From the IMG/VR virus record IMGVR_UViG_3300042888_001055: 64,000 nucleotides of DNA; one strand, 5' to 3'. This DNA is from a virus. Shown here one piece after another: positions 1 through 64,000 of this stretch. Position numbers and translations under genes: made by a program. How positions within the stretch are numbered: the first letter of the stretch is position 1; the number at the start of each line of letters is the position of its first letter. The notes beneath the pieces were generated by a model. That model saw nothing but the letters and a program-made list of their open reading frames with translations. It made no database searches and was not told where the DNA came from.

Positions 1-17
1 CATTTTGGAGTTGAATA

Positions 18-215
18 ATGACAAGAGATTATAAAAATTTACAATATATTTTAAACAAAACACCAGATGAATTATATGAGTGGTGGAATACATTAGATGA
101 TGAGGATCAAGCATATGCTATGGAAATTATTGTAGAATATCGTAAAATGCTAGATGAACCACTAGTAGAGGATTTGTCTTTAGCATATAGTGTACTAAAA
201 CAGTTTATGTTATAA
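18..215 (+). CDS. hypothetical phage protein
   Basis: ORF with GGAG RBS, coupled to next gene (TAATG). Confidence 0.7.
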   Translation: MTRDYKNLQYILNKTPDELYEWWNTLDDEDQAYAMEIIVEYRKMLDEPLVEDLSLAYSVLKQFML

Positions 216-454
216 TGCCAACACTAGCAGAATATTTTAAAGCAAATAGATACTCGGGTAAATATAGTATCGGTGACCGTGTTATAGGTAAATGGAATAA
301 GATTCCTTTTGTTGGCACGGTGGGTAATGACACATTAATTAATGAGATTGAAGGTCCAAGAATTAGTGTACATTTAGATTTGCCCATCAAATACAAAAAT
401 GTAGTATATAACGTTTTAACTGTTAAACACAAAGATATAAGGTTATTCACGTGA
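215..454 (+). CDS. hypothetical protein
   Basis: ORF in tightly packed run. Confidence 0.7.
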   Translation: MPTLAEYFKANRYSGKYSIGDRVIGKWNKIPFVGTVGNDTLINEIEGPRISVHLDLPIKYKNVVYNVLTVKHKDIRLFT

Positions 455-735
455 GCAACGTATCCGCACCCACTCCCTTACTTAATTATACCTTACGGTA
501 TAATATGCTAAAAGATATCATTGAAACAACAAAGAAAAATGATATTAAAAGGGATGATAATCGGGAAAAAGATAAAATATTAAGTATACAATCAGACAAA
601 CGTTTGGATCAAAATAGACTGTTTTTAGAAAGCATACAGGAAGTTAAACGATATGAATCGTTAAAACTTACAAGAGAATATCAGGAGTACCAATATCTAT
701 ATAGTTTGGGTACAAAGATTGACAAATACATTTAA
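451..735 (+). CDS. hypothetical protein
   Basis: GTGA-overlap ORF. Confidence 0.55.
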   Translation: MSNVSAPTPLLNYTLRYNMLKDIIETTKKNDIKRDDNREKDKILSIQSDKRLDQNRLFLESIQEVKRYESLKLTREYQEYQYLYSLGTKIDKYI

Positions 736-747
736 TAATGTTATACT
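719..747 (+). promoter_or_regulatory. sigma70-type promoter
   Basis: TTGACA-17-TATACT upstream of AGAGGA RBS and ATG 765. Confidence 0.7.
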
Positions 748-764
748 TACACAGAGGAATAAAA

Positions 765-1226
765 ATGACTAAAACACTAATTGCAAAACCCGTAGTTAAA
801 AATCAATTTTGGATTGTTACAGATGGCAAAGAAAAAGTCGGCAATGTATTAGCCGATGGATCTGGCTTTGAAGTTAAATTGAACGGTAATAAAAGCCATT
901 ATAAAAACACTACGGCTATTAAACGTAAGACAAATATTGAGTTTGAAACTGTACAAAAAGCAGATAAAACTAAACACGATTTACCCTTTAAGGTATATCC
1001 CACGACAGGCACAGTGTTCAATAGCATGTTAGATATCAAACGTAAATTACATTTGTTTACGACAGGTATTAAAAGTAAATGCTATCATGCCGCAGGATGG
1101 TTTGTAATACAACAAGGAAGTGAAAAAACAACAGTTTTTTGTCCTAAATATATCTTTATTGAGCGTTACCCATATCAAGGTCCGTTTAAAACAGAAGATG
1201 AAGCAAAAAGCATGATAAATAACTAA
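765..1226 (+). CDS. hypothetical protein (start moved to MTKTL)
   Basis: RBS AGAGGA before ATG 765. Confidence 0.75.
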   Translation: MTKTLIAKPVVKNQFWIVTDGKEKVGNVLADGSGFEVKLNGNKSHYKNTTAIKRKTNIEFETVQKADKTKHDLPFKVYPTTGTVFNSMLDIKRKLHLFTTGIKSKCYHAAGWFVIQQGSEKTTVFCPKYIFIERYPYQGPFKTEDEAKSMINN

Positions 1227-1426
1227 TGATACATATTAAGCGATTTGTGGACAAAATAACCCTGATTGAAGGCAAACAGGGTAGAGATGTGGTTATTCCT
1301 ATAGGTGAGGCCCGCGGATTGCGTGATGAGTTAACTAAACTACTTGCAGATAACTATGAATTGTTACAAAATACAACCAAAGTAGAACCAGTATTTCAAG
1401 TAGAGATGAATGGTGGTAGATTTTAA
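1226..1426 (+). CDS. hypothetical protein
   Basis: ORF, ATAAATA 4 nt upstream. Confidence 0.7.
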   Translation: MIHIKRFVDKITLIEGKQGRDVVIPIGEARGLRDELTKLLADNYELLQNTTKVEPVFQVEMNGGRF

Positions 1427-1719
1427 TGAGTAGAACACAACCTAAAATATTACTTGAATTAGTAGATAAAGTAACATACAAATGTGACCAAATTGTAGAA
1501 GCCGCGGGAATATGGGCTGTGTTTTATGACGGCCAACCTATCAATCTAAAAAGCCAACATTACTTAGATAACGAAGCAACACCTAAGTATAAAAAAACTA
1601 GCTTTAGTAACCCAGGACATGCACGTAATCTATGTCGTAAATTGAATGTACAATTCAAAACAGATAAGTTTACCGTAGTGTTTATGAATTCCGGTAGAGT
1701 TGTCTACCCAGATGAGTAA
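1426..1719 (+). CDS. hypothetical phage protein
   Basis: coupled ORF. Confidence 0.75.
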   Translation: MSRTQPKILLELVDKVTYKCDQIVEAAGIWAVFYDGQPINLKSQHYLDNEATPKYKKTSFSNPGHARNLCRKLNVQFKTDKFTVVFMNSGRVVYPDE

Positions 1720-2119
1720 GCGTAAGACACTTAAAGAAACTATAACAGAAGTTGTATTGGCTCAACTTCCTGATTCATTACTCCAAGAAAAAAACAGCTC
1801 GGTAGATAAACTACTTTTTAAGTGGTGGATGACTGGGCGCCAAGACGGACTACGTTTGACTGATGTAGGTGATTTAGCATTTAGAACGGCTGAAATAGAA
1901 TTCTATCAGTACGAACTTAAAATACAGCCTGAAACGCAGTATCATGCTTACATACTAGAACTTAATAAAAAAATCAAATGCCCCTATTTCATGGGGGTAA
2001 ATAAAGACGGAAAGAAAAGTTTTCCCTACATACGATTTTATGACAGTAAAATTGCCATGATGATAAGTCTGTATGGAAATGTAAACGAATATTTAGATAG
2101 TATAAAGGTAAAAAAATGA
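1712..2119 (+). CDS. hypothetical protein
   Basis: coupled ORF. Confidence 0.7.
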   Translation: MSKRKTLKETITEVVLAQLPDSLLQEKNSSVDKLLFKWWMTGRQDGLRLTDVGDLAFRTAEIEFYQYELKIQPETQYHAYILELNKKIKCPYFMGVNKDGKKSFPYIRFYDSKIAMMISLYGNVNEYLDSIKVKK

Positions 2120-2280
2120 CAGAAAAGAAAAACCCAAATCCATTTATTAATTTAGCTAACGAAGCTAAAAAGAAAAATACACCAATGATTAATGGAAAGA
2201 AAACAGAACAAAAAGCCCCTAAGCCTAGTAAAGGATTTGGTGGTTCAAGTGTTGTACGTAGAACGGGTAGGGGTGGTTAA
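2116..2280 (+). CDS. 54-aa basic protein ending RRTGRGG (not in ORF track)
   Basis: ATGA overlap with upstream stop; translated by hand. Confidence 0.65.
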   Translation: MTEKKNPNPFINLANEAKKKNTPMINGKKTEQKAPKPSKGFGGSSVVRRTGRGG

Positions 2281-2759
2281 TACCACTGACCCTCATTACG
2301 CATACGTTTAATGAAATTCAAATAGGTGCTACATATTCCGTAGCATCTTAAATGTACTGTACTAAGTAATCCGCGGTCCTTAATTTCAGGAAGCGCAATG
2401 ATACTAGTATCATTAACTGGCACTGTACCGGGTGTCCATAACTTATTGCTACTAGTTAATGCATTGACCATACTATTAGGTTGATAGAAGTAGTTTGGAT
2501 ATTGTCTTAATGATTGTGTAGTAAACCAATCATATGTTTCTTGATTTCCGCATTTAATCCAAAAACGATTACCCTGCAGATATTTGTCAGTAACTGGGAT
2601 AGGTGCAGCTTCTGGTCCAACACACAATGTATCATCTATGCGCCAAACATCAACCATACAAGAGAAACCATTATTAAATGATCTTCCTATTTGGTCGGGG
2701 GTATTGGCATCTTCATAGTCTTTTCCGTCAAAGATTCCTTGATAAGATATATATAACAT
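2277..2759 (-). CDS. GDPD/PLC-like phosphodiesterase-fold protein, catalytic motif degenerate
   Basis: ISYQG..NTP..GFSCMVDVW pattern corresponds to ISHRG..EN..GFDVEIDVW. Confidence 0.55.
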   Translation of the reverse strand: MLYISYQGIFDGKDYEDANTPDQIGRSFNNGFSCMVDVWRIDDTLCVGPEAAPIPVTDKYLQGNRFWIKCGNQETYDWFTTQSLRQYPNYFYQPNSMVNALTSSNKLWTPGTVPVNDTSIIALPEIKDRGLLSTVHLRCYGICSTYLNFIKRMRNEGQWY

Positions 2760-2848
2760 AATGTATTTATGTCAACGAAACAGTTGGCTACCGCGTTATA
2801 TATATGTAGACTATAAAATCTACTTCATTAACTTAAAGGAAACTTAAA

Positions 2849-3100
2849 ATGAAAACATTAGCAATCGCACTCATCGCCTCTTTCAGTATTGGTTCTGCCT
2901 TCGCACAAGCTGCCAAGCAACCTGAAGGTATTGCCAAAATGGCACCGGCAGCAACAGCACCGGCTGCACCTGCTAAAGCAGAAGCACCAAAAGAAGAAAT
3001 GAAATTGGCTAAGAAAAAGGATGCTCCCAAGGCAGACACAAAAAGTGACGCCAAGCCAGCTAAAGCCGACGATAAAAAAGCCGAAACTTCTAAGAAGTAA
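2849..3100 (+). CDS. secreted Ala/Lys/Pro-rich small protein
   Basis: signal peptide ending AFA, low-complexity tail, AAGGA RBS. Confidence 0.75.
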   Translation: MKTLAIALIASFSIGSAFAQAAKQPEGIAKMAPAATAPAAPAKAEAPKEEMKLAKKKDAPKADTKSDAKPAKADDKKAETSKK

Positions 3101-3382
3101 TCCATACAGACTTATTGCAATTAAAACTTGGGGACTTGATCCTAATAATGTTCTAATTGGTGATGAGGATATATTAGTCAATTCCCGTCGTATTATATTA
3201 AAGATTCAAACTTCTTTAATTAACGATGAGGAATTAACTGATTATGTCAAGGTAAGATTGTTTCTGGCCAGAGAATTAGCTATGTCAAAATATAGAAAAA
3301 TCTATCAGAAGGCATAAATATATATGAAGTTAGGGGTTCTTCATAAAAACCCACTATTAAACACACACATAGGAGATATAAA

Positions 3383-3670
3383 ATGTTTAACACAGCAACT
3401 TACGCCTTTATTGACGGCGTTTCAGACTTTAAAAAGAAATTCGTAGAACAAACAGTTCAACACGAAGGCATCAAAACAGCAATGAATACATTCGTTGATG
3501 CACAATCAAAATACACAAAAGCAGCCGCAGATGCAGGAATGCAATCAGCAATGGCTTTGGGTATGATTTTCACAAGCAAAGATTTTTATACACAATTAGC
3601 TGACCAGTATAAAGCAATAGTACCTGCTTTCAATACTGCTAAATCTGCTAAATCTACAAAGGTTAAGTAA
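3383..3670 (+). CDS. phasin-like amphipathic helical protein
   Basis: Ala-rich helical pattern (FVDAQSKYTKAAAD), AGGAG RBS; family call tentative. Confidence 0.45.
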   Translation: MFNTATYAFIDGVSDFKKKFVEQTVQHEGIKTAMNTFVDAQSKYTKAAADAGMQSAMALGMIFTSKDFYTQLADQYKAIVPAFNTAKSAKSTKVK

Positions 3671-3671
3671 T

Positions 3672-3839
3672 ATGAAGAAACTTCTAGGGATGCTTATAGC
3701 GTTCCTGGGTTTCTCTACAGATACCTACGGAACAGAGTTAGAAAGATATATTGTTGGCCGAAATCCAAAAGATGCAGGCGACATTGAGCGATTGACCCAT
3801 GAGTTCCATCGCAAACAATCAGATTGGAGATTTCTATGA
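3672..3839 (+). CDS. 55-aa protein, DUF3563-like (not in ORF track)
   Basis: ELERYIVGRNPKDAGDIERLTHEF; translated by hand. Confidence 0.55.
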   Translation: MKKLLGMLIAFLGFSTDTYGTELERYIVGRNPKDAGDIERLTHEFHRKQSDWRFL

Positions 3840-3919
3840 ACACACTTAAACAACTATTCAACAGCCTACTAGAGGCAATACAGTCTATCAAAGACTACAA
3901 AGCAAGTAAAATGAAATGA
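3836..3919 (+). CDS. 27-aa peptide MNTLKQLFNSLLEAIQSIKDYKASKMK
   Basis: ATGA-coupled on both sides. Confidence 0.5.
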   Translation: MNTLKQLFNSLLEAIQSIKDYKASKMK

Positions 3920-4011
3920 CTACTTGGTGGCCGGTGTCAGATGAAGAATGGGAACGACTTAATTTCCCCGAAAGATTTGAACAACCTAAAAAAGTAATAT
4001 ATACTGTATGA
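3916..4011 (+). CDS. 31-aa peptide MTTWWPVSDEEWERLNFP...
   Basis: ATGA-coupled. Confidence 0.45.
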   Translation: MTTWWPVSDEEWERLNFPERFEQPKKVIYTV

Positions 4012-4035
4012 ACATTAACACAGTAAGGAAACACA

Positions 4036-4305
4036 ATGTCAGACTACACACCAAAACTACCAGAAGTTAAATTCAATAAAAATGGTTACGAAATTCGTAC
4101 CGATATTTTATCAATGGCTAAAGACCTAGTAGGTCAAGAGTATCATGCTAAATATATGGGCTGGGAAGTCAGTGCCGAACGTGATGAAAAAACCGGACAA
4201 ATTGTTAACAAAGTAAACATGCCAGAGTTTCCGGGTCTAGATAAGATCCTTGAAACTGCTGAAAAAATGTACGGCTTTGTTAATCAGGCTTCTAGCAAAA
4301 AATAA
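4036..4305 (+). CDS. hypothetical phage protein
   Basis: AAGGA RBS, ORF. Confidence 0.75.
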   Translation: MSDYTPKLPEVKFNKNGYEIRTDILSMAKDLVGQEYHAKYMGWEVSAERDEKTGQIVNKVNMPEFPGLDKILETAEKMYGFVNQASSKK

Positions 4306-5210
4306 TGATACATGATCAATTGACCATTGTGTCCGTAGTTGGTCACAATAATGGTTCTGTTGCCATACCTTCTATTATGAAAAGTATGCAAGAATTACCC
4401 GGCAGTAAAGGGTTACTTCTATCAATAGAAAAACCAGAAAATCTTCCAGATGAAATAGAATGGAAGCACATATATTTTCTAAATTACAAACAATATACTG
4501 TTTTTATGATGCATTCATTATATGCATTTATTAAAACAGATTACTGTTTAGTGGTTCAAGATGATGGTTGGGTACTTAACGGTGACAAATTCACTGAAGA
4601 ATTTTATGAATATGATTACATTGGTCCCCCTACTCATTGTGGATTTCAATTTAGTAATGACGCTTCTAACATTGAACATTTGTTTTTACAATTTCATTGG
4701 CTTGATAAACCTAATACATTGGTTGTACAAAACGGCGGATTCTCATTAAGAAGTAAAAGATTTTTAGAAGCATGTAATGTTTTAGGAATTACACATACTA
4801 GTCCTGAACCTATCATGTTAAAAAATGATTCGATGAAGAAAGCTAAACCCTGGATTCATAATTGGAATGAGGATGTTCAACTTACTGGATTACTTAGACC
4901 GGCATTAGCATCATGTGGTTATAAATTTGCACCACTAAGTGTAGCTACTAGATTTGGCATAGAATACTTAGATCCTATTTGGCATAAAGATATAAATTTT
5001 AATAACATTGTAGGTCATCATGCTAAATCCAGAATTCTATTACCTAACAATACAGTTAAAGTTCCAAACAATGTAGGTAAGGTAGGAGAAATGGAACGAG
5101 ATTTAATTAGTTGGATGGCAAATATAAAGAAATATAATGTCATAATGGACAAAGATTGGGAAAGCAAATTTGGTGGTGGAGACGGTTCTAATAAAAGTGT
5201 AGTACGTTAG
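4305..5210 (+). CDS. DUF5672-type glycosyltransferase-like protein
   Basis: QDDG (DxD-like), YDYIG, NGGFSLRSK and NED motifs. Confidence 0.7.
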   Translation: MIHDQLTIVSVVGHNNGSVAIPSIMKSMQELPGSKGLLLSIEKPENLPDEIEWKHIYFLNYKQYTVFMMHSLYAFIKTDYCLVVQDDGWVLNGDKFTEEFYEYDYIGPPTHCGFQFSNDASNIEHLFLQFHWLDKPNTLVVQNGGFSLRSKRFLEACNVLGITHTSPEPIMLKNDSMKKAKPWIHNWNEDVQLTGLLRPALASCGYKFAPLSVATRFGIEYLDPIWHKDINFNNIVGHHAKSRILLPNNTVKVPNNVGKVGEMERDLISWMANIKKYNVIMDKDWESKFGGGDGSNKSVVR

Positions 5211-5225
5211 TATTCAAAAAAAATA

Positions 5226-5246
5226 CCCCGGAAACGGGGCTTTTTT
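5226..5246 (+). terminator. intrinsic terminator
   Basis: CCCCG-GAAA-CGGGG followed by T6. Confidence 0.8.
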
Positions 5247-5319
5247 ATGCCCAAAATTTGACATTAAATGGATTTGGCTATATAATACATACATAGACAG
5301 TAAAGAAAAGGACTAAATT

Positions 5320-5652
5320 ATGACTAAATTCATCAAGGGCAACTTCTACGGTACAGAGTATGTTGACTATACAAACCCAGTTGACGGTACTACAAAGTTT
5401 GTAGTACGTTTCAAATATGCTAAAGGTAGCAAAGCAAGTTTCCTTACATTCCTTACAAAGAACTTTACAGTTGAGGAATACTTTGCCCGTTTGGAAAGTG
5501 AATCCCCGCTAGAAATCCTACAGTCTAAGGGTTTTATTCAACCCCACATTAAAAAGATGCTCAAAGAACAGGGTTACTCAGTTACTAAATCAGGATTTGA
5601 GCAATTGGTCCAAGATAATGTTGCAAAAATGCAACAAAAATTAGCCGCATAA
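5320..5652 (+). CDS. hypothetical early protein
   Basis: own promoter module and RBS. Confidence 0.8.
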   Translation: MTKFIKGNFYGTEYVDYTNPVDGTTKFVVRFKYAKGSKASFLTFLTKNFTVEEYFARLESESPLEILQSKGFIQPHIKKMLKEQGYSVTKSGFEQLVQDNVAKMQQKLAA

Positions 5653-5715
5653 ATTTGACATTAAATGGATTTGGGCTTATAATAGAATCTTAGACAGTTA
5701 GATAAAGGACATAAA

Positions 5716-6036
5716 ATGACAGACCAAGAATTTGATGTTAAATTTGCTTATTTTGATAAAGCACGTGACGAGTTGGGTTTGAATGCCGTTTGGTCAATCT
5801 ACGAGGTTGACGCCTTGCACGAAACTCATCCTTTCAAAGGTGTCACAAAAGTTATCTATCAGGCTTATGGATCCGGTGATCATGAGGTTGCTATTGAAGG
5901 TAATACTTGGAAGTCATTGTATATTGCGGCTGATACTCTTATCAGTAACAGTGGTGACAACCATCACATTTTTATTGAGTCTTTCAAACAAAGCTCAATT
6001 GACCCTGAAATCTTATTTGTGACTACAGGCTCCTAA
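5716..6036 (+). CDS. hypothetical early protein
   Basis: own promoter module and RBS. Confidence 0.8.
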   Translation: MTDQEFDVKFAYFDKARDELGLNAVWSIYEVDALHETHPFKGVTKVIYQAYGSGDHEVAIEGNTWKSLYIAADTLISNSGDNHHIFIESFKQSSIDPEILFVTTGS

Positions 6037-6101
6037 ATTTGACAATAAATCAATTTGGGTATATAATAGAATCTTAAACAGTTAAACAATAGGAGTTAAA
6101 C

Positions 6102-6368
6102 ATGAAAGCATTGCAAAAATACATTGACCAGAAGAATCACTGGAACAGTTTCTTCAAAGGTGAGCAATACGAAATTGCTACTGCCCAAGGTCGTCAACGT
6201 TTGGCAGATCAAATTGATTCTGCTCTTAGCCCTGAGAACTTGACCTGCGATGGTGAACTTCCCCGCGCAGAGGTCAATCGGAGATATAAGGAGTTGATGA
6301 CTGCCGCTAAACAATTGAAACAGTTGGATCCATCTGTTAAGTTTTACGAATACGAAACTGAAATTTAA
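6102..6368 (+). CDS. hypothetical early protein (LSPENLTCDGE)
   Basis: own promoter module and RBS. Confidence 0.8.
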   Translation: MKALQKYIDQKNHWNSFFKGEQYEIATAQGRQRLADQIDSALSPENLTCDGELPRAEVNRRYKELMTAAKQLKQLDPSVKFYEYETEI

Positions 6369-6375
6369 GGAGAAG

Positions 6376-7119
6376 ATGATGTACGGATTTGCTAACGTAT
6401 CAAATATGACTAGTCGTCAAATTCAACGTATGGGTCACGAGGATGATGCTACTCCTTATCGTGCAAGAACCAAAACTCAAAAGGTTGTTGTGAATTACAA
6501 TGCCGATGATGTGTGGAGTGCGGCATGTGCGGCTCAACGTATCAATGGTAGTTATATCAAGTTGAGCGTGGTTTCAGAATCAGATCCTGCTACAACAAAA
6601 CTATCCAATCGTATGATTATTGAACAATTGTTAGCAGACCTATCAGGTATCACCGACAAGGATCGTGAACAGGGTGTAAAGGTTCGTGCTTTTTATCAAG
6701 CATATACATTCAAGATCCTGCAAGGTAAACAACTAAGTGATTTTGACAACACCGCAATGCTTATTGCTAATCGTGATGTTATCACTGGTAATTATGATGT
6801 TGCTGTTATTGCTAGTTTGCCTTCATGCTACGAGCGTGGTGTTGTACGTCAATCGGCGGATCAACGTATTAACTTTGCTACAGGTGGTTTTATTGGTAAA
6901 GCTAATGACAAGGTGAATGCTTCTATTGAAGTATTGAAATCAGTATTTTCAATGAAATGGAATACAAACTATGTTACTGGTATTACTACTGATGACCAAG
7001 TAGTGTTCTTTGCTTATAAAGAAGCATTGGATATTGGCAAAGTACTTGAAATTCAAGGTACTGTTAAAGCACATAGAGATAACAGTACCCAACTTAATCG
7101 TGTAAAGGTGATTGCGTGA
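6376..7119 (+). CDS. hypothetical protein, probable C-terminal OB-fold
   Basis: GTVKAH...TQLNRVK beta pattern. Confidence 0.65.
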   Translation: MMYGFANVSNMTSRQIQRMGHEDDATPYRARTKTQKVVVNYNADDVWSAACAAQRINGSYIKLSVVSESDPATTKLSNRMIIEQLLADLSGITDKDREQGVKVRAFYQAYTFKILQGKQLSDFDNTAMLIANRDVITGNYDVAVIASLPSCYERGVVRQSADQRINFATGGFIGKANDKVNASIEVLKSVFSMKWNTNYVTGITTDDQVVFFAYKEALDIGKVLEIQGTVKAHRDNSTQLNRVKVIA

Positions 7120-7343
7120 ATACAGAATTGATTCAAAAGTTAAAGGCACAATGTATCGTGCGTGAAGTACGTGGTACTAATGCGTTTGACAATTATATGG
7201 TTGATCGGTTTGATACTGAAAAGTTTGCAAAACTGATTGTCAAAGAATGTGACCGTTATGCCCGTAGTGTGTGGGAACATGGTCCTTTGTTAGGTAGAGA
7301 CCTGTTAATCCATTTTGGAATTGAGGAGATGAGTGATGAATAA
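7116..7343 (+). CDS. KFAxLIVxEC-family small protein
   Basis: EKFAKLIVKEC. Confidence 0.65.
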   Translation: MNTELIQKLKAQCIVREVRGTNAFDNYMVDRFDTEKFAKLIVKECDRYARSVWEHGPLLGRDLLIHFGIEEMSDE

Positions 7344-7566
7344 AGATATGCAAATTATGTTTAAGCAAGCAGGTGGTTATATTGAAATTGATGAGGACGG
7401 TAATATTTTTACCTATGCACATGATTTTGATCCTGATAAGTTTGCTAGGTTGGTTATTGAGTCTTGTACTCAAACATTAGTCAATCATGGCTATACAGAT
7501 GCGGCAACTGTTTTAGAAACAGAGTATGCTGAAAATTGGCAAAAGTATGAATTTCCGGAGATTTAA
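7333..7566 (+). CDS. KFAxLIVxEC-family small protein
   Basis: DKFARLVIESC. Confidence 0.65.
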   Translation: MMNKDMQIMFKQAGGYIEIDEDGNIFTYAHDFDPDKFARLVIESCTQTLVNHGYTDAATVLETEYAENWQKYEFPEI

Positions 7567-7567
7567 A

Positions 7568-7696
7568 ATGACAAATTTATTAATAGGTTTTGTTCTTGGT
7601 ATTATTGTATCAACTGTAGGCTTTAGCGGTATTGCTAAAATGGCTGACAACGGTGTGGAAAAAGTTAAACAGGTAACTGTTGAACAAGCTAAGTGA
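7568..7696 (+). CDS. 42-aa membrane peptide (not in ORF track)
   Basis: GGAG RBS, N-terminal hydrophobic helix. Confidence 0.6.
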   Translation: MTNLLIGFVLGIIVSTVGFSGIAKMADNGVEKVKQVTVEQAK

Positions 7697-7725
7697 AATA
7701 TAAACGTAAAAAGGTGGAGGATATT

Positions 7726-8154
7726 ATGGGACTAGATATGTATGCTTATGTTGCCAGCAAAAGAGGGCAATACAATGAATTCTACGAAAATGCAGAGTTT
7801 AATGGAACAACAAATGATTTTGAAAGTGATACAGTTACTAAGCCGTACGAGATTGCGTATTGGCGTAAGCATCCTAACTTACATGGTTGGATGGAACAAC
7901 TCTGGGTTAGTAAAGGTCGTCCAAGGCAAAGTGTTGGTTGGCCTATATTCAACGGCATTGAGTTAGAACTAACATGGGATGACTTAGATAACCTTGAACG
8001 AGCCATTCGTCACGGTCAACTTCCAGATACAGAAGGTTTCTTCTTTGGTAATCCATCTGATAATCATTACTATGAACAAGACCTTGAATTTGTAAACAAC
8101 GCTAAGGCAGAAGTGTTCTTAGGACTAAAAGTATTTTACAATAGCAGTTGGTAA
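7726..8154 (+). CDS. hypothetical phage protein (MGLDMY...YWRKH)
   Basis: GGAGG RBS before ATG 7726. Confidence 0.75.
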   Translation: MGLDMYAYVASKRGQYNEFYENAEFNGTTNDFESDTVTKPYEIAYWRKHPNLHGWMEQLWVSKGRPRQSVGWPIFNGIELELTWDDLDNLERAIRHGQLPDTEGFFFGNPSDNHYYEQDLEFVNNAKAEVFLGLKVFYNSSW

Positions 8155-8180
8155 CTAAATACTCCGTAAGGAGTAACATC

Positions 8181-8363
8181 ATGGATACTATTAAAACAAC
8201 AATTATAACAATGCTAGTAGTTGTAGGAATATTGTGGTTAGTACGGGAAAGCACAGATGATCCTGATTATATTGTGTTAGAGTATCAATGTTCCAAATTA
8301 GGTACATATGAACATGTACCAACTGAAGTAACCGAAGAATGTAATAACCGTAAGGCAAAATAA
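8181..8363 (+). CDS. small membrane protein
   Basis: AGGAG RBS, TM helix. Confidence 0.6.
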   Translation: MDTIKTTIITMLVVVGILWLVRESTDDPDYIVLEYQCSKLGTYEHVPTEVTEECNNRKAK

Positions 8364-8872
8364 TGGCTATCTTATATCGCATCAAACCCACTGATAAAAA
8401 ATCAGTTGAAGCATTCTACGATGTTTTCAGCAAAGATGAACAAGGCAACATCCGTGGTTGGAGTGTCACCGAACTATATCGCTGGGGTCAAGGCTTTGTA
8501 GAAGATGAATCCGAGTTGCCCTTTAGTGATGATAGATATCATTCAGTAGATCCTACTATCGGTTGGGGTTGTGAACTTGAGGACCTCTGTGCCGTAGATT
8601 TTGAGTTTGATGACAGTTTTACCGATGAAGAAAAAGAAGAAATTGAAGAACTTTGGGCAAACGGTGACCCAAATGATGAATATGAACGTAGTGGTGCGGC
8701 TTGGTTATATGATTATAGCGAATGGGAAGTAGAAGAAGATACTATTACTATTTTGGGTCCGTTTGTAGTTGACAAAATTGACGAGGACGTGTATAATGAG
8801 AGTATTGAAACAGTAGAACTTAAACCCCGTCCACCTTTTGTAGCAACAACAGCGTGGCCATTCTCAGGATAA
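8363..8872 (+). CDS. acidic hypothetical protein
   Basis: coupled ORF, D/E-rich. Confidence 0.75.
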   Translation: MAILYRIKPTDKKSVEAFYDVFSKDEQGNIRGWSVTELYRWGQGFVEDESELPFSDDRYHSVDPTIGWGCELEDLCAVDFEFDDSFTDEEKEEIEELWANGDPNDEYERSGAAWLYDYSEWEVEEDTITILGPFVVDKIDEDVYNESIETVELKPRPPFVATTAWPFSG

Positions 8873-8875
8873 AAT

Positions 8876-9112
8876 ATGAATGTTACACCAGCAGACAAAG
8901 GCCCGGGCATAACGGGCTTTATTGAAATCTTTGAGGGTAGGCTTAACAAAATGAAGCTACACCTTAAAGCTGAATTAGGCAAGGCCAAACATGATAGGGA
9001 TCGTAAGATGATTAAAAGTCAGCTAGCCGATGCTAAGAAACTTAACAAGACACTGAAGGAAATGCGTAATGCCAATACCCGACTGTGTCCACATTGCGGA
9101 GAGAAACTATGA
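8876..9112 (+). CDS. small protein with C-terminal CPHCG knuckle
   Basis: ORF. Confidence 0.65.
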   Translation: MNVTPADKGPGITGFIEIFEGRLNKMKLHLKAELGKAKHDRDRKMIKSQLADAKKLNKTLKEMRNANTRLCPHCGEKL

Positions 9113-10443
9113 GTGCAAGTTGGATTAATAAATTAAACGAATCAGATAGCCGCCTTCATAAAGAAGATATCATTTTACAGGCGCTTGAGGCAAGTGTCCT
9201 AGGTAGCACTAATGCTCAGATTTTTCTGGGTTTGACTAAAGCTTGTTATAATCCCTACGTGACGTTTGGTGTAAGAAAAGTTCCTGATACAGCAGGCATC
9301 ATTGATGCTGAAAATCCTTGGAGTGAGTTTAATACATTACTTACTATGTTATCACAACGTGATTTGTCAGGTAATGCCGCACTAGATGCTATCAATGAAA
9401 TCAGTGAACGTTTTGATAGTATAGAATGGAATACATTCTGTGCTCCTGTTATTCGTAGAGATTTACGTGCAGGTATTAGTGACAAAACAATTAACAAAAT
9501 CTGTAAGAAAACAGAATATGAAATCCCTATCTTTGGTTGTCAACTAGCAACTAATAGTGAAGGTCGTCCTGAGATGAAAGGCACTAAACGTTTAGAGCCT
9601 AAGTTGGATGGTGTACGTGTATTGTTGATGGTTATACCTAGTGCAAGTGAGGGAGTAACTACTATTTGTTTCAGTCGTAATGGTAAAGTATTTGATAACT
9701 TTGGTCATATTGAAGAACAGATTAGCAACAACTTTGTTAAGATTGCTAGAGGACATCAGAACGCATTGATTAATGGATTTGTGTTAGATGGTGAAGTGAT
9801 TGGTAATACATTCCAGGAACTAATGCGACAAGCACGCCGCAAGACTGATGTACAAGCGGATGACAGTGTGTTTAATATCTTTGATATTATTCCTTTAAGT
9901 GATTTCCGTGAAGGTCATTGGAATGCTCAACTACGTAAACGTATTAATATACTTGAACATATTCGGCATGTAGTTGACACTATGCCTAATGTTGAACTAT
10001 TACCACATATTATGGTTGACTTAGATACAGCCGCAGGTAAGGATCAACTTGAACGTTATGCTAAGGATCAAGTTAATGCAGGATTTGAAGGCATTATGAT
10101 TAAAGAATTAGAGGCTCCGTATATCTGTAAGCGTAGTACTGACTGGATGAAATGGAAGCCAACATTAACTGTAGACTTGGAGGTCGTAGGTGTTGAAGAA
10201 GGTACTGGTAGAAACTTGGGAAGACTTGGAGCACTGGTTTGTCATGGAGTTGACGACGGGAAAGAAATTACAGTCAATGTGGGTAGTGGCTTTAGTGATG
10301 CTGATAGAGATGACTATTGGACTAACCGTAATTTGGTCATTGGTCGCACTGCTGAAGTCTTATGTGATGTGATTACACAGAATCAAGATGGAACATATAG
10401 TTTGCGTTTCCCCAGATTTGTTCGTTTCCGTGACGACAAGTGA
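9109..10443 (+). CDS. lig: ATP-dependent DNA ligase
   Basis: motif I EPKLDGVR, LDGEV, EGIMIK, SLRFPRF. Confidence 0.95.
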   Translation: MSASWINKLNESDSRLHKEDIILQALEASVLGSTNAQIFLGLTKACYNPYVTFGVRKVPDTAGIIDAENPWSEFNTLLTMLSQRDLSGNAALDAINEISERFDSIEWNTFCAPVIRRDLRAGISDKTINKICKKTEYEIPIFGCQLATNSEGRPEMKGTKRLEPKLDGVRVLLMVIPSASEGVTTICFSRNGKVFDNFGHIEEQISNNFVKIARGHQNALINGFVLDGEVIGNTFQELMRQARRKTDVQADDSVFNIFDIIPLSDFREGHWNAQLRKRINILEHIRHVVDTMPNVELLPHIMVDLDTAAGKDQLERYAKDQVNAGFEGIMIKELEAPYICKRSTDWMKWKPTLTVDLEVVGVEEGTGRNLGRLGALVCHGVDDGKEITVNVGSGFSDADRDDYWTNRNLVIGRTAEVLCDVITQNQDGTYSLRFPRFVRFRDDK

Positions 10444-10467
10444 TATAATTGAATATAGGAGAACATA

Positions 10468-11709
10468 ATGGTAACAATAGTTAAACACGAATGGCATCAA
10501 CATGATAGACAATATGCTATTGAGATTGATGAAGCACTATTAAGTGAAATTTATCCTGACTTAGATGAGGATGAGATTGCTGAAAAATTAAAGCAAATCG
10601 TAGACGGCGAGGTTGATTACGAAGATGTTATTAATGATGCCTATGAGAATGACGTAGAGATTGAATGGGAATTTCAATACGATGATTGTTGGACTGATCG
10701 TAAAGGTGGTTATGATGTTACCTATGAACTAGGTGATGAAGATAGTTGGCATAGTGAACCTGAGCCAGCACCACATACTCACAAATGTACTAATTGTAAG
10801 TGGACTGGTCAGAGTTATGATGCTGAATGGTCTTGGGTAGCTAAAGACGGAACTGAAATTGATGATCCTAGAAAAGTTTGCCCGTACTGTGAAAGTGACA
10901 CTGAGTTAACAGAAGCCGGTGTCATAGCAGAAAAAGAAAGTGCTGAACGTACAGCACGATGGGCTAAGGAAACTGAGGAAGAAGATGAAGAACTAGTTGA
11001 TGAAGCTGAACTAGAAGAAGCATTGGAAGAACTCAAAGCAGAGTTTAAAACATTGACTACAGAAGATGATGGTTCACTACAGGAAAGTTATCCCGAAGAT
11101 ACATACACCATTCGTGTTTGGGGTCGTACACGTGAGATCGGCGTACATAAGATTAAGAAACAACAATACGAACATTGGAGTAGTGAAGAACACGAAGATG
11201 ATTTGAGCGATGCACTTAATGAGAACTATGACTACGATGAGAACAAGACTCCTAAGGCGGCACAATTTGATTTGCCTTACTATGAGTATCAAGGTAAACA
11301 TTCGTTCTGGGGCTTTGACCAAGACGATACTCACATGACTATTGAGAATAGTGAAGGCGAGACAATCTATGATGGTGACATAGAATCGTTCTTTAGTGAC
11401 GCACACGGTGAAGAAGATAGTCGTTATGATTGCTCTGAAGAATTAGAAGAACTATATCCAGAACATCTAGGTAAGGGTTACTGGTTGATGTGGACTCAAG
11501 GTGGTAAAGGCTCTTGTATTCAAACTAGTATCGAGGGTGTGTTTGAACCTAAGAAACTTAAAGTATTTAATTGGGATATTCAAGGCACAAGTGTTATCAC
11601 ACGATTAGTATATGATGGTGATGAACTTGATGATGAAGGTATGGATGGCGAGCATGACAACTGGCGAGGTCAGTGGGCGCAGTTTGATGTATATCATAAT
11701 ACAAAATGA
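10468..11709 (+). CDS. very acidic protein with central CxxC..CxxC Zn ribbon
   Basis: CTNC/CPYC, D/E-rich throughout. Confidence 0.75.
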   Translation: MVTIVKHEWHQHDRQYAIEIDEALLSEIYPDLDEDEIAEKLKQIVDGEVDYEDVINDAYENDVEIEWEFQYDDCWTDRKGGYDVTYELGDEDSWHSEPEPAPHTHKCTNCKWTGQSYDAEWSWVAKDGTEIDDPRKVCPYCESDTELTEAGVIAEKESAERTARWAKETEEEDEELVDEAELEEALEELKAEFKTLTTEDDGSLQESYPEDTYTIRVWGRTREIGVHKIKKQQYEHWSSEEHEDDLSDALNENYDYDENKTPKAAQFDLPYYEYQGKHSFWGFDQDDTHMTIENSEGETIYDGDIESFFSDAHGEEDSRYDCSEELEELYPEHLGKGYWLMWTQGGKGSCIQTSIEGVFEPKKLKVFNWDIQGTSVITRLVYDGDELDDEGMDGEHDNWRGQWAQFDVYHNTK

Positions 11710-11918
11710 ACCCATTTGATTTAATTGGTAAGTCTTATGTATTTGAAGATGGTAACAAGATTGAAGTAATACAAGTAAAAAAGACTGACGAGGATCGTGG
11801 TGACTATTTAGTTACATATCATGTGACTCGCGGCCCTAATATACCTCAAAAACTTGTTTTACCTGTAGCTGAATTCCTTAGTTATTATAGTCACTTATTT
11901 GATATAACACCAGACTAA
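11706..11918 (+). CDS. hypothetical protein
   Basis: coupled ORF. Confidence 0.65.
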   Translation: MNPFDLIGKSYVFEDGNKIEVIQVKKTDEDRGDYLVTYHVTRGPNIPQKLVLPVAEFLSYYSHLFDITPD

Positions 11919-11925
11919 ATATTAG

Positions 11926-13461
11926 ATGCGCCTTAATTTTTTATCATTCTCAAATCTCACACTATTAGTAGCACTATCACTTAGTTCAGTAGCTGCCTGG
12001 TATAGTATCATCGGCTTAACCGCTATCTTTGCAGGTGCGGTTATTCCCGTTATCATTATGGGGGGTATTCTTGAAGTAGGAAAGATCACCACAATTGTTT
12101 GGCTACGCAAGTACTGGAATCGTTGTGGCTTTATGCTCAAGCTCTATCTAGTACCTGCAGTAGTTGCATTGGCATTACTTACCTCTATGGGTATCTTTGG
12201 CTTTTTAAGTAAAGCACATATGGAACAAGGTATCTCCACCGGTGATAGTCAAGCCAAACTATCCCTCTATGATGAAAAGATTAAAACACAACGAGACAAC
12301 ATTGAGTTAGCCCGTAAAGCATTAACTCAAATGGACAATCAAGTTGACCAACGATTGAGTCGTGGTGATAGTGAAACAAGTGCTGAACGTGCTGTTCAAA
12401 TTCGTAGACAACAAGCAGGCGAGCGTACTAAACTACAAAAAGAAATAGGTGATGCTCAAAAAGAAATTGCTAAACTAAATGAAGAACGAGCACCTATTGC
12501 GGCAGAGAATCGTAAGATTGAAGCTGAAGTAGGACCTATTAAATACATTGCCGCATTGATATACGGTGATAATGCTGATAACAATATGTTAGAGGCAGCG
12601 GTACGTTGGGTTATTATTTTATTGGTCATTGTATTTGATCCATTAGCTATTGCACTTGTACTTGCGGCTAATGCAAGTAAAGAATGGGATAAAGAAAAAG
12701 AAGATGAGGAGGGTGACAGCCCTCTAGGGAATGAAACACCATCGACTCCCACTGTCACTGAACCTGAATATGAACAAGACGATGGTCCGTTAACTGATGA
12801 ACAGATTAAACAGATTATTGCAATGGCGGGAACCCCCAAACATCCTATTAACTGCTACATGTGCGGTACTGAATTGGTAAACGCTACTGGCATCGGTCTA
12901 TTCTGTCCAAACAAATTATGTGATGTTAGAGATGGACCTTTTGAAGAAGAATCAATACTAGAACAACATCCTTACTTAAGTAAACCGTTTGTTCATTTTG
13001 ATACTAAGCCAATGGTCGCTCCAAAAGAAGAACCAATTGAAGAAATAGATACAGAAGTATTACTTGAACCATCAAAACCTTATAAGGAATTAGAAGGTGG
13101 ATATGTAATGTTTGAGGATAAGCATTACCAAATGGATGCATTAAAGAGTTTACGCCCAGACGTATTTATGGTAACGGCTGACAGTCAACGGACTATTAGT
13201 ACAAATTTTGGAATAAAATTTCCAGATGTTGCCAATAAAGGAGACGTATTTGTAAGGGTAGATTCATTACCAAACCATGTTTACAAGTATGATGGTCGCA
13301 AATGGATTGAGATACAAAAGGACCAATCAGATACCTATCTGCACAACCAAAAATATATCAAATATTTGGTTGAAAAGATAGAAAAGGGCGAATATGATTT
13401 GGATTTGTTGTCCGAAACTGAAAAAGAACAGATAGAATTGTTCCTAAAGAATCAAAAATAA
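11926..13461 (+). CDS. membrane protein with coiled coil
   Basis: 3 N-terminal TM helices, coiled coil, 4th TM (IVFDPLA). Confidence 0.8.
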   Translation: MRLNFLSFSNLTLLVALSLSSVAAWYSIIGLTAIFAGAVIPVIIMGGILEVGKITTIVWLRKYWNRCGFMLKLYLVPAVVALALLTSMGIFGFLSKAHMEQGISTGDSQAKLSLYDEKIKTQRDNIELARKALTQMDNQVDQRLSRGDSETSAERAVQIRRQQAGERTKLQKEIGDAQKEIAKLNEERAPIAAENRKIEAEVGPIKYIAALIYGDNADNNMLEAAVRWVIILLVIVFDPLAIALVLAANASKEWDKEKEDEEGDSPLGNETPSTPTVTEPEYEQDDGPLTDEQIKQIIAMAGTPKHPINCYMCGTELVNATGIGLFCPNKLCDVRDGPFEEESILEQHPYLSKPFVHFDTKPMVAPKEEPIEEIDTEVLLEPSKPYKELEGGYVMFEDKHYQMDALKSLRPDVFMVTADSQRTISTNFGIKFPDVANKGDVFVRVDSLPNHVYKYDGRKWIEIQKDQSDTYLHNQKYIKYLVEKIEKGEYDLDLLSETEKEQIELFLKNQK

Positions 13462-13519
13462 TTGACAATAATTGGATAGTGTGTTAATATACACGTATCT
13501 TAACTTATTGGAGATTGAA

Positions 13520-14155
13520 ATGACTTTCAAATTATTAGCTTTAGTAACTGCTCTTTCACTAGCGGGCTGTTCTGGCATGAAACGGGGTGAGGGTGAATTT
13601 GAACAAATTCGTAATCAAAAACTATCCACCTCATTTAAACAAGATACTATTCGTATTGAAACTGATTGTGCTTGGTACACACTAAACAAATCAAATTGTG
13701 AGGTTATTAGTATTGAGTCTGTAGGTACTGCTAGTTCTAATGGCAATAGTGAAAACAACCGCCGAACAGCATTGATTCGTGCAGGTGATCGTGCCCGTGC
13801 AGGTGTACGTCACTTTATTCAGGAAGATGTTTCTAGTACACGTGTTCAAAACACACTTGCCAAGAATGTTGAAAAAGCAAACGATAGAATGAAATCTCGC
13901 ACAACAACAGGAGAAGTTGTTGCAATGAGTGATACTGATGCTGAAAAAGACACTAATCATTCAATCCGTGAAAATAGCAATGACACCGCTTATCAATTAA
14001 GTGAAACTATTCGGGTTAATGCTCAGGGTATTTTACGAGGTTTTAAAGTAATTAAACAAGAAGTTGTTGGAGCACAGGAAGTAGCTGTAACAATTCGCTG
14101 GGATAAAGAATCCGAAAAAGTTTCAAATCAATTGCGTAAAAAATTCGGTAACTGA
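13520..14155 (+). CDS. lipoprotein (LPP20-like)
   Basis: lipobox LAGC; GGAG RBS before ATG 13520. Confidence 0.7.
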   Translation: MTFKLLALVTALSLAGCSGMKRGEGEFEQIRNQKLSTSFKQDTIRIETDCAWYTLNKSNCEVISIESVGTASSNGNSENNRRTALIRAGDRARAGVRHFIQEDVSSTRVQNTLAKNVEKANDRMKSRTTTGEVVAMSDTDAEKDTNHSIRENSNDTAYQLSETIRVNAQGILRGFKVIKQEVVGAQEVAVTIRWDKESEKVSNQLRKKFGN

Positions 14156-14157
14156 TT

Positions 14158-15165
14158 ATGCGTTTATTGTTGATAGCGGTATGTTTTATACTTACCGCAT
14201 GTGCTTCTACCTCTAAATCTGATAATTACATTCGTACTACCGGTCTAGGTAATACTTACGAAGAAGCAAAAACTAATGCGTTTAAGGAAGCAATTGAATA
14301 CCAAGTAGGTGTAGTAATTGCTAGTGAACGTGAATCATACAATGACAAACTTATTAAAAATGAAATACTAGCCTACAGTTCAGCGTTTGTTGATGAGTAT
14401 AAAATTATCTCACAACAAAACATCGGTAATAAGGTTCAAGTAGTAGTGGATGTTAAGTTGTCCCTATTAAGAATAAGTGATAGGATTCTTTCTAAGGGTA
14501 AGGATAGTAAAAATCTTGATGGTACTAAACATAATAGCCAATATAAATCCTTCCTAGAGAACAAACAAAATGGTGATAGGATACTTGCTAGTGTATTGAA
14601 CGATTATCCTAAACGGGCATATGATATCAAGCAGAGTAATTATATTGTTAAGATAGATACATACAGGAATTTAACATTAACTATTCCCTATACATTATCT
14701 TGGAATCCAAATTATGTAGCATCATTAAATGACGCTATAAAAATAGTAGCAGATGGTAAACCATCACTTTGGACGGCAGAAAAAGGATTTGCTCAACAGT
14801 ATCCTGCTATGATCCGAGTAGGGTCCGAAAAATATTACTTTAACGAATTTGTTATTCCTAATAAAATTTTAGATTCTTTTATGGATTGGAATGAAGTTAG
14901 AATTAATATGGAAATTAAAGACCTATATAATAAAACACAATATAGTGAATGTTTTGTTCCTAAACAATTACATAGTAGAGTGGGGGATTATTATAATATT
15001 AATTATGTAAAAACAATTAACGTTGGTATTAATAGAACAGCCAGTGAACAAGCTAGTATTAAGGTAAAAATTCAACAGAATAGTAAGTTAGCATATTTTA
15101 TGCAAAATTTATCTAAAATTGAATTATCAGTAGTACCTAAAAAAGTGTGTGTGAAAAATAATTAA
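14158..15165 (+). CDS. lipoprotein
   Basis: lipobox LTAC; G..YEEA..NA..EAIE motif. Confidence 0.7.
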
Positions 15166-15178
15166 GATAAGTATTAAT

Positions 15179-16384
15179 ATGTCAACAGAAACAAAATTAA
15201 GTCATTGCTCATTCTGCGGTAATCATAAAGATACCGTTAATAAATTAATCGTCGGAGAAGATGTTGCTATTTGTAGCGACTGTATTGAGTTATGTACTCA
15301 ATTAATGGTAGATGAAAATAATACTTCAGATGAGGTCATTGAAAAAGACCATCTTAGATATGATCCAGAAACTATTAAAGATTTCTTAGACCAACATATT
15401 ATTGGTCAAATTAATGCTAAAATGGTTCTTAGTGTAGCTATCGCTAATCACTATAAACGTATTAACAATCCTCCTAAAGATTTAGAGATACATAAGGGCA
15501 ATGTATTATTGATCGGACCAACTGGTTCAGGTAAAACCTTGCTTGCTAAAACAGTAGCAAAATATCTCAAAGTGCCCTTCATTGTTGCTGATGCTACAAG
15601 TTTAACAGAAGCCGGATATGTAGGTGATGATGTTGAATCAATGATTAGTATGCTAGTCAACGCTGCCGGGGGAGATCCTAAGTTAGCAGAACGTGGTATA
15701 GTGTTTGTTGATGAGATTGACAAGATTGCCCGTAAGAGTGAGGGTGCTAGTATTACCCGTGACGTATCAGGTGAAGGCGTCCAGCAAGCATTATTGAAGA
15801 TGGTTGAAGGTACTGTATGTCGTATTCCAGCAGGTGGTGGACGTAAACATCCTAGCGGTGATATGATTGAAGTTAATACAAAAGACATTCTGTTCATTGC
15901 GGGCGGAGCTTTTGTTGGATTAAAGGATATTGTTAACAATAGGATAAATGGAACTAGTATTGGATTTGGTGCTGATATTAAGGACTCACGTAAAGATGGT
16001 GATTTATCTATGGTTAGTCCAGATGATTTAACACGATTTGGAATGATTCCTGAATTCATTGGACGTTTCACTACTACAGTTAATGTAGATAATTTGACTA
16101 AAGATGAAATGATTCAGGTTCTAACCAAAGTTAAAAACAACTATATTGACCAATATAAATATCTATTAAGTTTAGATGACATTGAATTAGATTTTACAGA
16201 AGATGCCATCTCACAACTAGCCGAAAATACAATGAAATTAAAGACCGGTGCCCGTGGTTTACATACAGAGATTGAAAAGGTTTTGATGCCTCATATGTAT
16301 AACACTAAGAAGTACCGTGAAAATAACATTAAAAAGATAAATATTAATCAGGAGCAAATTTTACAGCCAAAAGCCGCAATATGA
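15179..16384 (+). CDS. clpX: ATP-dependent Clp protease ATPase subunit ClpX
   Basis: CSFCG Zn domain, [30 protein letters not shown] loop. Confidence 0.97.
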
Positions 16385-16599
16385 TTAGAGGACGAAAAGT
16401 TTTAGTTAATGACGGAAATACAGAAAAGGCCTTACGTAAGTTCAAGAAAATGATTACAGATTATGGTACTTTACAAGAAACCCGTGACCGACAAGAATTT
16501 GTGAAACCTACTGTTAAACGTAAACTAGCTAAAAGTCAAGCTAAAAGACGTTGGGACAAATATTTGCGTGACCAGCAATTGCCTAAAAAGTTGTACTAA
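16381..16599 (+). CDS. rpsU: ribosomal protein bS21
   Basis: EKALRKFKK...[10 protein letters not shown]. Confidence 0.88.
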
Positions 16600-16650
16600 T
16601 TTCCCTAAATAATATATTTTTTTACACAATCTATTATAATAAATACTTTT

Positions 16651-16707
16651 CTGTAGATGCCTAACGGGTCTATAGAGAAAAAATCTTGCTTTACAAAGGA
16701 GAAAACT
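16651..16707 (+). promoter_or_regulatory. ROSE-like RNA thermometer in dnaK leader
   Basis: hairpin 1 plus TCTTGCTTT-ACA-AAGGAGA sequestering the SD with a bulged G. Confidence 0.6.
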
Positions 16708-18603
16708 ATGAGCAAAGTAATCGGTATCGATCTAGGTACCACAAATTCATGTGTAGCCGTTATTGAAAACGGAATCCCCAAAATAATTGAAAATAGTGAA
16801 GGTGCAAGAACTACACCCTCAATCGTTGCCTATGCCAATGATGAGATTCTAGTAGGTGCAAGTGCCAAACGTCAATCAGTTACAAATCCCAAAAATACTA
16901 TCTACGCTGCCAAGCGATTAATTGGACGTAAGTTCACAGAAAACGCTGTTCAAAAAGATATTGATTTAATGCCATATAAAATCGTTAAAAACGAGAATGG
17001 TGATGCATGGGTGGAAGTATTAGATAAAAAATTAGCACCTCCGCAAATTAGTGCTGAAGTACTACGCAAAATGAAAAAGACTGCGGAAGACTATTTGGGT
17101 ACAACGGTTACTCAAGCAGTTATCACAGTGCCAGCTTACTTCAATGATAGTCAACGTCAAGCTACTAAAGATGCAGGACGTATTGCAGGATTAGAAGTAT
17201 TACGTATTATTAACGAACCTACAGCGGCTGCTCTAGCATACGGTGTAGATAAACAAGATAAAACGGATCGCAAGATTGCTGTCTATGACTTGGGTGGTGG
17301 TACATTTGACGTATCTATTATTGAATTAGCAGATGTTGAGGGCGAAACTCAAATTGAAGTATTATCAACTAACGGTGATACATTCTTAGGTGGTGAAGAC
17401 TTTGACCAACGTATCATGGATTATTTGGTTGATGAGTTTAAGAAAGACAATGCGGTTGATCTTAAGAAAGATATGCTAGCACTACAGCGTTTAAAAGAAG
17501 CGGCTGAGAAGGCTAAGATTGAATTGTCAAGTTCAGCACAAACAGATGTTAACTTACCATATATTACAGCCGATGCTAATGGTCCTAAACATTTGAATGT
17601 TAAGTTAAGTCGTGCTAAATTAGAATCATTAGTTGATGAATTAATTCAACGTAGTATTCAACCATGTAAGCAAGCAATGACTGATGCAGGTGTTTCTACA
17701 TCTGATATTGACGAAGTTATTCTTGTTGGTGGTATGACACGTATGCCAAAAGTACAAGAAATTGTTGAATCATTGTTCGGTAAAGCACCTCGCAAGGATG
17801 TTAATCCAGACGAGGCAGTGGCAGCGGGTGCGGCACTTCAAGGTAGTGTGTTAGCCGGTGAACGTACAGATGTATTGTTACTTGATGTTACCCCATTAAG
17901 TTTGGGTATTGAAACATCAGGCGGTGTGTTTACTAAGTTGATTAAGAAGAATACAACTATTCCAACTAAACATTCACAAGTGTTTTCAACAGCAGATGAC
18001 AATCAACCAGCTGTAACTATTAAGGTTGCACAAGGTGAACGTGATTTGTTTACATACAATAAGATATTAGGTGAATTTAATTTAGAGGGTATTCCACCTT
18101 CAATGCGTGGTGTTCCTCAGATTGAAGTTACATTAGATATTGATGCTAATGGAATTCTTAATGTCAGTGCCAAAGACAAAGGTACAGGCAAAGAAAATAA
18201 AATCACTATCAAATCAGATTCAGGACTAACTGAAAAAGAAATTCAACAGATGGTTAATGATGCTGAAGAAAATGCTGAGGCTGATGCTAAACAAGTTAAA
18301 TTCATTCAAGCAAAAAATAGCGGTGAATCAACATTAAATAGTTTCCGTAAAGACTATGAAAAATACGGTGACAAAGTTACAGCAGAAGAAAAAGAAAAAG
18401 CATCTAATGCTATTGATGCACTAGAAGTTGCATTAGCTGGGTCTGAAGTTGAAGAAATTGACAACAAGGTCAAAGAACTATATGAAGCTATTGGTCCTAT
18501 TACTAAAGTTAAATCTGAAGAGGAACAAAAAGCTAAAGAAACATCTGAATCACAAAAATCTGACGACAATGTGGTAGATGCAGAGGTTAAGGAATCAACT
18601 TAA
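16708..18603 (+). CDS. dnaK: Hsp70 chaperone DnaK
   Basis: [31 protein letters not shown] tail; start at MSKVIG. Confidence 0.98.
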
Positions 18604-18613
18604 TCTAAACAAC

Positions 18614-18673
18614 ATTGGGTGCCGCATTCGGCGGGCCCGATATCGTCATAAACTTGCTTATTAGGAGAAAAAC
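18614..18673 (+). promoter_or_regulatory. ROSE-like RNA thermometer in hsp20 leader
   Basis: hairpin 1 plus CTTGCT-TATT-AGGAG. Confidence 0.7.
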
Positions 18674-19123
18674 ATGACAACAAAAACACTAACCCTTCGT
18701 GCTATTGATATCCCATCAATTCACAAATTTGGAATCGGATTTGATTCCATGCTAGATGAGTTACTACGGGTAACTGCTGGACAAACAAATACCAATTATC
18801 CACCTCACAACGTTATTAAAACAGGTGAGGAGACTGTCACTATTGAGGTCGCTGTGGCTGGTTTTGGGGAAAGTGATTTAGATATTAAATTAGATAACAA
18901 TGCATTAATTATATCTGGATCAAAAGCACGTGAAGAAATGCTCAACTATGAATATTTACATAGAGGATTGAGTAATAGAGATTTTACACAAACATTCCCA
19001 TTAGCTGAACATGTAGAAGTAATACATGCTGAAGTAAAGAACGGAATTCTTTCTGTTTATTTAGAACGCAAAGTTCCAGAAGAAAAGAAGCCAAAATCTA
19101 TTGCAATAACTTATACTAAGTAA
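18674..19123 (+). CDS. small heat-shock protein Hsp20/IbpA family
   Basis: NYPPHN, EVAVAGF, YLHRGL, NGILSV. Confidence 0.95.
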   Translation: MTTKTLTLRAIDIPSIHKFGIGFDSMLDELLRVTAGQTNTNYPPHNVIKTGEETVTIEVAVAGFGESDLDIKLDNNALIISGSKAREEMLNYEYLHRGLSNRDFTQTFPLAEHVEVIHAEVKNGILSVYLERKVPEEKKPKSIAITYTK

Positions 19124-19185
19124 TATAATAAAACTTCTATAAATAAGAGTGCGGGGAAACTCGCACTCACAACTAAATTAAATCT

Positions 19186-19494
19186 ATGGCAAAAACAGAA
19201 ATTAAAACCACAATTAAACCAAACTTGAGTTTAGTAGAACCCCCATTATTCAAAATCATTTATTTGAATGATGAAGTAACCAGTATGGAATTTGTTGTGA
19301 GTAGTTTAATTGAATATTTCAATTATACTGATGATACCGCAGTACATATTACAGAAAATATTCATAGTAATGGTAGTGCAGTTGTTGCTGTCTTACCCTA
19401 CGAAATTGCCGAACAAAAAGGTATTGAAGTAACGGTATTAGCACGTAGTCAAGGCTACCCTCTACAAGTTAAAGTAGAGTCCGAGACTACTTAA
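19186..19494 (+). CDS. clpS: Clp adaptor ClpS
   Basis: PPLFKIIYLNDEVTSMEFVV, H..G.AVV, YEIAEQK, YPL. Confidence 0.9.
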   Translation: MAKTEIKTTIKPNLSLVEPPLFKIIYLNDEVTSMEFVVSSLIEYFNYTDDTAVHITENIHSNGSAVVAVLPYEIAEQKGIEVTVLARSQGYPLQVKVESETT

Positions 19495-20183
19495 ATTTCT
19501 ATTCTCTTAGCCCAATACGGGTTTCTTTTATAATAACTGTTGTTAATGTAGTTGATCCCATCAATTACAATATCAACAGTTTTGTCATAATCGCCGTATA
19601 TCCAATGAGTTACTTTACTTTCTAGGTCTTTGATTAGTGATAATTTAAGTGGAGGAATTGAATATATTATATCAGGTTCTTCTCCAAATAATAATTCATA
19701 GCTAGGAGCTGAGTGGCTAACTACTATGATTTTCTTCACATCTAGATGTAGCTGAAGTTTTTCTATAGCATTACTTAAATAACCAATGTCTTGATATCGT
19801 TCCTGTTCTATAGCATCAATTGGTAGTAAAGGATATTTATCCTCTAGAGTTAACCAACCATTAGACCCTACAATAGCAATACCATCTATAATGACTACAT
19901 GGTTATGTAAATAAGCTACGTTGCGTATGCTTTTACATAAGTTGAAAAGTTCGTCTGTGCGATGTGCTAGATTAGTCACACCTTCATATTCTAATGTTCC
20001 TGCGGTGTAGAACACACCTTGATAAAAATGTGATAAATGTAATAGGATTTGATGTATAGTACGTAAATCATTACTGATGTTACCTGCTATAATACAATAG
20101 AGACTTGTCGCTTTTCCTTCCCACCCAAATAGTTCATTGGGCTTAAGATTCAAGTCACTAATTACATCAAATCCTATTTTCAT
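19491..20183 (-). CDS. metallophosphoesterase-fold protein with degenerate metal ligands
   Basis: SDLN, GNI, GTLE, HSAP, YGD versus canonical DLH, GD, GNHE, HHAP, HGH. Confidence 0.7.
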   Translation of the reverse strand: MKIGFDVISDLNLKPNELFGWEGKATSLYCIIAGNISNDLRTIHQILLHLSHFYQGVFYTAGTLEYEGVTNLAHRTDELFNLCKSIRNVAYLHNHVVIIDGIAIVGSNGWLTLEDKYPLLPIDAIEQERYQDIGYLSNAIEKLQLHLDVKKIIVVSHSAPSYELLFGEEPDIIYSIPPLKLSLIKDLESKVTHWIYGDYDKTVDIVIDGINYINNSYYKRNPYWAKRIEI

Positions 20184-20198
20184 TAATCAAATCAATAG

Positions 20199-20537
20199 TT
20201 ATTTTGCTACTGACACTTTTGGCTTAGCAGGGGCTTTAGCAGTTTTTGCCGGGGCTTTAGCTGGTGCTTTGGCAGCTGTTTTAGCAGGTGCCTTAGGTTT
20301 AGCGGCCGCTCTAGGCTTAGCCGGTGCCATGGCTTTTGTTGCAGGTGCTACAATTGATAAAGCTTCTGTTCCAGCAGGTAGTGCTTCTACTTTAGGTGCC
20401 TCAACCTTAACTGGCTCTTCTACCGGAGCAGGTGCTTCTACCTTATAAGGTGCCGCTACTTCTGTTGTCTTTCCATCACGCATGAAAAAGAACCAAGCTA
20501 CGCCGCCCAAAATAACCAATCCTATAATAATTTCCAT
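20199..20537 (-). CDS. membrane-anchored Pro/Ala/Lys-rich protein
   Basis: N-terminal TM helix, KAPAK repeats. Confidence 0.75.
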   Translation of the reverse strand: MEIIIGLVILGGVAWFFFMRDGKTTEVAAPYKVEAPAPVEEPVKVEAPKVEALPAGTEALSIVAPATKAMAPAKPRAAAKPKAPAKTAAKAPAKAPAKTAKAPAKPKVSVAK

Positions 20538-20635
20538 TTAATTTCTCCTAAACATATATTTACTCTAGGACAATAAATTGGTTATTTTTCCTAATATATT
20601 GCTAGATTACAGGGTCCTGCTACAATAAATATAGT

Positions 20636-21127
20636 ATGACAAAAAAATCCGAACTTTCCAAACTAATGCGTGAACCGCTACCAAGTATCGGTTATCAAAA
20701 ACGTCTAAGCTATCGAACCAATGAAGCTGAAGTAATAGAACTATATAAACTAATCAATAAAGCTTGTTTTAACAATAAACTAGACATGCCTGAATTTGAG
20801 GTTATTGGCCGTTGTAGAAAATACTGGGGTATGTGCTATGCTAGTTATGATATAGTTAAATACCGTAAAACCTATTGTAAAATACGTCTTATGGACAAGT
20901 GGTTCTGTAAACAATGGTTAATCACTACTCTAGCACATGAAATGGTACATCAATATCAATGGGATATTGACGGAGTAAAACGTGAACGTGAAGGTAAACA
21001 ACGTCTAATGAGTCATGGTCCTAGCTTCTATGAACATAGAGAAAGACTTGCTAAACACGGGATATCATTAAAAGTAGGTCATGGCCAAAAGCGTTGGCTT
21101 AAGCATCAAACTTTTGCTAAATGCTAA
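20636..21127 (+). CDS. SprT-like Zn metalloprotease
   Basis: TLAHEMVH plus HGPSF. Confidence 0.85.
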   Translation: MTKKSELSKLMREPLPSIGYQKRLSYRTNEAEVIELYKLINKACFNNKLDMPEFEVIGRCRKYWGMCYASYDIVKYRKTYCKIRLMDKWFCKQWLITTLAHEMVHQYQWDIDGVKREREGKQRLMSHGPSFYEHRERLAKHGISLKVGHGQKRWLKHQTFAKC

Positions 21128-22201
21128 TTACTTGATATTTGGATTATCTACTACGTTACCGTACTGATCTACCAAGATAACGTCTTTTGTACCCTTCTTA
21201 CCGATACCACGTGATAATGTTACACCTAATGGACGAATGCCCGCAACACCCAATGTTCCGCCATTGCGTGTGCTGTCATTACGCAGTAACCAAACCATTA
21301 AATGACTTTCTGGAATCTCTGAAGCATTAGTAATAACCGCGTGGCAATCAATAGTTACTGTAGGACCGTCTTGTACAAAATGCTCTGGCTTAAACGTTTG
21401 AACAACAATTCCGCCCTTAGGGTTTAAGTCATTACCGAACACAGCACTTAGTGCTTCTTCTTCAGTTGGCTCCATAACAATCTCTTTAGATAAAGCGTAT
21501 ACAGGAACTGACCCAGATCTGGTTTTTCTTTCGCCAATCTTTTTTAATTTAACTAAACCTTCTTTAACTAGTTTGTCAAGAATAACACGGGCCCTTGAAC
21601 CAATCATAGTATCAGCACTTTCCCACATATCAGCATTAAGTTTTTTAATACTAATAGGTAGACTACCTTTATCACTAGACAACACAACGTCAGCTTTTTT
21701 TCTATCTGCGGTGTCACGACCCTTAACGTCAACGTTTGTACAATTTTTAATAGTCATTTTCTTACCACGTGGATCAACAAATGTAATGTTTGCCGTCGTA
21801 TATTTTTGAATCACAGATGCTATTAAACCAGCCATTTCTAATTCGTTACCAACACCTGCACTGTTGTTACCTTGTTTACCAATATCTTTAACAACAACTG
21901 ATACCGGACCATCATCAAACACAACCCCACCCAAACTACTCAGTCCCGGATCATTACTGAATGATACTTGATTTCCGTATACTTTCTTTAGTATTGTTAA
22001 TATTTCTTCTAACATAGACACACGGAACTCGTTTTCTTGTTGCCCAGAGGGAATCTGAACCAAAACGTTGATTTTATTACCGTTAACTTTGAAATCTTCA
22101 TACCCAGCTTTACGCAATGTCTGTTCCACATCGTGCTTGGTAACAGTTTTAATTTGGTCAACAGCTTCAACCAAAGTTCTTGTAAATTCAGTATATCTCA
22201 T
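21128..22201 (-). CDS. PD-(D/E)XK nuclease-like protein, probably virion-packaged
   Basis: GNELE, KADVV..PISIKK; N-terminus MRYTEF..LVE. Confidence 0.55.
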   Translation of the reverse strand: MRYTEFTRTLVEAVDQIKTVTKHDVEQTLRKAGYEDFKVNGNKINVLVQIPSGQQENEFRVSMLEEILTILKKVYGNQVSFSNDPGLSSLGGVVFDDGPVSVVVKDIGKQGNNSAGVGNELEMAGLIASVIQKYTTANITFVDPRGKKMTIKNCTNVDVKGRDTADRKKADVVLSSDKGSLPISIKKLNADMWESADTMIGSRARVILDKLVKEGLVKLKKIGERKTRSGSVPVYALSKEIVMEPTEEEALSAVFGNDLNPKGGIVVQTFKPEHFVQDGPTVTIDCHAVITNASEIPESHLMVWLLRNDSTRNGGTLGVAGIRPLGVTLSRGIGKKGTKDVILVDQYGNVVDNPNIK

Positions 22202-22286
22202 GTATAATATCTCAAATAGTTAATGAAGTGCTAATTATAGCACCATTCTGTATTTATCGCAAATATTTTTAAAAGAAGGAAACAAT

Positions 22287-22883
22287 ATGAGCTTAGTCCC
22301 AATGGTATTAGAACAAACAAGTAAAGGCGAACGTAGTTATGACATTTACAGCCGTCTACTAAAAGATCGTGTTATTTTACTTGAAGGTGAGGTGCATGAC
22401 CAAATGGCAAATCTAATCGTTGCTCAACTACTGTACTTAGAGAGTGAAGATTCAGATAAGGATATCAGCATCTATATCAATAGCCCGGGTGGCTCAGTAA
22501 CAGCTGGTATGGCAATCTATGATTGTATGCAATTCATTAGACCAGATGTTCAAACTATTGTTATGGGTCAGGCTTGTTCAATGGGAAGTTTACTAGGCCA
22601 AGCTGGTGCAAAAGGTAAACGTAGTATTCTACCCAATGCTCGGCATATGATTCATCAACCCTCAGGTGGTGCCCGTGGTCAGGCTACTGATATGGAGATT
22701 CAAGTTAAAGAAATACTAGCTATGAAGAAATCACTAACACAAATCTATGTTGACCACAATAGTGTAGGAAAGACATTTGAGGAGCTTGCAAAAGACATGG
22801 AACGTGACTTTTTTATGAGTGCAAGTGAGGCAGTAGCGTATGGCCTAGCAGATAATCTGTTGCAAAAACGCAACATGTCCTAA
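22287..22883 (+). CDS. clpP: Clp protease proteolytic subunit ClpP
   Basis: [27 protein letters not shown]. Confidence 0.97.
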
Positions 22884-22946
22884 ATTTGACAATAAATCAT
22901 TTTGGGTCTATAATACAATCTTAGACAGTTAAATAAAGGACTACAA

Positions 22947-23213
22947 ATGACTAAGAAAATTTCTATCAAAGTATTCGGTGACCCTGGACACGCTTGGGCA
23001 CGTTTCCCCAAAGCACGACTGGTCAGTCTTGGTATCGCTGATAAAATCACCCCCTATAGTTATCAAAATGGTGCTAATGCTTTCCTTGAGGAAGACTGTG
23101 ACCTGTCAACACTAATGACGGCTCTTAAAGCTAAAGGGTATGAAGTTAAATTCAACGAAAGCTTTACCAATAAACAAAGCAAAATTCGTGGTTATTGCTC
23201 ATACCAAATTTGA
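22947..23213 (+). CDS. hypothetical early protein (DPGHAW/LEEDCD)
   Basis: own promoter module. Confidence 0.8.
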   Translation: MTKKISIKVFGDPGHAWARFPKARLVSLGIADKITPYSYQNGANAFLEEDCDLSTLMTALKAKGYEVKFNESFTNKQSKIRGYCSYQI

Positions 23214-23268
23214 CAATAAATGGTTTTGGGTATATAATAGAGTCTTATTCAGTCAAAAGGAGTTAGAA

Positions 23269-23556
23269 ATGAGTTTACGTTACGACACAATAGGTGAAAT
23301 GATTGCTACAAACGAGCAGGAAAAACGTCAAATCCGCATGTATGGTTGCACAGAAGACCAAATGCGTGAGGCTGTAGAACAAAGTAGTACTTTTTGCTTC
23401 TCAGGTCCTGCAATGATGGCCGCTAGTCTTATGTCTGATGCACAAGAAATGATTAATACCGAGTACGGTGACATTGACTATATGCGAGCCGAAGATGCCC
23501 GTCAAGCCCTCAATCGTGCTAAGTGGATCCTTTTTGAGTATTGCGACAAACGTTAA
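23269..23556 (+). CDS. hypothetical early protein (start moved to MSLRY)
   Basis: promoter module and AGGAG precede ATG 23269. Confidence 0.8.
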   Translation: MSLRYDTIGEMIATNEQEKRQIRMYGCTEDQMREAVEQSSTFCFSGPAMMAASLMSDAQEMINTEYGDIDYMRAEDARQALNRAKWILFEYCDKR

Positions 23557-23619
23557 AATTTGACAATAAATGGTTTTGGGTATATAATAGAATCTTAAAC
23601 AGTCAACTAAAGGACACAA

Positions 23620-23880
23620 ATGAAAGAAGTTACAGCAATCAAAGTTATCCAAAAAGATGCAGAGTTTTTGGGTATGGGTTTCTTGTCAATGATGAAATTC
23701 ATTGAAACTAACCCGTTAGCACAAACCGCAAAAACTTTGGAAGCATTCAAGGTTCTTAACCCATACTATGTTTTTCCTAAGAAAACGGTCAAAAACTTGA
23801 TGACCGGCAAGGAAATAGAGATTGATGCTGACACTCCACACTGTTGTAATCCTGCAACAGAGACTTACTGGTCAATGTAA
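23620..23880 (+). CDS. hypothetical early protein (TPHCCNPATETYWSM)
   Basis: own promoter module. Confidence 0.8.
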   Translation: MKEVTAIKVIQKDAEFLGMGFLSMMKFIETNPLAQTAKTLEAFKVLNPYYVFPKKTVKNLMTGKEIEIDADTPHCCNPATETYWSM

Positions 23881-23946
23881 AAATTTGACAATAAATGGGT
23901 ATTCTGCTATAATAGAATCTTAAACAGTAAAGAAAAGGACTAAAAA

Positions 23947-24219
23947 ATGCGTACAAAAACTATCATTGACGGATTCAAAAACTCACAAAAATTCCGTGTA
24001 ATTTTTAAAGGTGATGGAAGCGAAAACGATGTTGGTATGTATATGACTATCAAGCAAATGACGGAAATGTTTGCTACCAATACAGCCCGTACAGTTTGCT
24101 GGGATGCATTGATTAAATTGTCGTATTTGCGTTATGAAGCCAAACGTAAAAATGAGACGGTTCCTACAGGATTAGGTCATACTTTCCGCAACAAACAAGT
24201 CCAAGTTGACTTGGTGTAA
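23947..24219 (+). CDS. hypothetical early protein
   Basis: own promoter module. Confidence 0.8.
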   Translation: MRTKTIIDGFKNSQKFRVIFKGDGSENDVGMYMTIKQMTEMFATNTARTVCWDALIKLSYLRYEAKRKNETVPTGLGHTFRNKQVQVDLV

Positions 24220-24285
24220 AATTTGACAATAAATGGCATTTGTGCTATAATATATTCTTAGACAGTTAAATAAAGGAGTTTTAAA

Positions 24286-24564
24286 ATGGCTAGTCTTCAA
24301 ACAGTTTATTCACTTGGTCCTGGATTTATTTTGCAATTAAACCCGTTCAGTAATACATTGGATAAGAGGTCGAAACAATTCATGTTCAATGAAATGATGA
24401 CTGATCCAACTGCAACTTGGACTGGATCAGAAATTGTTGAAATGCGTGAACGGTCTTTACAGATGTGCGGTACTACATCCGACTCTCCCGAGATTCGTGC
24501 TACACGGGATTTTCATCAATATATGGTCCAAGAGGGTTGGATTATAGAGCGGCTTGAGGCTTGA
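24286..24564 (+). CDS. hypothetical early protein
   Basis: own promoter module. Confidence 0.8.
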   Translation: MASLQTVYSLGPGFILQLNPFSNTLDKRSKQFMFNEMMTDPTATWTGSEIVEMRERSLQMCGTTSDSPEIRATRDFHQYMVQEGWIIERLEA

Positions 24565-24623
24565 CAATAAATCACTTTGGGTATATAATAGAATCTTAGA
24601 CAGTTAAATAAAGGACTTAAAAA

Positions 24624-25115
24624 ATGGCTACTCGTTCTACAATCTCATTAGAATTCGCTGATGGTACTATCGGTCAGGTATACTGTCACTGGGATGGTTA
24701 CTTGGCTCACAACGGTAAGATGTTGATGGAATACTATTCTAATCCCTTCGTAATGCGGGACCTGATTGATTTAGGTGATATCTCTAGTTTGCGTCCAACG
24801 ATCGGTACAAAGCACCCATTCAGTCACTATGATATGGAAGACATGACATTGGTTGAATATTCTCATTTGTACAAAGACATGACTACATTCTATGGTCGTG
24901 ATCGTGGTGAAGTAGGTTGCGAGGCTCGCTATTACAATGATATCAATGATTATTTTAATAAGTGCGAACATCAGGAATATGACTATATCCTGCGCAACAT
25001 TGATGGCAAAGCTGTTTGGTTTGTTTGTGACCACGACGGAGCCTTTGTTACATTAGAGTCTGCAATTATGGACGAAGAAGATCGTATTGCACAAGATGAA
25101 ACAGAGGTAGCTTAA
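24624..25115 (+). CDS. hypothetical early protein (YCHWDGY)
   Basis: own promoter module. Confidence 0.8.
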   Translation: MATRSTISLEFADGTIGQVYCHWDGYLAHNGKMLMEYYSNPFVMRDLIDLGDISSLRPTIGTKHPFSHYDMEDMTLVEYSHLYKDMTTFYGRDRGEVGCEARYYNDINDYFNKCEHQEYDYILRNIDGKAVWFVCDHDGAFVTLESAIMDEEDRIAQDETEVA

Positions 25116-25116
25116 T

Positions 25117-25449
25117 ATGGAAGCAGTAGTAGAAACAACAGTTTGGAATGATAGCAACAATGCTAATCATACATACTTACTTGACGGGAGCAAAATGGTT
25201 GCATACATCAAGGTTGGTTCTACTACGCCTCAGTATTTCAAAAACCCGATCACAATAGACAAGCGTGGTCGTAAGTTTACTCCAGTAAAGCCAAATCCTT
25301 TCAAAGCAATTAAAGAAAAGAGTACAATCATTAAAGTGTCAGGTAGTAAAGGTAATGTTTACTCCATTGATACTGATGAAAAAACTTGTACATGCCCAGG
25401 ATATATGTATCGTGGTACATGTAAACATATAGCAGAATTAGTTAAATGA
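25117..25449 (+). CDS. SWIM zinc-finger protein
   Basis: CTCPG..YRGTCKH. Confidence 0.8.
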   Translation: MEAVVETTVWNDSNNANHTYLLDGSKMVAYIKVGSTTPQYFKNPITIDKRGRKFTPVKPNPFKAIKEKSTIIKVSGSKGNVYSIDTDEKTCTCPGYMYRGTCKHIAELVK

Positions 25450-26294
25450 AAATAGGAATTTGTTCGGATTTACATTTAGAGTTTGAAGATATTGACCTTA
25501 AGAACACTGGTGGTGCTGAGGTCCTTATCTTATCCGGTGATATTATGTTAGCAGAGGATTTACATAATCATCCACCAACAGTAATTAGCCCATATGAATC
25601 GTATACTGAATTAGGCACAAGACAAAAAGCCGCACAAAGATTTCGTGCTTTCCTCAGTAGAGTAAGCAATGAGTTTCCTCATGTTGTTTATATTGCAGGC
25701 AATCATGAATTCTATCACGGAAGATGGAAAGAAAGCATTAACCACTTACGTGCAGCCTGTGCAGTTTATCCTAATGTTTACTTCCTTGAGAATGATATTA
25801 AGGTTATCAATGAAGTGTCCTTTATTGGTGCTACATTGTGGACTGATTGTAATAAAGGTGATCCACTAACATTACATGCATTAGCTGACATGATGAATGA
25901 TTATCGGGTAATACGTAATGATGAACATGGATATTCTAAATTACGTCCAGCACATACTGTGTACCGTCATCAACAAACATTGAGTTATTTGAAACAAGTG
26001 TTGGTTGATTTAAAGGATCAAAAAGTTGTATTTGTAGGACATCATGCACCTAGCGCAATGAGTACACATGACAGATACAAGCATAATGTACATAGTATAA
26101 TGAATGGCGGATATCATAGTGAATTGAGTGAATTCATTTTAGATCATCCACAAATTACTTTATGGACTCATGGTCATATGCATGACCCATTTGATTATAA
26201 TATTGGCACTACCCGCGTGGTATGTAATCCTCGTGGTTACAAGGGTGCTGACCCTCAAGCAGATATGTTTGAGTTAAAGTTTTTGGACATCTAA
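25446..26294 (+). CDS. calcineurin-like metallophosphoesterase
   Basis: DLH, GD, GNHE, HHAP, HGHMH all intact. Confidence 0.9.
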   Translation: MKIGICSDLHLEFEDIDLKNTGGAEVLILSGDIMLAEDLHNHPPTVISPYESYTELGTRQKAAQRFRAFLSRVSNEFPHVVYIAGNHEFYHGRWKESINHLRAACAVYPNVYFLENDIKVINEVSFIGATLWTDCNKGDPLTLHALADMMNDYRVIRNDEHGYSKLRPAHTVYRHQQTLSYLKQVLVDLKDQKVVFVGHHAPSAMSTHDRYKHNVHSIMNGGYHSELSEFILDHPQITLWTHGHMHDPFDYNIGTTRVVCNPRGYKGADPQADMFELKFLDI

Positions 26295-26390
26295 ATTAAA
26301 CTAGGTGACCAAAAGATATTGTATGTAACAACTAGTTGTTATACAATAGTAACACGTTGTGAAAACAGCGATTTTTTAAAGGAAAATAAA

Positions 26391-26651
26391 ATGACATTAA
26401 CTAAACAAGCACGCCTTATTGAGGCATTTGAAAACGGCGCAGAAATGACTGCGAAGCAAATTACCCAACGTTTTGGATTTGCTAATCCAACAGCAACAGT
26501 AAGCGATTTGCGCTTGCGTAGCGGTTTGGCAATCTACGCTAACAAGCGTACAAACAAACTCGGTGGTACATACACTAAGTATCGTTTGGGTACCCCTAGT
26601 CGTGAAGTTGTAGCCGCTGGTTACAAGGCCTTGGCAATGGGTCTAGTTTAA
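26391..26651 (+). CDS. winged-helix DNA-binding protein
   Basis: MTAKQITQRFG.ANPTATVSDLR; AAGGA RBS. Confidence 0.65.
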   Translation: MTLTKQARLIEAFENGAEMTAKQITQRFGFANPTATVSDLRLRSGLAIYANKRTNKLGGTYTKYRLGTPSREVVAAGYKALAMGLV

Positions 26652-26672
26652 TCTCAAATTTGAGATGTAAAT

Positions 26673-26696
26673 AAAGGGTGATTCGTCACCCTTTTT
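26673..26696 (+). terminator. intrinsic terminator
   Basis: AAAGGGTGA-TTCG-TCACCCTTT-TT. Confidence 0.8.
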
Positions 26697-26760
26697 CTGC
26701 CTTTATACTTGTGTTTAATTCAGTTGTATGTTATAATAGTCAATCAGATAGGAGATAGTA

Positions 26761-27273
26761 ATGAGTTTATTTCACAAAGTAATGAATAAGTTAGGTCGTT
26801 ATCGTTTGATTCCTGATCGTAGGACAGGACTAGATTACATGCACCGCTATTATTTGTTTCTTAAAGACCGTAGTTGGTTCCCACTCAATGTTACATTACA
26901 TAAGATTGTACGTAGTGATGATCCTATATTTCATGACCATCCTTGGCCCTACATGACTATTGTATTGAAGGGTGGTTATTGGGAGCATACCCCTGTATTC
27001 AATGATGATGGTAAATTGCTTACAGAATTTCAAACATGGCGTGGGCCCGGTAGTATTATTAAACGTAATGCAGGTGATTATCATTGGCTTGAACTTGAAG
27101 GTGAAGAGCCAGCAACAACAATGTTCTTTATGGGACCACAGCAACGTGAATGGGGTTTCTTAGTAGAAGCTAAGAAAGGAATACATCGTTGGATTAAACA
27201 CGACCATTACTTAAATGATTGGAAACCCTATCATGAAAAATATGTAATGTCTAAAGCTAATAGGAAACAATAA
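26761..27273 (+). CDS. cupin-fold protein
   Basis: HDHPW..GGYWE..H motif. Confidence 0.65.
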   Translation: MSLFHKVMNKLGRYRLIPDRRTGLDYMHRYYLFLKDRSWFPLNVTLHKIVRSDDPIFHDHPWPYMTIVLKGGYWEHTPVFNDDGKLLTEFQTWRGPGSIIKRNAGDYHWLELEGEEPATTMFFMGPQQREWGFLVEAKKGIHRWIKHDHYLNDWKPYHEKYVMSKANRKQ

Positions 27274-27431
27274 TGATAATTAGTGTTTTTGCTACATTGT
27301 TTTTTGGTTACATATTAGCAACCAAAGATTATACTAATAGTCCTAAGTGGATGTACTACATGGATGGATTAGTTTTTGCAGTTAATTTTGCAATTGTTTT
27401 TTTACACTTAACCAATATGATCGGAATTTAA
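27273..27431 (+). CDS. 52-aa membrane protein (not in ORF track)
   Basis: TAATG-coupled both sides, two hydrophobic segments. Confidence 0.55.
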   Translation: MIISVFATLFFGYILATKDYTNSPKWMYYMDGLVFAVNFAIVFLHLTNMIGI

Positions 27432-27661
27432 TGTTTATCTCTCTTACAAATGCCAGTGACGCACACAAAGGCAATAAAATTGCAATCAATATTGATTTGA
27501 TTTCAACAGTATTCAATACACCTAATCTTGCTAAAAAAGAAGATGGTATAATTGAAAATATTACATATGTTTTTTGTCCTCCTCATGGTACATGGGAAGT
27601 ACAGGAATCATTAGATGAAGTGGTAGCTGAATTAAACAACTTTAGATGGAATAAAAAATGA
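27431..27661 (+). CDS. FlbD-like small protein
   Basis: ISLT..INIDLI..VQESLDEV pattern. Confidence 0.55.
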   Translation: MFISLTNASDAHKGNKIAINIDLISTVFNTPNLAKKEDGIIENITYVFCPPHGTWEVQESLDEVVAELNNFRWNKK

Positions 27662-27939
27662 ACGAAGATACAAGAGAAATTCTATTAATCTTACAAGAAG
27701 AATGTGCCGAAGTTACACAAGCTGTTAGCAAGTGTTTCAGGTTCGGTCCAGATCAAATGAAACCAAACAAACCAATGACTAATATCCAAATGCTTGAAGA
27801 AGAATTGGGTGACTTATTAGCTATGGTTGAATTGATTACTGAAAATAATATAGGTATTACAGTTGGTGGTTTAGATCAGGCCAAAAAGAATAAATTTAAG
27901 AAATTAAAGAAATGGTCTAACTTAACTATTAATAAATAA
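27658..27939 (+). CDS. MazG-like NTP pyrophosphohydrolase
   Basis: QEECAEV..EEELGDL. Confidence 0.75.
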   Translation: MNEDTREILLILQEECAEVTQAVSKCFRFGPDQMKPNKPMTNIQMLEEELGDLLAMVELITENNIGITVGGLDQAKKNKFKKLKKWSNLTINK

Positions 27940-27943
27940 TATT

Positions 27944-28267
27944 ATGACACTAATTGATATTATTCTAATCCTAGCTTTGGGATGGTTTATGGGTAAATTT
28001 CATACAATATATAAACTACATAAAAATCTACAATTAATGATTATTGAAGAACCAATCAAATCTAATGTTTATAAATTAGAAACAAGATTAGTAGATGATA
28101 TTATTTTGTTATATGACCGTGAATCAAACGATTTTATTTGCCAAGGTAATTCATTAGAACAACTAGCACAACTAAGTAAAGAATACAAGAAAATTGAATA
28201 TGCTTCAGTGAAGCACGGAGAACATTTTGTTGCATTTATTGAAGGCAAGGTAAATAAAGAAGTATGA
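27944..28267 (+). CDS. membrane-anchored hypothetical protein
   Basis: N-terminal TM; ATAAATA upstream. Confidence 0.7.
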   Translation: MTLIDIILILALGWFMGKFHTIYKLHKNLQLMIIEEPIKSNVYKLETRLVDDIILLYDRESNDFICQGNSLEQLAQLSKEYKKIEYASVKHGEHFVAFIEGKVNKEV

Positions 28268-28800
28268 AAATAAATATTGGCAACTACCCTAGAAAGGGTA
28301 ATCGCAGAAAAATCAATGTGCAAATTGATAGATTTGATACTTGGAGTACAGACCACACTCTAGCTACTATTATCTATCCGGCATTAATCCAACTAAAACA
28401 AACTAAACAAGGTATCCCTAGTGATTTTGTAGATGTTGGTGGTGAAGAATATAGCACACAACAAAGCTTTGATTTCTATATTGAATCACACGATGAGGCA
28501 TGGAATGAAGGTGCTAAACGTTGGGATGAAACATTAGATAAAATGATTTGGGCCTTTCAACAAATAGCATTTGAAGATTATGGTGACAAATATCATCATG
28601 GTAAAAGTGACTATGATTGGATTAAAACTGATAAAACATATCCCAATCCTATGACAGGTAAAGTAGAAGATACATTTCAAATGGTTGATAAGAATCCTGA
28701 TGACCATTGGTATGATGCTGAAGGGCATCAACTACATGAAGATCGTATCCAAGAAGGTTTGGATCTGTTTGGTAAATATTTTAGAGCACTCTGGGATTAA
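28264..28800 (+). CDS. hypothetical phage protein
   Basis: DTWSTDHTL..GLDLFGKYF.ALWD. Confidence 0.75.
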   Translation: MKINIGNYPRKGNRRKINVQIDRFDTWSTDHTLATIIYPALIQLKQTKQGIPSDFVDVGGEEYSTQQSFDFYIESHDEAWNEGAKRWDETLDKMIWAFQQIAFEDYGDKYHHGKSDYDWIKTDKTYPNPMTGKVEDTFQMVDKNPDDHWYDAEGHQLHEDRIQEGLDLFGKYFRALWD

Positions 28801-28801
28801 T

Positions 28802-29041
28802 ATGTTTGATAAAATGGCGCAACAACTAGATATACAAACTCTAAGTAAAGGCAAAAAAGATTTTAAGATTAGTAAACAACAATTTGATGATTTTTGCAAA
28901 GAGTTTCTGTTTGAGCAGATTAAAGGTGACTACAAACTGGGTGAAGCTTTTTGCAAAAAGTATGACGAACCAAACTATGTACTAAGTATACTAGCCGATC
29001 ATAGTGCAAAAGAACATATTAAAAAATTCTACGTTAAATGA
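28802..29041 (+). CDS. hypothetical protein
   Basis: start moved to MFDKM. Confidence 0.6.
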   Translation: MFDKMAQQLDIQTLSKGKKDFKISKQQFDDFCKEFLFEQIKGDYKLGEAFCKKYDEPNYVLSILADHSAKEHIKKFYVK

Positions 29042-29538
29042 AACAAAAGTTTATAGACTATTACATGGATATTGCTGACCTTACAAGCAAATTAAGTTCA
29101 GCAATCAGATTAAATGTAGGTGCTGTTATTGTTAAAGGTAACAAGATTCTAGGTACAGGATACAATGGTATGCCAACTGGATGGACTAACGAGTGTGAAT
29201 ACAAAGAATACATGCCCGGCGATGTTTGGGATGGACAATTATATCCACTAGAAGAATATGATAGTAATGTGGAAAGCAATCGTAGATATCGTTTAGTCAC
29301 TAAGGATGAGGTATTACATGCAGAAATGAATGCAATTGCTAAAGTGTCCGCAAGTACAGAATCTAGTGAGGATGCTACATTGTTTATTACACATGCACCT
29401 TGTATACATTGTGCAAAAGCTATCTATCAATCTGGTATTAAAAATGTGTTCTACCGTGAATCATATAGAGATACAAAAGGATTAGAATTTTTAGAACAAG
29501 GCAAAGTAAGTGTCACCAGATACCCAATACAAAACTAG
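29038..29538 (+). CDS. dCMP deaminase
   Basis: VGAVIV, GYNG, HAEMNAI, PCIHC. Confidence 0.92.
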   Translation: MKQKFIDYYMDIADLTSKLSSAIRLNVGAVIVKGNKILGTGYNGMPTGWTNECEYKEYMPGDVWDGQLYPLEEYDSNVESNRRYRLVTKDEVLHAEMNAIAKVSASTESSEDATLFITHAPCIHCAKAIYQSGIKNVFYRESYRDTKGLEFLEQGKVSVTRYPIQN

Positions 29539-29710
29539 AATAACAATTGGTTACGGAGAATTAAAACCTGTCATTGATTGGTGTCAACGTAATTGTGCCA
29601 ATGATTGGGGTTACGATTGTCAGATACCGGCAGGACGTGAGGGTGGATTATATGATTTCTATTTTGAAACAGAACCCGATTACATAAACTTTATACTTTG
29701 GAAAAAATGA
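29510..29710 (+). CDS. hypothetical protein
   Basis: ORF. Confidence 0.55.
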   Translation: MSPDTQYKTRITIGYGELKPVIDWCQRNCANDWGYDCQIPAGREGGLYDFYFETEPDYINFILWKK

Positions 29711-29976
29711 AATACTATACTTTTTACCGTGAAAACAATAACTTCACCGATATACTAACAGACAACAACATTAAAAAGGTTGTTGATATGAAAATATCAT
29801 GGCATAGACATTTAATGATTGGTTTGAAAGAAACTACTAATAGCGGAACATTTAGCTATATTACATTAAAGTACGGTGATGAGATGATACCTAGTTTGAC
29901 AAAAGACTATAGTCCAGTGCCAGGTGTTGATTATGTTCCTAAGAAAGATATCACTAAGTTTGGACCCAAAGATTAA
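29707..29976 (+). CDS. hypothetical protein
   Basis: ATGA-coupled ORF. Confidence 0.6.
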   Translation: MKYYTFYRENNNFTDILTDNNIKKVVDMKISWHRHLMIGLKETTNSGTFSYITLKYGDEMIPSLTKDYSPVPGVDYVPKKDITKFGPKD

Positions 29977-30710
29977 TAAAGCATAGATAGCATCTTTGCT
30001 TCTGGGATACGAGTTGTAGTATTCTTTGAACCCAACAGGACTACGGTCCTGATTCCATTTGCTGTATCCATCATCATAACAATACATCCACCTGCTTTAT
30101 TGATAAAGCCAGTTTTACTTACTAAGAATTTATAACCATTTCCTACTAGAGTATTAGTGTTTCTGAATTCTGCTGTTTTCTTCTTACCGATACTCCATCG
30201 TACAGCATCCATATTACTTGCTGTTACTATTAATGGATACGTACTTGCGGCAAATACTAATTTAATCAAATCATGTGCTGTACTAACGTTTGTATGTAAT
30301 CTACCTGTTGGATCAGTAAAAGTACTGTTATTCATTTGTAATGATGCCGCTTTATAATTCATAGCATCAATACATTTGTTATATCCACCTGGATAGTAAT
30401 CACATAACATTTTGGCAGCGTTATTATCCGATTTAACTATTGCCAAATCAATTAGTATTTCTCTTGTTAAATGTTTATTGTATAGTTTTTTTGGAATGAC
30501 TTCAGTTAGTGATTGTCCGCTGTCTAGTACAACCATAGCAGTCATTAGTTTAGTTATACTAGCAATGCTACGTATTTCAGACATATTAGAGCCTTCTAGT
30601 ATTTTACCATTACTATCAGCTACTAACCAAGCTTGGGCAGTAAAATTAGGATCGGCATATGCTGTGCCACATAGTGATAATACTATTATTGCTATAAGTT
30701 TTTTAATCAT
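29973..30710 (-). CDS. serine D-Ala-D-Ala peptidase (peptidase S11, PBP7/DacC-like)
   Basis: signal peptide, SITK, SDN, KTG. Confidence 0.92.
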   Translation of the reverse strand: MIKKLIAIIVLSLCGTAYADPNFTAQAWLVADSNGKILEGSNMSEIRSIASITKLMTAMVVLDSGQSLTEVIPKKLYNKHLTREILIDLAIVKSDNNAAKMLCDYYPGGYNKCIDAMNYKAASLQMNNSTFTDPTGRLHTNVSTAHDLIKLVFAASTYPLIVTASNMDAVRWSIGKKKTAEFRNTNTLVGNGYKFLVSKTGFINKAGGCIVMMMDTANGIRTVVLLGSKNTTTRIPEAKMLSMLY

Positions 30711-31027
30711 ATATCCGTTCCTTTTTTGTGAGTTACTATTTTCATATCAGTTCCCATACCAACTACACAAGTAAGGTCTTTCTTAGTTGCTAGAATAGTC
30801 CAATTATTATCAACAGGATTTAACCAAATACTTACTATTGAACTAGCTTCATCAGCTACTTGTCCGGTCATGAAGGGTAACTCTTTATATTTTTCTCTAA
30901 TACTCTTAAAGATTTCTTTTGTATTGTAACAGGGTAAATCTATTGTTATAGATTCTTCTATTTGTTGTGAATATGATTTAATTGGTAGTAATAACAACGT
31001 AATTATTAATAGATAAGTTAACTTCAA
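30707..31027 (-). CDS. secreted hypothetical protein
   Basis: signal peptide, TTG start with AGGAG. Confidence 0.65.
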   Translation of the reverse strand: MKLTYLLIITLLLLPIKSYSQQIEESITIDLPCYNTKEIFKSIREKYKELPFMTGQVADEASSIVSIWLNPVDNNWTILATKKDLTCVVGMGTDMKIVTHKKGTDI

Positions 31028-31096
31028 AAGATTCTCCTAGTCGTTTTATTATAACATGATAGAGGTAAATGTACTAATCACATTTACCCTTACTAT

Positions 31097-33364
31097 TTAG
31101 AAAGTTATACTTCCGGAACTGTTCCAGCGATAAATTACATACCCGCCAGTAGTTATAGGATATCCGGCTGCTATTCCTGTAGTTGTTGCTGTAGGATACG
31201 TATCAACATGACGAATAATAACAATACCGCTACCGCCTAGACCGCCAGAACGACTTGACCCGGTTCCTCCACTACCAGATGCACCGCCGCCACCATTACC
31301 AGTATTATCCGTCCCACTAACGCCGGTGAGTGCGGTAACACTATATGAGCCACCTCGGCCGCCCGTTGAATATGTTATTGCAGATCCTCCTATAGAATTT
31401 GAAACTCCAACTCCAGCTGTTGTAATACTTGGTGTACCTCCAACTCCACCTGCTCCACCACCACCGCCCCCGGAGAAATCAGGGCCAGTGAATTTGCCAT
31501 TACCGCCATTATTACCTTGTGATGGACTAGTTGATGGGGTATTTCCTGCACCACCTACAAAAATATTATTATTACCATCTGAACCACCGCATCCGCCGCC
31601 ACCAGAACCGCCTGCTGCTCCATTTGTGCCAATAAAGATACTAGATGATTTAGTACCTCCACCGCCTCCGCCGGCTGCAGATAACGAATTAAACACAGAT
31701 GCAGTTCCATTACCGCCGACTGTTGGCGAAGATCCCCTGGCGCCTCCGGATCCAACTGTTACCGATAATTGAACTCCGGTTGTTATAGATACTCCAGTAG
31801 CGGTTCTATAGCCACCGGCACCTCCCCCACCTGCACCAATACCAGTTTGGCCAACTCCACCGCCACCGCCGCCACCTCCAACTACTAGATATTCAATAAT
31901 CAATGCATCGGTTGTTATGCTATTACTTGCGCTACTCGGAGAACTTGTATAAAATCCATTATTAGCAGTTACGGTAAATGTATAGCTTGTATTTGCATTT
32001 AATCCAGATATAAAAATTGTGCCACTGCCTGCTTGGTTTAATGTACCCGTTATATTGCCTGGACTACTTGTTGCTGTATAACTTTCTATTGTTCTACCAC
32101 CGTTGCTTGCCGGCGCAGTAAATGTCACTGTTGCAGATAATGGACCGGTTGCATTAGCCGTACCAATTGTAGGTGCACCCGGTGCTAATGGTAAAATATC
32201 CAAAGTAGAATTAGAATTAGCAGAAGCCGATCCATATGAATTAGTACCGGTTACTACGCACCTAATTACATTTAACACATCAGCTTGTACTAATACATAT
32301 GTATTACTTGTAGCTAATGCTATATTAGACCCATTTCTTTGCCACTGGTATGCATATGTTATTGTAGCAGTGCCAGTCCAAGTACCAGTTGTACATGATA
32401 ATGTTGAACCAAATGTTTCTGTGCCACTAACCACCGGTGCCACAGTATTAACTGGAAGACTGTCTGTTACAATACTATTACTTGCACTACTCGGAGAGCT
32501 ATTACCCGCACTATTGGTAGCAATAACGGTAAATGTATAACTTGTACTTGCTGTTAGACCGGTTATGTTAATAGTACCACTACCAGCTTGGTTTAGTGTA
32601 CCGGTTATATTACCAGGACTACTTGTTGCTGTATAACTTGAAATTGTAGCACCACCATTGCTTGCCGGAGCTGTAAATGCTACGGTAGCAGTTATAGCAC
32701 CTGTTGTAGTGGCTGTGCCTATAGTTGGTGCTCCCGGAGCAATTGCAGATACATTAGATGTAGCATTAGAATTTGCCGAATTTGATCCAGAACCATTTGT
32801 ACCAGTAACTACACACCGAATAGCATTACCTGCATCTGCATTTACTAACGTATATGTATTATTTGTTGCCAATGAAATATTTGATCCAGCACGTTGCCAT
32901 TGATATGTTATAGACGGAGAGCCAGTCCAAGTACCATCAGTAGTAGATAATATTTGACCAACTGTAGCTGTACCACTAACTACCGGAGATACTGTATTAA
33001 CAGGAGCGCCTGACAGGGTAGTAATACTATTGCTAAAATTACTAGGTGAACTGGTTCCAATACTATTAGTTGCAGTTACTCTAAAAGTATAACTTGTACT
33101 TGATGTTAGTCCAGTAACAGTAATAGTACCAGATCCTGCTTGACTTAGTGTACCAGTTAAACCACCAGGACTACTTGTTGCTGTATAACTTAATATAGTA
33201 GAACCACCGTTATCTAAAGGAGCAGTAAATGATACTGTTGCTGTTGTAGAACCTGTTGCTGTTGCTGTGCCTATTATAGGATTATCCGGTATAGTCGTGC
33301 CGGTAGCGGGTACTACGCTAATACCACCAACTATACTGATACCGGATCCAATAGATAAAGACAT
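31097..33364 (-). CDS. virion surface protein: 3 FN3 + 2 Ig-like repeats + Gly-rich C-domain
   Basis: repeated P.APTIGTA..FTAP..NGG..YTF.V.A.N; VVGGGGGGG. Confidence 0.8.
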   Translation of the reverse strand: MSLSIGSGISIVGGISVVPATGTTIPDNPIIGTATATGSTTATVSFTAPLDNGGSTILSYTATSSPGGLTGTLSQAGSGTITVTGLTSSTSYTFRVTATNSIGTSSPSNFSNSITTLSGAPVNTVSPVVSGTATVGQILSTTDGTWTGSPSITYQWQRAGSNISLATNNTYTLVNADAGNAIRCVVTGTNGSGSNSANSNATSNVSAIAPGAPTIGTATTTGAITATVAFTAPASNGGATISSYTATSSPGNITGTLNQAGSGTINITGLTASTSYTFTVIATNSAGNSSPSSASNSIVTDSLPVNTVAPVVSGTETFGSTLSCTTGTWTGTATITYAYQWQRNGSNIALATSNTYVLVQADVLNVIRCVVTGTNSYGSASANSNSTLDILPLAPGAPTIGTANATGPLSATVTFTAPASNGGRTIESYTATSSPGNITGTLNQAGSGTIFISGLNANTSYTFTVTANNGFYTSSPSSASNSITTDALIIEYLVVGGGGGGGGVGQTGIGAGGGGAGGYRTATGVSITTGVQLSVTVGSGGARGSSPTVGGNGTASVFNSLSAAGGGGGGTKSSSIFIGTNGAAGGSGGGGCGGSDGNNNIFVGGAGNTPSTSPSQGNNGGNGKFTGPDFSGGGGGGAGGVGGTPSITTAGVGVSNSIGGSAITYSTGGRGGSYSVTALTGVSGTDNTGNGGGGASGSGGTGSSRSGGLGGSGIVIIRHVDTYPTATTTGIAAGYPITTGGYVIYRWNSSGSITF

Positions 33365-33449
33365 GTAATTACCTTTTATGTAAGTTTAGTAGTATTTATG
33401 ACAATAAAAAAGGCTCCGTAGAGCCTAATTGAGTGTGATTATATTACGT

Positions 33450-34115
33450 TCACTTTGATGACTTTTTAGTTACAGGAGGGGCATCTAATGTAGTCTGTTC
33501 ATCATTAGCAGAGGAAGACGGTTGATTAGTAAGTTCTAACATAATATCTTTTTGTTCTAATAATACAGTGCCTTGCGGAACAAGACCAATTTGCATTAAT
33601 GAATTTAATGTTTGTGGATTACTCATTGCATTTAGTAGTTTAGCTGGACTAGGTCTACCCAAAGCAATAATTTCAGATTGTATTTCTCTACCAACAGTTA
33701 CTGTAAATTCATAATTAGCATTAGCTTCAAACATTTCGTCATCGGTATAGGGAGTACCATCTTCATGTTTTAATCTAGTTGGCTCAACTTCAGCATACAG
33801 TTCAGCCATATATTTTTCTAGTATTTTAATCTCTTTACGATTAAGTTCAAACGCATGTTTTTGATCATCCAAATGTGATTCTAATTCAAGGATTTCTGCT
33901 TGTAAATTAAGCAATATGTGTGGTAATGCGGGTACTGTTTTTAAATGTTTTAGTTCTTCAAGTTTAGCCTGATATTTTAATTCGGCGCATTCTTCAAGTA
34001 CTGCGGCACGTTTTCTGCCAACATAGAAGCCTTGAAGTGTTTTGATTTTTTCCCAGGGTGTTGAACCGATCACCTGGTAACGGTAGTTGAATTCTGAATT
34101 TAGATTGGAAGCCAT
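33450..34115 (-). CDS. hypothetical coiled-coil protein
   Basis: ORF, late promoter upstream. Confidence 0.75.
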   Translation of the reverse strand: MASNLNSEFNYRYQVIGSTPWEKIKTLQGFYVGRKRAAVLEECAELKYQAKLEELKHLKTVPALPHILLNLQAEILELESHLDDQKHAFELNRKEIKILEKYMAELYAEVEPTRLKHEDGTPYTDDEMFEANANYEFTVTVGREIQSEIIALGRPSPAKLLNAMSNPQTLNSLMQIGLVPQGTVLLEQKDIMLELTNQPSSSANDEQTTLDAPPVTKKSSK

Positions 34116-34184
34116 TTTATCTCTCTATAGGTTGTGTATAGAGATATTTATAAGCTAAATGATGTGAGTAAATTTTTTTAGGGT

Positions 34185-34358
34185 TTATTTGTTATTTTTA
34201 ACAAACCAGTAGTGTTTCTGTAACTCTCTGAGTACTTCACTTTCTGGTTGCTTGAAATGTCTTGCAGCCATCTCAACAAAAGCTAACCAACGAAAATTAT
34301 AGTCATCATTTCCCTGACACCATTGTTGATACATTAACTGTAGTTCTCTACTGTTCAT
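34185..34358 (-). CDS. 57-aa hypothetical protein (not in ORF track)
   Basis: ATGA-coupled; translated by hand. Confidence 0.5.
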   Translation of the reverse strand: MNSRELQLMYQQWCQGNDDYNFRWLAFVEMAARHFKQPESEVLRELQKHYWFVKNNK

Positions 34359-34510
34359 TTTTTCTTTTTTTCTTGTTCTGCTAACTTGGCTTTTACCCCA
34401 GTTACTTCAAGTTTTATCTCTTTTAGTATCTTTTCTGCTATAGGGCTTGTATGATGTACATGTAATTTTGGGGGTGTTTTAGGTCTGGGTTTGTGCTTGA
34501 ACCAACTCAT
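34355..34510 (-). CDS. basic small protein (MSWFKHKP)
   Basis: AGGAG RBS before ATG 34510. Confidence 0.55.
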   Translation of the reverse strand: MSWFKHKPRPKTPPKLHVHHTSPIAEKILKEIKLEVTGVKAKLAEQEKKKK

Positions 34511-34596
34511 TGGCTTACTCCTTTTGATTGGGTATAAATATATATTTAATTGATTAAATTCAATCAAATAGCATAAGTCATAACAAAGGAAATAAA

Positions 34597-35133
34597 ATGG
34601 CAGAAGAAAAAACATTATCACGCAGTGAACGTGAAGCACAAATTAAAGATAGAGCAGGATGGGTCATAACCGTCATTGCATTACTATTAGCAGTTACAAC
34701 TTATATGGCTAGTGGGTTTAGTAGTAAGATATTGACCAATACTATTAAAGCAAACGATACATGGAACTTCTATCAAGCTAAGTCAATTAAGCAATCTATT
34801 GCCGAAGGGCAATTAGAGGATGCCAAAGATCCAAAACGTAGAATAGAACTACAAGCCAAGATTGATAGATATGAATCTGAGCCTGATAAGGGTGAGGGTA
34901 AGAAAGAGTTAATGGCTAAAGCATTAAAGATCGAAGCCGAGCGTGATGAAGCCAAAAAGCATACACCATGGTTAACTTTTGCCGCAATGGCATTTCAGTT
35001 AGCGATTGTATTACTTTCCGCTAGTATTTTAGCTGTAGACAAGCGTATGTTTTGGGGAAGTATTGGTGTCAGTATTTTTGGAACAATGTTATTGACCCAA
35101 GGCATTTGGCTTGTTATACCATTTGCGATATAA
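34597..35133 (+). CDS. DUF4337-like membrane protein
   Basis: NDTWNFYQAKSIK, TM helices. Confidence 0.7.
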   Translation: MAEEKTLSRSEREAQIKDRAGWVITVIALLLAVTTYMASGFSSKILTNTIKANDTWNFYQAKSIKQSIAEGQLEDAKDPKRRIELQAKIDRYESEPDKGEGKKELMAKALKIEAERDEAKKHTPWLTFAAMAFQLAIVLLSASILAVDKRMFWGSIGVSIFGTMLLTQGIWLVIPFAI

Positions 35134-35140
35134 TAACTAA

Positions 35141-35698
35141 ATGAAAATTAAGGAATTAATGGAAGATACAAACAAAAAAATGCCACATCTATATTTGGAT
35201 ATGGATGGGGTACAAGCTGATTTCTTTGGAGCTTGGGCCGCAAAACATAATGTTGGTAATTATAAAGAGATTCCTGATACTGAAACATCAATCAATGAAT
35301 TAGCCTCAAGTAGCCCCTTAGAAGTATATAAGTTTTTTAGAGAACTACAACCTCTAGAGGGTGGCGGCAGAGTTGTACAATGGTTAAATCAACACAATAT
35401 TCCATACACTGTATTGAGTGCTCCATTGCGTGGACCGTATGCTGAAGCCAGTGTAGGAGCTAAAAAAGATTGGTTAGATGAACACAATCCAAATGCTACA
35501 CAAAACGCTATCTTTACACAACATAAGCACAAATACGCATTGAGTAATGGTGAACCAAATGTATTAGTAGATGATTACGGTAAATATTTGAATCTTTGGA
35601 CTAATGCCGGTGGTATTGCGGTTAAGCATGAAGATGACAACACTCAACATACTATTGATGAATTAGAAAAGATTTATGCTCCCTATCTAACTAGATAA
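35141..35698 (+). CDS. HAD-family 5'(3')-deoxyribonucleotidase-like protein
   Basis: YLDMDGV, LSAP, K, LVDD. Confidence 0.8.
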   Translation: MKIKELMEDTNKKMPHLYLDMDGVQADFFGAWAAKHNVGNYKEIPDTETSINELASSSPLEVYKFFRELQPLEGGGRVVQWLNQHNIPYTVLSAPLRGPYAEASVGAKKDWLDEHNPNATQNAIFTQHKHKYALSNGEPNVLVDDYGKYLNLWTNAGGIAVKHEDDNTQHTIDELEKIYAPYLTR

Positions 35699-35706
35699 GT
35701 AATGAT

Positions 35707-35892
35707 ATGAAGAAACCCGGCAAAGACTTAGTTCGTTATGAAGTAATTACACATGAAGATCCTGATACAGGTGATTTAATGTTGCCTATACCACAGAAAT
35801 TATTAGATGAATTAGGCTGGCGTGAGGGTGATGAGATTGAATTTGCCATAGATTCAAAAGGTAAGTACATCTTAAAACGAGCTAACAAATGA
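35707..35892 (+). CDS. AbrB/MazE-like DNA-binding protein
   Basis: LPIP..LLDELGWREGD.IEF. Confidence 0.7.
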   Translation: MKKPGKDLVRYEVITHEDPDTGDLMLPIPQKLLDELGWREGDEIEFAIDSKGKYILKRANK

Positions 35893-36281
35893 GTTACTCA
35901 AATTATAATAACACTATGATAGGGGATTCATTCAGTACTGTAGGTACAGTTACTACAGGCACAGTTACTGTACCCAATAATACTTCAAACGGGTTGTATT
36001 GGGGTTTAAATGGTACATCAACTATTACTTCAATCGAACCTAATATAAAAGGGGCTACACTTAAGGTTAACGGTGATGCTGACTTTGAAGGTGAAGTAAC
36101 TATCAAGGGCAAAAATCTATCAGAGATGCTTGAAAAGATTGACGAACGATTGGCTATTCTTCACCCACATCCTGAACTAGAAGATAGATGGGATGAGTTA
36201 AAAGAATTGGGTAAACGCTATAAAGAACTAGAGCAAGAACTACTAGAAAAAGAGAAGGTTTGGTCAATCTTAAAGAAGTAA
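35889..36281 (+). CDS. hypothetical protein
   Basis: ORF. Confidence 0.7.
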   Translation: MSYSNYNNTMIGDSFSTVGTVTTGTVTVPNNTSNGLYWGLNGTSTITSIEPNIKGATLKVNGDADFEGEVTIKGKNLSEMLEKIDERLAILHPHPELEDRWDELKELGKRYKELEQELLEKEKVWSILKK

Positions 36282-36284
36282 GAT

Positions 36285-36313
36285 TTGACAAATAATCCAT
36301 ATTACGCTATAAT
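36285..36313 (+). promoter_or_regulatory. sigma70-type promoter
   Basis: TTGACA-17-TATAAT. Confidence 0.75.
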
Positions 36314-36345
36314 AGAAACTGTTTAATAACTATGACATACACATC

Positions 36346-36741
36346 ATGACCATGCATTTAGAAGGACCCTGGCTTAGTACCGGTGGTAAACGTAAGGGCA
36401 AGATTAAGTTTCGCAATAGCGCAGAGGCACAGAAAGCCCGTCAACTTGATGCCGATTGGAAAGAACTACAGAAAAAATGGGAAGTTGACGCTGATGACAA
36501 AAAGCGCAAACGAGCATTAGCGGCTGAGCCATTACAATACACACTATCTGCACCTGCAGGTCGTGAGACTGTACGTATTAACAGTTTAGATACCGGTCAC
36601 AAGGGTGCTGTTCGTACAAAAGATATTCCACAATATACGGGTAATAAAATTATTGGGATTGGCACTATGCATAAAAGTAATGCAGTGCCGGTCTTTAGTG
36701 ATGAAGAGGCTAAGGCAATTAGCACAATGCGTAGGAATTAA
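36346..36741 (+). CDS. hypothetical phage protein ([10 protein letters not shown])
   Basis: ORF after promoter. Confidence 0.75.
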
Positions 36742-36763
36742 AAAGGAGCGTAAAGCAAAACAC

Positions 36764-36976
36764 ATGGCAAAAGAAGAAGGTTTACGAATGGATGGTACGG
36801 TAACAGACGTGTTACCTAATGCCATGTTTCGTGTTAAAGTAAATAACACAAATGTAATAGGTTATATCTCTGGTAAAATGCGCCAGCATGATATTAAAGT
36901 TCTACTTGGAGATACAGTAGAATTAGAATTTAGTCCATACGACTTATCAAAAGGCCGAATCGTGCGCCGACGATAA
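36764..36976 (+). CDS. infA: translation initiation factor IF-1
   Basis: [36 protein letters not shown]. Confidence 0.95.
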
Positions 36977-37009
36977 TCCCCAATAGTCTTTCATACGATA
37001 AATACATGT

Positions 37010-37564
37010 ATGAGAGATATAATTCAATTACTTGAGGACAAGGCTAAACCTCAAGATATAGAAATCATACCACTAAACTTCACTGCGAGTGAGGTTAAAC
37101 CTGTATTAAGTCAGGACACACTAGACCTACATTATGATAAACTAGCTAAAGGCTATGCTGAACGCTATAACAAGGGTGAGGGTGACAAAGACTTTAACTA
37201 TGCGGGTGCCTTCTTACATAACACATTATTCCCCCAATTCCGTGAAGTAAGAAACAAAAACAATCCAAATGGTCCTATGATGGGCTTTATCAACAAACAT
37301 TACGGTAACTATGATAACATGAAGTCACAGTTTGAAACTGAATTCATGAAGTTAGAGGGATCAGGTTGGGTATATTTAGCATATGATGGTAAGATTAAAA
37401 CAATCAAGAACCATGAAGTACGTAATGATATATTGCTATTAGTTGATAGATGGGAACACGCTTGGATATTAGACTATGGCAGTGATAAGCAAAAGTATCT
37501 AAAAGAGCAGTGGAAAATCATCAATTGGAATGTAATTAACACAAGGTGGGGTAAGAGTTTATGA
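37010..37564 (+). CDS. sod: Fe/Mn superoxide dismutase
   Basis: LHY, LHN, GSGW, DRWEHAW ligands. Confidence 0.88.
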
Positions 37565-37887
37565 TAGAAATAACAGAAAATGCTACTATAAAGATAGCTG
37601 ATATTTTAGCTGAAGAAAACAATCCAAAAGCTAGGATTCGTGTATTTGTTCAAGGTGGTGGATGTAGTGGAATGCAGTATGGTTTTACCATAGATGAAGA
37701 ACAAAATGAAGATGATTTTGAGATACCTGCAGGATCATTAAGTATGTTAGTAGATAGTATTTCAGCACAATATTTACAGAATGCCAGCATAGATTATGTT
37801 GAAGATTTGAGTGGATCTCAGTTCAAAATTAGTAATCCTAATGCGGCAACAACATGCGGATGCGGGTCAAGTTTTAGTCCAACCTGA
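37561..37887 (+). CDS. erpA: A-type Fe-S carrier ErpA/IscA
   Basis: [22 protein letters not shown]. Confidence 0.9.
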
Positions 37888-37936
37888 TGATATTACATTT
37901 AGTCCTTATTGATAAATACATAATAAGGATTAAATT

Positions 37937-38557
37937 ATGGCAATTTCAGGACTACAAGTAATTAATATTGGATTACAAAACGAATCTACCGGTAGCGACA
38001 GCCTATACACAGCATTTAATAAGACAAAAGATAACTTTGCAACGTTATTTACGTCTGCTAGCCCATACAATACATTTACCGGAAATGGCGTAACTATTAC
38101 AGCCAACGCTACGACAGGTACGGTAAATATAAATAATACAGGCGTGACCAATGTAGCTTTAACTAGTAATAATTTAACTATTACTGGGAGCCCATTAACT
38201 ACTACAGGAACATTGACTGTAGATTTACCTGCAAATGTATCGGTAACTGGTCAATTATTATTGAGTGGTAGTGAGAATTTAACAACAGGGTCATCTGTAA
38301 ACTTAGCAGTTACTGCTAGTTACTTTAGCACATCTGTAGCTAGTACAGCTACTTTAGGAGCCGGTACTACAGGACAAATAAAAACTTTTATGATGGTGGC
38401 TGACGGTGGTGATATGGTTATCACCGTAACCAATGCAGGATGGCAAAGTTCAGGTACAGGTACCATAACATTTGATAATATCGGTGATGGATGCACCTTA
38501 CAATATATAACAAATAAGTGGTTTTGTATAGGTAATAACGGTACAATATTTGCTTAA
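37937..38557 (+). CDS. virion structural protein (tail/baseplate associated)
   Basis: late promoter, G.DSLYTAF.K...NF N-terminal motif, Thr/Gly-rich. Confidence 0.65.
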   Translation: MAISGLQVINIGLQNESTGSDSLYTAFNKTKDNFATLFTSASPYNTFTGNGVTITANATTGTVNINNTGVTNVALTSNNLTITGSPLTTTGTLTVDLPANVSVTGQLLLSGSENLTTGSSVNLAVTASYFSTSVASTATLGAGTTGQIKTFMMVADGGDMVITVTNAGWQSSGTGTITFDNIGDGCTLQYITNKWFCIGNNGTIFA

Positions 38558-38575
38558 AGATATTAGGAAATAAAA

Positions 38576-40945
38576 ATGACAACGACAATTAAAATTACAG
38601 AACTAACAAATATTGGTGCAAACTTAGCTAGCTCTACAGTTATACCAGTAGTTAATATGGCAGGTACTCCTACTACAGAAAAAACAGTATTAGGTAATAT
38701 TGCTAATGTTGTATTAGCAGGTGCCGGAGGTAACTATGTTTCTGCCGCTAAAGCTACTACTGCAACAACAGCAAATACTGTATTAACTAATGCTCAACCA
38801 AATATAACAAGCATGGGTAATTTAACTGGATTAACCGTAAGCAATGTAACGGGTATAGTTAATTTTACAACTACTGCAAATGTTACATTAGGTAATGTTT
38901 CTAACTTACATATTGCAGGTGGTACAGCCGGACAATTGTTATCTACTAACGGTAACGGTACTTTAAGTTGGGCAAGTGATACTACTACATATGGTAATAG
39001 TAATGTTGTAACACTATTATCTGCGTTTGGTTCTAATACAATAACAACTACAGGTAATGTATCTGTTGGAAATATTATTGGTAATGGACAAGCATTGACT
39101 AATATTGCAGGTGCCAATGTCTCTGGATTTGTAGCTAATGCTAATGTTTCTAATACAGCATTTGCGGTTGCAGGTGCCAATGTCTCTGGATTCGTAGCTA
39201 ATGCTAATATTGCTAATACGGCATTTAGTGTGGCTGGTGCTAATGTCTCTGGATTTGTAGCTAATGCTAATGTTTCTAATACAGCATATGCGGTTGCAGC
39301 CGCAAATGTGTCAGGTTTAGGTAATATTGCTACTATCAATTTAACTGGTAATAGTAGTAATGTGTTATACGGCAACGGAGTATTTGCGGCGGTAGCAGGT
39401 GGTGCTAATACAGGTAATGTTACATTCAATGACGTTAATATCATTGGCACAGGTAACTTGAATCTGCAACCAAACTCTGCTGATGCTGCCGCATATGTAA
39501 ATATTTACTTGACCGGGGCCGCGGATATACATATGGCAGCCGGTGCTGCTGGTGCCAATTTGATTTTAGGTACAGATGAAGAAGCCAATGTCGCTGTTTT
39601 ACAGGGCGGCAACGTGGCTATACAGGCCGGTAATGTCAGTGGCACAAAGACTTGGAACTTTGACACAACTGGTAACTTAACACTACCATTGAATAGTGTT
39701 GTTTATGAAACCAACATTCCAGACCAATCACTTAGTGGTAGTGCTATTGCCTTGAAACCAACAGGTGGAACTACTGCCAATCAACAGTTATTGATTTATC
39801 CAACAGCGAATGACGGTGACCATATACACATGACAAGTGGAAACTTGTATACAACCGAGTTGTTCTTGGGCAGTGATAACTTGTATGTCAAACTGGCCAA
39901 CACCGGCAATGTTGTGATCAACAGCAATGATGGTAATAGTAGTAATGCTATGTGGACATTTGGCACAGATGGCAGTTTAACACTACCTATTGGTGTATCA
40001 ATTGATTATAACGGGAACATTCAGTATCCTAGAATCATTGCTGACTCTGGAAAGCTATTCAGCGTTCAAGGACAAGGTAATAGTGGTTCTGCGGCACTGG
40101 CATGGACTGTAGATCCTGATGCGGCATCTCAGTATGCGGCTGTTGCTGTTAGCAGAGCCGGCGACAATCTTGCCAAGGTAGTACTACAAGCACAATCTGA
40201 TTCAGGTAATGTTGGGACGGTGAAGCTTTGGAATTTTGATGAAACCGGTAATTTAACACTACCAGGCAATACAGTAGCAATCAACTTTGCTAATGGTTCA
40301 AGTGCATTTGGTAATATCGTAGCAACAAACTTAGATGGCAGTTCAAGCAATGTATTGTATGGTAACGGTATATTTTCAGCCGTACCGGCCCCAACAGTAG
40401 CACAAGATATCACCTCTACCGGTGCAATGAGTATAATGACATATGATGGTAATCTAAAATATGTAAACTATGCTACAGTTGAACCAAGTACTGGCAACAT
40501 CGCCGGTGGCAATATTAGTGCGTCTGGTAATATTTCAGCCAACAACTTTACCGGTAACGGTGGCGGTTTATCTAATGTTGCAACAAAAATAACAAGTAGT
40601 TGGACTCTTGAACCCGGCGTCAATACAGTAAACATTAGTGTTCCATTGAATGGAACTTATGCACTCTGGGTTAACGGTAATATTCCAAACGGTATCGTGA
40701 CATATACTGCGACTGCTGTTGTTACAAATACAAATGTACCGGTACTAGGTGAACAATATGGTTGGTACTACGCAGTTGGGAATGCGTTGGTGCTTACATC
40801 AATACCTAATCAGTTTACTGGCACAGTAGGTTCAATCAGCAATGTTAATACTTATTTAGGTAACACGGCTAATGTGTTTACATTTGGTATCACTAACAAT
40901 AGTGGTAACACAGCAGTAGTTAATTATGGCTACACTAAACTGTAA
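38576..40945 (+). CDS. tail-fibre-like Asn/Gly/Ala-rich protein
   Basis: IKITEL start, ANVSGFVANAN repeats, W.F...G.LTLP repeats. Confidence 0.75.
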   Translation: MTTTIKITELTNIGANLASSTVIPVVNMAGTPTTEKTVLGNIANVVLAGAGGNYVSAAKATTATTANTVLTNAQPNITSMGNLTGLTVSNVTGIVNFTTTANVTLGNVSNLHIAGGTAGQLLSTNGNGTLSWASDTTTYGNSNVVTLLSAFGSNTITTTGNVSVGNIIGNGQALTNIAGANVSGFVANANVSNTAFAVAGANVSGFVANANIANTAFSVAGANVSGFVANANVSNTAYAVAAANVSGLGNIATINLTGNSSNVLYGNGVFAAVAGGANTGNVTFNDVNIIGTGNLNLQPNSADAAAYVNIYLTGAADIHMAAGAAGANLILGTDEEANVAVLQGGNVAIQAGNVSGTKTWNFDTTGNLTLPLNSVVYETNIPDQSLSGSAIALKPTGGTTANQQLLIYPTANDGDHIHMTSGNLYTTELFLGSDNLYVKLANTGNVVINSNDGNSSNAMWTFGTDGSLTLPIGVSIDYNGNIQYPRIIADSGKLFSVQGQGNSGSAALAWTVDPDAASQYAAVAVSRAGDNLAKVVLQAQSDSGNVGTVKLWNFDETGNLTLPGNTVAINFANGSSAFGNIVATNLDGSSSNVLYGNGIFSAVPAPTVAQDITSTGAMSIMTYDGNLKYVNYATVEPSTGNIAGGNISASGNISANNFTGNGGGLSNVATKITSSWTLEPGVNTVNISVPLNGTYALWVNGNIPNGIVTYTATAVVTNTNVPVLGEQYGWYYAVGNALVLTSIPNQFTGTVGSISNVNTYLGNTANVFTFGITNNSGNTAVVNYGYTKL

Positions 40946-40978
40946 AACTAACTGTTCACATTAATTTAAGGAATTATT

Positions 40979-41812
40979 ATGAAACAAGATCCTCGCTCAA
41001 TAATAAACACAACTGAGGATCATACCTTTAATAAGCCTGCTGACAAAAAAGTCATACCTAGGACACTTGACAAATATAACCTAATATGGAAAACAGATAG
41101 ACCAGATACAAGAGATTACAAATATCAAGTAACAGCAAATACAAATCCTAACTTTGTTGATTTAAGAAGTCATTGTAGTCCAATTGAAAATCAAGGTAAT
41201 CTGGGAAGTTGTACTGGACAAGCTATTGCGGGTGCTATTGAATTACTAAACAAACGTAATGGTAAACCAACAGATGTTAGTAGATTGTTTATCTATTACT
41301 ATGAACGACTATTATTGGGTACTGTTAACTATGATAGTGGTGCTTATATACGTGATGGTATAAAAGCAACAAATCACTATGGTGCTAGTTTAGAAACTTA
41401 TTGGCCGTACAACATTAGAAAATTTAGACTAGAACCAATCAATGAAGCAAAGATTGACGCATTGAATCGTAAAGTAACACGATACGAAAGAGTAAATGAT
41501 TTTAATGGATGTATTGACGCATTAACAAATGGTTATCCAGTTATAATAGGCTTTCATGTTTATCAAAGTTTTATGTCATCTACTGTTGCTAGAACAGGTA
41601 GAATGCCCTATCCAAATACAAAACGTGAAAAGCTATTAGGTGGTCATGCTGTGTTGCTTGTTGGATATGATAAGCGTAAGAAAGTCTTTATTGTCAGAAA
41701 CAGTTGGGGACCTTATTGGGGAGATAAGGGTTACTTCTACATGCCATTTGATGTTATCAAACCTAATATGAGCAGTGATTATTGGATCATTAAGTCGGTT
41801 AACAATCCATAA
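40979..41812 (+). CDS. papain-family (C1A) cysteine peptidase
   Basis: QGNLGSC, GGHAV, RNSWG..WGDKGY. Confidence 0.92.
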   Translation: MKQDPRSIINTTEDHTFNKPADKKVIPRTLDKYNLIWKTDRPDTRDYKYQVTANTNPNFVDLRSHCSPIENQGNLGSCTGQAIAGAIELLNKRNGKPTDVSRLFIYYYERLLLGTVNYDSGAYIRDGIKATNHYGASLETYWPYNIRKFRLEPINEAKIDALNRKVTRYERVNDFNGCIDALTNGYPVIIGFHVYQSFMSSTVARTGRMPYPNTKREKLLGGHAVLLVGYDKRKKVFIVRNSWGPYWGDKGYFYMPFDVIKPNMSSDYWIIKSVNNP

Positions 41813-41858
41813 CTTCTAAATTATAATAAATAGTAGTATAACAATTAAAGGACCATTA

Positions 41859-44800
41859 ATGGCAACAACACCCCCAATGATCGGTGGAGCTGATCCGTCT
41901 GTATTAAGATCATTAGAAACACAAAAACCCTCAGTAGCAAGAACAAGTCCCCCTACAGTTTCTGCTAGTACAGGTTCAGCAACCTCAGGTGGAACGGCAA
42001 TAGCTAGAAGTATTGCTCCACAAGTGTCTGGTGACACAATAACCTATAATCAAGCTACACAAACAGTTTCAGGAGCATCATTAACTATTACATCAGCAAC
42101 TAATAATGAACCAGCCGATGTTGTAACTGTATTTAATAGCAATAAAGCTATCTCTGTTAGTGCAGTTAATCAAACAGTAAATTCATATAACGTTAACACC
42201 TATTCAGGAAATGAATATACCAACGATGACGTTGCTAACTTTTTACCAACATTTACAGGTACAGTAGGTGCCGGCAATGTAACTGTTACGGGTACTGTAT
42301 ACACTAGTGGTATAAGTTCTGCTGGATTAGCATCATTAACCATATTAAATGTTTCTACTATAGCTAATCTTGGTGCTGTGAGTAATTTAATAATTACAGG
42401 TGGTACAGGTGGACAATATTTACAAACAGACGGAACTGGTAATTTAAGTTGGGCAGCCGGGGGCGGTGGAGGAAACGGATCACCCGGCGGTGCTAACACC
42501 CAAGTTCAATTTAATGATGCCGGTGCTTTTGGTGGTAACTCTGCATTTACTTTCAACAAAACGACCGGTGCATTAGCAGTTACTGGTAATGGCACATTTG
42601 GTAACGTGAGTGCAACTACATTTACAGGTGCGTTAACAGGTGCGGCAACAAGTGCAACTACTGCAGGTACAGTAACAACAGCCGCACAAGGTAATATCAC
42701 AAGTGTTGGTACATTAACATCCTTGAATTCTAGTGGTACTGTTACTGCACCGGCATTTACTGCTAATACAGGTGTATTTACCGGTAACGCTAGTGGATTA
42801 AGTTCATTGGTTGGTGCTAATGTATCTGGTTTTGTACCTAATGCCAATGTTGCTAATACGGCTTTTGCAGTAGCATTAGCTAATGTATCCGGAGTAGGAA
42901 ATATTGCTTCAATTAATTTAGATGGTAATTTAAGTAACATATTATATGGTAATGGTGTCTTTGCATCGGCTCCGGCTGGTGGAGGTTATGGTAACAGTAA
43001 TGTCGCAACATTCTTAGCAAGTTATGGCAGTAATACAATGACTACAACTGGTAATGTATCAGTTGGTAATATAATTGGTAATGGACAAGCATTAACTGGC
43101 TTAGCTGGTGCTAATGTAACAGGGCAAGTAACTTATGCCGCTACAGCTAACGCAGTGGCCGGTGCTAATGTATCTGGTGCTGTCACATACGCAACAACTG
43201 CTAATAGCGTAGCAGTAGCAAACGTATCAGGTATTGGTAATATCTCTACCATTAACTTAAATGGCAATTCATCACAAATATTATATGGTAATGGTGTATT
43301 TGCGGCCGCATCTGTTGCTGTCTCATATGGTGATAGTAATGTAGCAACATTTTTAGCCTCATACGGCAGTAATACTATTACTACTACAGGAAATGTAAGT
43401 GTTGGTAATATCATAGGTAATGGACAAGCATTGACCGGCATTGCCGGCGGTAATGTGTCTGGTGCAGTATCATTTGCTACCACAGCGAATGCCGTAGCCG
43501 GTGCTAATGTGTCTGGTGCAGTATCATTTGCTACCACAGCGAATGCCGTAGCCGGTGCTAATGTAAGTGGCACTGTGGCTTCAGCAACATCTGCCGCATC
43601 AGCAAACGCAGTGGCAGGTGCTAATGTATCAGGTGCAGTATCATTTGCTACCACAGCAAATGCCGTAGCCGGTGCTAATGTATCAGGTGCAGTATCATTT
43701 GCCGCAACGGCTAACAGTGTTGCAGTAGCTAATGTAAGTGGTATTGGTAATATTGCTACAATAAACAAAGACGGTAACGCAAGCAATATTCTTTACGGTA
43801 ATGGTGTCTTTGCATCGGCTCCAGCCGGCGGTGTGTACGGTGATAGTAATGTTGTAACATTATTGGCTAGTTATGGTAGCAATACTATTACTACAACCGG
43901 TAATGTATCCGTTGGTAATATCATAGGTAATGGACAAGCATTGACTGGCTTAGCTGGTGGTAATGTGTCAGGGCAAGTAGGTAACGCATTAGTATCAGGT
44001 ACAGTGTACACAAATGCACAACCTAATATTACTAGTGTTGGTACACTAACAAGTCTATCTGTTACAGGTAATGCAAATGTTGGTAACTTAGGTACTGCAA
44101 CTGCAATTATTACTACCGGTAACATTACTACTATCAATAGCGGTTTGTTACAGAATGGTAACTCAAACATCACTATTACTAGTAACGGTAACATCTCTTT
44201 GTCAGCAGTAGGTGCACCAAATGAAGTAGTAATTACTTCAACTGGCGTAAATGTAGCAGGAACATTAAGTGTTACTGGTAATGTGACTGGCGGCAACATC
44301 AGCACTGGCATCATCACACTCACAAACGGTGCAGTAATAAAAGATACTGTTGATGATGCTGTGGCATTTGGTCAAGGTGCTGGTAATACATCACAAGGTG
44401 CCGGTTCAATAGCCATTGGGTTTGCAGCTGGGAACACCGCGCAAGGTGGATATTCTGTAGGCGTTGGTCGAGAAGCTGGTTCAAATGCTCAAGGTGGTCT
44501 ATCAGTTGCCATTGGATTCACTGCTGGTTATACTTCACAGGGCACTTATGCACTAGCTATTGGTGCAAGTACTGGTTATAATACTCAAGGTACTCAAGCA
44601 GTAGCTATTGGTGCAAGTGCAGGTTACGCTAATCAAGGTGCTTCAGCAGTGGCTGTTGGTTTTGCTGCTGGTGGTACCAACCAAGCTAGCAACTCAATCA
44701 TATTAAATGCTACTGGCACTGAGCTAAATCAAACTACAGCCAATACATTCACAGTAGCACCAGTTCGCAATGATGTAGCTAATATTGCTCAAGTAATGTT

Positions 44801-45245
44801 CTACAATACTACTAGCAAAGAAGTTACATATGGTAACACAATAAGTGTTGCCGGTAATGTGATTGGTGGCAACATCTCAACTACCGGTAACATCTCAGGT
44901 AACACAAACGGTTTTACTATCGGTTATTTGAATGTCCCTCAAATTTCGGCAGCTAATGCTACACTTGCATTAACTGATGCAGGTAAACATTACTACTCAA
45001 CTACCGCTGGTAACTTGACATTGACTATTCCAACTAACGCTAGCGTGGCATTTGCTACTGGTACAGCAATTAGTATTGTTGTTCAGGCGGCAGGTAATGT
45101 GTTAGTTAATGCAACATCGGGTGTAACGTTGTATATGGGAGGCAACGCAACCGCTGGTAACAGAGTTGTGGGTACTTATGGTATGGCTACACTAATGAAG
45201 GTGGCAAGTGATACTTGGTTCATTAGCGGTGCAGGAGTAGCATAA
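41859..45245 (+). CDS. long tail-fibre/adhesin-like protein
   Basis: GANVSGAV repeats, 15-aa AIG..AG..Q YadA-head-like repeats, PGGANTQVQFND motif. Confidence 0.78.
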   Translation: MATTPPMIGGADPSVLRSLETQKPSVARTSPPTVSASTGSATSGGTAIARSIAPQVSGDTITYNQATQTVSGASLTITSATNNEPADVVTVFNSNKAISVSAVNQTVNSYNVNTYSGNEYTNDDVANFLPTFTGTVGAGNVTVTGTVYTSGISSAGLASLTILNVSTIANLGAVSNLIITGGTGGQYLQTDGTGNLSWAAGGGGGNGSPGGANTQVQFNDAGAFGGNSAFTFNKTTGALAVTGNGTFGNVSATTFTGALTGAATSATTAGTVTTAAQGNITSVGTLTSLNSSGTVTAPAFTANTGVFTGNASGLSSLVGANVSGFVPNANVANTAFAVALANVSGVGNIASINLDGNLSNILYGNGVFASAPAGGGYGNSNVATFLASYGSNTMTTTGNVSVGNIIGNGQALTGLAGANVTGQVTYAATANAVAGANVSGAVTYATTANSVAVANVSGIGNISTINLNGNSSQILYGNGVFAAASVAVSYGDSNVATFLASYGSNTITTTGNVSVGNIIGNGQALTGIAGGNVSGAVSFATTANAVAGANVSGAVSFATTANAVAGANVSGTVASATSAASANAVAGANVSGAVSFATTANAVAGANVSGAVSFAATANSVAVANVSGIGNIATINKDGNASNILYGNGVFASAPAGGVYGDSNVVTLLASYGSNTITTTGNVSVGNIIGNGQALTGLAGGNVSGQVGNALVSGTVYTNAQPNITSVGTLTSLSVTGNANVGNLGTATAIITTGNITTINSGLLQNGNSNITITSNGNISLSAVGAPNEVVITSTGVNVAGTLSVTGNVTGGNISTGIITLTNGAVIKDTVDDAVAFGQGAGNTSQGAGSIAIGFAAGNTAQGGYSVGVGREAGSNAQGGLSVAIGFTAGYTSQGTYALAIGASTGYNTQGTQAVAIGASAGYANQGASAVAVGFAAGGTNQASNSIILNATGTELNQTTANTFTVAPVRNDVANIAQVMFYNTTSKEVTYGNTISVAGNVIGGNISTTGNISGNTNGFTIGYLNVPQISAANATLALTDAGKHYYSTTAGNLTLTIPTNASVAFATGTAISIVVQAAGNVLVNATSGVTLYMGGNATAGNRVVGTYGMATLMKVASDTWFISGAGVA
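43440..43740 (+). repeat. intragenic tandem repeats (about 54 bp, AGANVSGAVSFATTANAV)
   Basis: near-identical ggtgcagtatcatttgctaccacagc copies. Confidence 0.8.
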
Positions 45246-46093
45246 TGGGTGGTATGGTAGCTCTAATAATAGGTACGAACGGGGCCGCTGCAAATCCAGC
45301 TCCAGGTCCATCTCCAGCTCCAGCTGGTCAACAAGCCTATACAACAGCCGGGACATATTCTTGGGTTGCCCCTGCAGGTGTAACTTCTGTATCTGTAGTT
45401 TGTATCGGCGGCGGAGGGGGCGCAGTAGCTGTAAATAATGCTTTTCAATGGGGCGCGGGCGGTGCTTTAGCTTACGCTAATAATATTACAGTTGCTCCCG
45501 GAAATTCTTATACGGTTGTTGTCGGTGCAGTAGGCGTGTCATTCGGTGGCGCAAACGGCGGAGACAGTAGTTTTAATTCTACAAGTTGTATGGCGGGTGG
45601 AGGAGCTACTGGTTCAGTTATAGGAACTGCCGCGGCCGGCGGAGTAGTTATTTATGGCACTGGCGGGGCAGGTGGGGCAAGTGGTACGGTTATACTTGGT
45701 TCAGTTTCAAGAGCAGGTGGCGGCGGTGCTGGTGGATATTCAGGTGCTGGCGGTGCTGGTGGAAATGCAGGAGCTTCTGGAGCTTCTGGTGCTGGTGGTG
45801 GCGCTGGTGGTGGTGGCGGGTATCCTGGAAGTGGAAGTACAAACGGCGCTTCAGGTGGAGGCACAGGAATATTTGGAGAAGCCTCAAGTGGTACTGGTGG
45901 TGCTCCCGGAGTAAATGGTAATCCCGGCAGTAATGGAACTATTGGTGCTAGCCTTCTAGTTGGTGGCAATTATGGCGGTGGTGGTGTTGGCTCTTCTTTT
46001 GGAACAGACGGAGGAGGTGCAGTACGTATCATTTGGGCTGGCACTTCTGGCATTACCAGAGCCTTCCCTTCAACAAACACAGGTGATTTATAA
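45245..46093 (+). CDS. Gly-rich virion protein (fibre tip/adhesin-like)
   Basis: YTTAGTYSW.AP.GV..V.VVCIGGGGG..GAVRIIW. Confidence 0.7.
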   Translation: MGGMVALIIGTNGAAANPAPGPSPAPAGQQAYTTAGTYSWVAPAGVTSVSVVCIGGGGGAVAVNNAFQWGAGGALAYANNITVAPGNSYTVVVGAVGVSFGGANGGDSSFNSTSCMAGGGATGSVIGTAAAGGVVIYGTGGAGGASGTVILGSVSRAGGGGAGGYSGAGGAGGNAGASGASGAGGGAGGGGGYPGSGSTNGASGGGTGIFGEASSGTGGAPGVNGNPGSNGTIGASLLVGGNYGGGGVGSSFGTDGGGAVRIIWAGTSGITRAFPSTNTGDL

Positions 46094-46095
46094 TT

Positions 46096-46121
46096 AAAAA
46101 AGCCCCAATAGGGGCTTTTTT
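46096..46121. terminator. bidirectional intrinsic terminator
   Basis: A6-GCCCC-AATA-GGGGC-T6 between convergent genes. Confidence 0.85.
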
Positions 46122-46332
46122 ATTTCATCTTCTCTAGCATATAGTTTGTGAATTTACTTTCACACATTGCTGGAATCTCAACAAACGGATCCTCTAAAAA
46201 GAAAGGACACCCTGTTTTCCATTTACCATGTTTCTTAAAGAATTTAAATTCTAGCAAATCTTTTCTATCTGCAGGATTAAATTCTCTACGAGGGTTAAAC
46301 GAGCGACGGAATGTAGATAGATTTAAGTTCAT
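46120..46332 (-). CDS. hypothetical protein
   Basis: ORF. Confidence 0.65.
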   Translation of the reverse strand: MNLNLSTFRRSFNPRREFNPADRKDLLEFKFFKKHGKWKTGCPFFLEDPFVEIPAMCESKFTNYMLEKMK

Positions 46333-46357
46333 AGTATAAGGGCCGAAGCCCTATTAA

Positions 46358-46747
46358 TTAGAGTGGAGCGTCTTCAACTGCCGCAAGAATATCTTCTGCG
46401 GACACTTTTGCTTTTTTAGCACGTGCTTTGATAACATCAATACTAGGCTTTGTTTTAGAAGCTTTTACTTTAACTTCACCTTTACTTGCTTCTTTAGTTT
46501 TATCTTCAAGTGTATCAGCAATAGTTGCCTGATCACTTGCACTAGCAAACTCAGATAGAGTAGCAAGATATTTTAATGCTTCTACTTTTGTCATTTCTGA
46601 AGGTAGTTCAACAAATTCCACACGACTAGCACCACCTTTAGTGAATTGCTTGATACGACGGACCATGTCATCGGTGAAACGAACTTTAGCGTTACCATTG
46701 TGAATAGTAATACCAGCGACTTTGAAAGTTTGATTAGAATTAGCCAT
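46358..46747 (-). CDS. hypothetical protein
   Basis: AAGGA RBS, promoter at 46808-46836. Confidence 0.75.
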   Translation of the reverse strand: MANSNQTFKVAGITIHNGNAKVRFTDDMVRRIKQFTKGGASRVEFVELPSEMTKVEALKYLATLSEFASASDQATIADTLEDKTKEASKGEVKVKASKTKPSIDVIKARAKKAKVSAEDILAAVEDAPL

Positions 46748-46856
46748 ATGTTTCCTTTAATTAAAAGCTAAGTTAAAAATGTACTGATATCACTCAGCAC
46801 TGTTATAATGATAACACAATAGCCATTTATTGTCAACCATTGTGTTACCCATTATT

Positions 46857-47330
46857 TTACAAGTTGTGGGTAGCACCATACAACTTTACAAACTCCTCAG
46901 GAGTTTGCGTTTTAGAATACAAGTCATAAGCCAAATTCAGAATAGTTTGCTTGGCTTTTTCAAGGTCCTGTTTAACCTTGCCTCGTTTAGCACGATATCC
47001 CTTTTCTAGTTTCTCGCCATAGTGCTTCATATTGCCACGATGGTCAGTCCATTCTAAATTAGAGACATTGTTGTTGTTTTTAACACCATCAATATGATTG
47101 ACAATGTTTTTATTTTTAGGCTTTCTCAAATATGTTTCTGCCACTAGCCGATGAATAGTAGTATTATGTATACCACCATCAACTGATGACAGTTTAACCC
47201 GTTCATATCCCTGAAAGACATTCGGCTTAAGTTTGGTAGGTGCTCCTCGCTTAGTAGAATACAGTTCTCCGGTTTCTGTGATATGATAGTCTTTAAAACC
47301 CTTGATTGGTTTCATTTTAATTTTAACCAT
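46857..47330 (-). CDS. NUMOD4-HNH endonuclease
   Basis: IKGF.DY.I...G, HRLVA..VNHIDG.K.NN...NLEW. Confidence 0.88.
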   Translation of the reverse strand: MVKIKMKPIKGFKDYHITETGELYSTKRGAPTKLKPNVFQGYERVKLSSVDGGIHNTTIHRLVAETYLRKPKNKNIVNHIDGVKNNNNVSNLEWTDHRGNMKHYGEKLEKGYRAKRGKVKQDLEKAKQTILNLAYDLYSKTQTPEEFVKLYGATHNL

Positions 47331-47333
47331 AAT

Positions 47334-47750
47334 TTATTTCTCCAAAATGTAAGATTTATTCCATTTACCAATATTAACGTCAACATAGTATGCTGTATTA
47401 AAATAGTCTGTCATTGCGTCTGATTCGTCAAACCAATCGGCCGCTTTTAATGCTACAAAAGCCTCGGTTAAGAATTCCTTAGCAACACCATCGTAGTGAT
47501 CCTGAAACCAATATTGATTTACCTGATCGTAACCATTTGTGTTGGGTTTGAAACCTCGTTGTACCTGATAAAAATCATTGCCACAGACCTTGTTGCTATT
47601 TCCAATAAAGTCAATAACACCCGATTTGAGGGTCAACGAAATGGTCATGTGATTACGGACACTCAGTGAGCCCTTAACCTTGTACTTAGCCAAGATTGGC
47701 TTGAGTGCTTGAGCAATTTTTTGTTTGCGTTCCTGATTCATGTAAGCCAT
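47334..47750 (-). CDS. hypothetical early protein
   Basis: own promoter module. Confidence 0.8.
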   Translation of the reverse strand: MAYMNQERKQKIAQALKPILAKYKVKGSLSVRNHMTISLTLKSGVIDFIGNSNKVCGNDFYQVQRGFKPNTNGYDQVNQYWFQDHYDGVAKEFLTEAFVALKAADWFDESDAMTDYFNTAYYVDVNIGKWNKSYILEK

Positions 47751-47812
47751 TTTGTTTCCTTTTCTTTACTGTTTAAGATTCTATTATAGCACCAAATCCA
47801 TTTAATGTCAAA

Positions 47813-47944
47813 TTATTGTTCCATTGGGTCACCGAGAAAATACTCAGTGACGTAGGTGACAACAATATTTTTGCCAGAATGAATCTTTAAGTACTCACCT
47901 AGTGCTTCTACATTACGAAATAAATAGCCATTTGCTTTGTACAT
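47813..47944 (-). CDS. 43-aa early protein (not in ORF track)
   Basis: full promoter module and AAGGA RBS; MYKANGYLF... Confidence 0.7.
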   Translation of the reverse strand: MYKANGYLFRNVEALGEYLKIHSGKNIVVTYVTEYFLGDPMEQ

Positions 47945-48007
47945 TTCTAGTCCTTTATTTAACTGTCTAAGTATCTATTGTAGCAGAAAGACCATTTATT
48001 GTCAAAT

Positions 48008-48169
48008 TTAGGAGTTTACTGTTTTGAACGGGCTAAACACTTCCCTATTCTTAACGGAATCGGACACGTCATAGACCCAAGTTACAGGCACATCTAGTAC
48101 AGCGGAGATGGTAGCAGGATGTGTACCTTTCTCCAACATTTCCATGATATCAATTTCTAAATCACTCAT
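48008..48169 (-). CDS. 53-aa protein, possible HTH (not in ORF track)
   Basis: coupled; MSDLEIDIMEMLEKG.HPATIS. Confidence 0.6.
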   Translation of the reverse strand: MSDLEIDIMEMLEKGTHPATISAVLDVPVTWVYDVSDSVKNREVFSPFKTVNS

Positions 48170-48339
48170 TTTGCTTTCCTAATATTAAATAAACCACCCA
48201 AAATCACTATAGCTAACCAGGACTCTAATGAGTACTTAATAGCTAAGATTGGGAACAACACATTCAATGACCAAATAGTCAATAACGGGCCAATTGCTAC
48301 GAGGGCAATGACAATCACAATTCCTACAAAATAACTCAT
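48166..48339 (-). CDS. 57-aa membrane protein (not in ORF track)
   Basis: ATGA-coupled, two TM segments. Confidence 0.6.
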   Translation of the reverse strand: MSYFVGIVIVIALVAIGPLLTIWSLNVLFPILAIKYSLESWLAIVILGGLFNIRKAK

Positions 48340-48623
48340 ACAACCTCCAACATGTTAGCGGGCACTCTCCAAACACTATTAATGAATGAACCTGGCTTTG
48401 AGGAATCAACAATAATAAACTTACGATTGATTTTCTTTACAACACCAGAGATTGTACCACGGGTTGAACTAGTAAATTTCACATTGGATCCTATTGTCAA
48501 TGCCGATTTGTTTCGTACCACTAGTTGGGCACGGGCAAAACGAATAGCATCATTAATGCTGTTCAATTCTTCATTAGTAAGATCACCCTGCATGATAGCA
48601 GTATTAATTTGCTTGATGTTCAT
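48336..48623 (-). CDS. hypothetical early protein, SH3/KOW-like
   Basis: own promoter module. Confidence 0.75.
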   Translation of the reverse strand: MNIKQINTAIMQGDLTNEELNSINDAIRFARAQLVVRNKSALTIGSNVKFTSSTRGTISGVVKKINRKFIIVDSSKPGSFINSVWRVPANMLEVV

Positions 48624-48685
48624 AAGAACTCCTTTTGACTGAATAAGACTCTATTATAGACCCAAAACCATTTATTGTCAAGTTT

Positions 48686-48925
48686 TTATTGTTTGATGTT
48701 TTTAATTGAATTTTCCATGTCTTCCAGATGCTTGCGATACTGGATACGGCCAAGATTGATGGTGTACATCACATAAGCCAACATAGCAATACAGAATGTA
48801 ATTCCAATGTAAGGTACTGCTGACACTGGAATGAGTGTAAGCAAATAGATAGTTGCGGATCCGGCGATTGCGGCGAGTGCCAATTCTTTTGCGGTCTGTG
48901 CGACTGCTTCAGTTTTTTCTGACAT
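48686..48925 (-). CDS. early membrane protein
   Basis: own promoter, two TM segments. Confidence 0.7.
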   Translation of the reverse strand: MSEKTEAVAQTAKELALAAIAGSATIYLLTLIPVSAVPYIGITFCIAMLAYVMYTINLGRIQYRKHLEDMENSIKNIKQ

Positions 48926-48982
48926 ATTGAGTTTCCTTTCTAAGTTTCAATATAAGTATTGTAACACCGAAACGATTTATTG

Positions 48983-49141
48983 TCAAATTTCGGTGCTGTT
49001 TGGATGCTTGGGTTTACGAACGTACATACCTTTTTTGGATAATACGACCTTAGGTTTGAACGGAGTGTTGCTAGAAAACAACACTTTATGAGCCCGATGT
49101 TTGGGCTGTTCAATAGTGAATGATAAGATTTTTCGTTTCAT
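48983..49141 (-). CDS. ArfA-like alternative ribosome-rescue factor (52 aa, not in ORF track)
   Basis: PFKPKVVLSKKGMYVRKPKH versus ArfA [23 protein letters not shown]. Confidence 0.6.
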   Translation of the reverse strand: MKRKILSFTIEQPKHRAHKVLFSSNTPFKPKVVLSKKGMYVRKPKHPNSTEI

Positions 49142-49174
49142 AATACGTATTATAGCATAGGAAACGTATTTATG

Positions 49175-49552
49175 TCAACTTTTGGCAGTTGTATCCTGGT
49201 TCAAGCACCCAAATACAACGACGGGGACAGTGCCAAAAGGTGGGGGTAACAGTACAGTAATAGCAAACCAAGGATTGATTCCGGCATCATTACAACGCCT
49301 AATTGTAGTTGCAATCCATAACCAACATGATAATACACTACCTACACATAATATTGCTAATGAAATAATCCATCCAAGTAGTCCTATTACTACAATAGTG
49401 AAGGGTAAACTTAGTACAAATATCATGAAAGCCAATGAACTAGTAAGACCTAGTAGGACCCAACTAATTAAATATACACCCCAATATTCGCTACGAGTAC
49501 TAGTACCTGTAAAGGCAAAGTATTTTTTATATTGTTCTAATTTGTTTATCAC
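49175..49552 (-). CDS. DUF805 membrane protein
   Basis: FTG.S.RSEYW, IRR.ND.G..W. Confidence 0.85.
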   Translation of the reverse strand: MINKLEQYKKYFAFTGTSTRSEYWGVYLISWVLLGLTSSLAFMIFVLSLPFTIVVIGLLGWIISLAILCVGSVLSCWLWIATTIRRCNDAGINPWFAITVLLPPPFGTVPVVVFGCLNQDTTAKS

Positions 49553-49836
49553 GTTAACATCCTTATTAATCCTACACTATCAATTGTTACAAGTAGCAAG
49601 TAGTTAGCCAACATCCCAAAAGATTTCCTAGTAAAACTAGCCCAAGCATAGAGACCACAGCCGATGATCCAAATAGGGTACAAAGCAAGTAAAGGCGGAT
49701 TGGGGACTGTGAAAGCCATGGTAATCGAACAGCCAATTGAAATGCCCCAAGCAAGCAACTCAATGCCAAACCTAAAAGGATGAGTACGGTAATCATCTTT
49801 GATCCAATTAAAAATTCCATAAAAAATATCGTTCAT
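49549..49836 (-). CDS. membrane protein
   Basis: 3 TM helices; leaderless after TATAAT. Confidence 0.7.
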   Translation of the reverse strand: MNDIFYGIFNWIKDDYRTHPFRFGIELLAWGISIGCSITMAFTVPNPPLLALYPIWIIGCGLYAWASFTRKSFGMLANYLLLVTIDSVGLIRMLT

Positions 49837-49881
49837 GTATCTATTATAGCACGGTGAACGCTATCATACAAGACATTTTGG

Positions 49882-50178
49882 TCACTGGGTGCAAGTTCGT
49901 TCTCTGTATATTTTACCATCAGATGTGTGAACTTCTTTCCAATCTGTACATGTTTGTGCTTGTACAGTTTGTTGCTGAACAATTATCGGTTGTTGTTGAA
50001 CAATAACTTGTTGACGGCCCAATTCATAACTAATTGCTCCTACTACTACAGGGGCTACCCACCAACCCATACTTGGACCACGATGATGGCCATGATGGCG
50101 GAAACCATGCCCGTGATGTTGTGCCATTGCTGTACCAGTCAATGCTAAAAGCGATAATGCTACTAGAATTTTTTTCAT
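49882..50178 (-). CDS. secreted His/Gln-rich protein
   Basis: signal peptide AMA, AGGAG RBS. Confidence 0.7.
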   Translation of the reverse strand: MKKILVALSLLALTGTAMAQHHGHGFRHHGHHRGPSMGWWVAPVVVGAISYELGRQQVIVQQQPIIVQQQTVQAQTCTDWKEVHTSDGKIYRERTCTQ

Positions 50179-50205
50179 AACTATCTCCTATACTTATATA
50201 ACGTT

Positions 50206-50370
50206 TTACTCAAGTGTTCCGTTGACTTTATGTTTGTCAATAACCTCTTGTAGAATACTCTCTATCATCTTATTTAGTGTGATATCACGTTTGTGTGCTT
50301 GCATAGCTAACTGATAGATTTCATGTTCATCTAAGTTCAATTCAATTTCAACTCTGTTATCTTCTGTCAT
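50206..50370 (-). CDS. 54-aa ribbon-helix-helix-like protein (not in ORF track)
   Basis: L..QAHKRDITLNKMIE pattern. Confidence 0.5.
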   Translation of the reverse strand: MTEDNRVEIELNLDEHEIYQLAMQAHKRDITLNKMIESILQEVIDKHKVNGTLE

Positions 50371-50564
50371 TTCTTTTCTCCGTTTTGTTTAAGTAATGGT
50401 TCAATATTATTCTCATAAATTTGAAGCATGGTGTTATACAATCCCTTACGTTCTTCTGGTGTCATTCCTGCACACCATGATGGACTATTTGGATCTTTAT
50501 TTAAATCATAATCCTGTCTATATGCATAGCACATCTCAGTTATGATTTCTTCTTTACTTTTCAT
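50367..50564 (-). CDS. hypothetical protein
   Basis: ORF. Confidence 0.6.
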   Translation of the reverse strand: MKSKEEIITEMCYAYRQDYDLNKDPNSPSWCAGMTPEERKGLYNTMLQIYENNIEPLLKQNGEKK

Positions 50565-50672
50565 ATTTTTCTATTCTATATTGACTGAAGGGATACTTTT
50601 CTTGTAACCATTCAATCATACCTTCTTCGTAGGGTAAAAAGACCGTACGAGCTTTATTAGTTATATAAAGTA

Positions 50673-50909
50673 TCATTTGATTTTAACATTCATTTTTTTC
50701 AAAATAGTTTCAGCATAAGTACCGCCACCTTGCTTATATACATCTTTAACTTCTTTGGCACATTCACGCACTACCAATTCATAAAACTTGTCTAGTTCTT
50801 TATCATAGGAACTAGACCAATCAATATTACCTTTACCCGGACCATGTGGTTCATTAGCCCAAGTAACAAAGCCGGCCTCTTTGGCAAGGTCTTTAATCTT
50901 TTTATTCAT
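50673..50909 (-). CDS. KFAxLIVxEC-family small protein
   Basis: DKFYELVVREC. Confidence 0.65.
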   Translation of the reverse strand: MNKKIKDLAKEAGFVTWANEPHGPGKGNIDWSSSYDKELDKFYELVVRECAKEVKDVYKQGGGTYAETILKKMNVKIK

Positions 50910-50934
50910 TAATCAGTCCTCAATAATACATTAC

Positions 50935-51243
50935 TTATGCCGTAAACCAATCTATATCTTCTTTTGCTTCAACCGATTCGGCTCCATCATACTCATTGAT
51001 TTTAAACTCAATGCCTTCAGGTACCCAAGCAACTTCTAAGTCCATCAGACCACCATCGTATATTTCAGGATACTTCAATGCCACATATGTTCGTAGTTCA
51101 TCAAATTTTTCGTCCAATACAAATTGTGCTATGGCAGGTTCAAAAATAAGTTCAGGCATTGTAGGGTTCCAAGTGGACCATCCTGCACCAAATCCCGGGC
51201 TGTATAATACAGCAACCATTCCATCTCTAACCAATTTGTTCAT
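50935..51243 (-). CDS. hypothetical phage protein (SPGFGAGWSTW, EYDGAE)
   Basis: ORF. Confidence 0.75.
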   Translation of the reverse strand: MNKLVRDGMVAVLYSPGFGAGWSTWNPTMPELIFEPAIAQFVLDEKFDELRTYVALKYPEIYDGGLMDLEVAWVPEGIEFKINEYDGAESVEAKEDIDWFTA

Positions 51244-51244
51244 T

Positions 51245-51472
51245 TTATCTCCAAGCGTTTACTAATCCAATTAAACAAGTAACTATTGCTACCACGTTCA
51301 CTACTAATTGCGGATTGTTCTTTACACGTATCGTCCATGTCAAAAACATAATTGTACCTAATGTAAATGCTACAATGTTGTAGGGATGTGCATCAGGTCC
51401 AATTGCATTACATATATGGCCAACAATAATGAATACTGCCCCAATCCATTGCAATATATCGTTTACTTTCAT
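51245..51472 (-). CDS. membrane protein
   Basis: 3 TM segments; start moved to MKVND. Confidence 0.65.
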   Translation of the reverse strand: MKVNDILQWIGAVFIIVGHICNAIGPDAHPYNIVAFTLGTIMFLTWTIRVKNNPQLVVNVVAIVTCLIGLVNAWR

Positions 51473-51681
51473 TCTACTCCAAAATGTATCTTTGTATTCC
51501 AAATAGCATCACTAAGACGCAATTTGGAATCACTGGCATCAGTCATAATTGTTACACATTCCTTAACAATCAATTCGGCAAACTTTTCAATAACCTGTTT
51601 ATCATACTCATCCATTTCATCCCAGCATCCTTGTGCAGTTAGTCCTGAATGATACATCAAATCTTGAATTTTTTGATTCAT
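51469..51681 (-). CDS. KFAxLIVxEC-family small protein
   Basis: EKFAELIVKEC..HFGVE; start MNQKI. Confidence 0.7.
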   Translation of the reverse strand: MNQKIQDLMYHSGLTAQGCWDEMDEYDKQVIEKFAELIVKECVTIMTDASDSKLRLSDAIWNTKIHFGVE

Positions 51682-51863
51682 TACTTTACTCCAAAATGTT
51701 CTGACAACCATTGTCTTGTGTGAAAACGTGCTATCAATTGATGACCACCTGGATCTAATACATTCATACATTCCTTAACAATCAATTCGGCGAACTTTTG
51801 TTCTTGGTCGGTTGCTTGTGTACCATAGACCTGTTCGGCCAGTTCTTTAATTCGTTCATTCAT
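51681..51863 (-). CDS. KFAxLIVxEC-family small protein
   Basis: QKFAELIVKEC..HFGVK. Confidence 0.7.
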   Translation of the reverse strand: MNERIKELAEQVYGTQATDQEQKFAELIVKECMNVLDPGGHQLIARFHTRQWLSEHFGVK

Positions 51864-52201
51864 TATTTTACTCCAAATGTGTTCAATGCTGGTTGCAATG
51901 TGTTAATCAATTCTGTCTCATGTGCATGAGCAGGACGCTTACCACGAATCACTTCCAACTTACCAAATACAAAACGTTCAGCACCACGCTCACGCAAGGC
52001 ACGTGACAAACCCCAAGTTTTGTTCTCAGTCATGGCCCGTTGCATATGTTTTTGCATACGACGGCGTAATGTCAAAAACACATTGCCTTTATATGACAAT
52101 GCAGTTAAACCAATGTAGTACTCAAGTGTTACAGTATCTTGTATATAGTATATCACTTGATTGCGATCTGTTCTACGTTTACGGGCGATTTTTGAGTTCA
52201 T
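51863..52201 (-). CDS. GIY-YIG-like nuclease
   Basis: VIY..YYIG..R..H..E..LNT; leaderless behind promoter 52208-52236. Confidence 0.65.
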   Translation of the reverse strand: MNSKIARKRRTDRNQVIYYIQDTVTLEYYIGLTALSYKGNVFLTLRRRMQKHMQRAMTENKTWGLSRALRERGAERFVFGKLEVIRGKRPAHAHETELINTLQPALNTFGVK

Positions 52202-52355
52202 AGATGAATTATACATCAAAGCCCATTTATTGTCAAATATTGGTAAAAACCGCTAGAAGTGTATCAGAGTGTATACCTGAGTATTCTAGCGATTTTGAAG
52301 CCCCTGAGGGGGCTAAATGAGTACTTTTGTTTGTAAAAAATGTAATACTTAAGTA

Positions 52356-52649
52356 TTAGTGAATTACTTGCCCTACACTTGTATTAAGCCAAGTCTTAAT
52401 TTCTTTGCGTAATTCTTTTTCTGTATATCCCATTTCACCTAAACGGGATATTAATGAAATAAATAATCCATGACTAGCTATACCATATATATAAGTATCA
52501 TCGTCATTATCAAGTTCAAATTTATCTAATTGATTTAATAAAACATCATTAATGAATTCTGATGCGATAATGGCACTATGTTCAAATTGCCACATTTCCG
52601 GATCTTCATCTTCTACTTCTTTAACTATTAATAGATTCTCTTTGCTCAT
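52356..52649 (-). CDS. hypothetical protein
   Basis: ORF. Confidence 0.65.
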   Translation of the reverse strand: MSKENLLIVKEVEDEDPEMWQFEHSAIIASEFINDVLLNQLDKFELDNDDDTYIYGIASHGLFISLISRLGEMGYTEKELRKEIKTWLNTSVGQVIH

Positions 52650-53121
52650 TATTATTCTCCGAGTTATTATCTGTATTTACTATCGGTGTATATTCATAAT
52701 TAATTGTTTCTATATTCTCTCTAAAAACAATAGCTCCATTACGTAAATGAAATCTCCTAGCCATATTAGTTTTAGGACTTAATGTTACAAATCTAGTAAC
52801 ACTTGGATATTGTTCCTGAATTCCCTTAACTGCCCTATATAATAATTCAGCACCTTTACCGGCTTTATAACTCCATATAGTATAGAATACTGCGGTTGTT
52901 GGTACTTGTGTAGTATTATCTAAATCTTTTACATTTTCTGGAATAAAATCATGGAAACTAACACATACCATAGCATCCGGATTATCTGCTGATTCATCAG
53001 TTAATGCGGCAACTAATCTACCATTACTAACACGAAAATCGGCTGATATTTCAGGTCTTACTGGGTCGTCTTTAATAAATTCTAATAGTTTGTGTGTGAT
53101 ATCTTTGATGAAATGTAGCAT
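52621..53121 (-). CDS. hypothetical protein, possibly GNAT-like
   Basis: YTIWSY..G.G..L, TLSP, FH.RNG. Confidence 0.6.
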   Translation of the reverse strand: MLHFIKDITHKLLEFIKDDPVRPEISADFRVSNGRLVAALTDESADNPDAMVCVSFHDFIPENVKDLDNTTQVPTTAVFYTIWSYKAGKGAELLYRAVKGIQEQYPSVTRFVTLSPKTNMARRFHLRNGAIVFRENIETINYEYTPIVNTDNNSENNNEQRESINS

Positions 53122-53209
53122 TTTAGCCTCAGGGTAGTGTTATTCGTATTTAGCATAAATTTAAAATATGCTATTATTTAGCGACTTTTTTTATCCACTA
53201 AATATTGTC

Positions 53210-54115
53210 ATGGGAAATATTATTGAGTGGAATGTTGGATTAAATGATTTTAAGAAATGTACCCTAGAATTAGGGGGAAATTCTCATAAATTCACCACAG
53301 AATTATTGGATGTTCCATTTGAACCTAATCGTAATATTACTGACATATTCAATGAACATTTAACAAATAGACAAACCAAATATGTAGAGATATTATATAG
53401 TGGTGGATTGGATAGTGAATTGGTATTATTATCCTGTGTTAAAAACAGTATACCAATAATAGCAATAACGTTAGTTATTAAAATAGAAGGGTTAATCATT
53501 AATACCCATGATTTGTATTATGCAGAAAAGTTTTGTAGAGAAAATGATATAACTCATAAATTGATTGAATTGGATGCAGATAAATTTTTTCAGAACGGGA
53601 ATCATCTATCATATTTGTCACCTTATTATATCATAGAACCTCATGTAGCAACACATTTATGGTTACTTGAGCAATGTAGTTATTTCCCAATTATCGGTGG
53701 GGATTGGCCTTGGGTACACGCTCAAAAGGAAGACAAAGTTTTATCACCCTCAAGATTAGAGTTTTCTAGTTATGAACGGTTTATGAAAGATAACGGTATA
53801 CACGGAATTGGTAATATGATTGGATACAGTTTAGAATCTACGTGTAAACTAGTACAGATACATTTGGATAATCATGTAAGTGGTGAATCTGTATCTAACT
53901 TTAAATCACGCATGTATCAAACAATGTATCCTGAATTAGAACCCAGATTAAGAAGTTATGGATGGGAACATCATAAAATAAACTCATTTAATCTAATGAA
54001 TTATAAAATAGAGTTAATTAAACAACTAAGACCCACTACTCCATTTATTAAATGGGGTAATACCATAAAAACACTATTAAATACAGAAGCCAATGAAAAT
54101 GACAAATTCAAATAA
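53210..54115 (+). CDS. PP-loop (adenine nucleotide alpha-hydrolase) family protein
   Basis: LYSGGLDSE; start after CTAAATA. Confidence 0.65.
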   Translation: MGNIIEWNVGLNDFKKCTLELGGNSHKFTTELLDVPFEPNRNITDIFNEHLTNRQTKYVEILYSGGLDSELVLLSCVKNSIPIIAITLVIKIEGLIINTHDLYYAEKFCRENDITHKLIELDADKFFQNGNHLSYLSPYYIIEPHVATHLWLLEQCSYFPIIGGDWPWVHAQKEDKVLSPSRLEFSSYERFMKDNGIHGIGNMIGYSLESTCKLVQIHLDNHVSGESVSNFKSRMYQTMYPELEPRLRSYGWEHHKINSFNLMNYKIELIKQLRPTTPFIKWGNTIKTLLNTEANENDKFK

Positions 54116-54689
54116 ATTTGATACACATGAATCCTTTTACCATGGATTAATTAAAAGTAAAATATGGTTATGTGAAGAATTAGAGACAGCTATATACCGT
54201 GAATGTCTTACAAAACCCTCTTTACATATTCTAGGATGTTGGGATAATCTATTAGCATTTATGCTACTTACTCGAAAACCTACATTCTATAATACTGTAC
54301 ATGGATATGACATTAATCCAGACGCAATATCTAATGCTAATAAAGTATGTGACATGTGGAAATATGAATCACCTAAAGTTTATAATCACATACAAGATGT
54401 GAACAAATATGATTACAGCCTACATGCTAACGGTATTTTCATCAATTGTAGTATAGACCAAATGGATAGTAATAACTGGTATAATTCAATTCCAAATGGA
54501 AGTTTAGTATGTATCCAAACTACTAATATGAAAGATCCAGAATTTCCCTGGTTTATTAAACAAACAACTGATAGTTTAGATGAATTGGTTGATAAATTTA
54601 AACTGAGTAATTTGTTATATTCCGGGGTAAAAAACATACCATATGCTACTAATGGATATAAACGCTATATGATTATAGGAACCAAATGA
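54093..54689 (+). CDS. SAM-dependent methyltransferase-like protein
   Basis: SKIWL, ILGCW, YDIN, INCS pattern. Confidence 0.55.
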   Translation: MKMTNSNKFDTHESFYHGLIKSKIWLCEELETAIYRECLTKPSLHILGCWDNLLAFMLLTRKPTFYNTVHGYDINPDAISNANKVCDMWKYESPKVYNHIQDVNKYDYSLHANGIFINCSIDQMDSNNWYNSIPNGSLVCIQTTNMKDPEFPWFIKQTTDSLDELVDKFKLSNLLYSGVKNIPYATNGYKRYMIIGTK

Positions 54690-54711
54690 TTATAAAAGAA
54701 TAAATACATAT

Positions 54712-55617
54712 ATGGATAATTATAAGTATTTTTCGCAATTATGCGAAAGCATAGTTTCAGAAGCCAGTACAACTATGGCTCAATTTAATGGGCCGGGCGC
54801 ACAGGAAATATTAAAACAACTACATTCTAAAGAAGCTTTAGGACACGATGTTCAACCTGAACCTGCAGTTAGACCTAAATGGACTGATCTAAAAGATAAA
54901 CCGGGAACATGGTTATTAATAGCAGGTAATAAAGGATTTGGTGCAGTAAGATTTATGGTATCCAATGATGCTTATCGTAGCAGGGCATCAAGGTCTGGTT
55001 CATATCAAATATTTGCTAGTAACGGTAAACCTGATCCTGATGAAGGAAATATGGTATATTCTTCCTTTGCAGACAATGTTACCGACGCTAATAGTTTGTT
55101 AAAAAAGATTGTAGGTGATGCTAGAAAATTTTACTTTATGGATAGTGAGTACTCTAAACAATTACGACAGGATCGTGCTAGTAATAAACCAGAGCCTGCA
55201 GGCTTTACTACTACAAATAAATTAACCAAACGGTTCAAACCACTTTTTAAGAAAATACTAATTGCTTCTAAAGCTGATATTAATGGTGTTATTGCTAGTA
55301 TGGCAAAAAATGATGCTCATCACAAAGTAGATAAGAAAATTGATCAGGTAAAATTAATTGATCAGGCAATTGAAGCTTTAGATAATGGTGCCATGACTGA
55401 ATTACTTAATAATGCTGTAAACAATAGTATAGTTTTAACAGCAAGATATTACTATCCAGAATTAACAGGTAATGTAACTAGCGGTTATAGATATCGTGAT
55501 AATAGTTTATCCTCAGAAAAAAACGATGGTACTACAAAAGTGTTGTCAGATATAGCTAACGGAGATAGACAGAAATTAAGTGCTGTTCTCGCTTATCTAA
55601 AAAGGAGTTTAGTATAA
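54712..55617 (+). CDS. late protein, probable virion internal protein
   Basis: ATAAATA upstream, N-terminal LCE/VSE. Confidence 0.7.
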   Translation: MDNYKYFSQLCESIVSEASTTMAQFNGPGAQEILKQLHSKEALGHDVQPEPAVRPKWTDLKDKPGTWLLIAGNKGFGAVRFMVSNDAYRSRASRSGSYQIFASNGKPDPDEGNMVYSSFADNVTDANSLLKKIVGDARKFYFMDSEYSKQLRQDRASNKPEPAGFTTTNKLTKRFKPLFKKILIASKADINGVIASMAKNDAHHKVDKKIDQVKLIDQAIEALDNGAMTELLNNAVNNSIVLTARYYYPELTGNVTSGYRYRDNSLSSEKNDGTTKVLSDIANGDRQKLSAVLAYLKRSLV

Positions 55618-56846
55618 TGAGAGCAATACACTTTTTAACAGAAGCTGATATCAGCACTAATATAATGAAAGACCCAAAGCTAGCAAAAATGTTAGCTATA
55701 GCTGTCAGACATGATAGGACATTTCCAAAAAATGAAATAGCAGATATGGGTCCAAGACCTACTGTTGCTGATTATGTTCAATCATGGAGTAAATTAGTTA
55801 ATCAAACACTAGCGAAAAATGAGTATGGTGATTTAAGTAAAGAAGGTAAGTTTGATAGTTGGTTATTAAAACTATATAATAATCACGCCATAGATTATGA
55901 AGATTTGAATGGTGAGGGCGGAGACGCACTAGGTGCTTGGCAAGCATTAAGCACACGTGGTTTATTAAAGAAACCAGATCAAGACTTTAATAAATTTCCT
56001 AGTATACGGGCGTTACAACAGGCAATGGAAAAAGATGAGTATCGTAATACTCTAAGAAGAATTAAAGATGCCGAAGCATTAGAGAAGCATAAACGTAACA
56101 GAAAAGAAATTGTATTATTAGATAACGATAGATTTCATGTTATCATGCCATTGAACTATGGTGCTTGTTATACATTTAACAATCAAACAGGACACATGAG
56201 TAATTTCTGTACAGGAGGTTCTAGTGGATTGAATTGGTTTAATAATTATGCTCCTGATGGTCCTATCATTAGTATCATTGATAAACAAAACATTGATAAT
56301 AAAAATGGAAAGTGGCAATTACATGCACCAACTAGTCAACTAGTTAATAGTACACAAGATCAAAGATATAATAGAACAGGTGCCGATCGTGAATTTTCTA
56401 AAAGATTTCCCGGCTTATTGAAAGAAATTGTTAAAGGTATGCTTACTAAAGCAGGTGAAGTAAAAGCCGGTAGTAAAGAAATTAGTCCACCTGATGGATA
56501 TGATGTTAGAGAAGCTGCCAAACAAATAATAGCTAAATTCCCTGAAAGTTATAAATCAGTACCGGGTGCTCCGGGAAAAAATCTACCACCCGATGACGAT
56601 GAATTTGTAAATCAACCAGCTCAACCAGAACCAACTCAAGCTACACAAGCAACACAACCTACTGAGCCTGAAGGGCCACGTATAAGTGATTGGAAAATTT
56701 ATAATGCAGGAAGACAAGTTGCAACAGTAGTAAATAAAACACAACAACAAGCTATGCAAGACCTAGAAAAATATGCTATAAAGAATAGAGTACCGCGTGG
56801 TCGTATGTATCTACAAGATTATTCTAACAATCAAATAGTCAGATGA
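55617..56846 (+). CDS. late protein, probable virion internal protein
   Basis: MRAIHFLTEA N-terminus; coupled. Confidence 0.7.
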   Translation: MRAIHFLTEADISTNIMKDPKLAKMLAIAVRHDRTFPKNEIADMGPRPTVADYVQSWSKLVNQTLAKNEYGDLSKEGKFDSWLLKLYNNHAIDYEDLNGEGGDALGAWQALSTRGLLKKPDQDFNKFPSIRALQQAMEKDEYRNTLRRIKDAEALEKHKRNRKEIVLLDNDRFHVIMPLNYGACYTFNNQTGHMSNFCTGGSSGLNWFNNYAPDGPIISIIDKQNIDNKNGKWQLHAPTSQLVNSTQDQRYNRTGADREFSKRFPGLLKEIVKGMLTKAGEVKAGSKEISPPDGYDVREAAKQIIAKFPESYKSVPGAPGKNLPPDDDEFVNQPAQPEPTQATQATQPTEPEGPRISDWKIYNAGRQVATVVNKTQQQAMQDLEKYAIKNRVPRGRMYLQDYSNNQIVR

Positions 56847-56851
56847 TAGCC

Positions 56852-56880
56852 AAAAAAATAGACCCCGAAGGGTCTATTTT
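56852..56880. terminator. bidirectional intrinsic terminator
   Basis: A-tract TAGACCC-CGAA-GGGTCTA T-tract. Confidence 0.8.
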
Positions 56881-57464
56881 CACATTGTAGGTCCATTACC
56901 GTTCTTAAATCCCACACTACCACCTTCACTTTCAATACGTTTGATAACATCTTCAAACAGTATAGGTCTATAGTCTGTATGTTCTACACATACACAATGA
57001 TAACGAGTATCAATTATAGGAATGCCATACTTGCCTATAGGGTCCATCATTACACGATTAGCGTGTAAGTGTCCGTGAATATTAGTACCAAAACGTCCTA
57101 ACGATTCAGTATGAATAGGTATATGACTTAATATCATTCCATTCATAACATGATAAGCACGTAATTCACGGAAATATTCTCTATACTCATCATCACGGAA
57201 GATATCGTGGTTACCACGAATCAATACTTTGTCACCGTTCAAGCGAGACATAATCTTTAATGATTTTCTATTGATAACAACATCACCCAAATGATATACT
57301 TTATCATTTGGTCTAACTGTTTCATTCCATCGTTTAACCATTTCTTCATCCATCTCATCTGGATCAGTCCATGGGCGTAATTTTGTAACACCATCGTTAC
57401 GTGTGAAATGACATACTCCGGCATGCCCGAAGTGTGTATCCGATACTAAAAATACTGAGGGCAT
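56880..57464 (-). CDS. calcineurin-like metallophosphoesterase
   Basis: SDTHFGH, HLGD, GNHD, SH.P, HGHLH. Confidence 0.9.
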   Translation of the reverse strand: MPSVFLVSDTHFGHAGVCHFTRNDGVTKLRPWTDPDEMDEEMVKRWNETVRPNDKVYHLGDVVINRKSLKIMSRLNGDKVLIRGNHDIFRDDEYREYFRELRAYHVMNGMILSHIPIHTESLGRFGTNIHGHLHANRVMMDPIGKYGIPIIDTRYHCVCVEHTDYRPILFEDVIKRIESEGGSVGFKNGNGPTM

Positions 57465-57478
57465 AACATTCCTTTATT

Positions 57479-57553
57479 TGGCATCCCCCCAAGGATTTGA
57501 ACCTTGCCTTGCGGTTTTGGAGACCGATGTGCTGCCGCTGACACTAGGGAGAT
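57479..57553 (-). tRNA. tRNA-Trp(CCA)
   Basis: cloverleaf, loop CTCCAAA, CCA end. Confidence 0.9.
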
Positions 57554-57558
57554 ATTAT

Positions 57559-57780
57559 TTACAAATTCTTTCTAATACGTTTGAGATATTCTCTACCAAT
57601 CAAGCCAGCTTCAATTTCTTCTAATGCAGTTACCATTGGTCCTGCTTTAGTATTAAGCAATGAACGATGTCCACGCTTTAATTCTCTTACCCGCTGTGAG
57701 GCAATAAGAACTAAATCAAATCTACTACCAACCATAAGTGCGGCTTCTTCACTTGTATATCTTGCTCTGCTTTGTGACAT
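57559..57780 (-). CDS. rpoZ: RNA polymerase omega subunit
   Basis: ARYT.E.A...VGSRFDLVLIASQR.REL..AL.EIEAG. Confidence 0.85.
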   Translation of the reverse strand: MSQSRARYTSEEAALMVGSRFDLVLIASQRVRELKRGHRSLLNTKAGPMVTALEEIEAGLIGREYLKRIRKNL

Positions 57781-57789
57781 ATTTTTCCT

Positions 57790-57930
57790 TTATCTTGTTA
57801 CTTTTCTAATCAACTTATACCAATAGTATTTGAACCCTCGGAACACAATGATATCAAAACTAATTATAGGATTAACTTCTTTTACAATGTGTCCGTATGC
57901 TCTATTAATTACATCTTCACTTTTGCTCAT
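57790..57930 (-). CDS. 46-aa hypothetical protein
   Basis: AGGAG RBS; translated by hand. Confidence 0.5.
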   Translation of the reverse strand: MSKSEDVINRAYGHIVKEVNPIISFDIIVFRGFKYYWYKLIRKVTR

Positions 57931-57945
57931 AATTACTCCTTTGTT

Positions 57946-58020
57946 TGGTGGATCGTGTAGGGATTGAACCTACGACCTACGCCTTGTAAGGGCGCCGCAC
58001 TACCGCTGTGCTAACGATCC
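57946..58020 (-). tRNA. tRNA-Val(TAC)
   Basis: cloverleaf, CCA end. Confidence 0.92.
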
Positions 58021-58025
58021 GATAT

Positions 58026-58205
58026 TTAACCACCTTGATTACTGTCTTTAACTTCTGTTTGACTAGCAATTTGTTCAAATGCTTCATCTTCATTCTTTTG
58101 ATCCTCAACTACTCTTGGATCAGGCTTGCGAAAAATATTGTTCCAGTTATTGTCAAATGTATTTAAATCAACACTGTATGGTCTTGGCAAGCTACCTTTA
58201 GTCAT
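58026..58205 (-). CDS. 59-aa hypothetical protein
   Basis: AAGGA RBS, ATGA-coupled. Confidence 0.5.
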   Translation of the reverse strand: MTKGSLPRPYSVDLNTFDNNWNNIFRKPDPRVVEDQKNEDEAFEQIASQTEVKDSNQGG

Positions 58206-58372
58206 TTGCTATTATCCTTACGAGAAGAAGGGCTACGTAAGTTGCTTTTCTCAATCTCTACAAAACTACGAATAAAAGCTCCACGTACATGTGCATCACG
58301 TATAAGTGTTGCCGCACGTTTAACTGCTTTGGGAAGTTTAACTGCCCGTGAATCATAACCTCTACATGTCAT
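58202..58372 (-). CDS. 56-aa basic hypothetical protein
   Basis: GAGGA RBS. Confidence 0.5.
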   Translation of the reverse strand: MTCRGYDSRAVKLPKAVKRAATLIRDAHVRGAFIRSFVEIEKSNLRSPSSRKDNSK

Positions 58373-58397
58373 ACTATTTCCTCTTTTAAAAAATGAT

Positions 58398-58471
58398 TGG
58401 TCTCGGTAGCAGGAATCGAACCTACGCTCGAACGTCCCAAACGTTCAGTGATACCATTTCACCATACCGAG
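58398..58471 (-). tRNA. tRNA-Pro(TGG)
   Basis: cloverleaf, CCA end. Confidence 0.92.
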
Positions 58472-58477
58472 ATAAAC

Positions 58478-58627
58478 TTAACTTGGTATTACATGCGGTA
58501 TGAATGGAACATTTCTAGGACCATATGTTTGTTCAAAAAGCTTTTTAGCTTCTTGTACATTAGGTGCAAAGATTTTTTCTTTCTTTTCACCTTGTGGTGT
58601 TCTAACTGTTGTTTCATACATTGGCAT
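58478..58627 (-). CDS. 49-aa hypothetical protein
   Basis: AGGAG RBS. Confidence 0.55.
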   Translation of the reverse strand: MPMYETTVRTPQGEKKEKIFAPNVQEAKKLFEQTYGPRNVPFIPHVIPS

Positions 58628-58641
58628 ATAATTCTCCTAAT

Positions 58642-58716
58642 TGGTTGCGGGGGACGGAATCGAACCGCCGATCTTCAGGTTATGAGCCTGGTGAGTTACC
58701 GCTTCTCTACCCCGCG
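58642..58716 (-). tRNA. tRNA-Met(CAT), initiator-like
   Basis: CGCGGGG 5' end with C1:A72 mismatch. Confidence 0.88.
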
Positions 58717-58722
58717 CTATCT

Positions 58723-58798
58723 TGGTGGAGGAGACAGGGATCGAACCTGCGACCTATTGCTTGCAAAGCAACCGCTCTCCCAACTGAGCTACACCCCC
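58723..58798 (-). tRNA. tRNA-Ala(TGC)
   Basis: G3:U70, cloverleaf. Confidence 0.93.
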
Positions 58799-58807
58799 AA
58801 ATACTTT

Positions 58808-58892
58808 TGGTGCCCTAGGTCGGACTCGAACCGACACATATTTCTACGCCAGAACCTAAATCTGGTGCGTCTACCAATTTCGCCACCAGGGC
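58808..58892 (-). tRNA. tRNA-Leu(TAG)
   Basis: long variable arm, loop TTTAGGT. Confidence 0.92.
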
Positions 58893-58952
58893 ATTTATTT
58901 CAATACTGATTGTAACAGAAAACTATTTATCTGTCTACTACTTTGGATAACT

Positions 58953-59026
58953 TGGAGCGGGGTAACAGAATCGAACTGTCAGCATTAGCTTGGAAGGCTA
59001 AGGTATTACCACTATACGAACCCCGC
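58953..59026 (-). tRNA. tRNA-Gly(TCC)
   Basis: cloverleaf, U73. Confidence 0.92.
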
Positions 59027-59041
59027 ATAAATACTATTTAT

Positions 59042-59587
59042 ATGACAAACTGCTTTGATATAAACTTATCTCTAAATCCTCTTAAAGAAGATATAGATAT
59101 AAAATCATACGGACCTGATCGTCATACACGAATTCCAATATCAGATATTAATCCTAATTTAATATCATTAATAGATAGATTAGATTTAAAAGTTATATTG
59201 GCTGAACTATTCTACACTAAACCCCATACAATAACCGGGATACACATTGATGTAGTAGGGGGTGATTATACCAAACTAAACTATATATTCGATGGCAAAG
59301 ATAGTTTAATGATGTGGTATAAACCAAAAGACAACATTGTAAAATCTATTAGCAAAACACCTATTAATACTAGGTACATCAGTTATGCTTTACATGAAGT
59401 TGAAATTACTGATAAACAATCAGTTAAGTTTCCTAGCATTATACAAGCTGGTATACCGCATAATGTTATTAACTATTCAGAACCTAGATGGTGTCTTAGT
59501 ATAGTGTTAGTTAAACAAAATGGTGAACGACTTACAATGAAAGAATCAATCTGCATATTCAATAAATATGTAGAAGTTTCATTATGA
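59042..59587 (+). CDS. cupin/2OG-Fe(II)-like protein
   Basis: HID..PHNV..R; start moved out of tRNA-Gly. Confidence 0.6.
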   Translation: MTNCFDINLSLNPLKEDIDIKSYGPDRHTRIPISDINPNLISLIDRLDLKVILAELFYTKPHTITGIHIDVVGGDYTKLNYIFDGKDSLMMWYKPKDNIVKSISKTPINTRYISYALHEVEITDKQSVKFPSIIQAGIPHNVINYSEPRWCLSIVLVKQNGERLTMKESICIFNKYVEVSL

Positions 59588-60129
59588 AGTATTATGTTTC
59601 TGTACCTATAGAAAACTTAAAAACTATACAAGAAAAAGTATTTGAGCTTTTTCCTAAAAGAGAACTTTTTAAAAAAGAATCATTGTTTTATATACCTGAT
59701 AATCTAAATCTTTTCTTAAATATACCTGAGTTAAAAGCAGAGTTAGATAAACTCAACTGGACACCCTATGTCTTTAGTATAGGATTTTATATCATTGGTA
59801 CTACTAATGGAACACATATACATTTAGATAGTAATACATTTACTCATAGTTTTAATATACCAATACTAAACTGTGAAAATACTTTTGTTAATTTTTATAA
59901 GACTGATAAAGAGCCTAAAAAAGAAGTATACAAGTTATATGATACTCTTATAAACTATTACAGGTTTGATCCTGCAGACTGTGTAGTTGTTGACCAACTT
60001 GAAATGTTAACACCGAATGTTATTAACGTACAAGAACCACATAATGTGGTAAATAAGAATACAAAACCACGTATTACATTACTAATACGTTTACGAAATG
60101 ACCTTGATTTATCACACTTATTCCAATGA
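59584..60129 (+). CDS. cupin/2OG-Fe(II)-like protein
   Basis: HLD..PHNV..PR. Confidence 0.6.
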   Translation: MKYYVSVPIENLKTIQEKVFELFPKRELFKKESLFYIPDNLNLFLNIPELKAELDKLNWTPYVFSIGFYIIGTTNGTHIHLDSNTFTHSFNIPILNCENTFVNFYKTDKEPKKEVYKLYDTLINYYRFDPADCVVVDQLEMLTPNVINVQEPHNVVNKNTKPRITLLIRLRNDLDLSHLFQ

Positions 60130-60563
60130 ACTATATAGAATATATAAACTTTCCTAGTATACCCAATGAGTTACTAGATCCAATTGAAAATATTATTAAT
60201 AGCACACGAATAAATAGTATTGTTAAGCAAGATTTTTTTCAAGGAAGACCTGTTAGTAACCAATTACAAGACTGGCTTGAAAAGAACCTTTCATTTAACT
60301 TTGTTGCACAATATCAAATAATCTATTCAGGTATACCTATACATAAAGATATGGGTAATAGGAAATTAGCATATAACTATTTACTGGTATTAGGCGGTAG
60401 TAATGTTAAGACCGTAATATTTGACGACAGTAAAAAGATATTACAATCAGAAATATTACCATTACGTACATGGCACAGTATTAAAACTGACATGTTTCAC
60501 GGTGTATTTGGATTACAAAAAGATAATCCTAGGGTATCACTAAGTGTGACACCTAAACAATAA
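60126..60563 (+). CDS. cupin/2OG-Fe(II)-like protein
   Basis: HKD..FHGV..PR. Confidence 0.6.
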   Translation: MNYIEYINFPSIPNELLDPIENIINSTRINSIVKQDFFQGRPVSNQLQDWLEKNLSFNFVAQYQIIYSGIPIHKDMGNRKLAYNYLLVLGGSNVKTVIFDDSKKILQSEILPLRTWHSIKTDMFHGVFGLQKDNPRVSLSVTPKQ

Positions 60564-60604
60564 AGCCCGGGGTTGCCGGGCCTTAAAGTGAGTGTGTGAA
60601 AGTT

Positions 60605-60844
60605 TTATTTCCTATCAAATGCCCAGAATAAAACTCCTAGAGCCACAAGACCTACTAGACCTTGACTACCCAATGCTGTCACAAACTTTAGAACATTACC
60701 TAAAATGTCTAAACCAATGAATGGCACTGCCGCTCCGAAAATGATTTGTAAGATTACGCCTACTGCTAATAACTTAACTCCCATGTCAACTACATGACCT
60801 AGAAATCCACCAGCAATATCGAATGCGTTGTTCATTTTTTCCAT
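60605..60844 (-). CDS. small membrane protein
   Basis: hydrophobic helices; AAGGA RBS. Confidence 0.7.
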   Translation of the reverse strand: MEKMNNAFDIAGGFLGHVVDMGVKLLAVGVILQIIFGAAVPFIGLDILGNVLKFVTALGSQGLVGLVALGVLFWAFDRK

Positions 60845-60951
60845 GTTTTTGTTTCCTTTCACAAACTAATATTTACCGTTTTGTGAAGGCTTCAAAGCAC
60901 ATTCTCTTTACATTATTAGACTATTCTTATTACACAATAAGTCTATATATT

Positions 60952-61027
60952 TGGAGTAGGTGACAGGAGTCGAACCTGCATAGCACGGATTTGCAATCCG
61001 CTACCTAACCATTCGGTACACACCTAC
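60952..61027 (-). tRNA. tRNA-Cys(GCA)
   Basis: cloverleaf, U73. Confidence 0.9.
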
Positions 61028-61032
61028 ATAAA

Positions 61033-61119
61033 AGCATATTGAAACACACTAACTACCTTGGTATGTACTAAAGTTCAATGAACCGCTACGACCCTATCTT
61101 TAATGTGCTTCAATATGCT
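61033..61119 (-). ncRNA. candidate long-stem small RNA
   Basis: 20-bp terminal stem, both imperfections are G-U on the minus strand. Confidence 0.5.
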
Positions 61120-61120
61120 C

Positions 61121-61310
61121 TGCGTCCCCCGGCGGTAATTATAGTACAAAAAGATATGACGCTATCATACCCCTCACACGTACCTTCCACCCGCTTCCCG
61201 ACAGGGACCGTTCTCGCATTGCTAGCGGCCTTTAGGTTCAAAGACTACCACCCGTAGTTGTCACACTACTTCTCATCGTGCGGGTCACACTATCCGAAGA
61301 CACTCGGAAC
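61121..61310 (-). ncRNA. candidate multi-hairpin structured RNA
   Basis: GC-rich, no credible ORF, several nested stems. Confidence 0.5.
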
Positions 61311-61329
61311 GTTCTTTTATAAATACAGT

Positions 61330-61512
61330 ATGGAACTACAAAACTGTATTGATGTTGTTGAAAAGTTGTTGCGTCAAAACAAACGTAATTACAAAGATAG
61401 CCACGAACAGTTATTATATGAACGGGGTTACCTCACTGGATTGCTTGCTCGTATGATGAGTGATGATCCTAGTATCTTACATCAAATCATAAACAAAACA
61501 AATAATCGCTGA
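61330..61512 (+). CDS. hypothetical late protein
   Basis: TATAAATA 4 nt before ATG 61330. Confidence 0.6.
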   Translation: MELQNCIDVVEKLLRQNKRNYKDSHEQLLYERGYLTGLLARMMSDDPSILHQIINKTNNR

Positions 61513-61513
61513 T

Positions 61514-61605
61514 TGGTGGAGACGGTGAGATTCGAACTCACGGTACGTGTTGCCACATACGACAGGTTAGCAACCTGCTGCCTTCGGCCACTCGGCCACG
61601 TCTCC
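61514..61605 (-). tRNA. tRNA-Ser(GCT)
   Basis: long variable arm. Confidence 0.92.
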
Positions 61606-61612
61606 TAATACT

Positions 61613-61689
61613 TGGTGCCTCCACCTGGACTCGAACCAGGAACCAACGGATTATGAGTCCGCTGCGCTAACCAATTGCGCTATAGAGGC
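61613..61689 (-). tRNA. tRNA(CAT), probably Ile2
   Basis: GACTCATAATC anticodon arm resembles Ile2. Confidence 0.85.
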
Positions 61690-61698
61690 ATCATTCTT

Positions 61699-61783
61699 TG
61701 GTGCGAGTGGGCGGGGTCGAACCGCCATGCCTTGCGACGCCAGATTTTAAGTCTGGAGAGTATACCGATTTCTCCACACTCGC
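61699..61783 (-). tRNA. tRNA-Leu(TAA)
   Basis: long variable arm. Confidence 0.92.
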
Positions 61784-61793
61784 ATTATTGTTA

Positions 61794-61824
61794 ACATTAT
61801 ATATCATACAATGATTGTTGTCAA
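61794..61824 (-). promoter_or_regulatory. sigma70-type promoter inside tRNA array
   Basis: TTGACA-17-TATAAT. Confidence 0.75.
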
Positions 61825-61830
61825 ATAATT

Positions 61831-61907
61831 TGGCGCACCGTAGGGGACTTGAACCCCTGGCCTCATGCGTGACAGGCATGCGATCTAACCAACTGATCTA
61901 ACGGTGC
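61831..61907 (-). tRNA. tRNA-Asp(GTC)
   Basis: cloverleaf, G73. Confidence 0.92.
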
Positions 61908-61980
61908 AAATATGAAACAGGACACCCCTTTGGCCTAGGTCATTTAAGAGTACGCCTGCCCAGCGACTCTCCTATATTCT

Positions 61981-62065
61981 TGGTGGAGATTACCGGGATC
62001 GAACCAGTCGTGCTATAAAGCGGCGGATTTACAGTCCACTGCATCACCATTGATGCTTCATCTCC
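61981..62065 (-). tRNA. tRNA-Tyr(GTA)
   Basis: long variable arm. Confidence 0.9.
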
Positions 62066-62204
62066 AAGGGGAGAGCCACGGTTGCAGGACCTAGTGCTTT
62101 GTTACCAAAGGAAGTATCCAGGCGATGTGGCTCTCAAAACTCAGTATAATATAGATGTATACAACAAGCCTATTATTGTACATATCTATGTTATGTATTA
62201 GTAT

Positions 62205-62400
62205 AAGCTACTTGTTTCCACACAAGCCCTTAATTGAGCGGTTACTCTGTCCATCTCCATTTATTCAAAGTCTGTGTGCAGTTGAGATTCTGCCTATCAG
62301 AGCCTGCGAGGGTATTGTTAATCCTCACGCTAACGGTTTTCTGCCACCGGAACTCTATCGCTATTCAAACGCTACTTTAAGGAAAGTAGTAACCGGATTC
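62205..62400 (-). ncRNA. candidate structured RNA closed by GGTTACT/AGTAACC
   Basis: closing stem with at least 4 internal hairpins. Confidence 0.45.
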
Positions 62401-62402
62401 TT

Positions 62403-62477
62403 TGGAAGAGCATAGGAGAATCGAACTCCTCTTCTTAGGATGAAAACCTAATGTCCTAACCGATAGACGAATGCTCC
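62403..62477 (-). tRNA. tRNA-Glu(TTC)
   Basis: cloverleaf, loop TTTTCAT. Confidence 0.9.
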
Positions 62478-62478
62478 A

Positions 62479-62605
62479 TGTTATTAGTTTTGCTGACGCA
62501 CTATTTGCTATGCTCAACGGAATTATTTGCAAATTTACCGTTTATATACATAGTTAGTTAGAGTTGACGTTTACTCAGGCGCTTACATCAGCAAAACTAA
62601 TAACA
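62479..62605 (-). ncRNA. candidate long-stem small RNA
   Basis: perfect 18-bp terminal inverted repeat with branched interior. Confidence 0.5.
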
Positions 62606-62607
62606 CA

Positions 62608-62675
62608 CTATATGAAAACACACTACCTCGCTATTTGCGGGCGAGACACCGACTGTATAGTGTGTTTACATATAG
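62608..62675 (-). ncRNA. candidate long-stem small RNA
   Basis: 17/18-bp terminal stem sharing CACA(C/T)TA/TAGTGTGTTT with 61033-61119. Confidence 0.45.
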
Positions 62676-62713
62676 TCCCTGTAACTTAAACAGGGCTATA
62701 TGATAACTCAGAA

Positions 62714-62874
62714 TTTTAAAGAACTTTGTTGATTAGTACGATGACTTTCTCAACTCATGCTATGATTGTATCATAACTACCATTTATTGTCAAATTCTTC
62801 TGTTTCACTGTTTCCCGAGAACTTGTTCAATCAATCTATGAATAGAGTATATCAGATTGAGGATTTATTGTCAA
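62714..62874 (-). promoter_or_regulatory. tandem sigma70 promoters plus boxA-like motif heading the stable-RNA operon
   Basis: -35 at 62874 and 62793 with 17-nt spacers to TATACT/TACAAT; GTTCTTTAAAA at 62714-62724. Confidence 0.65.
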
Positions 62875-62929
62875 ATTTTATCATTTTAGTACTTTATACT
62901 ACATAAAATACTTGATGATAAATATTGTT

Positions 62930-63526
62930 ATGACAACCTCCCTATATGATGATTTAGAATTACCAAAAACTTGCACCTCTGAAGAAATCAAACAAAAATA
63001 CAGAATCTTAGCACAACTACATCATCCTGACAAGGGAGGGGATGTGGAAAAGTTCAAACGGATGAAATTGGCATACGAAGTGTTAAGTGACCCTATCAAA
63101 CGTGAACACTATGATTCGACCGGTGATCATTATAATGATATTAACCTTGACAGTGAGGTTATGGGCAGATTAGCTGTTATGGTTTCACAGTTTGTTCAAC
63201 ATATTAATCCAGAGTTTGATGATTTAATACTAAAAATGAAAATTGAGATTCGTGCATTACAACAACTGACAACAAATGCTATTGTAGAATGTAATGATTT
63301 AATTGCCAAATTTAACATTATTTCTAAAAAGATTAGATTAAAAAAAGAAGGCGAGAACTTGTTAAAGTTGGTAGTTGACAAAAAAGTATTAGGGCTTCAT
63401 AATGAAGTAATTAACCACAAAAGAGGTTTAATTGTTTTTGCTAGGATGTTAGAAGTATTAGACGATTATCACTACAGTAGTGATGAATGGCGATTACTAC
63501 TAGAAAACGTTGATGGTCCGGCGTAG
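62930..63526 (+). CDS. J-domain (DnaJ-like) protein
   Basis: LY..L....EIKQKYR.LA...HPDKGG..AYEVLSD..R..YD. Confidence 0.88.
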   Translation: MTTSLYDDLELPKTCTSEEIKQKYRILAQLHHPDKGGDVEKFKRMKLAYEVLSDPIKREHYDSTGDHYNDINLDSEVMGRLAVMVSQFVQHINPEFDDLILKMKIEIRALQQLTTNAIVECNDLIAKFNIISKKIRLKKEGENLLKLVVDKKVLGLHNEVINHKRGLIVFARMLEVLDDYHYSSDEWRLLLENVDGPA

Positions 63527-63588
63527 AGGAATCGAACCTCTATTGACGGCTTAGAAGGCCGCTGTATGATCCATTATACTAACGCCAG
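63514..63588 (-). tRNA. tRNA-Arg(TCT)
   Basis: cloverleaf, CCA end. Confidence 0.9.
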
Positions 63589-63603
63589 AAGTTTTAAGTT
63601 GTT

Positions 63604-63684
63604 TGGCTCCACGGCTAGGACTCGAACCTAGCTAGCTTTCGCACAGATTAACAGTCTGCTGCCACACCCGGCGGCTCCCGTGGA
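63604..63684 (-). tRNA. tRNA-Asn(GTT), atypical
   Basis: 81 nt, 11-nt variable region, G8. Confidence 0.8.
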
Positions 63685-63691
63685 ATAATTT

Positions 63692-63767
<76 letters not shown>

Positions 63768-63792
63768 GACTTTTATTTAATAGTATTATACA

Positions 63793-64000
63793 CTAACTTA
63801 ATAATATTCTACTATGTTTTGGAACTCCTGCTAACAAATATTCCATTTGATCAGCAAGAATTGTTCTATGTTGTAATATCATATTTTCGTAGTGGTTTGG
63901 GATGTATGGTAAGTATAGTAATTCCATACGCACTTCTTTTAAACTCTTATGTCCTTTTTTGCTGTTACAATCTTTACATGCTGTAACAACATTCATCCAA
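63793..64000 (-). CDS. HNH endonuclease, C-terminal part (runs off window)
   Basis: W.NVVTACKDCNSKKG. Confidence 0.8.
   Translation of the reverse strand, partial: WMNVVTACKDCNSKKGHKSLKEVRMELLYLPYIPNHYENMILQHRTILADQMEYLLAGVPKHSRILLS

Follow-up and report, generated by a model that had tools for sequence, protein, structure and literature searches.

A promoter-leader module of about 75 bp, near-identical among its copies, occurs 17 times in the 64,000-nucleotide stretch of viral DNA analysed here (the window). It is a hairpin-less variant of the promoter-early stem-loop (PeSL) cassettes of T4-type phages. We consider it quite probable that the module serves both as the promoter of its phage clade and as portable homology through which small gene cassettes are shuffled by general homologous recombination. 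The phage from which the window comes is one of an uncultured clade of jumbo phages, ~350 kb in genome size, whose capsid protein is of the T4 type: the Pfam Gp23 family is found in three complete relatives with E of about 1e-99. The closest cultured capsids (67-73% amino acid identity) are those of PA5oct (68.5%), 121Q-like, Vibrio 2.275.O and Sinorhizobium Phosso jumbo phages, not of the T-evens. At least 118 IMG/VR contigs carry the module; it is absent from the genomes of 185,579 bacterial and archaeal species, and no nucleotide similarity to it was found in cultured phages. Each 350-kb genome carries roughly 26-29 copies, many of them in rows with one small ORFan apiece; the arrays hold 2-6 modules in the window and in two relatives, G1 and G2.

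The consensus reads AAATT-TTGACA-ATAAATGG-n-TTTGGGT-n-TATAAT-leader-AAAGGA-ATG, with an AT-rich box (AAAaTT) before the -35 and the AAAGGA and ATG at the 3' end. An earlier note on this DNA had described such a repeat, and it is real: TTGACA-N17-TATAAT with at most one mismatch matches 24 times in the window against 1.54 expected by chance, 17 of the 24 share the core, and the leader TATAATAGAATCTTARACAGTYAA with at most three mismatches matches 11 times against none expected. The conserved leader is present in 13 of the 17 copies. The modules and the features around them are listed below, each module with the ORF or operon that it is predicted to drive.

5226..5239, + strand: intrinsic terminator hairpin before the first module of array A; the only PeSL-like joint of stem-loop and promoter in the arrays
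5250..5322, + strand: module, -35 at 5258, ATG at 5320; 110-aa ORFan (5320-5652)
5647..5718, + strand: module, -35 at 5655, ATG at 5716; upstream TAA (5650) within the AAATT box; 106-aa cassette (5716-6036)
6031..6104, + strand: module, -35 at 6039, ATG at 6102; heads a long operon reaching the DNA ligase gene
22878..22949, + strand: module, -35 at 22886, following clpP (22287-22883); 88-aa cassette
23202..23271, + strand: module, -35 at 23210, variant leader L2, upstream TGA inside TTGACA; 95-aa cassette
23552..23622, + strand: module, -35 at 23560; 86-aa cassette
23877..23949, + strand: module of TGn type, -35 at 23885; 90-aa cassette of family w23947
24215..24288, + strand: module of TGn type, -35 at 24223; 92-aa cassette
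24553..24626, + strand: module, -35 at 24561, upstream TGA inside TTGACA; heads the operon 24624-29976
46745..46844, - strand: module core, -35 at 46836, -10 TATCAT with TGn; 129-aa ORF (46358-46747)
46857..47330, - strand: HNH_3 homing-endonuclease gene inserted in array C
47748..47819, - strand: module, -35 at 47811; 138-aa ORF (47334-47750; phrog_10415, function unknown)
47942..48013, - strand: module, -35 at 48005, TACAAT with TGn; 43-aa cassette (47813-47944)
48621..48689, - strand: module, -35 at 48681, variant leader L2; ORFs 48336-48623, 48166-48339 and 48008-48169
48923..48994, - strand: module, -35 at 48986, TACAAT with TGn, leader class L4; 79-aa membrane-like cassette (48686-48925)
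49133..49186, - strand: related promoter, -35 at 49178, TTGACA, 18-nt spacer, TGn and TATAAT; leaderless 50-aa ORF (48983-49135) with its ATG 7 nt past the -10
52196..52244, - strand: module core without leader, -35 at 52236; 111-aa ORF with its ATG 7 nt past the -10
62765..62882, - strand: pair of module cores, -35 at 62793 and 62874, followed by different sequence, 5' of a tRNA/small-RNA cluster

The module begins at the previous stop codon, as the note had it, at all eight sites that it named: the TGA inside TTGACA is the stop of the ORFs at 23211, 24562, 48983 and 49175, and the TAA of TAAATTTGACA is that of the ORFs at 5650, 6034, 22881 and 48008. Among 247 unique copies, the TGA of the TTGACA box serves as the stop in 38%, a further 35% have their stop 4-8 nt upstream, and the ATG follows 56-63 nt past the -35. 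The variant leader AGAGTCTTATTCAGTCAAAAGGAGTT (L2) is indeed common to the modules at 23210 (+) and 48681 (-). The note's further statement that terminators are lacking stands for the joints between cassettes, where no terminator-like site was found in the window arrays. It needs one correction: the array at 5.2 kb has a good terminator (5226-5239) immediately ahead of its first module. The leader of the module at 46836 is longer and different and contains a hairpin (46800-46781). The cassette ORFs are unrelated, as claimed; they are not paralogs (10-24% identity to each other) and include no Pfam family. Their PHROG matches, those of 5320-5652 and 47334-47750, are to families of unknown function at most, and the predicted models of two folded cassette proteins gave no structural match. 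The host-takeover or anti-defence roles that the note had proposed for them find no support in these results. The 111-aa ORF of the module at 52236 is a borderline case of GIY-YIG, scoring 22.0 bits where the cut-off is 22.6.

What does the module do for transcription? The evidence supports a sigma70-type promoter with a 5'UTR, predicted to be used by the host RNA polymerase and, judging by its consensus, presumably early. TGn occurs in 62% of copies with an imperfect -10 versus 26% of the others (p=7e-12), as expected of working sigma70 promoters; it makes up for a weak -10, which suggests that the spacer's variable 3' half is an element for RNA polymerase itself. T4 early promoters, the 'uber' UP/-35/TGn/-10 promoters (Hinton 2010, PMC2988021), are similar in their use of host polymerase, an A/T-rich upstream box, an extended -10 and conservation beyond the hexamers. 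They differ in their -35 (GTTTAC, against TTGACA in the module), the module adds a fixed 5' spacer half and a transcribed leader, and no Alt-type modification is known for its phage. PA5oct, of a related capsid lineage, has 32 conserved sigma70-like promoters, TTGAC / TATAATA (Lood et al. 2020, PMC7318152), a number similar to that in the module's clade and with the same TATAAT-A box; cassette shuffling is not described for them (PMC7318152).

Gene content in relatives changes exactly at module boundaries, from the upstream stop codon to the downstream ATG, so the gain, loss and shuffling that the note had proposed do take place there. Gene order is clearly not identical among relatives. Against G1, a complete relative collinear with the window at 85-90% nucleotide identity that affords an unbiased comparison, the alignment breaks at 10 of 15 module junctions versus 12 of 74 other junctions (p=1.8e-4); comparisons with G1 and G2 are free of module ascertainment and rest on few events, with each replaced cassette breaking two junctions. 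Small-gene junctions without modules are far more stable, with 2 of 32 broken (p=3e-5 versus modules). Across all loci, which were ascertained via the module and form phylogenetically non-independent pairs, loss of gene adjacency is 2-5 times more frequent where a module intervenes, and homologous genes keep their adjacency less across modules in every divergence bin (at 95-99.5% amino acid identity, 35% versus 87% for small genes). The enrichment of breaks at modules could in part reflect selection, with self-expressed cassettes tolerated at promoter joints, and not more crossovers.

The individual events take several forms. The 92-aa cassette of the module at 24223 is missing in L038, L046 and L060, the 43-aa cassette (47813-47944) in G1 and seven loci, and the 79-aa cassette (48686-48925) in L020, L021 and L070. 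Each of these deletions has left exactly one hybrid module, and the overlaps at such junctions are 34-74 bp; in L020 and L021 the single module has the 5' flank of 48986 and the leader of 48681. The 79-aa cassette is replaced in G1, and the 106-aa cassette of the module at 5655 is missing or replaced in relatives. An allele 39% identical to the 95-aa cassette of the module at 23210 takes its place in G1 and G2. Insertions comprise an extra 571-bp cassette at the module at 22886 in G1 and L038, and 360-752 bp in relatives at the module at 23885, whose cassette family, w23947, is the most widespread. Cassettes also swap arrays. The 86-aa cassette of the module at 23560 lies in G2 in the other array, directly 5' of the ortholog of the gene at 6102; among 12 loci, the interval from clpP to 24624 is filled in 11 different ways, with cassettes of window arrays A and C among the fillings; and L041 holds cassettes from all three window arrays side by side.

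An alternative reading is that the module is only a strong, over-determined promoter and leader. Turnover would then come from the dispensability of small early genes and the harmless insertion of self-expressed ones, and the repeat would not raise recombination. Conservation beyond the hexamers in T4 early promoters (PMC2988021) and the 32 conserved promoters of PA5oct (PMC7318152) are in keeping with this, as is TGn compensation, which is selection for polymerase binding. So are the two module cores ahead of the tRNA cluster, a place without visible shuffling (both are kept in G1 and G2), and the majority of indels: 185 of 279 events in the same genomes have no module boundary, among them the 4.3-kb block 41812-46095, dnaK and the HNH_3 gene, which is missing from G1, G2, L021 and L051 through an indel whose upstream side has no bounding module. 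Against it stand the single hybrid module at each deletion junction, homology that stops precisely at the stop codon and the ATG, the stability of small-gene joints without modules, and the near absence of linkage between the promoter half and the downstream gene. At 90-97% identity of the downstream genes, nucleotide identities are 0.88 in the CDS, 0.89 in the leader, 0.78 in the spacer (close to the 0.71-0.75 of far more divergent pairs) and 0.65 in the upstream flank; thus linkage decays across the module. We therefore regard the promoter-only reading as unlikely.

A second alternative, to which we likewise assign a small chance, takes the spacer (ATAAATGG...TTTGGGT) or the leader (CTTAGACAGT) to be an operator or RNA site. 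A phage-encoded transcription regulator, RNA-polymerase modifier or endoribonuclease would act there to time or process cassette transcripts; the note, too, had suggested that spacer and leader may bind a phage regulator. Such a site can coexist with a role in recombination. As the note had claimed, spacer and leader are conserved, here in 199-427 unique copies from other contigs, although the positions used to select copies inflate their apparent conservation. The 5' spacer positions are 84-100% conserved (427 unique copies), and the leader, conserved over ~25 nt, falls into four discrete classes that mostly travel with particular ORF families and stay almost identical even when their proteins have diverged to 64-72% identity. 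Polymerase alternatives (GGG/TGn), however, account for the 3' half of the spacer, which is variable; the modules match no Rfam family, and the leaders fold less than shuffled controls do.

Could the shuffling be an artefact of metagenome assembly, with contigs misjoined at the repeated module? The relatives are all metagenome-assembled IMG/VR contigs, and repeats are classic points of chimera formation. Yet exact matches between window modules reach at most 36 nt (median 15), below the k-mer lengths customary in final assembly; several contigs, from different samples and 5-20% apart from each other, show the same arrangements; and there are lineage-specific cassettes found nowhere else in the complete relatives. 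This explanation is very improbable. Still more so is a true integron-like system in which a dedicated recombinase acts site-specifically at the module, since the rows of single unrelated genes with a repeated, fixed-sequence boundary resemble integrons, but the tyrosine integrase, folded attC and one common promoter that integrons need are not present here: tyrosine recombinase (PF00589) is absent from the three complete relatives G001-G003 (14 of 14 control genomes were positive), seven modules folded as single-stranded DNA are unstructured (z -0.8 to +1.7), every cassette has its own promoter, and crossover points differ within the module. The note's term 'integron-like' thus survives as an analogy only.

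Its comparison with PeSL, absent stem-loop included, was correct. PeSL are mobile regulatory cassettes of the T4-type phages RB49/phi1, T4/PST and KVP40/nt-1 (Arbiol et al. 2010, PMC2839356; Comeau et al. 2014, PMC4122927), and their mechanism has been demonstrated experimentally in RB49 and phi1 (PMC2839356; PMC4122927). Both elements combine a sigma70 promoter close to consensus (TTGACA-N17-TATAAT, the form in RB49) with an AT-rich box upstream, a Shine-Dalgarno sequence and an ATG, repeated between small ORFans in variable regions; in both, indels and replacements between relatives are bounded by repeats, with chimeric repeats at the junctions; and the module's clade likewise has a capsid protein of Gp23 type and a recombinase of the RecA/UvsX family, the latter found in G001-G003. 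The module differs in having no upstream stem-loop or terminator, in its conserved spacer and ~25-nt leader with four classes, and in its host, an uncultured ~350-kb clade closer to PA5oct and 121Q-like jumbo phages than to the T-evens. Because the upstream stop lies inside the -35 or within 8 nt of it in 180 of 247 unique copies (73%), its cassettes, unlike those of PeSL, are not transcriptionally insulated.

How, then, would the module work? It would be a sigma70-type promoter for host RNA polymerase, joined to a short unstructured 5'UTR, a Shine-Dalgarno sequence and a start codon. With about 75 bp of near-identical DNA packed between a stop and the next ATG, it would also serve as portable homology. 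The modules may be substrates of general homologous recombination, in which a RecA/UvsX-type system of the phage itself is probably the agent, and a crossover between two of them would delete, insert, replace or relocate whole promoter-plus-ORF units while leaving the neighbours undamaged. A point against this is that no exact match between window modules exceeds 36 nt. We infer this pathway, and any circular intermediate in it. The lack of an integrase, the unstructured modules and the RecA/UvsX-family protein together point to a PeSL-like mode of working minus the defining stem-loop, and functionally it would equal the PeSL mechanism of T4-type phages without the terminator.

A more far-reaching proposal, which we think unlikely, is that the module goes beyond passive homology and is a self-propagating 'promoter cassette frame', in which a phage factor dedicated to the task, for instance a regulator, a nuclease for processing or a helper of recombination, would read the fixed spacer and leader and the placement of the stop within the -35 would have evolved for seamless swapping of any ORF. 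If true, the promoter cassette frame would give a whole uncultured clade of jumbo phages a homology-based equivalent of the integron, phage-wide and serving early effector genes.

Copies of one promoter-like module, which runs from an AAATT box through a -35, spacer, -10 and leader to the ATG, are repeated in the window, as the earlier note had claimed, and stand far above chance. Scanning for TTGACA-N17-TATAAT with at most one mismatch returned 24 sites where shuffled sequence predicts 1.54, and the leader TATAATAGAATCTTARACAGTYAA was found, with at most three mismatches, at 11 sites where 0 are expected. Viewing the sites with their flanks identified 17 copies of the core AAATT-TTGACA-(A/T)TAAAT-(GG/CA)-n-TTTGGGT/nnnTGn-TATAAT, and 13 window copies carry the conserved leader and an AAAGGA Shine-Dalgarno site. 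Most head a cassette of one or a few small ORFs in arrays at 5.2-6.1 kb (+), 22.9-24.6 kb (+) and 46.7-49.2 kb (-). Copies are named by the start of the -35.

Core copies and associated features in the window
5258, 5655, 6039, 22886, 23210, 23560, 23885, 24223, 24561; plus strand; nine core copies
46836-52236; minus strand; six core copies
62793, 62874; two core copies upstream of the tRNA cluster
49178; additional relative of the core with an 18-nt spacer
5226-5239; terminator directly 5' of the first module of the 5.2-kb array

How are the modules fitted between genes? The preceding stop codon is the TGA within TTGACA at 23211, 24562, 48983 and 49175 and the TAA of TAAATTTGACA at 5650, 6034, 22881 and 48008, and modules 23210 and 48681 share a variant leader; the earlier note had read all of this correctly. 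Its assertion that terminators are absent between cassettes stands for the window arrays, where no terminator-like sites were found there; one correction is the good terminator at 5226-5239, immediately 5' of the first module of the 5.2-kb array. Among 247 unique strict copies, the preceding ORF stops at the TGA inside TTGACA in 93 and 4-8 nt upstream in 87, and the ATG lies 56-63 nt past the -35 start. The module therefore occupies the entire intergenic space, leaving no room for a hairpin. Because terminators are missing, transcripts from an upstream module should read through downstream cassettes, and the units would thus not be insulated, in contrast to the promoter-early stem-loop (PeSL) cassettes of T4-type phages.

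Two minus-strand promoters of the same family, at 52196-52244 and 49133-49186, have an ATG 7 nt past the -10, so their mRNAs are predicted to be leaderless; the ORFs encode 111 aa with a borderline GIY-YIG domain (51863-52198; 22.0 bits, cut-off 22.6) and a basic 50-aa peptide (48983-49135). Module 46836 has a different leader, with a 7-bp hairpin at 46781-46800 (-) followed by ATTTTT, 5' of the Shine-Dalgarno site of ORF 46358-46747. This leader is the same in G1 and starts alike, then diverges, in G2 (two complete relatives of about 350 kb); the hairpin could act as a 5' stabiliser or attenuator.

The -35, the 5' spacer half, the -10 with the next A, and much of the leader all carry high information content across hundreds of copies; for the leader, part of this conservation is owed to retrieval of the loci by means of the leader itself. 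In its 3' half the spacer exists in two variants, TTTGGGTn and nnnTGn, the latter an extended -10. TGn accompanies 62% of imperfect -10 elements versus 26% of perfect TATAAT (p=7e-12), a pairing that selection for sigma70-holoenzyme binding would predict. From the consensus and from likeness to T4 early promoters (PMC2988021) and to PA5oct, reported to have 32 conserved TTGAC/TATAATA promoters (PMC7318152), we infer that the modules are active promoters that would fire early. A phage regulator or RNA-processing factor may possibly recognise the fixed spacer or leader. The leaders fall into at least four classes, mostly going along with given downstream ORF families, with some swaps; a classifier that merged L2 into L1 linked leader or spacer class to the upstream or downstream gene family without a decisive difference (purity 0.83 versus 0.74).

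Leader classes
L1; AGAATCTTARACAGT...AAAGGAC
L2; AGAGTCTTATTCAGTCAAAAGGAGTT
L3; ACATGTATTGATTGATTAAAGGAGC
L4; ACTTGTATTGAAACTTAGAAAGGAAA

Which phages carry the module? A 21-mer from the leader was matched in at least 118 IMG/VR contigs, often repeatedly within a contig, but not in any of 185,579 species genomes of bacteria and archaea; the module is thus phage-specific, which rules out a copied host promoter or a prophage. Nucleotide identity between the window and most leader-bearing contigs is 65-96%. In 50,697 phage records, megablast returned no close DNA match to the array and blastn none to the module, so DNA similarity revealed no cultured relatives; the complete records G1 and G2 (L122-L157) likewise have no close cultured relative by DNA. 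Three of the leader-bearing contigs are complete records of about 350 kb (G001-G003, of which G001 is G1 and G002 is G2) and encode a T4-type Gp23 major capsid protein (Pfam, E about 1e-99), and the closest cultured capsids, at 67-73% amino acid identity, belong to the jumbo phages Sinorhizobium Phosso, Vibrio 2.275.O, Pseudomonas PA5oct and E. coli 121Q-like. The entire window is collinear with G1 at 85-90% identity, and G2 is collinear at about 75%; promoter cores, most of them in rows of 2-6, number 17 in the window, 26 in G1 and 29 in G2. The window also encodes 16 tRNAs, an ATP-dependent DNA ligase and, in a chaperone/protease cluster just 5' of the 22.9-kb array (15179-22883), a clpX-like gene, dnaK and clpP (Pfam CLP_protease, E=8e-80).

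Gene content varies at module boundaries, as the earlier note had proposed, and relatives do not keep an identical gene order across the arrays. In the window-G1 comparison, which was not ascertained via the module, the alignment is broken at 10 of 15 module junctions versus 12 of 74 other same-strand junctions (Fisher p=1.8e-4) and 2 of 32 small-gene junctions (p=3e-5); in G2 it is broken at 14 of 15 versus 44 of 74 (p=0.015). In G1 and five loci a different cassette takes the place of 5716-6036, which is missing from six loci, in which a single module remains and the two alignments overlap by 74 bp. Three further cassettes are lost in places: 24286-24564 in three loci, 47813-47944 in G1 and seven loci, and 48686-48925 in L020, L021 and L070, the last being replaced in G1. 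Gains include an extra 571-bp cassette at module 22886 (G1 and L038) and insertions of 360-752 bp at module 23885. Cassette 23269-23556 has been swapped for an allele only 39% identical, with flanking modules still about 88% identical. The limits of homology at these events are the upstream stop codon on one side and a point a few bases beyond the downstream ATG on the other. The single module of L020 and L021 is a hybrid, joining the 5' flank of window module 48986 to the leader of module 48681, which places the crossover inside the promoter.

The same effect is seen across all loci. For homologous downstream genes, the upstream neighbour is kept much less often across modules at every divergence level.

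Same-neighbour rate by amino acid identity of the downstream gene (pairs of loci are phylogenetically non-independent)
95-99.5%, all genes; module joints 33%; other joints 79%
95-99.5%, both genes under 150 aa; module joints 35%; other joints 87%
85-95%, all genes; module joints 46%; other joints 71%
50-70%, all genes; module joints 11%; other joints 42%

In 12 loci the slot bounded by clpP and gene 24624 is filled in 11 different ways. Cassettes have also moved from one array to another: in L023 this slot holds a gene of the family of window ORF 6102. The G2 homolog of cassette 23620 (74% amino acid identity) lies directly 5' of the 6102 ortholog, and L041 has homologs of window cassettes 5320, 23947 and 48336 adjacent to each other. 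For downstream proteins of 90-97% identity, the nucleotide identity of the coding sequence is 0.88 and that of the leader 0.89, but the spacer reaches only 0.78 (near the 0.71-0.75 of far more divergent pairs) and the upstream flank 0.65.

Could the breaks have another source? Their enrichment at modules could partly reflect a selection filter rather than a raised crossover rate. Assembly chimeras might produce apparent shuffling, but this is unlikely given that exact repeats between modules are short, the same arrangements recur in divergent contigs of different samples, and lineage-specific cassettes are present. Tandem duplication of gene plus promoter is ruled out by the cassette proteins, which are mutually unrelated (10-24% identity).

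Indels without a module boundary are the majority (185 of 279 events). A 4.3-kb block (41812-46095; a 1128-aa repeat-rich and a 282-aa protein), not module-bounded, is precisely missing from G1, L021, L070 and L029; its borders are a weaker promoter-like site (41799) at the start and a bidirectional terminator (46095-46122) at the end, and the 1128-aa protein shares repeat units with many other G1 loci. An HNH_3 homing-endonuclease gene within the 46.7-kb array (46857-47330, -) is missing from G1, G2, L021 and L051, with no module at its upstream side. Also not module-bounded, dnaK (16657-18603; region 16651-18673) is precisely missing from four related contigs, L113, L012, L064 and L057, where the two alignments overlap by 18-29 bp. 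Two similar leaders, …CTTGCTT…AGGAGAAAA…ATG, lie on either side of it (about 16684-16710 and 18653-18675), and the gene looks to have been gained or lost by recombination between these repeats rather than the promoter module. A 221-aa gene (33450-34115, -) is 87% identical to G1 283076-283741, about 57 kb off the syntenic position; its neighbour encodes a 755-aa Ig-like repeat protein (31097-33364) for which G1 shows no conservation.

What moves the cassettes? The earlier note called the arrays integron-like, which survives as an analogy only: no tyrosine integrase was found in the complete relatives, and the modules do not fold as ssDNA (z-scores -0.8 to +1.7). The missing integrase, a RecA/UvsX-family protein encoded in the complete relatives and the variable crossover points together fit general homologous recombination between short repeats, in which the modules would supply the homology. 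The longest exact match between any two window modules is 36 nt, and T4-type recombination requires <50 bp of homology (PMC2839356). Such recombination has been demonstrated by experiment for PeSLs: inverse PCR detected excised mini-circles, and crossovers fell near the stem-loop or in the stretch from the -10 to the ATG (PMC2839356). The module behaves as a PeSL and shares the near-consensus promoter, the AT-rich upstream box, the Shine-Dalgarno site and start codon, the clustering next to ORFans and the element-bounded indels with chimeric junctions, but not the name-giving stem-loop, which was checked for and is absent; Rfam gave no family in the modules, tRNAs being its only finds. Since its phages also differ from T-even phages in being closer to PA5oct/121Q-type jumbo phages, we regard it as a PeSL variant, not a PeSL member. 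Particular to these arrays are the stop-in-the--35, hairpin-less packing, the conserved leader classes and a natural sample large enough to quantify the effect.

For the cassette proteins, Pfam gave no family and PHROGs only matches of unknown function. When AlphaFold models of two widespread families (90 aa, pLDDT 87; 138 aa, pLDDT 70.5) were compared with the PDB by Foldseek, no match had an E below 0.4.

With these arrays, promoter-mediated modular shuffling, known from a few cultured pairs of T4-type coliphages and vibriophages, extends to a large clade of uncultured 350-kb phages, in which hundreds of natural module copies make the effect measurable, with junction breakage 2-5x more frequent. 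The arrays also indicate that the terminator stem-loop is dispensable for the mechanism. The conserved 75-bp frame could serve as a PCR or pattern-search handle for capturing such genes from metagenomes. The arrays are where the fastest-changing small, presumably early genes of these phages are located, making those genes obvious candidates for host-takeover or anti-defence screening.

Follow-up and report, generated by a model that had tools for sequence, protein, structure and literature searches.

Results

A small conserved gene in a run of early phage cassettes

The window analysed here, a stretch of 64,000 nucleotides from the IMG/VR virus record IMGVR_UViG_3300042888_001055, comes from a large phage, with 16 tRNA genes at 57–64 kb, a DNA ligase and a DnaK homologue. 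On its minus strand, an open reading frame (ORF) of 52 codons extends over positions 48983–49141, including the TGA stop codon at 48985–48983. It is one of a series of small early cassettes on the minus strand, and its neighbours encode a DUF805 membrane protein, an HNH endonuclease, a GIY-YIG-like protein and proteins of unknown function. The translation of this frame is identical to the 52-aa sequence quoted in an earlier note on this DNA, where it was proposed to be an ArfA-like ribosome-rescue factor. DNA searches with the gene neighbourhood found no close relative of the window among GenBank phages, and Rfam gave nothing relevant in the 46–52 kb region of the window. The DnaK (Hsp70) homologue (window 16657–18603, plus strand) is a full-length protein of 648 aa, 64–68% identical to proteobacterial DnaK, and matches phrog_22485 with an E value of 5e-271.

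An ORF of this size, devoid of a Shine-Dalgarno (SD) sequence and perhaps missing from annotation, might be a chance reading frame between two promoters. However, a word-indexed protein search retrieved 14 homologues of 51–58 aa from lake metagenomes, 67–92% identical to the window protein and labelled 'hypothetical protein'. The profile of these 14 sequences matched 157 clusters (50% identity) worldwide among 1.84 billion representatives; nearly all are 33–91 aa long, and three of 123–181 aa resemble fusions or miscalls. In IMG/VR, 252 stretches encode close relatives of the window protein. The same start, frame and length are kept in 54 distinct coding sequences of its clade. Among the 33 distinct coding sequences that are free of gaps, the median pairwise dN/dS is 0.157 (456 pairs), and, of 46 codons, 43 are variable at the third position as compared to 24 and 18 at the first and second. 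The codon-position pattern, the dN/dS value and the kept frame refute the chance reading, which retains practically no probability. The low dN/dS and the conservation of start, frame and length therefore establish that the 48983–49141 ORF is a real protein-coding gene under purifying selection.

A consensus promoter immediately upstream of the start codon

A sigma-70 consensus early promoter lies at 49149–49178 on the minus strand, with a -35 box TTGACA (49178–49173), an 18-nt spacer and a -10 box TATAAT (49154–49149). It matches the consensus at 12 of 12 positions and carries a TG extension in the spacer before the -10 box. As the earlier note had pointed out, only 7 nt (ACGTATT, 49142–49148, minus strand) separate TATAAT from the ATG at 49141, and this gap harbours no AGGA- or GGAG-type SD sequence. 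Because the -10 box ends so close to the ATG and no SD sequence is present, the transcript is predicted to start at, or 1–2 nt before, the AUG, i.e. to be leaderless. The layout behind the leaderless start that had been claimed for this gene is conserved in the clade, with a transcription start placed by promoter geometry: all 52 distinct upstream regions display TTGACA, 17–18 nt, TATAAT or TATACT, 6–9 nt and ATG, despite diverged spacers and flanks.

We extended the survey to 185 distinct family loci, corresponding to the window's clade and three further IMG/VR sub-families (A6, A7 and A8), and classified every distinct locus. A -35/-10 pair with the -10 box ending 6–9 nt before the ATG was found at 137 loci distributed over the four sub-families (gap of 6 nt at 16 loci, 7 nt at 48, 8 nt at one and 9 nt at 72), whereas 24 loci have an SD sequence and 24 are unclear. 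The same layout was detected for only 2 of the 210 first-ATG ORFs of at least 40 aa in the window, i.e. about 1% as compared to 74% of the family loci. In-frame 'VD...YN' N-terminal extensions had suggested that all family members are leaderless, a proposal that we rejected in view of the measured share; four distant members checked by hand have an SD sequence or overlap with the upstream gene. The leaderless trait is therefore recurrent and strongly enriched in the family, but not universal.

The window contains 21 strong sigma-70 promoters, 16 of which are followed by an ORF of at least 30 aa within 90 nt. Twelve of these 16 have leaders of 29–34 nt, mostly stereotyped and ending in an AAGGA-type SD sequence, and two have leaders of other lengths (17 and 78 nt). 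The short-gap exceptions are the ArfA-like gene (7 nt) and the GIY-YIG-like ORF starting at 52201 (6 nt). The latter, which alone among the remaining ORFs of the window has the leaderless layout, belongs to a unit at 51863–52236 (minus strand) in which a perfect TTGACA-17-TATAAT promoter (52236–52208) ends 6 nt before the ATG; it encodes 112 aa with a weak GIY-YIG match (Pfam E value of 2e-4, just under the cut-off).

The stop codon lies in the promoter of the next cassette

The stop codon of the ArfA-like gene is contained in the -35 box of the next-cassette promoter (TTGACA-17-TACAAT, 48958–48986, minus strand). An inverted repeat, CACCGAAA/TTTCGGTG, flanks this -35 box and spans the stop codon, and is kept in the nearest relatives. 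We considered a hairpin of the arfA type (RNase III site or terminator) at the stop codon and rejected it: no intrinsic terminator was scored there, and a CCnAAA/TTTGGG repeat is found around the -35 box of several other early promoters of this phage, most clearly at 6039, 22886 and 24561. The repeat is thus a feature of the promoter module rather than of the ArfA-like gene.

About 15 early cassettes of the window (5258–6100 and 22886–24600 on the plus strand, 46836–48986 on the minus strand) share one promoter-leader module, composed of TTGACAataaat, 17 nt, TATAAT and a stereotyped leader of 29–34 nt (AGAATCTTAGACAGTTAAATAAAGGAC...). CCnAAA/TTTGGG brackets the -35 box in several of them, the promoter at 48986 being, with the three positions given above, among the clearest cases. 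The promoter of the ArfA-like gene itself has neither the module leader nor the inverted repeat.

Profile searches single out ArfA

The window protein alone has no match in Pfam, PHROGs, NCBIfam or the PDB (phmmer), even at E≤10. When the window protein and two family members (P0155 and P0229) were compared by tblastn to 50,697 GenBank phage records, nothing was retrieved. P0229, a phage protein of 61 aa that bears the JGI name ArfA, shares 46% identity with the window protein along 50 collinear residues. By BLASTP against E. coli ArfA (translated from arfA of NC_000913), F28–N48 of the window protein aligned with F25–N47, with 11 identities out of 23.

We then compared family alignments by hhalign to a cellular reference alignment of 26 enterobacterial ArfA sequences. 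The alignment of the 144-member family (A3) matched ArfA with a probability of 93.9% and an E value of 1.6e-7, a significance that partly rests on the few more ArfA-like members that A3 holds, which possibly lift its score. The value was 93.6% when six ArfA sequences from cultured phages were added to the reference, and the 15 close relatives of the window protein (A1) gave 86.6% and an E value of 4.5e-6. Whereas the real alignment scores 41, the score falls to 9 on reversal of the ArfA alignment and does not exceed 16 in 30 column shuffles; the match is therefore one of residue order, and not of composition. Searching 177,635 distinct PDB sequences with the A3 profile produced six matches at E≤1, all of them ArfA chains (5MDV, 5MDW, 5U4I, 5H5U, 5MGP and 7OJ0; best E value 8e-4), and with the A1 profile ArfA was the sole match at E≤10.

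The outcome with the Pfam ArfA model (PF03889, cut-off 25.5 bits), the search that the earlier note had proposed, was divided: the window protein stays below the cut-off, without a match at E≤10, but the distant family member P0237 passes it with 27.0 bits. Six of the 144 family members match this model (best E value 3e-6), and P0001, which is 92% identical to the window protein, reaches 13.2 bits (E value 0.065). For the note, a lack of profile similarity would have counted against its proposal; such similarity exists, since both the profile-profile and the profile-PDB searches single out ArfA. The designation 'ArfA-like' thus holds for residues 22–52 by profile methods, but neither at the Pfam threshold nor for the N-terminal half. 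We conclude from these comparisons that the window protein most probably belongs to a branch of the ArfA superfamily that is divergent and mainly viral and that overlaps Pfam DUF7230.

Comparison with ArfA at the residue level

The ArfA-like segment corresponds to codons 22–52 (48986–49078, minus strand), to which the hhalign and PDB profile matches refer. The hhalign alignments begin at residues 22–27, none reaches N-terminal of residue 22, and significant similarity spans only about 30 residues of a Lys/Arg-rich segment. The motif LF..D.PF(K/R)x(K/R)V..KK..YxRKxKHxN is common to the two proteins, in this order, and spans the segment located in the A site and the mRNA-tunnel tail (residues 21–30 and 31–48 of ArfA, respectively; PMC5378476, PMC6299226). 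In the A-site part, F22, P27 and F28 of the window protein pair with L19, L24 and F25 of ArfA, and K29–V33 (K-P-K-V-V) with the R26–E30 strand (R-Q-R-V-E). ArfA L19, L24 and F25 contact RF2, and the F25–E30 strand and the hydrophobic patch contact W319, V198 and F217 of RF2 (PMC5378476). The positions equivalent to L19 and F25 are hydrophobic and nearly invariant in the family (L21/F22 and F28), and L21, P27, F28, Y40, R42 and K45 are kept in 90% or more of the 144 sequences.

The basic C-terminal segment follows the residue order of ArfA 31–48. K36–N48 align with the tunnel tail K33–N47, with K36-K37-G38, Y40, R42 and K45-H46-x-N48 facing K33-K34-G35, Y39, R41 and K44-H45-x-N47. Two residues of the KGKGS loop are missing, as the earlier note had recognized (KKG-MY in the window protein, KKGKGSY in E. 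coli ArfA); the motif is not intact, and most family members have KK-AY at this place. In ArfA, no single residue of KGKGS is essential (PMC6299226).

The protein ends 6 residues after K45-H46, in agreement with the position of the stop that had been noted relative to RKxKH, and extends four residues past the equivalent of N47, the shortest truncation at which ArfA stays active (PMC5378476). The window peptide has the length of mature, active ArfA, which is 52–55 aa (PMC6299226). The regulatory tail reported as missing is indeed absent: the gene has a real TGA codon 6 codons after K-H, without the non-stop mRNA, hydrophobic tail and tmRNA control that characterize ArfA. All 54 distinct clade sequences end 1–10 residues past K-H, and none has a hydrophobic tail. 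Cellular arfA is restrained by its non-stop mRNA and by tmRNA tagging. The window gene thus differs from arfA in being viral, in having its own stop codon and in its predicted leaderless mRNA, besides the lack of the tail and of its control.

The N-terminal half (MKRKILSFTIEQPKHRAHKVL, codons 1–21, 49079–49141, minus strand) is different. R16 and L21 are nearly invariant in the family, but no significant match to the ArfA minidomain was obtained, and no ArfA counterpart was found for MKRKILSFTIEQPKHRAH, so that ArfA's N-terminal minidomain (residues 1–18, including A18) has no recognizable equivalent. In ArfA, this minidomain, with A18, is needed for activation, and its ordering activates RF2 (PMC5378476). 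The first 20 residues, the two-residue KGKGS deletion and a score under the Pfam cut-off therefore set the window peptide apart from ArfA (YhdL; PF03889; PDB 5MDV, 5U4I, 5H5U and 5MGP).

AlphaFold2 (AF2) prediction with the family alignment gave an extended chain with a single short helix at residues 19–22 (pLDDT 82, pTM 0.25), a predicted shape compatible with a peptide that would fold only on its partner. A Foldseek search of the PDB with this model found no match, as expected for an extended chain of 52 residues. Prediction of a complex between the protein, with its family alignment, and E. coli RF2 gave 0.25, for a mark of 0.32, a value that speaks neither for nor against binding.

DUF7230 and ArfA genes of cultured phages

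DUF7230 (PF23876) is a Pfam family without assigned function, and no mention of it was found in the literature searched. Residues 28–50 match this model in 8 of the 15 close relatives and in 43 of the 144 members of the wider family (E<0.01, best 1.8e-8). The window copy itself does not match, and all matches of the close relatives lie below the cut-off of 27 bits, the best one reaching 22.4 bits. In the E. coli K-12 genome, the best site of the DUF7230 model is arfA, although weakly (E value of 0.96). A protein-atlas lookup returned unnamed clusters only, plus one with 10% DUF7230. The protein annotated as ArfA in Pseudoalteromonas phage J2-1 exceeds the thresholds of both models, with 41.3 bits for ArfA and 28.6 bits for DUF7230, and so connects the DUF7230-overlapping branch with ArfA.

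According to a review, cellular ArfA occurs only in some beta- and gammaproteobacteria (PMC8012679). GenBank annotation already includes ArfA genes of phages, in Pseudoalteromonas phage J2-1 (ATN93434), Citromicrobium phage RXM and Brevundimonas phage Bambus. Using tblastn with E. coli ArfA, we detected further copies in Pseudomonas phage pf16 (KU873925, about 131762–131902), Caulobacter phage Cr30 and Ralstonia phage RsoM2USA; in pf16 and RsoM2USA, annotation at this place is limited to a gene on the opposite strand, and the Cr30 frame is unannotated. The ArfA homologue of Salmonella phage Arash (gp99c) is labelled 'ribosomal protein L2'. In the literature, gene g10 of phage RXM is mentioned as ArfA (PMC8953757), and gp30 of pelagiphage HTVC027P is reported as a gene with an ArfA domain and with early and late expression (PMC12753301). 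Both papers mention the gene without functional tests, and no experimental test of any phage ArfA was found in the literature searched.

Six ArfA proteins of cultured phages, those of J2-1, RXM, pf16, Cr30, Arash and RsoM2USA, were compared to the window protein. All pass the Pfam ArfA cut-off; they are 40–60 aa long, with real stop codons, and mostly tail-less, RXM being excepted. They resemble the window gene in being small phage genes, and that of J2-1 also lacks the GKGS loop. In contrast to the window protein, they keep an ArfA-like N-terminus (H..G..K(D/E)(N/S)A..), and those that we inspected have an SD sequence or overlap with the upstream gene (SD-like in pf16 and J2-1), whereas the window mRNA is predicted to be leaderless.

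ArfT from Francisella and BrfA from Bacillus, two further rescue peptides that depend on release factors and are compared here by description, are likewise small, and their basic C-terminal tail is presumed to enter the empty mRNA channel. ArfT (40 aa) has a real stop codon without truncation control, and recruits release factors despite little resemblance to ArfA (PMC6299226). Its tail motif, KKGGSTNKK, differs from that of the window peptide.

Genomic context of the family in other phages

The family-bearing contigs that we inspected all look viral. On a lake-phage contig (L104), a homologue of the anti-Gabija protein Gad2 (PF26128; 2646–3218) overlaps the 3′ end of the ArfA-like gene. On another (L011), a Gad2 homologue (1747–2406) is located about 6 kb upstream, and the ArfA-like gene comes directly after genes for MazG and an HD_4 hydrolase. 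This context hints at an anti-defence or host-takeover neighbourhood.

Two ArfA-like copies, 87% and 71% identical to the window protein (L031 and L058), are present about 336 kb apart in the 524-kb record IMGVR_UViG_3300027749_002876, which could correspond to paralogy in a very large phage or to a chimeric bin. In some metagenomic proteins of the P0281 cluster (105 members; 135–181 aa), the gene call places an ArfA-like module (MRKIRTAKALFVKDSPYKPRVVRSKKAYCRKLKHK) at the N-terminus of a longer protein that carries a metallopeptidase-like HEMVH motif; a member of only 38 aa suggests a fusion or a merged gene call.

Discussion

On balance, we favour the reading of this early gene of a freshwater phage as encoding an ArfA-type ribosome-rescue peptide, basic and 52 residues long. 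By analogy with ArfA, its Lys/Arg-rich tail (about residues 34–48) would thread into the mRNA entry channel, left empty in a ribosome stopped at the 3′ end of a truncated mRNA, and the segment L21/F22...P27-F28-K-P-K-V-V would occupy the vacant A site. From there it would recruit and activate a release factor of class I, for which the ArfA model has RF2, and this factor would free the nascent peptide and leave the ribosome recyclable. Since the gene has its own stop codon and encodes no hydrophobic tail, the product would be constitutive and made directly at its active length, from a leaderless mRNA initiated at a consensus sigma-70 promoter. The suggested advantage for the phage is a supply of usable ribosomes at a time when non-stop complexes arise from host or defence nucleases and from phage-induced mRNA decay. 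We infer ribosome binding, the use of a release factor and the benefit to the phage from the resemblance to ArfA.

The resemblance could in principle have arisen by convergence, in a small basic nucleic-acid-binding or host-takeover protein directed at a non-ribosomal target. The window protein is indeed short and rich in Lys and Arg, its single sequence has no database match, and it is surrounded by small early ORFs that are unrelated and have no known function. However, F-(K/R)-x-(K/R)-V-x-x-K-K...Y-x-R-K-x-K-H occurs in the same order in ArfA, there are intermediate sequences above the thresholds of both Pfam models, the match is lost upon reversal or composition-preserving shuffling, and ArfA is the only PDB family retrieved. 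As the profile matches depend on residue order and are specific to ArfA, we consider convergence unlikely.

Another possibility, which the earlier note had raised as well and to which we give somewhat more weight although we still think it rather unlikely, is that the peptide binds the ribosome without promoting release: it would plug the empty mRNA channel and the A site with no activation of a release factor, either competing with tmRNA-SmpB or with host ArfA/ArfB and so preventing tagging, or parking vacant ribosomes. This proposal stays under consideration because the minidomain that activates RF2 is replaced by a different conserved sequence (PKHRAH, with the nearly invariant R16); only the tunnel and A-site segment is ArfA-like, and the KGKGS loop is shortened. 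Yet, in the family, conservation is among the highest at the equivalents of the hydrophobic residues that contact RF2 and of the F-R-x-R-V strand, and a general blocker would harm the translation of the phage as well. The precedent of ArfT indicates that a different N-terminus is compatible with recruitment of release factors (PMC6299226). The ArfA-type rescue peptide thus remains our preferred reading of the gene.

Leaderless mRNAs load directly onto vacant 70S ribosomes. One may therefore speculate, although we regard it as a long shot, that the leaderless start and the ArfA-type peptide together form a self-limiting and stress-proof module for the rescue or capture of ribosomes, directed against RNA-cleaving defences. 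The leaderless start would then replace the tmRNA control of cellular arfA: the peptide and its own mRNA would compete for the same vacant 70S channel, and since an ArfA-type tail binds the empty channel, an excess of peptide would shut off its own initiation. The leaderless message could also stay translatable when nucleases of the phage or of defence systems cut SD regions or the 3′ end of 16S rRNA.

The existence of phage ArfA as such was already known, from GenBank annotations and from mentions in two papers. What is new here is the size and divergence of the DUF7230-like branch, its profile link to ArfA and the quantified association with a leaderless promoter. ArfA-like proteins of this family are abundant in uncultured, largely freshwater phages, with 157 clusters and hundreds of IMG/VR loci, and clear ArfA homologues, often unannotated or mis-annotated, are present in cultured phages of alpha-, beta- and gammaproteobacteria. 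Given their short length, the peptides can be synthesized, so that a direct in vitro rescue assay in an E. coli system is feasible. The recurrent leaderless layout provides a specific and testable link between a putative ribosome-channel-binding peptide and initiation of the 70S type. If these peptides do rescue ribosomes, phages would routinely bring with them a constitutive rescue factor free of tmRNA control, which would bear on how they respond to mRNA- and tRNA-cleaving defences and to their own destruction of host mRNA.

Follow-up and report, generated by a model that had tools for sequence, protein, structure and literature searches.

Phage tRNA clusters have been recognised since the work on T4 as a source of stable RNAs other than tRNAs, for which, to our knowledge, no function has yet been established. 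GOLLD and ROOL RNAs also lie near tRNAs in phages, and RNase III stalks form in rRNA operons and T7 early transcripts, where the mature RNA is enclosed by a stem of about 20 bp made by the sequences on either side of it. The two T4 RNAs, rnaC and rnaD, come from the tRNA region of the genome, and their roles are unknown (PMC3014915; PMC9697503). GOLLD and ROOL are reported to form RNA-only multimers (10.1101/2024.12.08.627333), while theta ribozymes, the minimal HDV-like ribozymes of gut phages, cleave no more than 5 nt from the 3' ends of phage tRNAs and have been proposed to release the upstream tRNA (PMC10879173). These are the nearest topics in the literature to the RNA families considered here (E1-E7), for which literature searches found no description.

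The window analysed is a stretch of 64,000 nt from an uncultured giant lake phage (IMG/VR record IMGVR_UViG_3300042888_001055), in which the gaps between tRNAs carry at least six conserved, folded ncRNA genes that share the strand of the tRNAs, are closely packed with them and recur among giant lake phages. The features of this stretch are given below, with folding energies expressed as z-scores measured against shuffles.

60561-60585, minus strand: terminator-like GC hairpin (10 pairs, 6 of them G-C, with a T-rich tail)
60952-61027, minus strand: tRNA-Cys(GCA), 5 nt past E1 (ARAGORN and Rfam)
61033-61119, minus strand: E1, RNA closed by a 20 bp clamp stem around an interior of 47 nt (z = -7.4; alignment A7)
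61113-61310, minus strand: E2, RNA of about 195-200 nt (covariation in alignment A3, score of model R1, spread of the core, mapped tail)
61796-61824, minus strand: internal promoter-like site TTGACA-17-TATAAT between tRNA-Asp and tRNA-Leu (12/12 matches)
61916-61976, minus strand: E3, 61-nt conserved spacer RNA between tRNA-Tyr and tRNA-Asp (17 loci)
61981-62065, minus strand: tRNA-Tyr(GUA), class II (Rfam tRNA, cloverleaf, homologues; missed by ARAGORN in the window)
62071-62135, minus strand: E4, RNA of 61-67 nt (z = -4.1; covariation)
62146-62194, no strand assigned: near-perfect AT-rich palindrome between E5 and E4 (z = -2.9)
62197-62400, minus strand: E5, pseudoknotted RNA of about 200 nt, 2 nt past the CCA of tRNA-Glu (covariation in alignment A4, model R2)
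62403-62477, minus strand: tRNA-Glu(UUC), CCA encoded (ARAGORN and Rfam)
62479-62605, minus strand: E6, 127-nt RNA (z = -6.2; covariation)
62608-62675, minus strand: E7, stem-closed small RNA with a clamp and a 32-nt interior (z = -5.4; inverted repeat I2)
62765-62793, minus strand: second promoter-like site TTGACA-17-TACAAT with a TG (11/12 matches), at -188 from E6
62846-62874, minus strand: promoter-like site TTGACA-17-TATACT with a TG, upstream of the cluster (11/12 matches)

The original prediction, made from this sequence alone, held that the spaces between these tRNAs are not AT-rich linkers but folded elements beginning close to tRNA ends or to each other, and both statements are borne out. 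The GC content of the spacers is 41-53% against 24-33% in neighbouring coding DNA, so that they stand out as GC-rich islands on the minus strand, the strand of all 16 tRNAs found by ARAGORN, and the ncRNA elements lie 0-11 nt from tRNA ends in both the window and its relatives. The coordinates first assigned to the elements are accurate to within a few bases, apart from the tail of E2, which overlaps the 5' arm of E1, and the conserved 3' part of E5, which reaches approximately 62197. The interval 61977-62070, previously left blank, contains the class II tRNA-Tyr, which folds as a cloverleaf with a GUA anticodon and a long variable arm, scores 33.1 bits against the RF00005 threshold of 29 in a covariance-model search, and has homologues that ARAGORN identifies as tRNA-Tyr. 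The elements had also been called ORF-free, which holds in effect: ORFs on the opposite (plus) strand overlap E2 and E5, but the indels that distinguish homologues have lengths not divisible by three.

As with rnaC and rnaD, the elements are non-tRNA RNAs within a phage tRNA cluster, encoded on the tRNA strand and only a few nucleotides from a tRNA; the T4 order is tRNA-Arg, rnaD, rnaC, spaced by 1 and 6 nt. Unlike in T4, where two RNAs stand at the end of the cluster, at least six families are interleaved among the tRNAs here, and two of these are larger than rnaC and rnaD, with several pseudoknots. Of the elements, E2 and E5 were compared with T4, and their models R1 (E2) and R2 (E5) found no match in the T4 tRNA region at E <= 1. 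The elements also resemble GOLLD and ROOL in being structured phage RNAs of unassigned function, and E6, with its palindromic loop, may self-associate, but they measure 60-200 nt rather than 500-800 nt and match no Rfam family. At gathering thresholds, Rfam 15 returned tRNAs only; at E <= 10 over positions 60800-62950, it added only tRNA-related hits and far-below-threshold matches to miRNAs, snoRNAs and sRNAs, with no match near threshold for GOLLD, ROOL, YrlA, tmRNA, RNase P, 6S, SRP or known ribozymes and riboswitches. Since no Rfam family matches the elements, the Rfam search leaves the original prediction standing. When the region was used as a blastn query, 50,697 records of cultured phages yielded tRNA matches only and no relative.

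Natural variation in related contigs provides evidence that the elements are structured RNAs, and pairing was judged by comparing the percentage of paired cells in each alignment with slid controls. For the two largest RNAs, paired cells reach 96-98% against 35-46% in the controls. E2 (A3, 68 distinct homologues) has 95.8% of cells paired against 35-46%, and 34 of its 54 pairs are changed on both sides, a value equalled in none of 500 shuffles; its fold comprises helices P1-P8, a kissing loop between P1 and P3 and a pseudoknot in which the P2 loop pairs with J3/4, together with two invariant cores, UCGGGAAGCGGGUGGARGG and CUAUAAUUACCGCCG. E5 (A4, 46 distinct homologues) has 98.4% of cells paired against 38-46%, with 13 of 40 pairs changed on both sides, an H-type pseudoknot joining 114-119 with 142-147, and a tertiary pair 7-20. 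At the window copies, R1 scores 234.9 bits and R2 248.8 bits. Both RNAs retain invariant unpaired stretches of 15-30 nt as well as pseudoknots across hundreds of contigs: the E2 core occurs in at least 119 viral contigs, and a 33-mer core of E5 in 63 viral and 77 metagenome contigs, all of the latter longer than 1 kb and none transcript-sized. The E2 19-mer also gave 34 matches in 185,579 prokaryote species genomes, mostly from high-GC taxa; these are chance matches and include no genuine E2, as the best R1 score among them is 13.9 bits compared with 150-235 for true members. A comparison of the E2 core by eye with motifs of RNase P, SRP, T-box, ZTP and ykkC RNAs revealed no convincing match.

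The smaller elements differ in how much their variants reveal. In E4 (56 loci; 27 distinct homologues), pairing reaches 98.4% of cells and both sides have changed in 11 of 19 pairs; this RNA consists of a closing stem of 7-9 bp, an invariant core and an apical hairpin whose loop alternates between GNRA and UUCG. The alignment of E6 (41 loci; 24 distinct homologues) shows pairing in 98.9% of cells and two-sided changes in 16 of 37 pairs, and the RNA has a closing stem of 18-22 bp, three inner hairpins and an apical loop containing a palindrome of 6-10 nt in all 13 distinct loop variants. Because this loop is always palindromic, E6 may pair with itself in a loop-loop homodimer. Covariation among homologues thus supports E2, E5, E4 and E6, and low folding energies mark E1, E6, E7 and E4, whereas E2, E5 and E3 are energetically unexceptional (z = -1.0, -0.65 and -1.2, respectively). 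E3 is 95-98% identical over its 17 loci, with a stem of about 6 bp, and its fold stays putative because just six variants exist. The broader proposal of an enlarged T4-like set of stable RNAs is supported in part, namely for conserved structured RNAs closely packed on the tRNA strand downstream of sigma-70-type consensus sites; covariation is slight in E1 and absent in E3. The suggestion that such RNAs are decoys for anticodon nucleases finds no pointer in the element sequences.

Several observations bear on strand and on how the RNAs might be made. The strand of E2 agrees with that of the neighbouring tRNA in all 134 downstream and all 122 upstream cases, and the end of its tail lies 0-5 nt upstream of the next tRNA. 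G·U pairs are frequent in E2, E5 and E1 and would become A·C mismatches on the opposite strand, which is why E2 is read in the minus-strand sense. Promoter-like sites as a whole are not enriched (26 against 24.8 in shuffles), and only the three best sites and their conservation are given weight as promoters. About half of the upstream variants in relatives carry sites resembling that at 62846-62874, placed 118-226 nt upstream of E6. Of the 14 distinct variants of the spacer between tRNA-Asp and tRNA-Leu, 13 retain both TTGAC[A/T] and an element resembling a -10 box. Taken together, the sigma-70 consensus sites on the tRNA strand, the gaps of 0-11 nt and the G·U wobbles point to tRNAs and ncRNAs that are co-transcribed and released by tRNA processing. 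Pfam scans of 52621-63526 detected no RNA-processing gene and no Ro60-like gene.

The 1.7-kb stretch is probably a mixed minus-strand operon of tRNA and ncRNA genes whose RNAs act in trans. The slots between its tRNAs hold the pseudoknotted RNAs E2 and E5 of about 200 nt, the terminal-helix-closed RNAs E4 and E6, the clamp cassettes E1 and E7 and the 61-nt spacer E3. Host-type sigma-70 promoters near 62850, 62770 and 61810 would generate one or two long precursors ending at the hairpin at 60561-60585. With only 0-11 nt between the RNAs and tRNA ends, they would be set free when RNase P cuts where the next tRNA begins and when the 3' end of the previous tRNA is trimmed to its encoded CCA; RNase III may also cleave the 18-22 bp stems. 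The pieces would be shielded from exonucleases by their terminal helices and knotted cores, giving stable small RNAs similar to rnaC and rnaD. In the infected cell these RNAs would most likely work in trans, bound to a protein or to another RNA; the best hints of such action are the unpaired cores of E2 and E5, which are invariant, and the loop of E6, which is always palindromic. A more ambitious extension, in which tRNA arrays serve as expression platforms for a new RNA toolkit, can be offered only tentatively: E5 and perhaps E2 might represent a new class of RNA that is catalytic or binds a ligand or protein (for example, a ribozyme freeing the upstream tRNA at its CCA), E6 a loop-loop homodimer, and the clamp a sequence-specific handle for one phage or host protein, with interchangeable small RNA cargoes.

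An unlikely alternative to action in trans is that the elements aid processing or folding of the tRNA precursor in cis, as RNase III stalks, insulators or order-setting spacers, and are degraded after use. The tight packing of the elements against tRNAs would suit such a role, and the stems of E1 (20 bp), E6 (18-22 bp) and E7 (18-19 bp) have the length that RNase III needs, while E4 (7-9 bp) and E3 (about 6 bp) fall well below the roughly 20 bp of a stalk. A processing signal would also fit the clamp of about 18-20 bp common to E1 and E7, a stem of the AAACACAC/GUGUGUUU family (18-19 bp in E7) that encloses 108 different, unrelated interiors in related phages, as counted by strict arm searches (a looser fuzzy search gave mostly noise). 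Known RNase III stalks differ from E1 and E7, in which the stem sequence is conserved and the enclosed RNA interchangeable. Against a cis role, many tRNA pairs of the arrays manage with spacers of just 6-10 nt and no elements, the unpaired invariant stretches and pseudoknots of E2 and E5 exceed what a spacer requires, and the interiors of E1, E4 and E6 are conserved. That E5, and perhaps other elements at tRNA 3' ends, is a new self-cleaving ribozyme releasing the upstream tRNA is quite improbable, even though in most of its distinct contexts its 5' end lies 0-2 nt past the CCA of a tRNA-Glu or a tRNA-Tyr, within the distance of 5 nt or less at which theta ribozymes adjoin phage tRNA 3' ends (PMC10879173), and is tied into the knotted invariant core by pair 7-20 and the 114-119/142-147 pseudoknot. 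No Rfam ribozyme family matches at E <= 10, and a descriptor of our own, used without a positive control, for the HDV-like nested double pseudoknot (P1, P1.1, P2, P3, P4; catalytic C in J4/2) gave 0 matches on the minus strand of 60900-62750. In addition, E5 is 3-4 times larger than theta ribozymes and occurs in lake rather than gut phages, and the encoded CCA means that host exonucleases could finish the tRNA ends alone.

For the E1/E7-type cassettes, an origin as mobile palindromic DNA (MITE- or REP-like) lodged between tRNA genes rather than as functional RNAs is very improbable. The E1 site is filled in some relatives and empty in others, and the same arms can hold differing interiors at one site, which together with the diversity of interiors overall is what mobility would produce. 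Nevertheless, in the tRNA sense the clamp family has 229 G·U pairs against 72 A·C, and the E1 5' arm varies only in ways that preserve G·U or Watson-Crick pairing. Only 2 of the 29 E1 pairs are changed on both sides in A7, and all one-sided changes keep pairing through G·U. The E1 interior is conserved over 42 loci, the motif occurs within the 64-kb window only as E1 and E7 (the latter having few homologues), and no transposase is linked to it. E1 comes 1 nt after E2 in each of 21-23 distinct contexts and shares its outer 5' arm with the E2 tail; because this conserved tail, GCAGAGCAUAU, continues into the E1 5' arm, the two elements overlap by about 7 nt. Least credible of all is that E2 serves on the plus strand as leader or regulator for the small ORF at 61330-61512, whose start is 20 nt beyond E2 and which E2 abuts in the first 12 related loci examined: the G·U pairs of E2 fit the minus strand only, and when all loci are considered, E2 is flanked on both sides, at short distance, by same-strand tRNAs without that ORF.

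Compared with T4, the set of RNAs here is far larger: a single 1.7-kb stretch holds at least six distinct conserved RNA families, whose core sequences recur in hundreds of uncultured giant-phage contigs. Natural variants already establish the folds, down to the pseudoknots, the kissing loop and the loop that is complementary to itself, so these RNAs are ready for biochemistry and for entry into Rfam. If any of them proved to be catalytic or to block host defence, that would account for the large tRNA islands retained by giant phages.

Two further features of the locus may be mentioned. Plus-strand ORFs at 61330-61512 and 62930-63526 lie within the minus-strand unit, so transcription may be more complex than a single direction would imply. 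Homologues of the palindrome at 62146-62194 were counted 20 times among the loci.

The spacers between the tRNA genes at about 61033-62700, predicted to hold at least seven folded elements (E1-E7), have a GC content of 41-53%, against 24-33% in adjacent coding DNA. Minus-strand folding energy lies below all 200 shuffles for E1 (z = -7.4), E6 (-6.2), E7 (-5.4) and E4 (-4.1), and is not exceptional for E2, E5 and E3. Together with homologues of all seven elements among related loci, these values bear out the original prediction. The Rfam search that it envisaged returned tRNAs only at gathering thresholds (Rfam 15), and the matches added up to an E-value of 10 were noise far below threshold. Covariation holds for E2, E5, E6 and E4 and is weak for E1, where both-sided changes occur at 2 of 29 pairs and one-sided changes are all wobble-compatible; just six E3 variants occur among 17 loci, so its fold is only predicted. 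At the genomic level, sequence comparison thus far supports the proposal of a larger set of tRNA-cluster RNAs, E1-E7. Neither Rfam nor the literature searched describes these RNA families, which belong to a kind of phage feature already known.

Elements and putative signals of the region
60585-60561, minus strand: candidate terminator, GC hairpin with T-rich tail
61033-61119, minus strand: E1, clamp arms
~61113-61310, minus strand: E2, covariation fold with invariant 19-nt core
61824-61796, minus strand: promoter-like TTGACA-17-TATAAT, 12/12
61916-61976, minus strand: E3, 95-98% conserved in 17 loci
62071-62135, minus strand: E4, covarying closing stem, invariant core, apical hairpin
~62197-62400, minus strand: E5, covariation fold with 33-nt core
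62479-62605, minus strand: E6, closing stem of 20-22 bp, three inner hairpins
62608-62675, minus strand: E7, clamp arms
62793-62765, minus strand: promoter-like site with TG, upstream of E7, 11/12
62874-62846, minus strand: promoter-like site with TG, upstream of E7, 11/12

The window (~32% GC) is a phage-like contig in which all 16 tRNAs found by ARAGORN lie on the minus strand, and CCA is encoded in the tRNA genes. A 17th tRNA at 61984-62065 scores 33.1 bits in Rfam (threshold 29) and adopts a class II cloverleaf fold with a GUA anticodon; its homologues are tRNA-Tyr according to ARAGORN. A search of a phage record collection with the region gave tRNA matches only and no relative. Searching with a 60-aa ORF (61330-61512, plus strand) yielded 21 related IMG/VR loci, several on contigs of 220-364 kb, which places the phage in a group of giant lake phages that have not been cultured. 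This ORF, without a Pfam family match, is antisense to the tRNAs and tightly squeezed between them, a placement shared by all 21 loci (42-97% identity) with differing adjoining tRNAs.

The fold of E2, derived from mutual information in 89 distinct copies, comprises hairpins P1-P5 and the variable hairpin P7, the helices P6 (long-range, 103-107 with 183-187) and P8 (invariant), kissing of the P1 loop with the P3 loop, and a pseudoknot in which the P2 loop (ACCC) pairs with GGGU 3' of P3. At least 119 viral contigs carry its invariant core, UCGGGAAGCGGGUGGARGG. Across 68 distinct sequences, 95.8% of cells are paired, against 35-46% when pairing partners are shifted (slid control), and both-sided changes occur at 34 of 54 pairs; none of 500 shuffles matches the observed values. 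Abundant G·U pairs assign E2 to the minus strand, and it shares the strand of the adjoining tRNA, of many isotypes, in every one of 134 downstream and 122 upstream cases. The tail of E2, conserved as GCAGAGCA(A/U)(U)AU, stops 0-5 nt short of the following tRNA wherever E1 is absent. The window contains a single match to the E2 covariance model, at 234.9 bits. The core has 34 hits across 185,579 prokaryote species genomes, all chance matches with model scores of at most 13.9 bits. Positions 93, a P5 loop base, and 100, 7 nt downstream (window ~61218 and ~61211), covary outside the nested fold (U-A in 81 sequences, C-G in 8), which could reflect a tertiary pair or shared ancestry. Some variants (L008 3705-3987, L010 3756-3987 and others) carry an additional ~50-nt hairpin 3' of P3 or a far longer P7 while retaining all core motifs; the insertion points look like expansion sites of other ornate RNAs.

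E1 and E7 share the arms of a closing stem of ~18-20 bp (the clamp) around unrelated interiors. In related loci, this clamp type (…AAACACA… with …UGUGUUU…) surrounds 108 distinct interiors, 7-181 nt long. Its occurrences number 173 on the tRNA strand and 13 on the opposite one, and a strand-neutral count of its pairs gives, in the tRNA sense, 229 G·U against 72 A·C. E1 follows E2 after 1 nt in 21-23 distinct contexts. Because its outer 5' arm (AGCAUAU) is the tail of E2 and other interiors fill the same site in other phages, E2 and E1 may be a single RNA with a swappable 3' module. Some 63-nt interiors (L148, L242, L111) contain a T-arm-like GGUUCGAAUCC hairpin, and these cassettes may accordingly be tRNA-like.

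The 33-nt core of E5 is found in 63 viral contigs and in 77 from metagenomes. Among 46 distinct sequences, 98.4% of cells are paired (38-46% when slid), with both-sided changes at 13 of 40 pairs. An H-type pseudoknot joins loop 114-119 to 142-147; the 5' end is anchored in the first hairpin's loop by the tertiary pair 7-20, which covaries. In most distinct contexts this end lies 0-2 nt past the CCA of tRNA-Glu or tRNA-Tyr, and the next tRNA or E4 begins ~10 nt past the assigned 3' border. The E5 model, too, has a single match in the window. A near-perfect AT-rich palindrome of 49 nt (62146-62194), lacking the T-run typical of a terminator, separates E5 from E4; across the loci, 20 homologous copies were counted.

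In E6, 98.9% of cells are paired and 16 of 37 pairs show both-sided changes. One apical loop carries a perfect palindrome, 6-10 nt long, in each of the 13 distinct variants, with varying cores (CCAGCUGG, GCUGCAGC, GUGGCCAC, AUUUGCAAAU, AUUUCGAAAU, CCGGCCGG, GUGAUCAC); it reaches at least 8 nt in 11 of 13, against 5.5% of shuffles. Since the central four bases are self-complementary in every variant, which an intramolecular hairpin does not need, a loop-loop homodimer would be the simplest reading. E4 has 98.4% paired cells and both-sided changes at 11 of 19 pairs, and its apical loop is GNRA in some variants and UUCG in others.

Known phage RNAs offer points of comparison. In T4, tRNA-Arg, rnaD (119 nt) and rnaC (139 nt) are separated by gaps of 1 and 6 nt, and the roles of rnaC and rnaD are unknown (PMC3014915; PMC9697503); they share the tRNA-cluster context of our elements but show no homology to E2 or E5, neither of whose models matches the T4 tRNA region. 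Theta ribozymes are HDV-like and located at phage tRNA 3' ends (PMC10879173), the position that E5 also takes, and no HDV-like fold was found by Rfam 15 to an E-value of 10 or by our own unvalidated HDV descriptor. GOLLD and ROOL are ruled out by Rfam and size.

When promoter-like sites in 57300-64000 were scored as matches out of 12, the top ones all fell on the minus strand. The 61824-61796 site is retained in all but one of the 14 distinct variants of the spacer from tRNA-Asp to tRNA-Leu, and about half of the related variants have similar sites 118-226 nt upstream of E6. The hairpin at 60585-60561 could end the minus-strand unit. Gaps of 0-11 nt and the encoded CCA suggest that the RNAs would be freed by RNase P cutting at the 5' end of every tRNA and by trimming as far as the CCA; the 18-22 bp stems are long enough for RNase III.

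Protein genes also lie within the tRNA region. A 73-aa ORF in the tRNA-Trp/tRNA-Val gap (57559-57780, minus, the tRNA strand) matches PF01192, the Rpb6/omega family of RNA polymerase (E = 1.2e-11), and is also present in relatives. A DnaJ-domain protein (62930-63526, plus; PF00226, E = 2e-18) is encoded within the minus-strand tRNA region, its final 13 bases overlapping tRNA-Arg of the other strand. Some relatives carry an HNH endonuclease gene (L297 5464-6024; L301 2922-3482) ~2.3 kb from the 60-aa ORF and on the opposite strand to it, which recalls segB of the T4 tRNA cluster.
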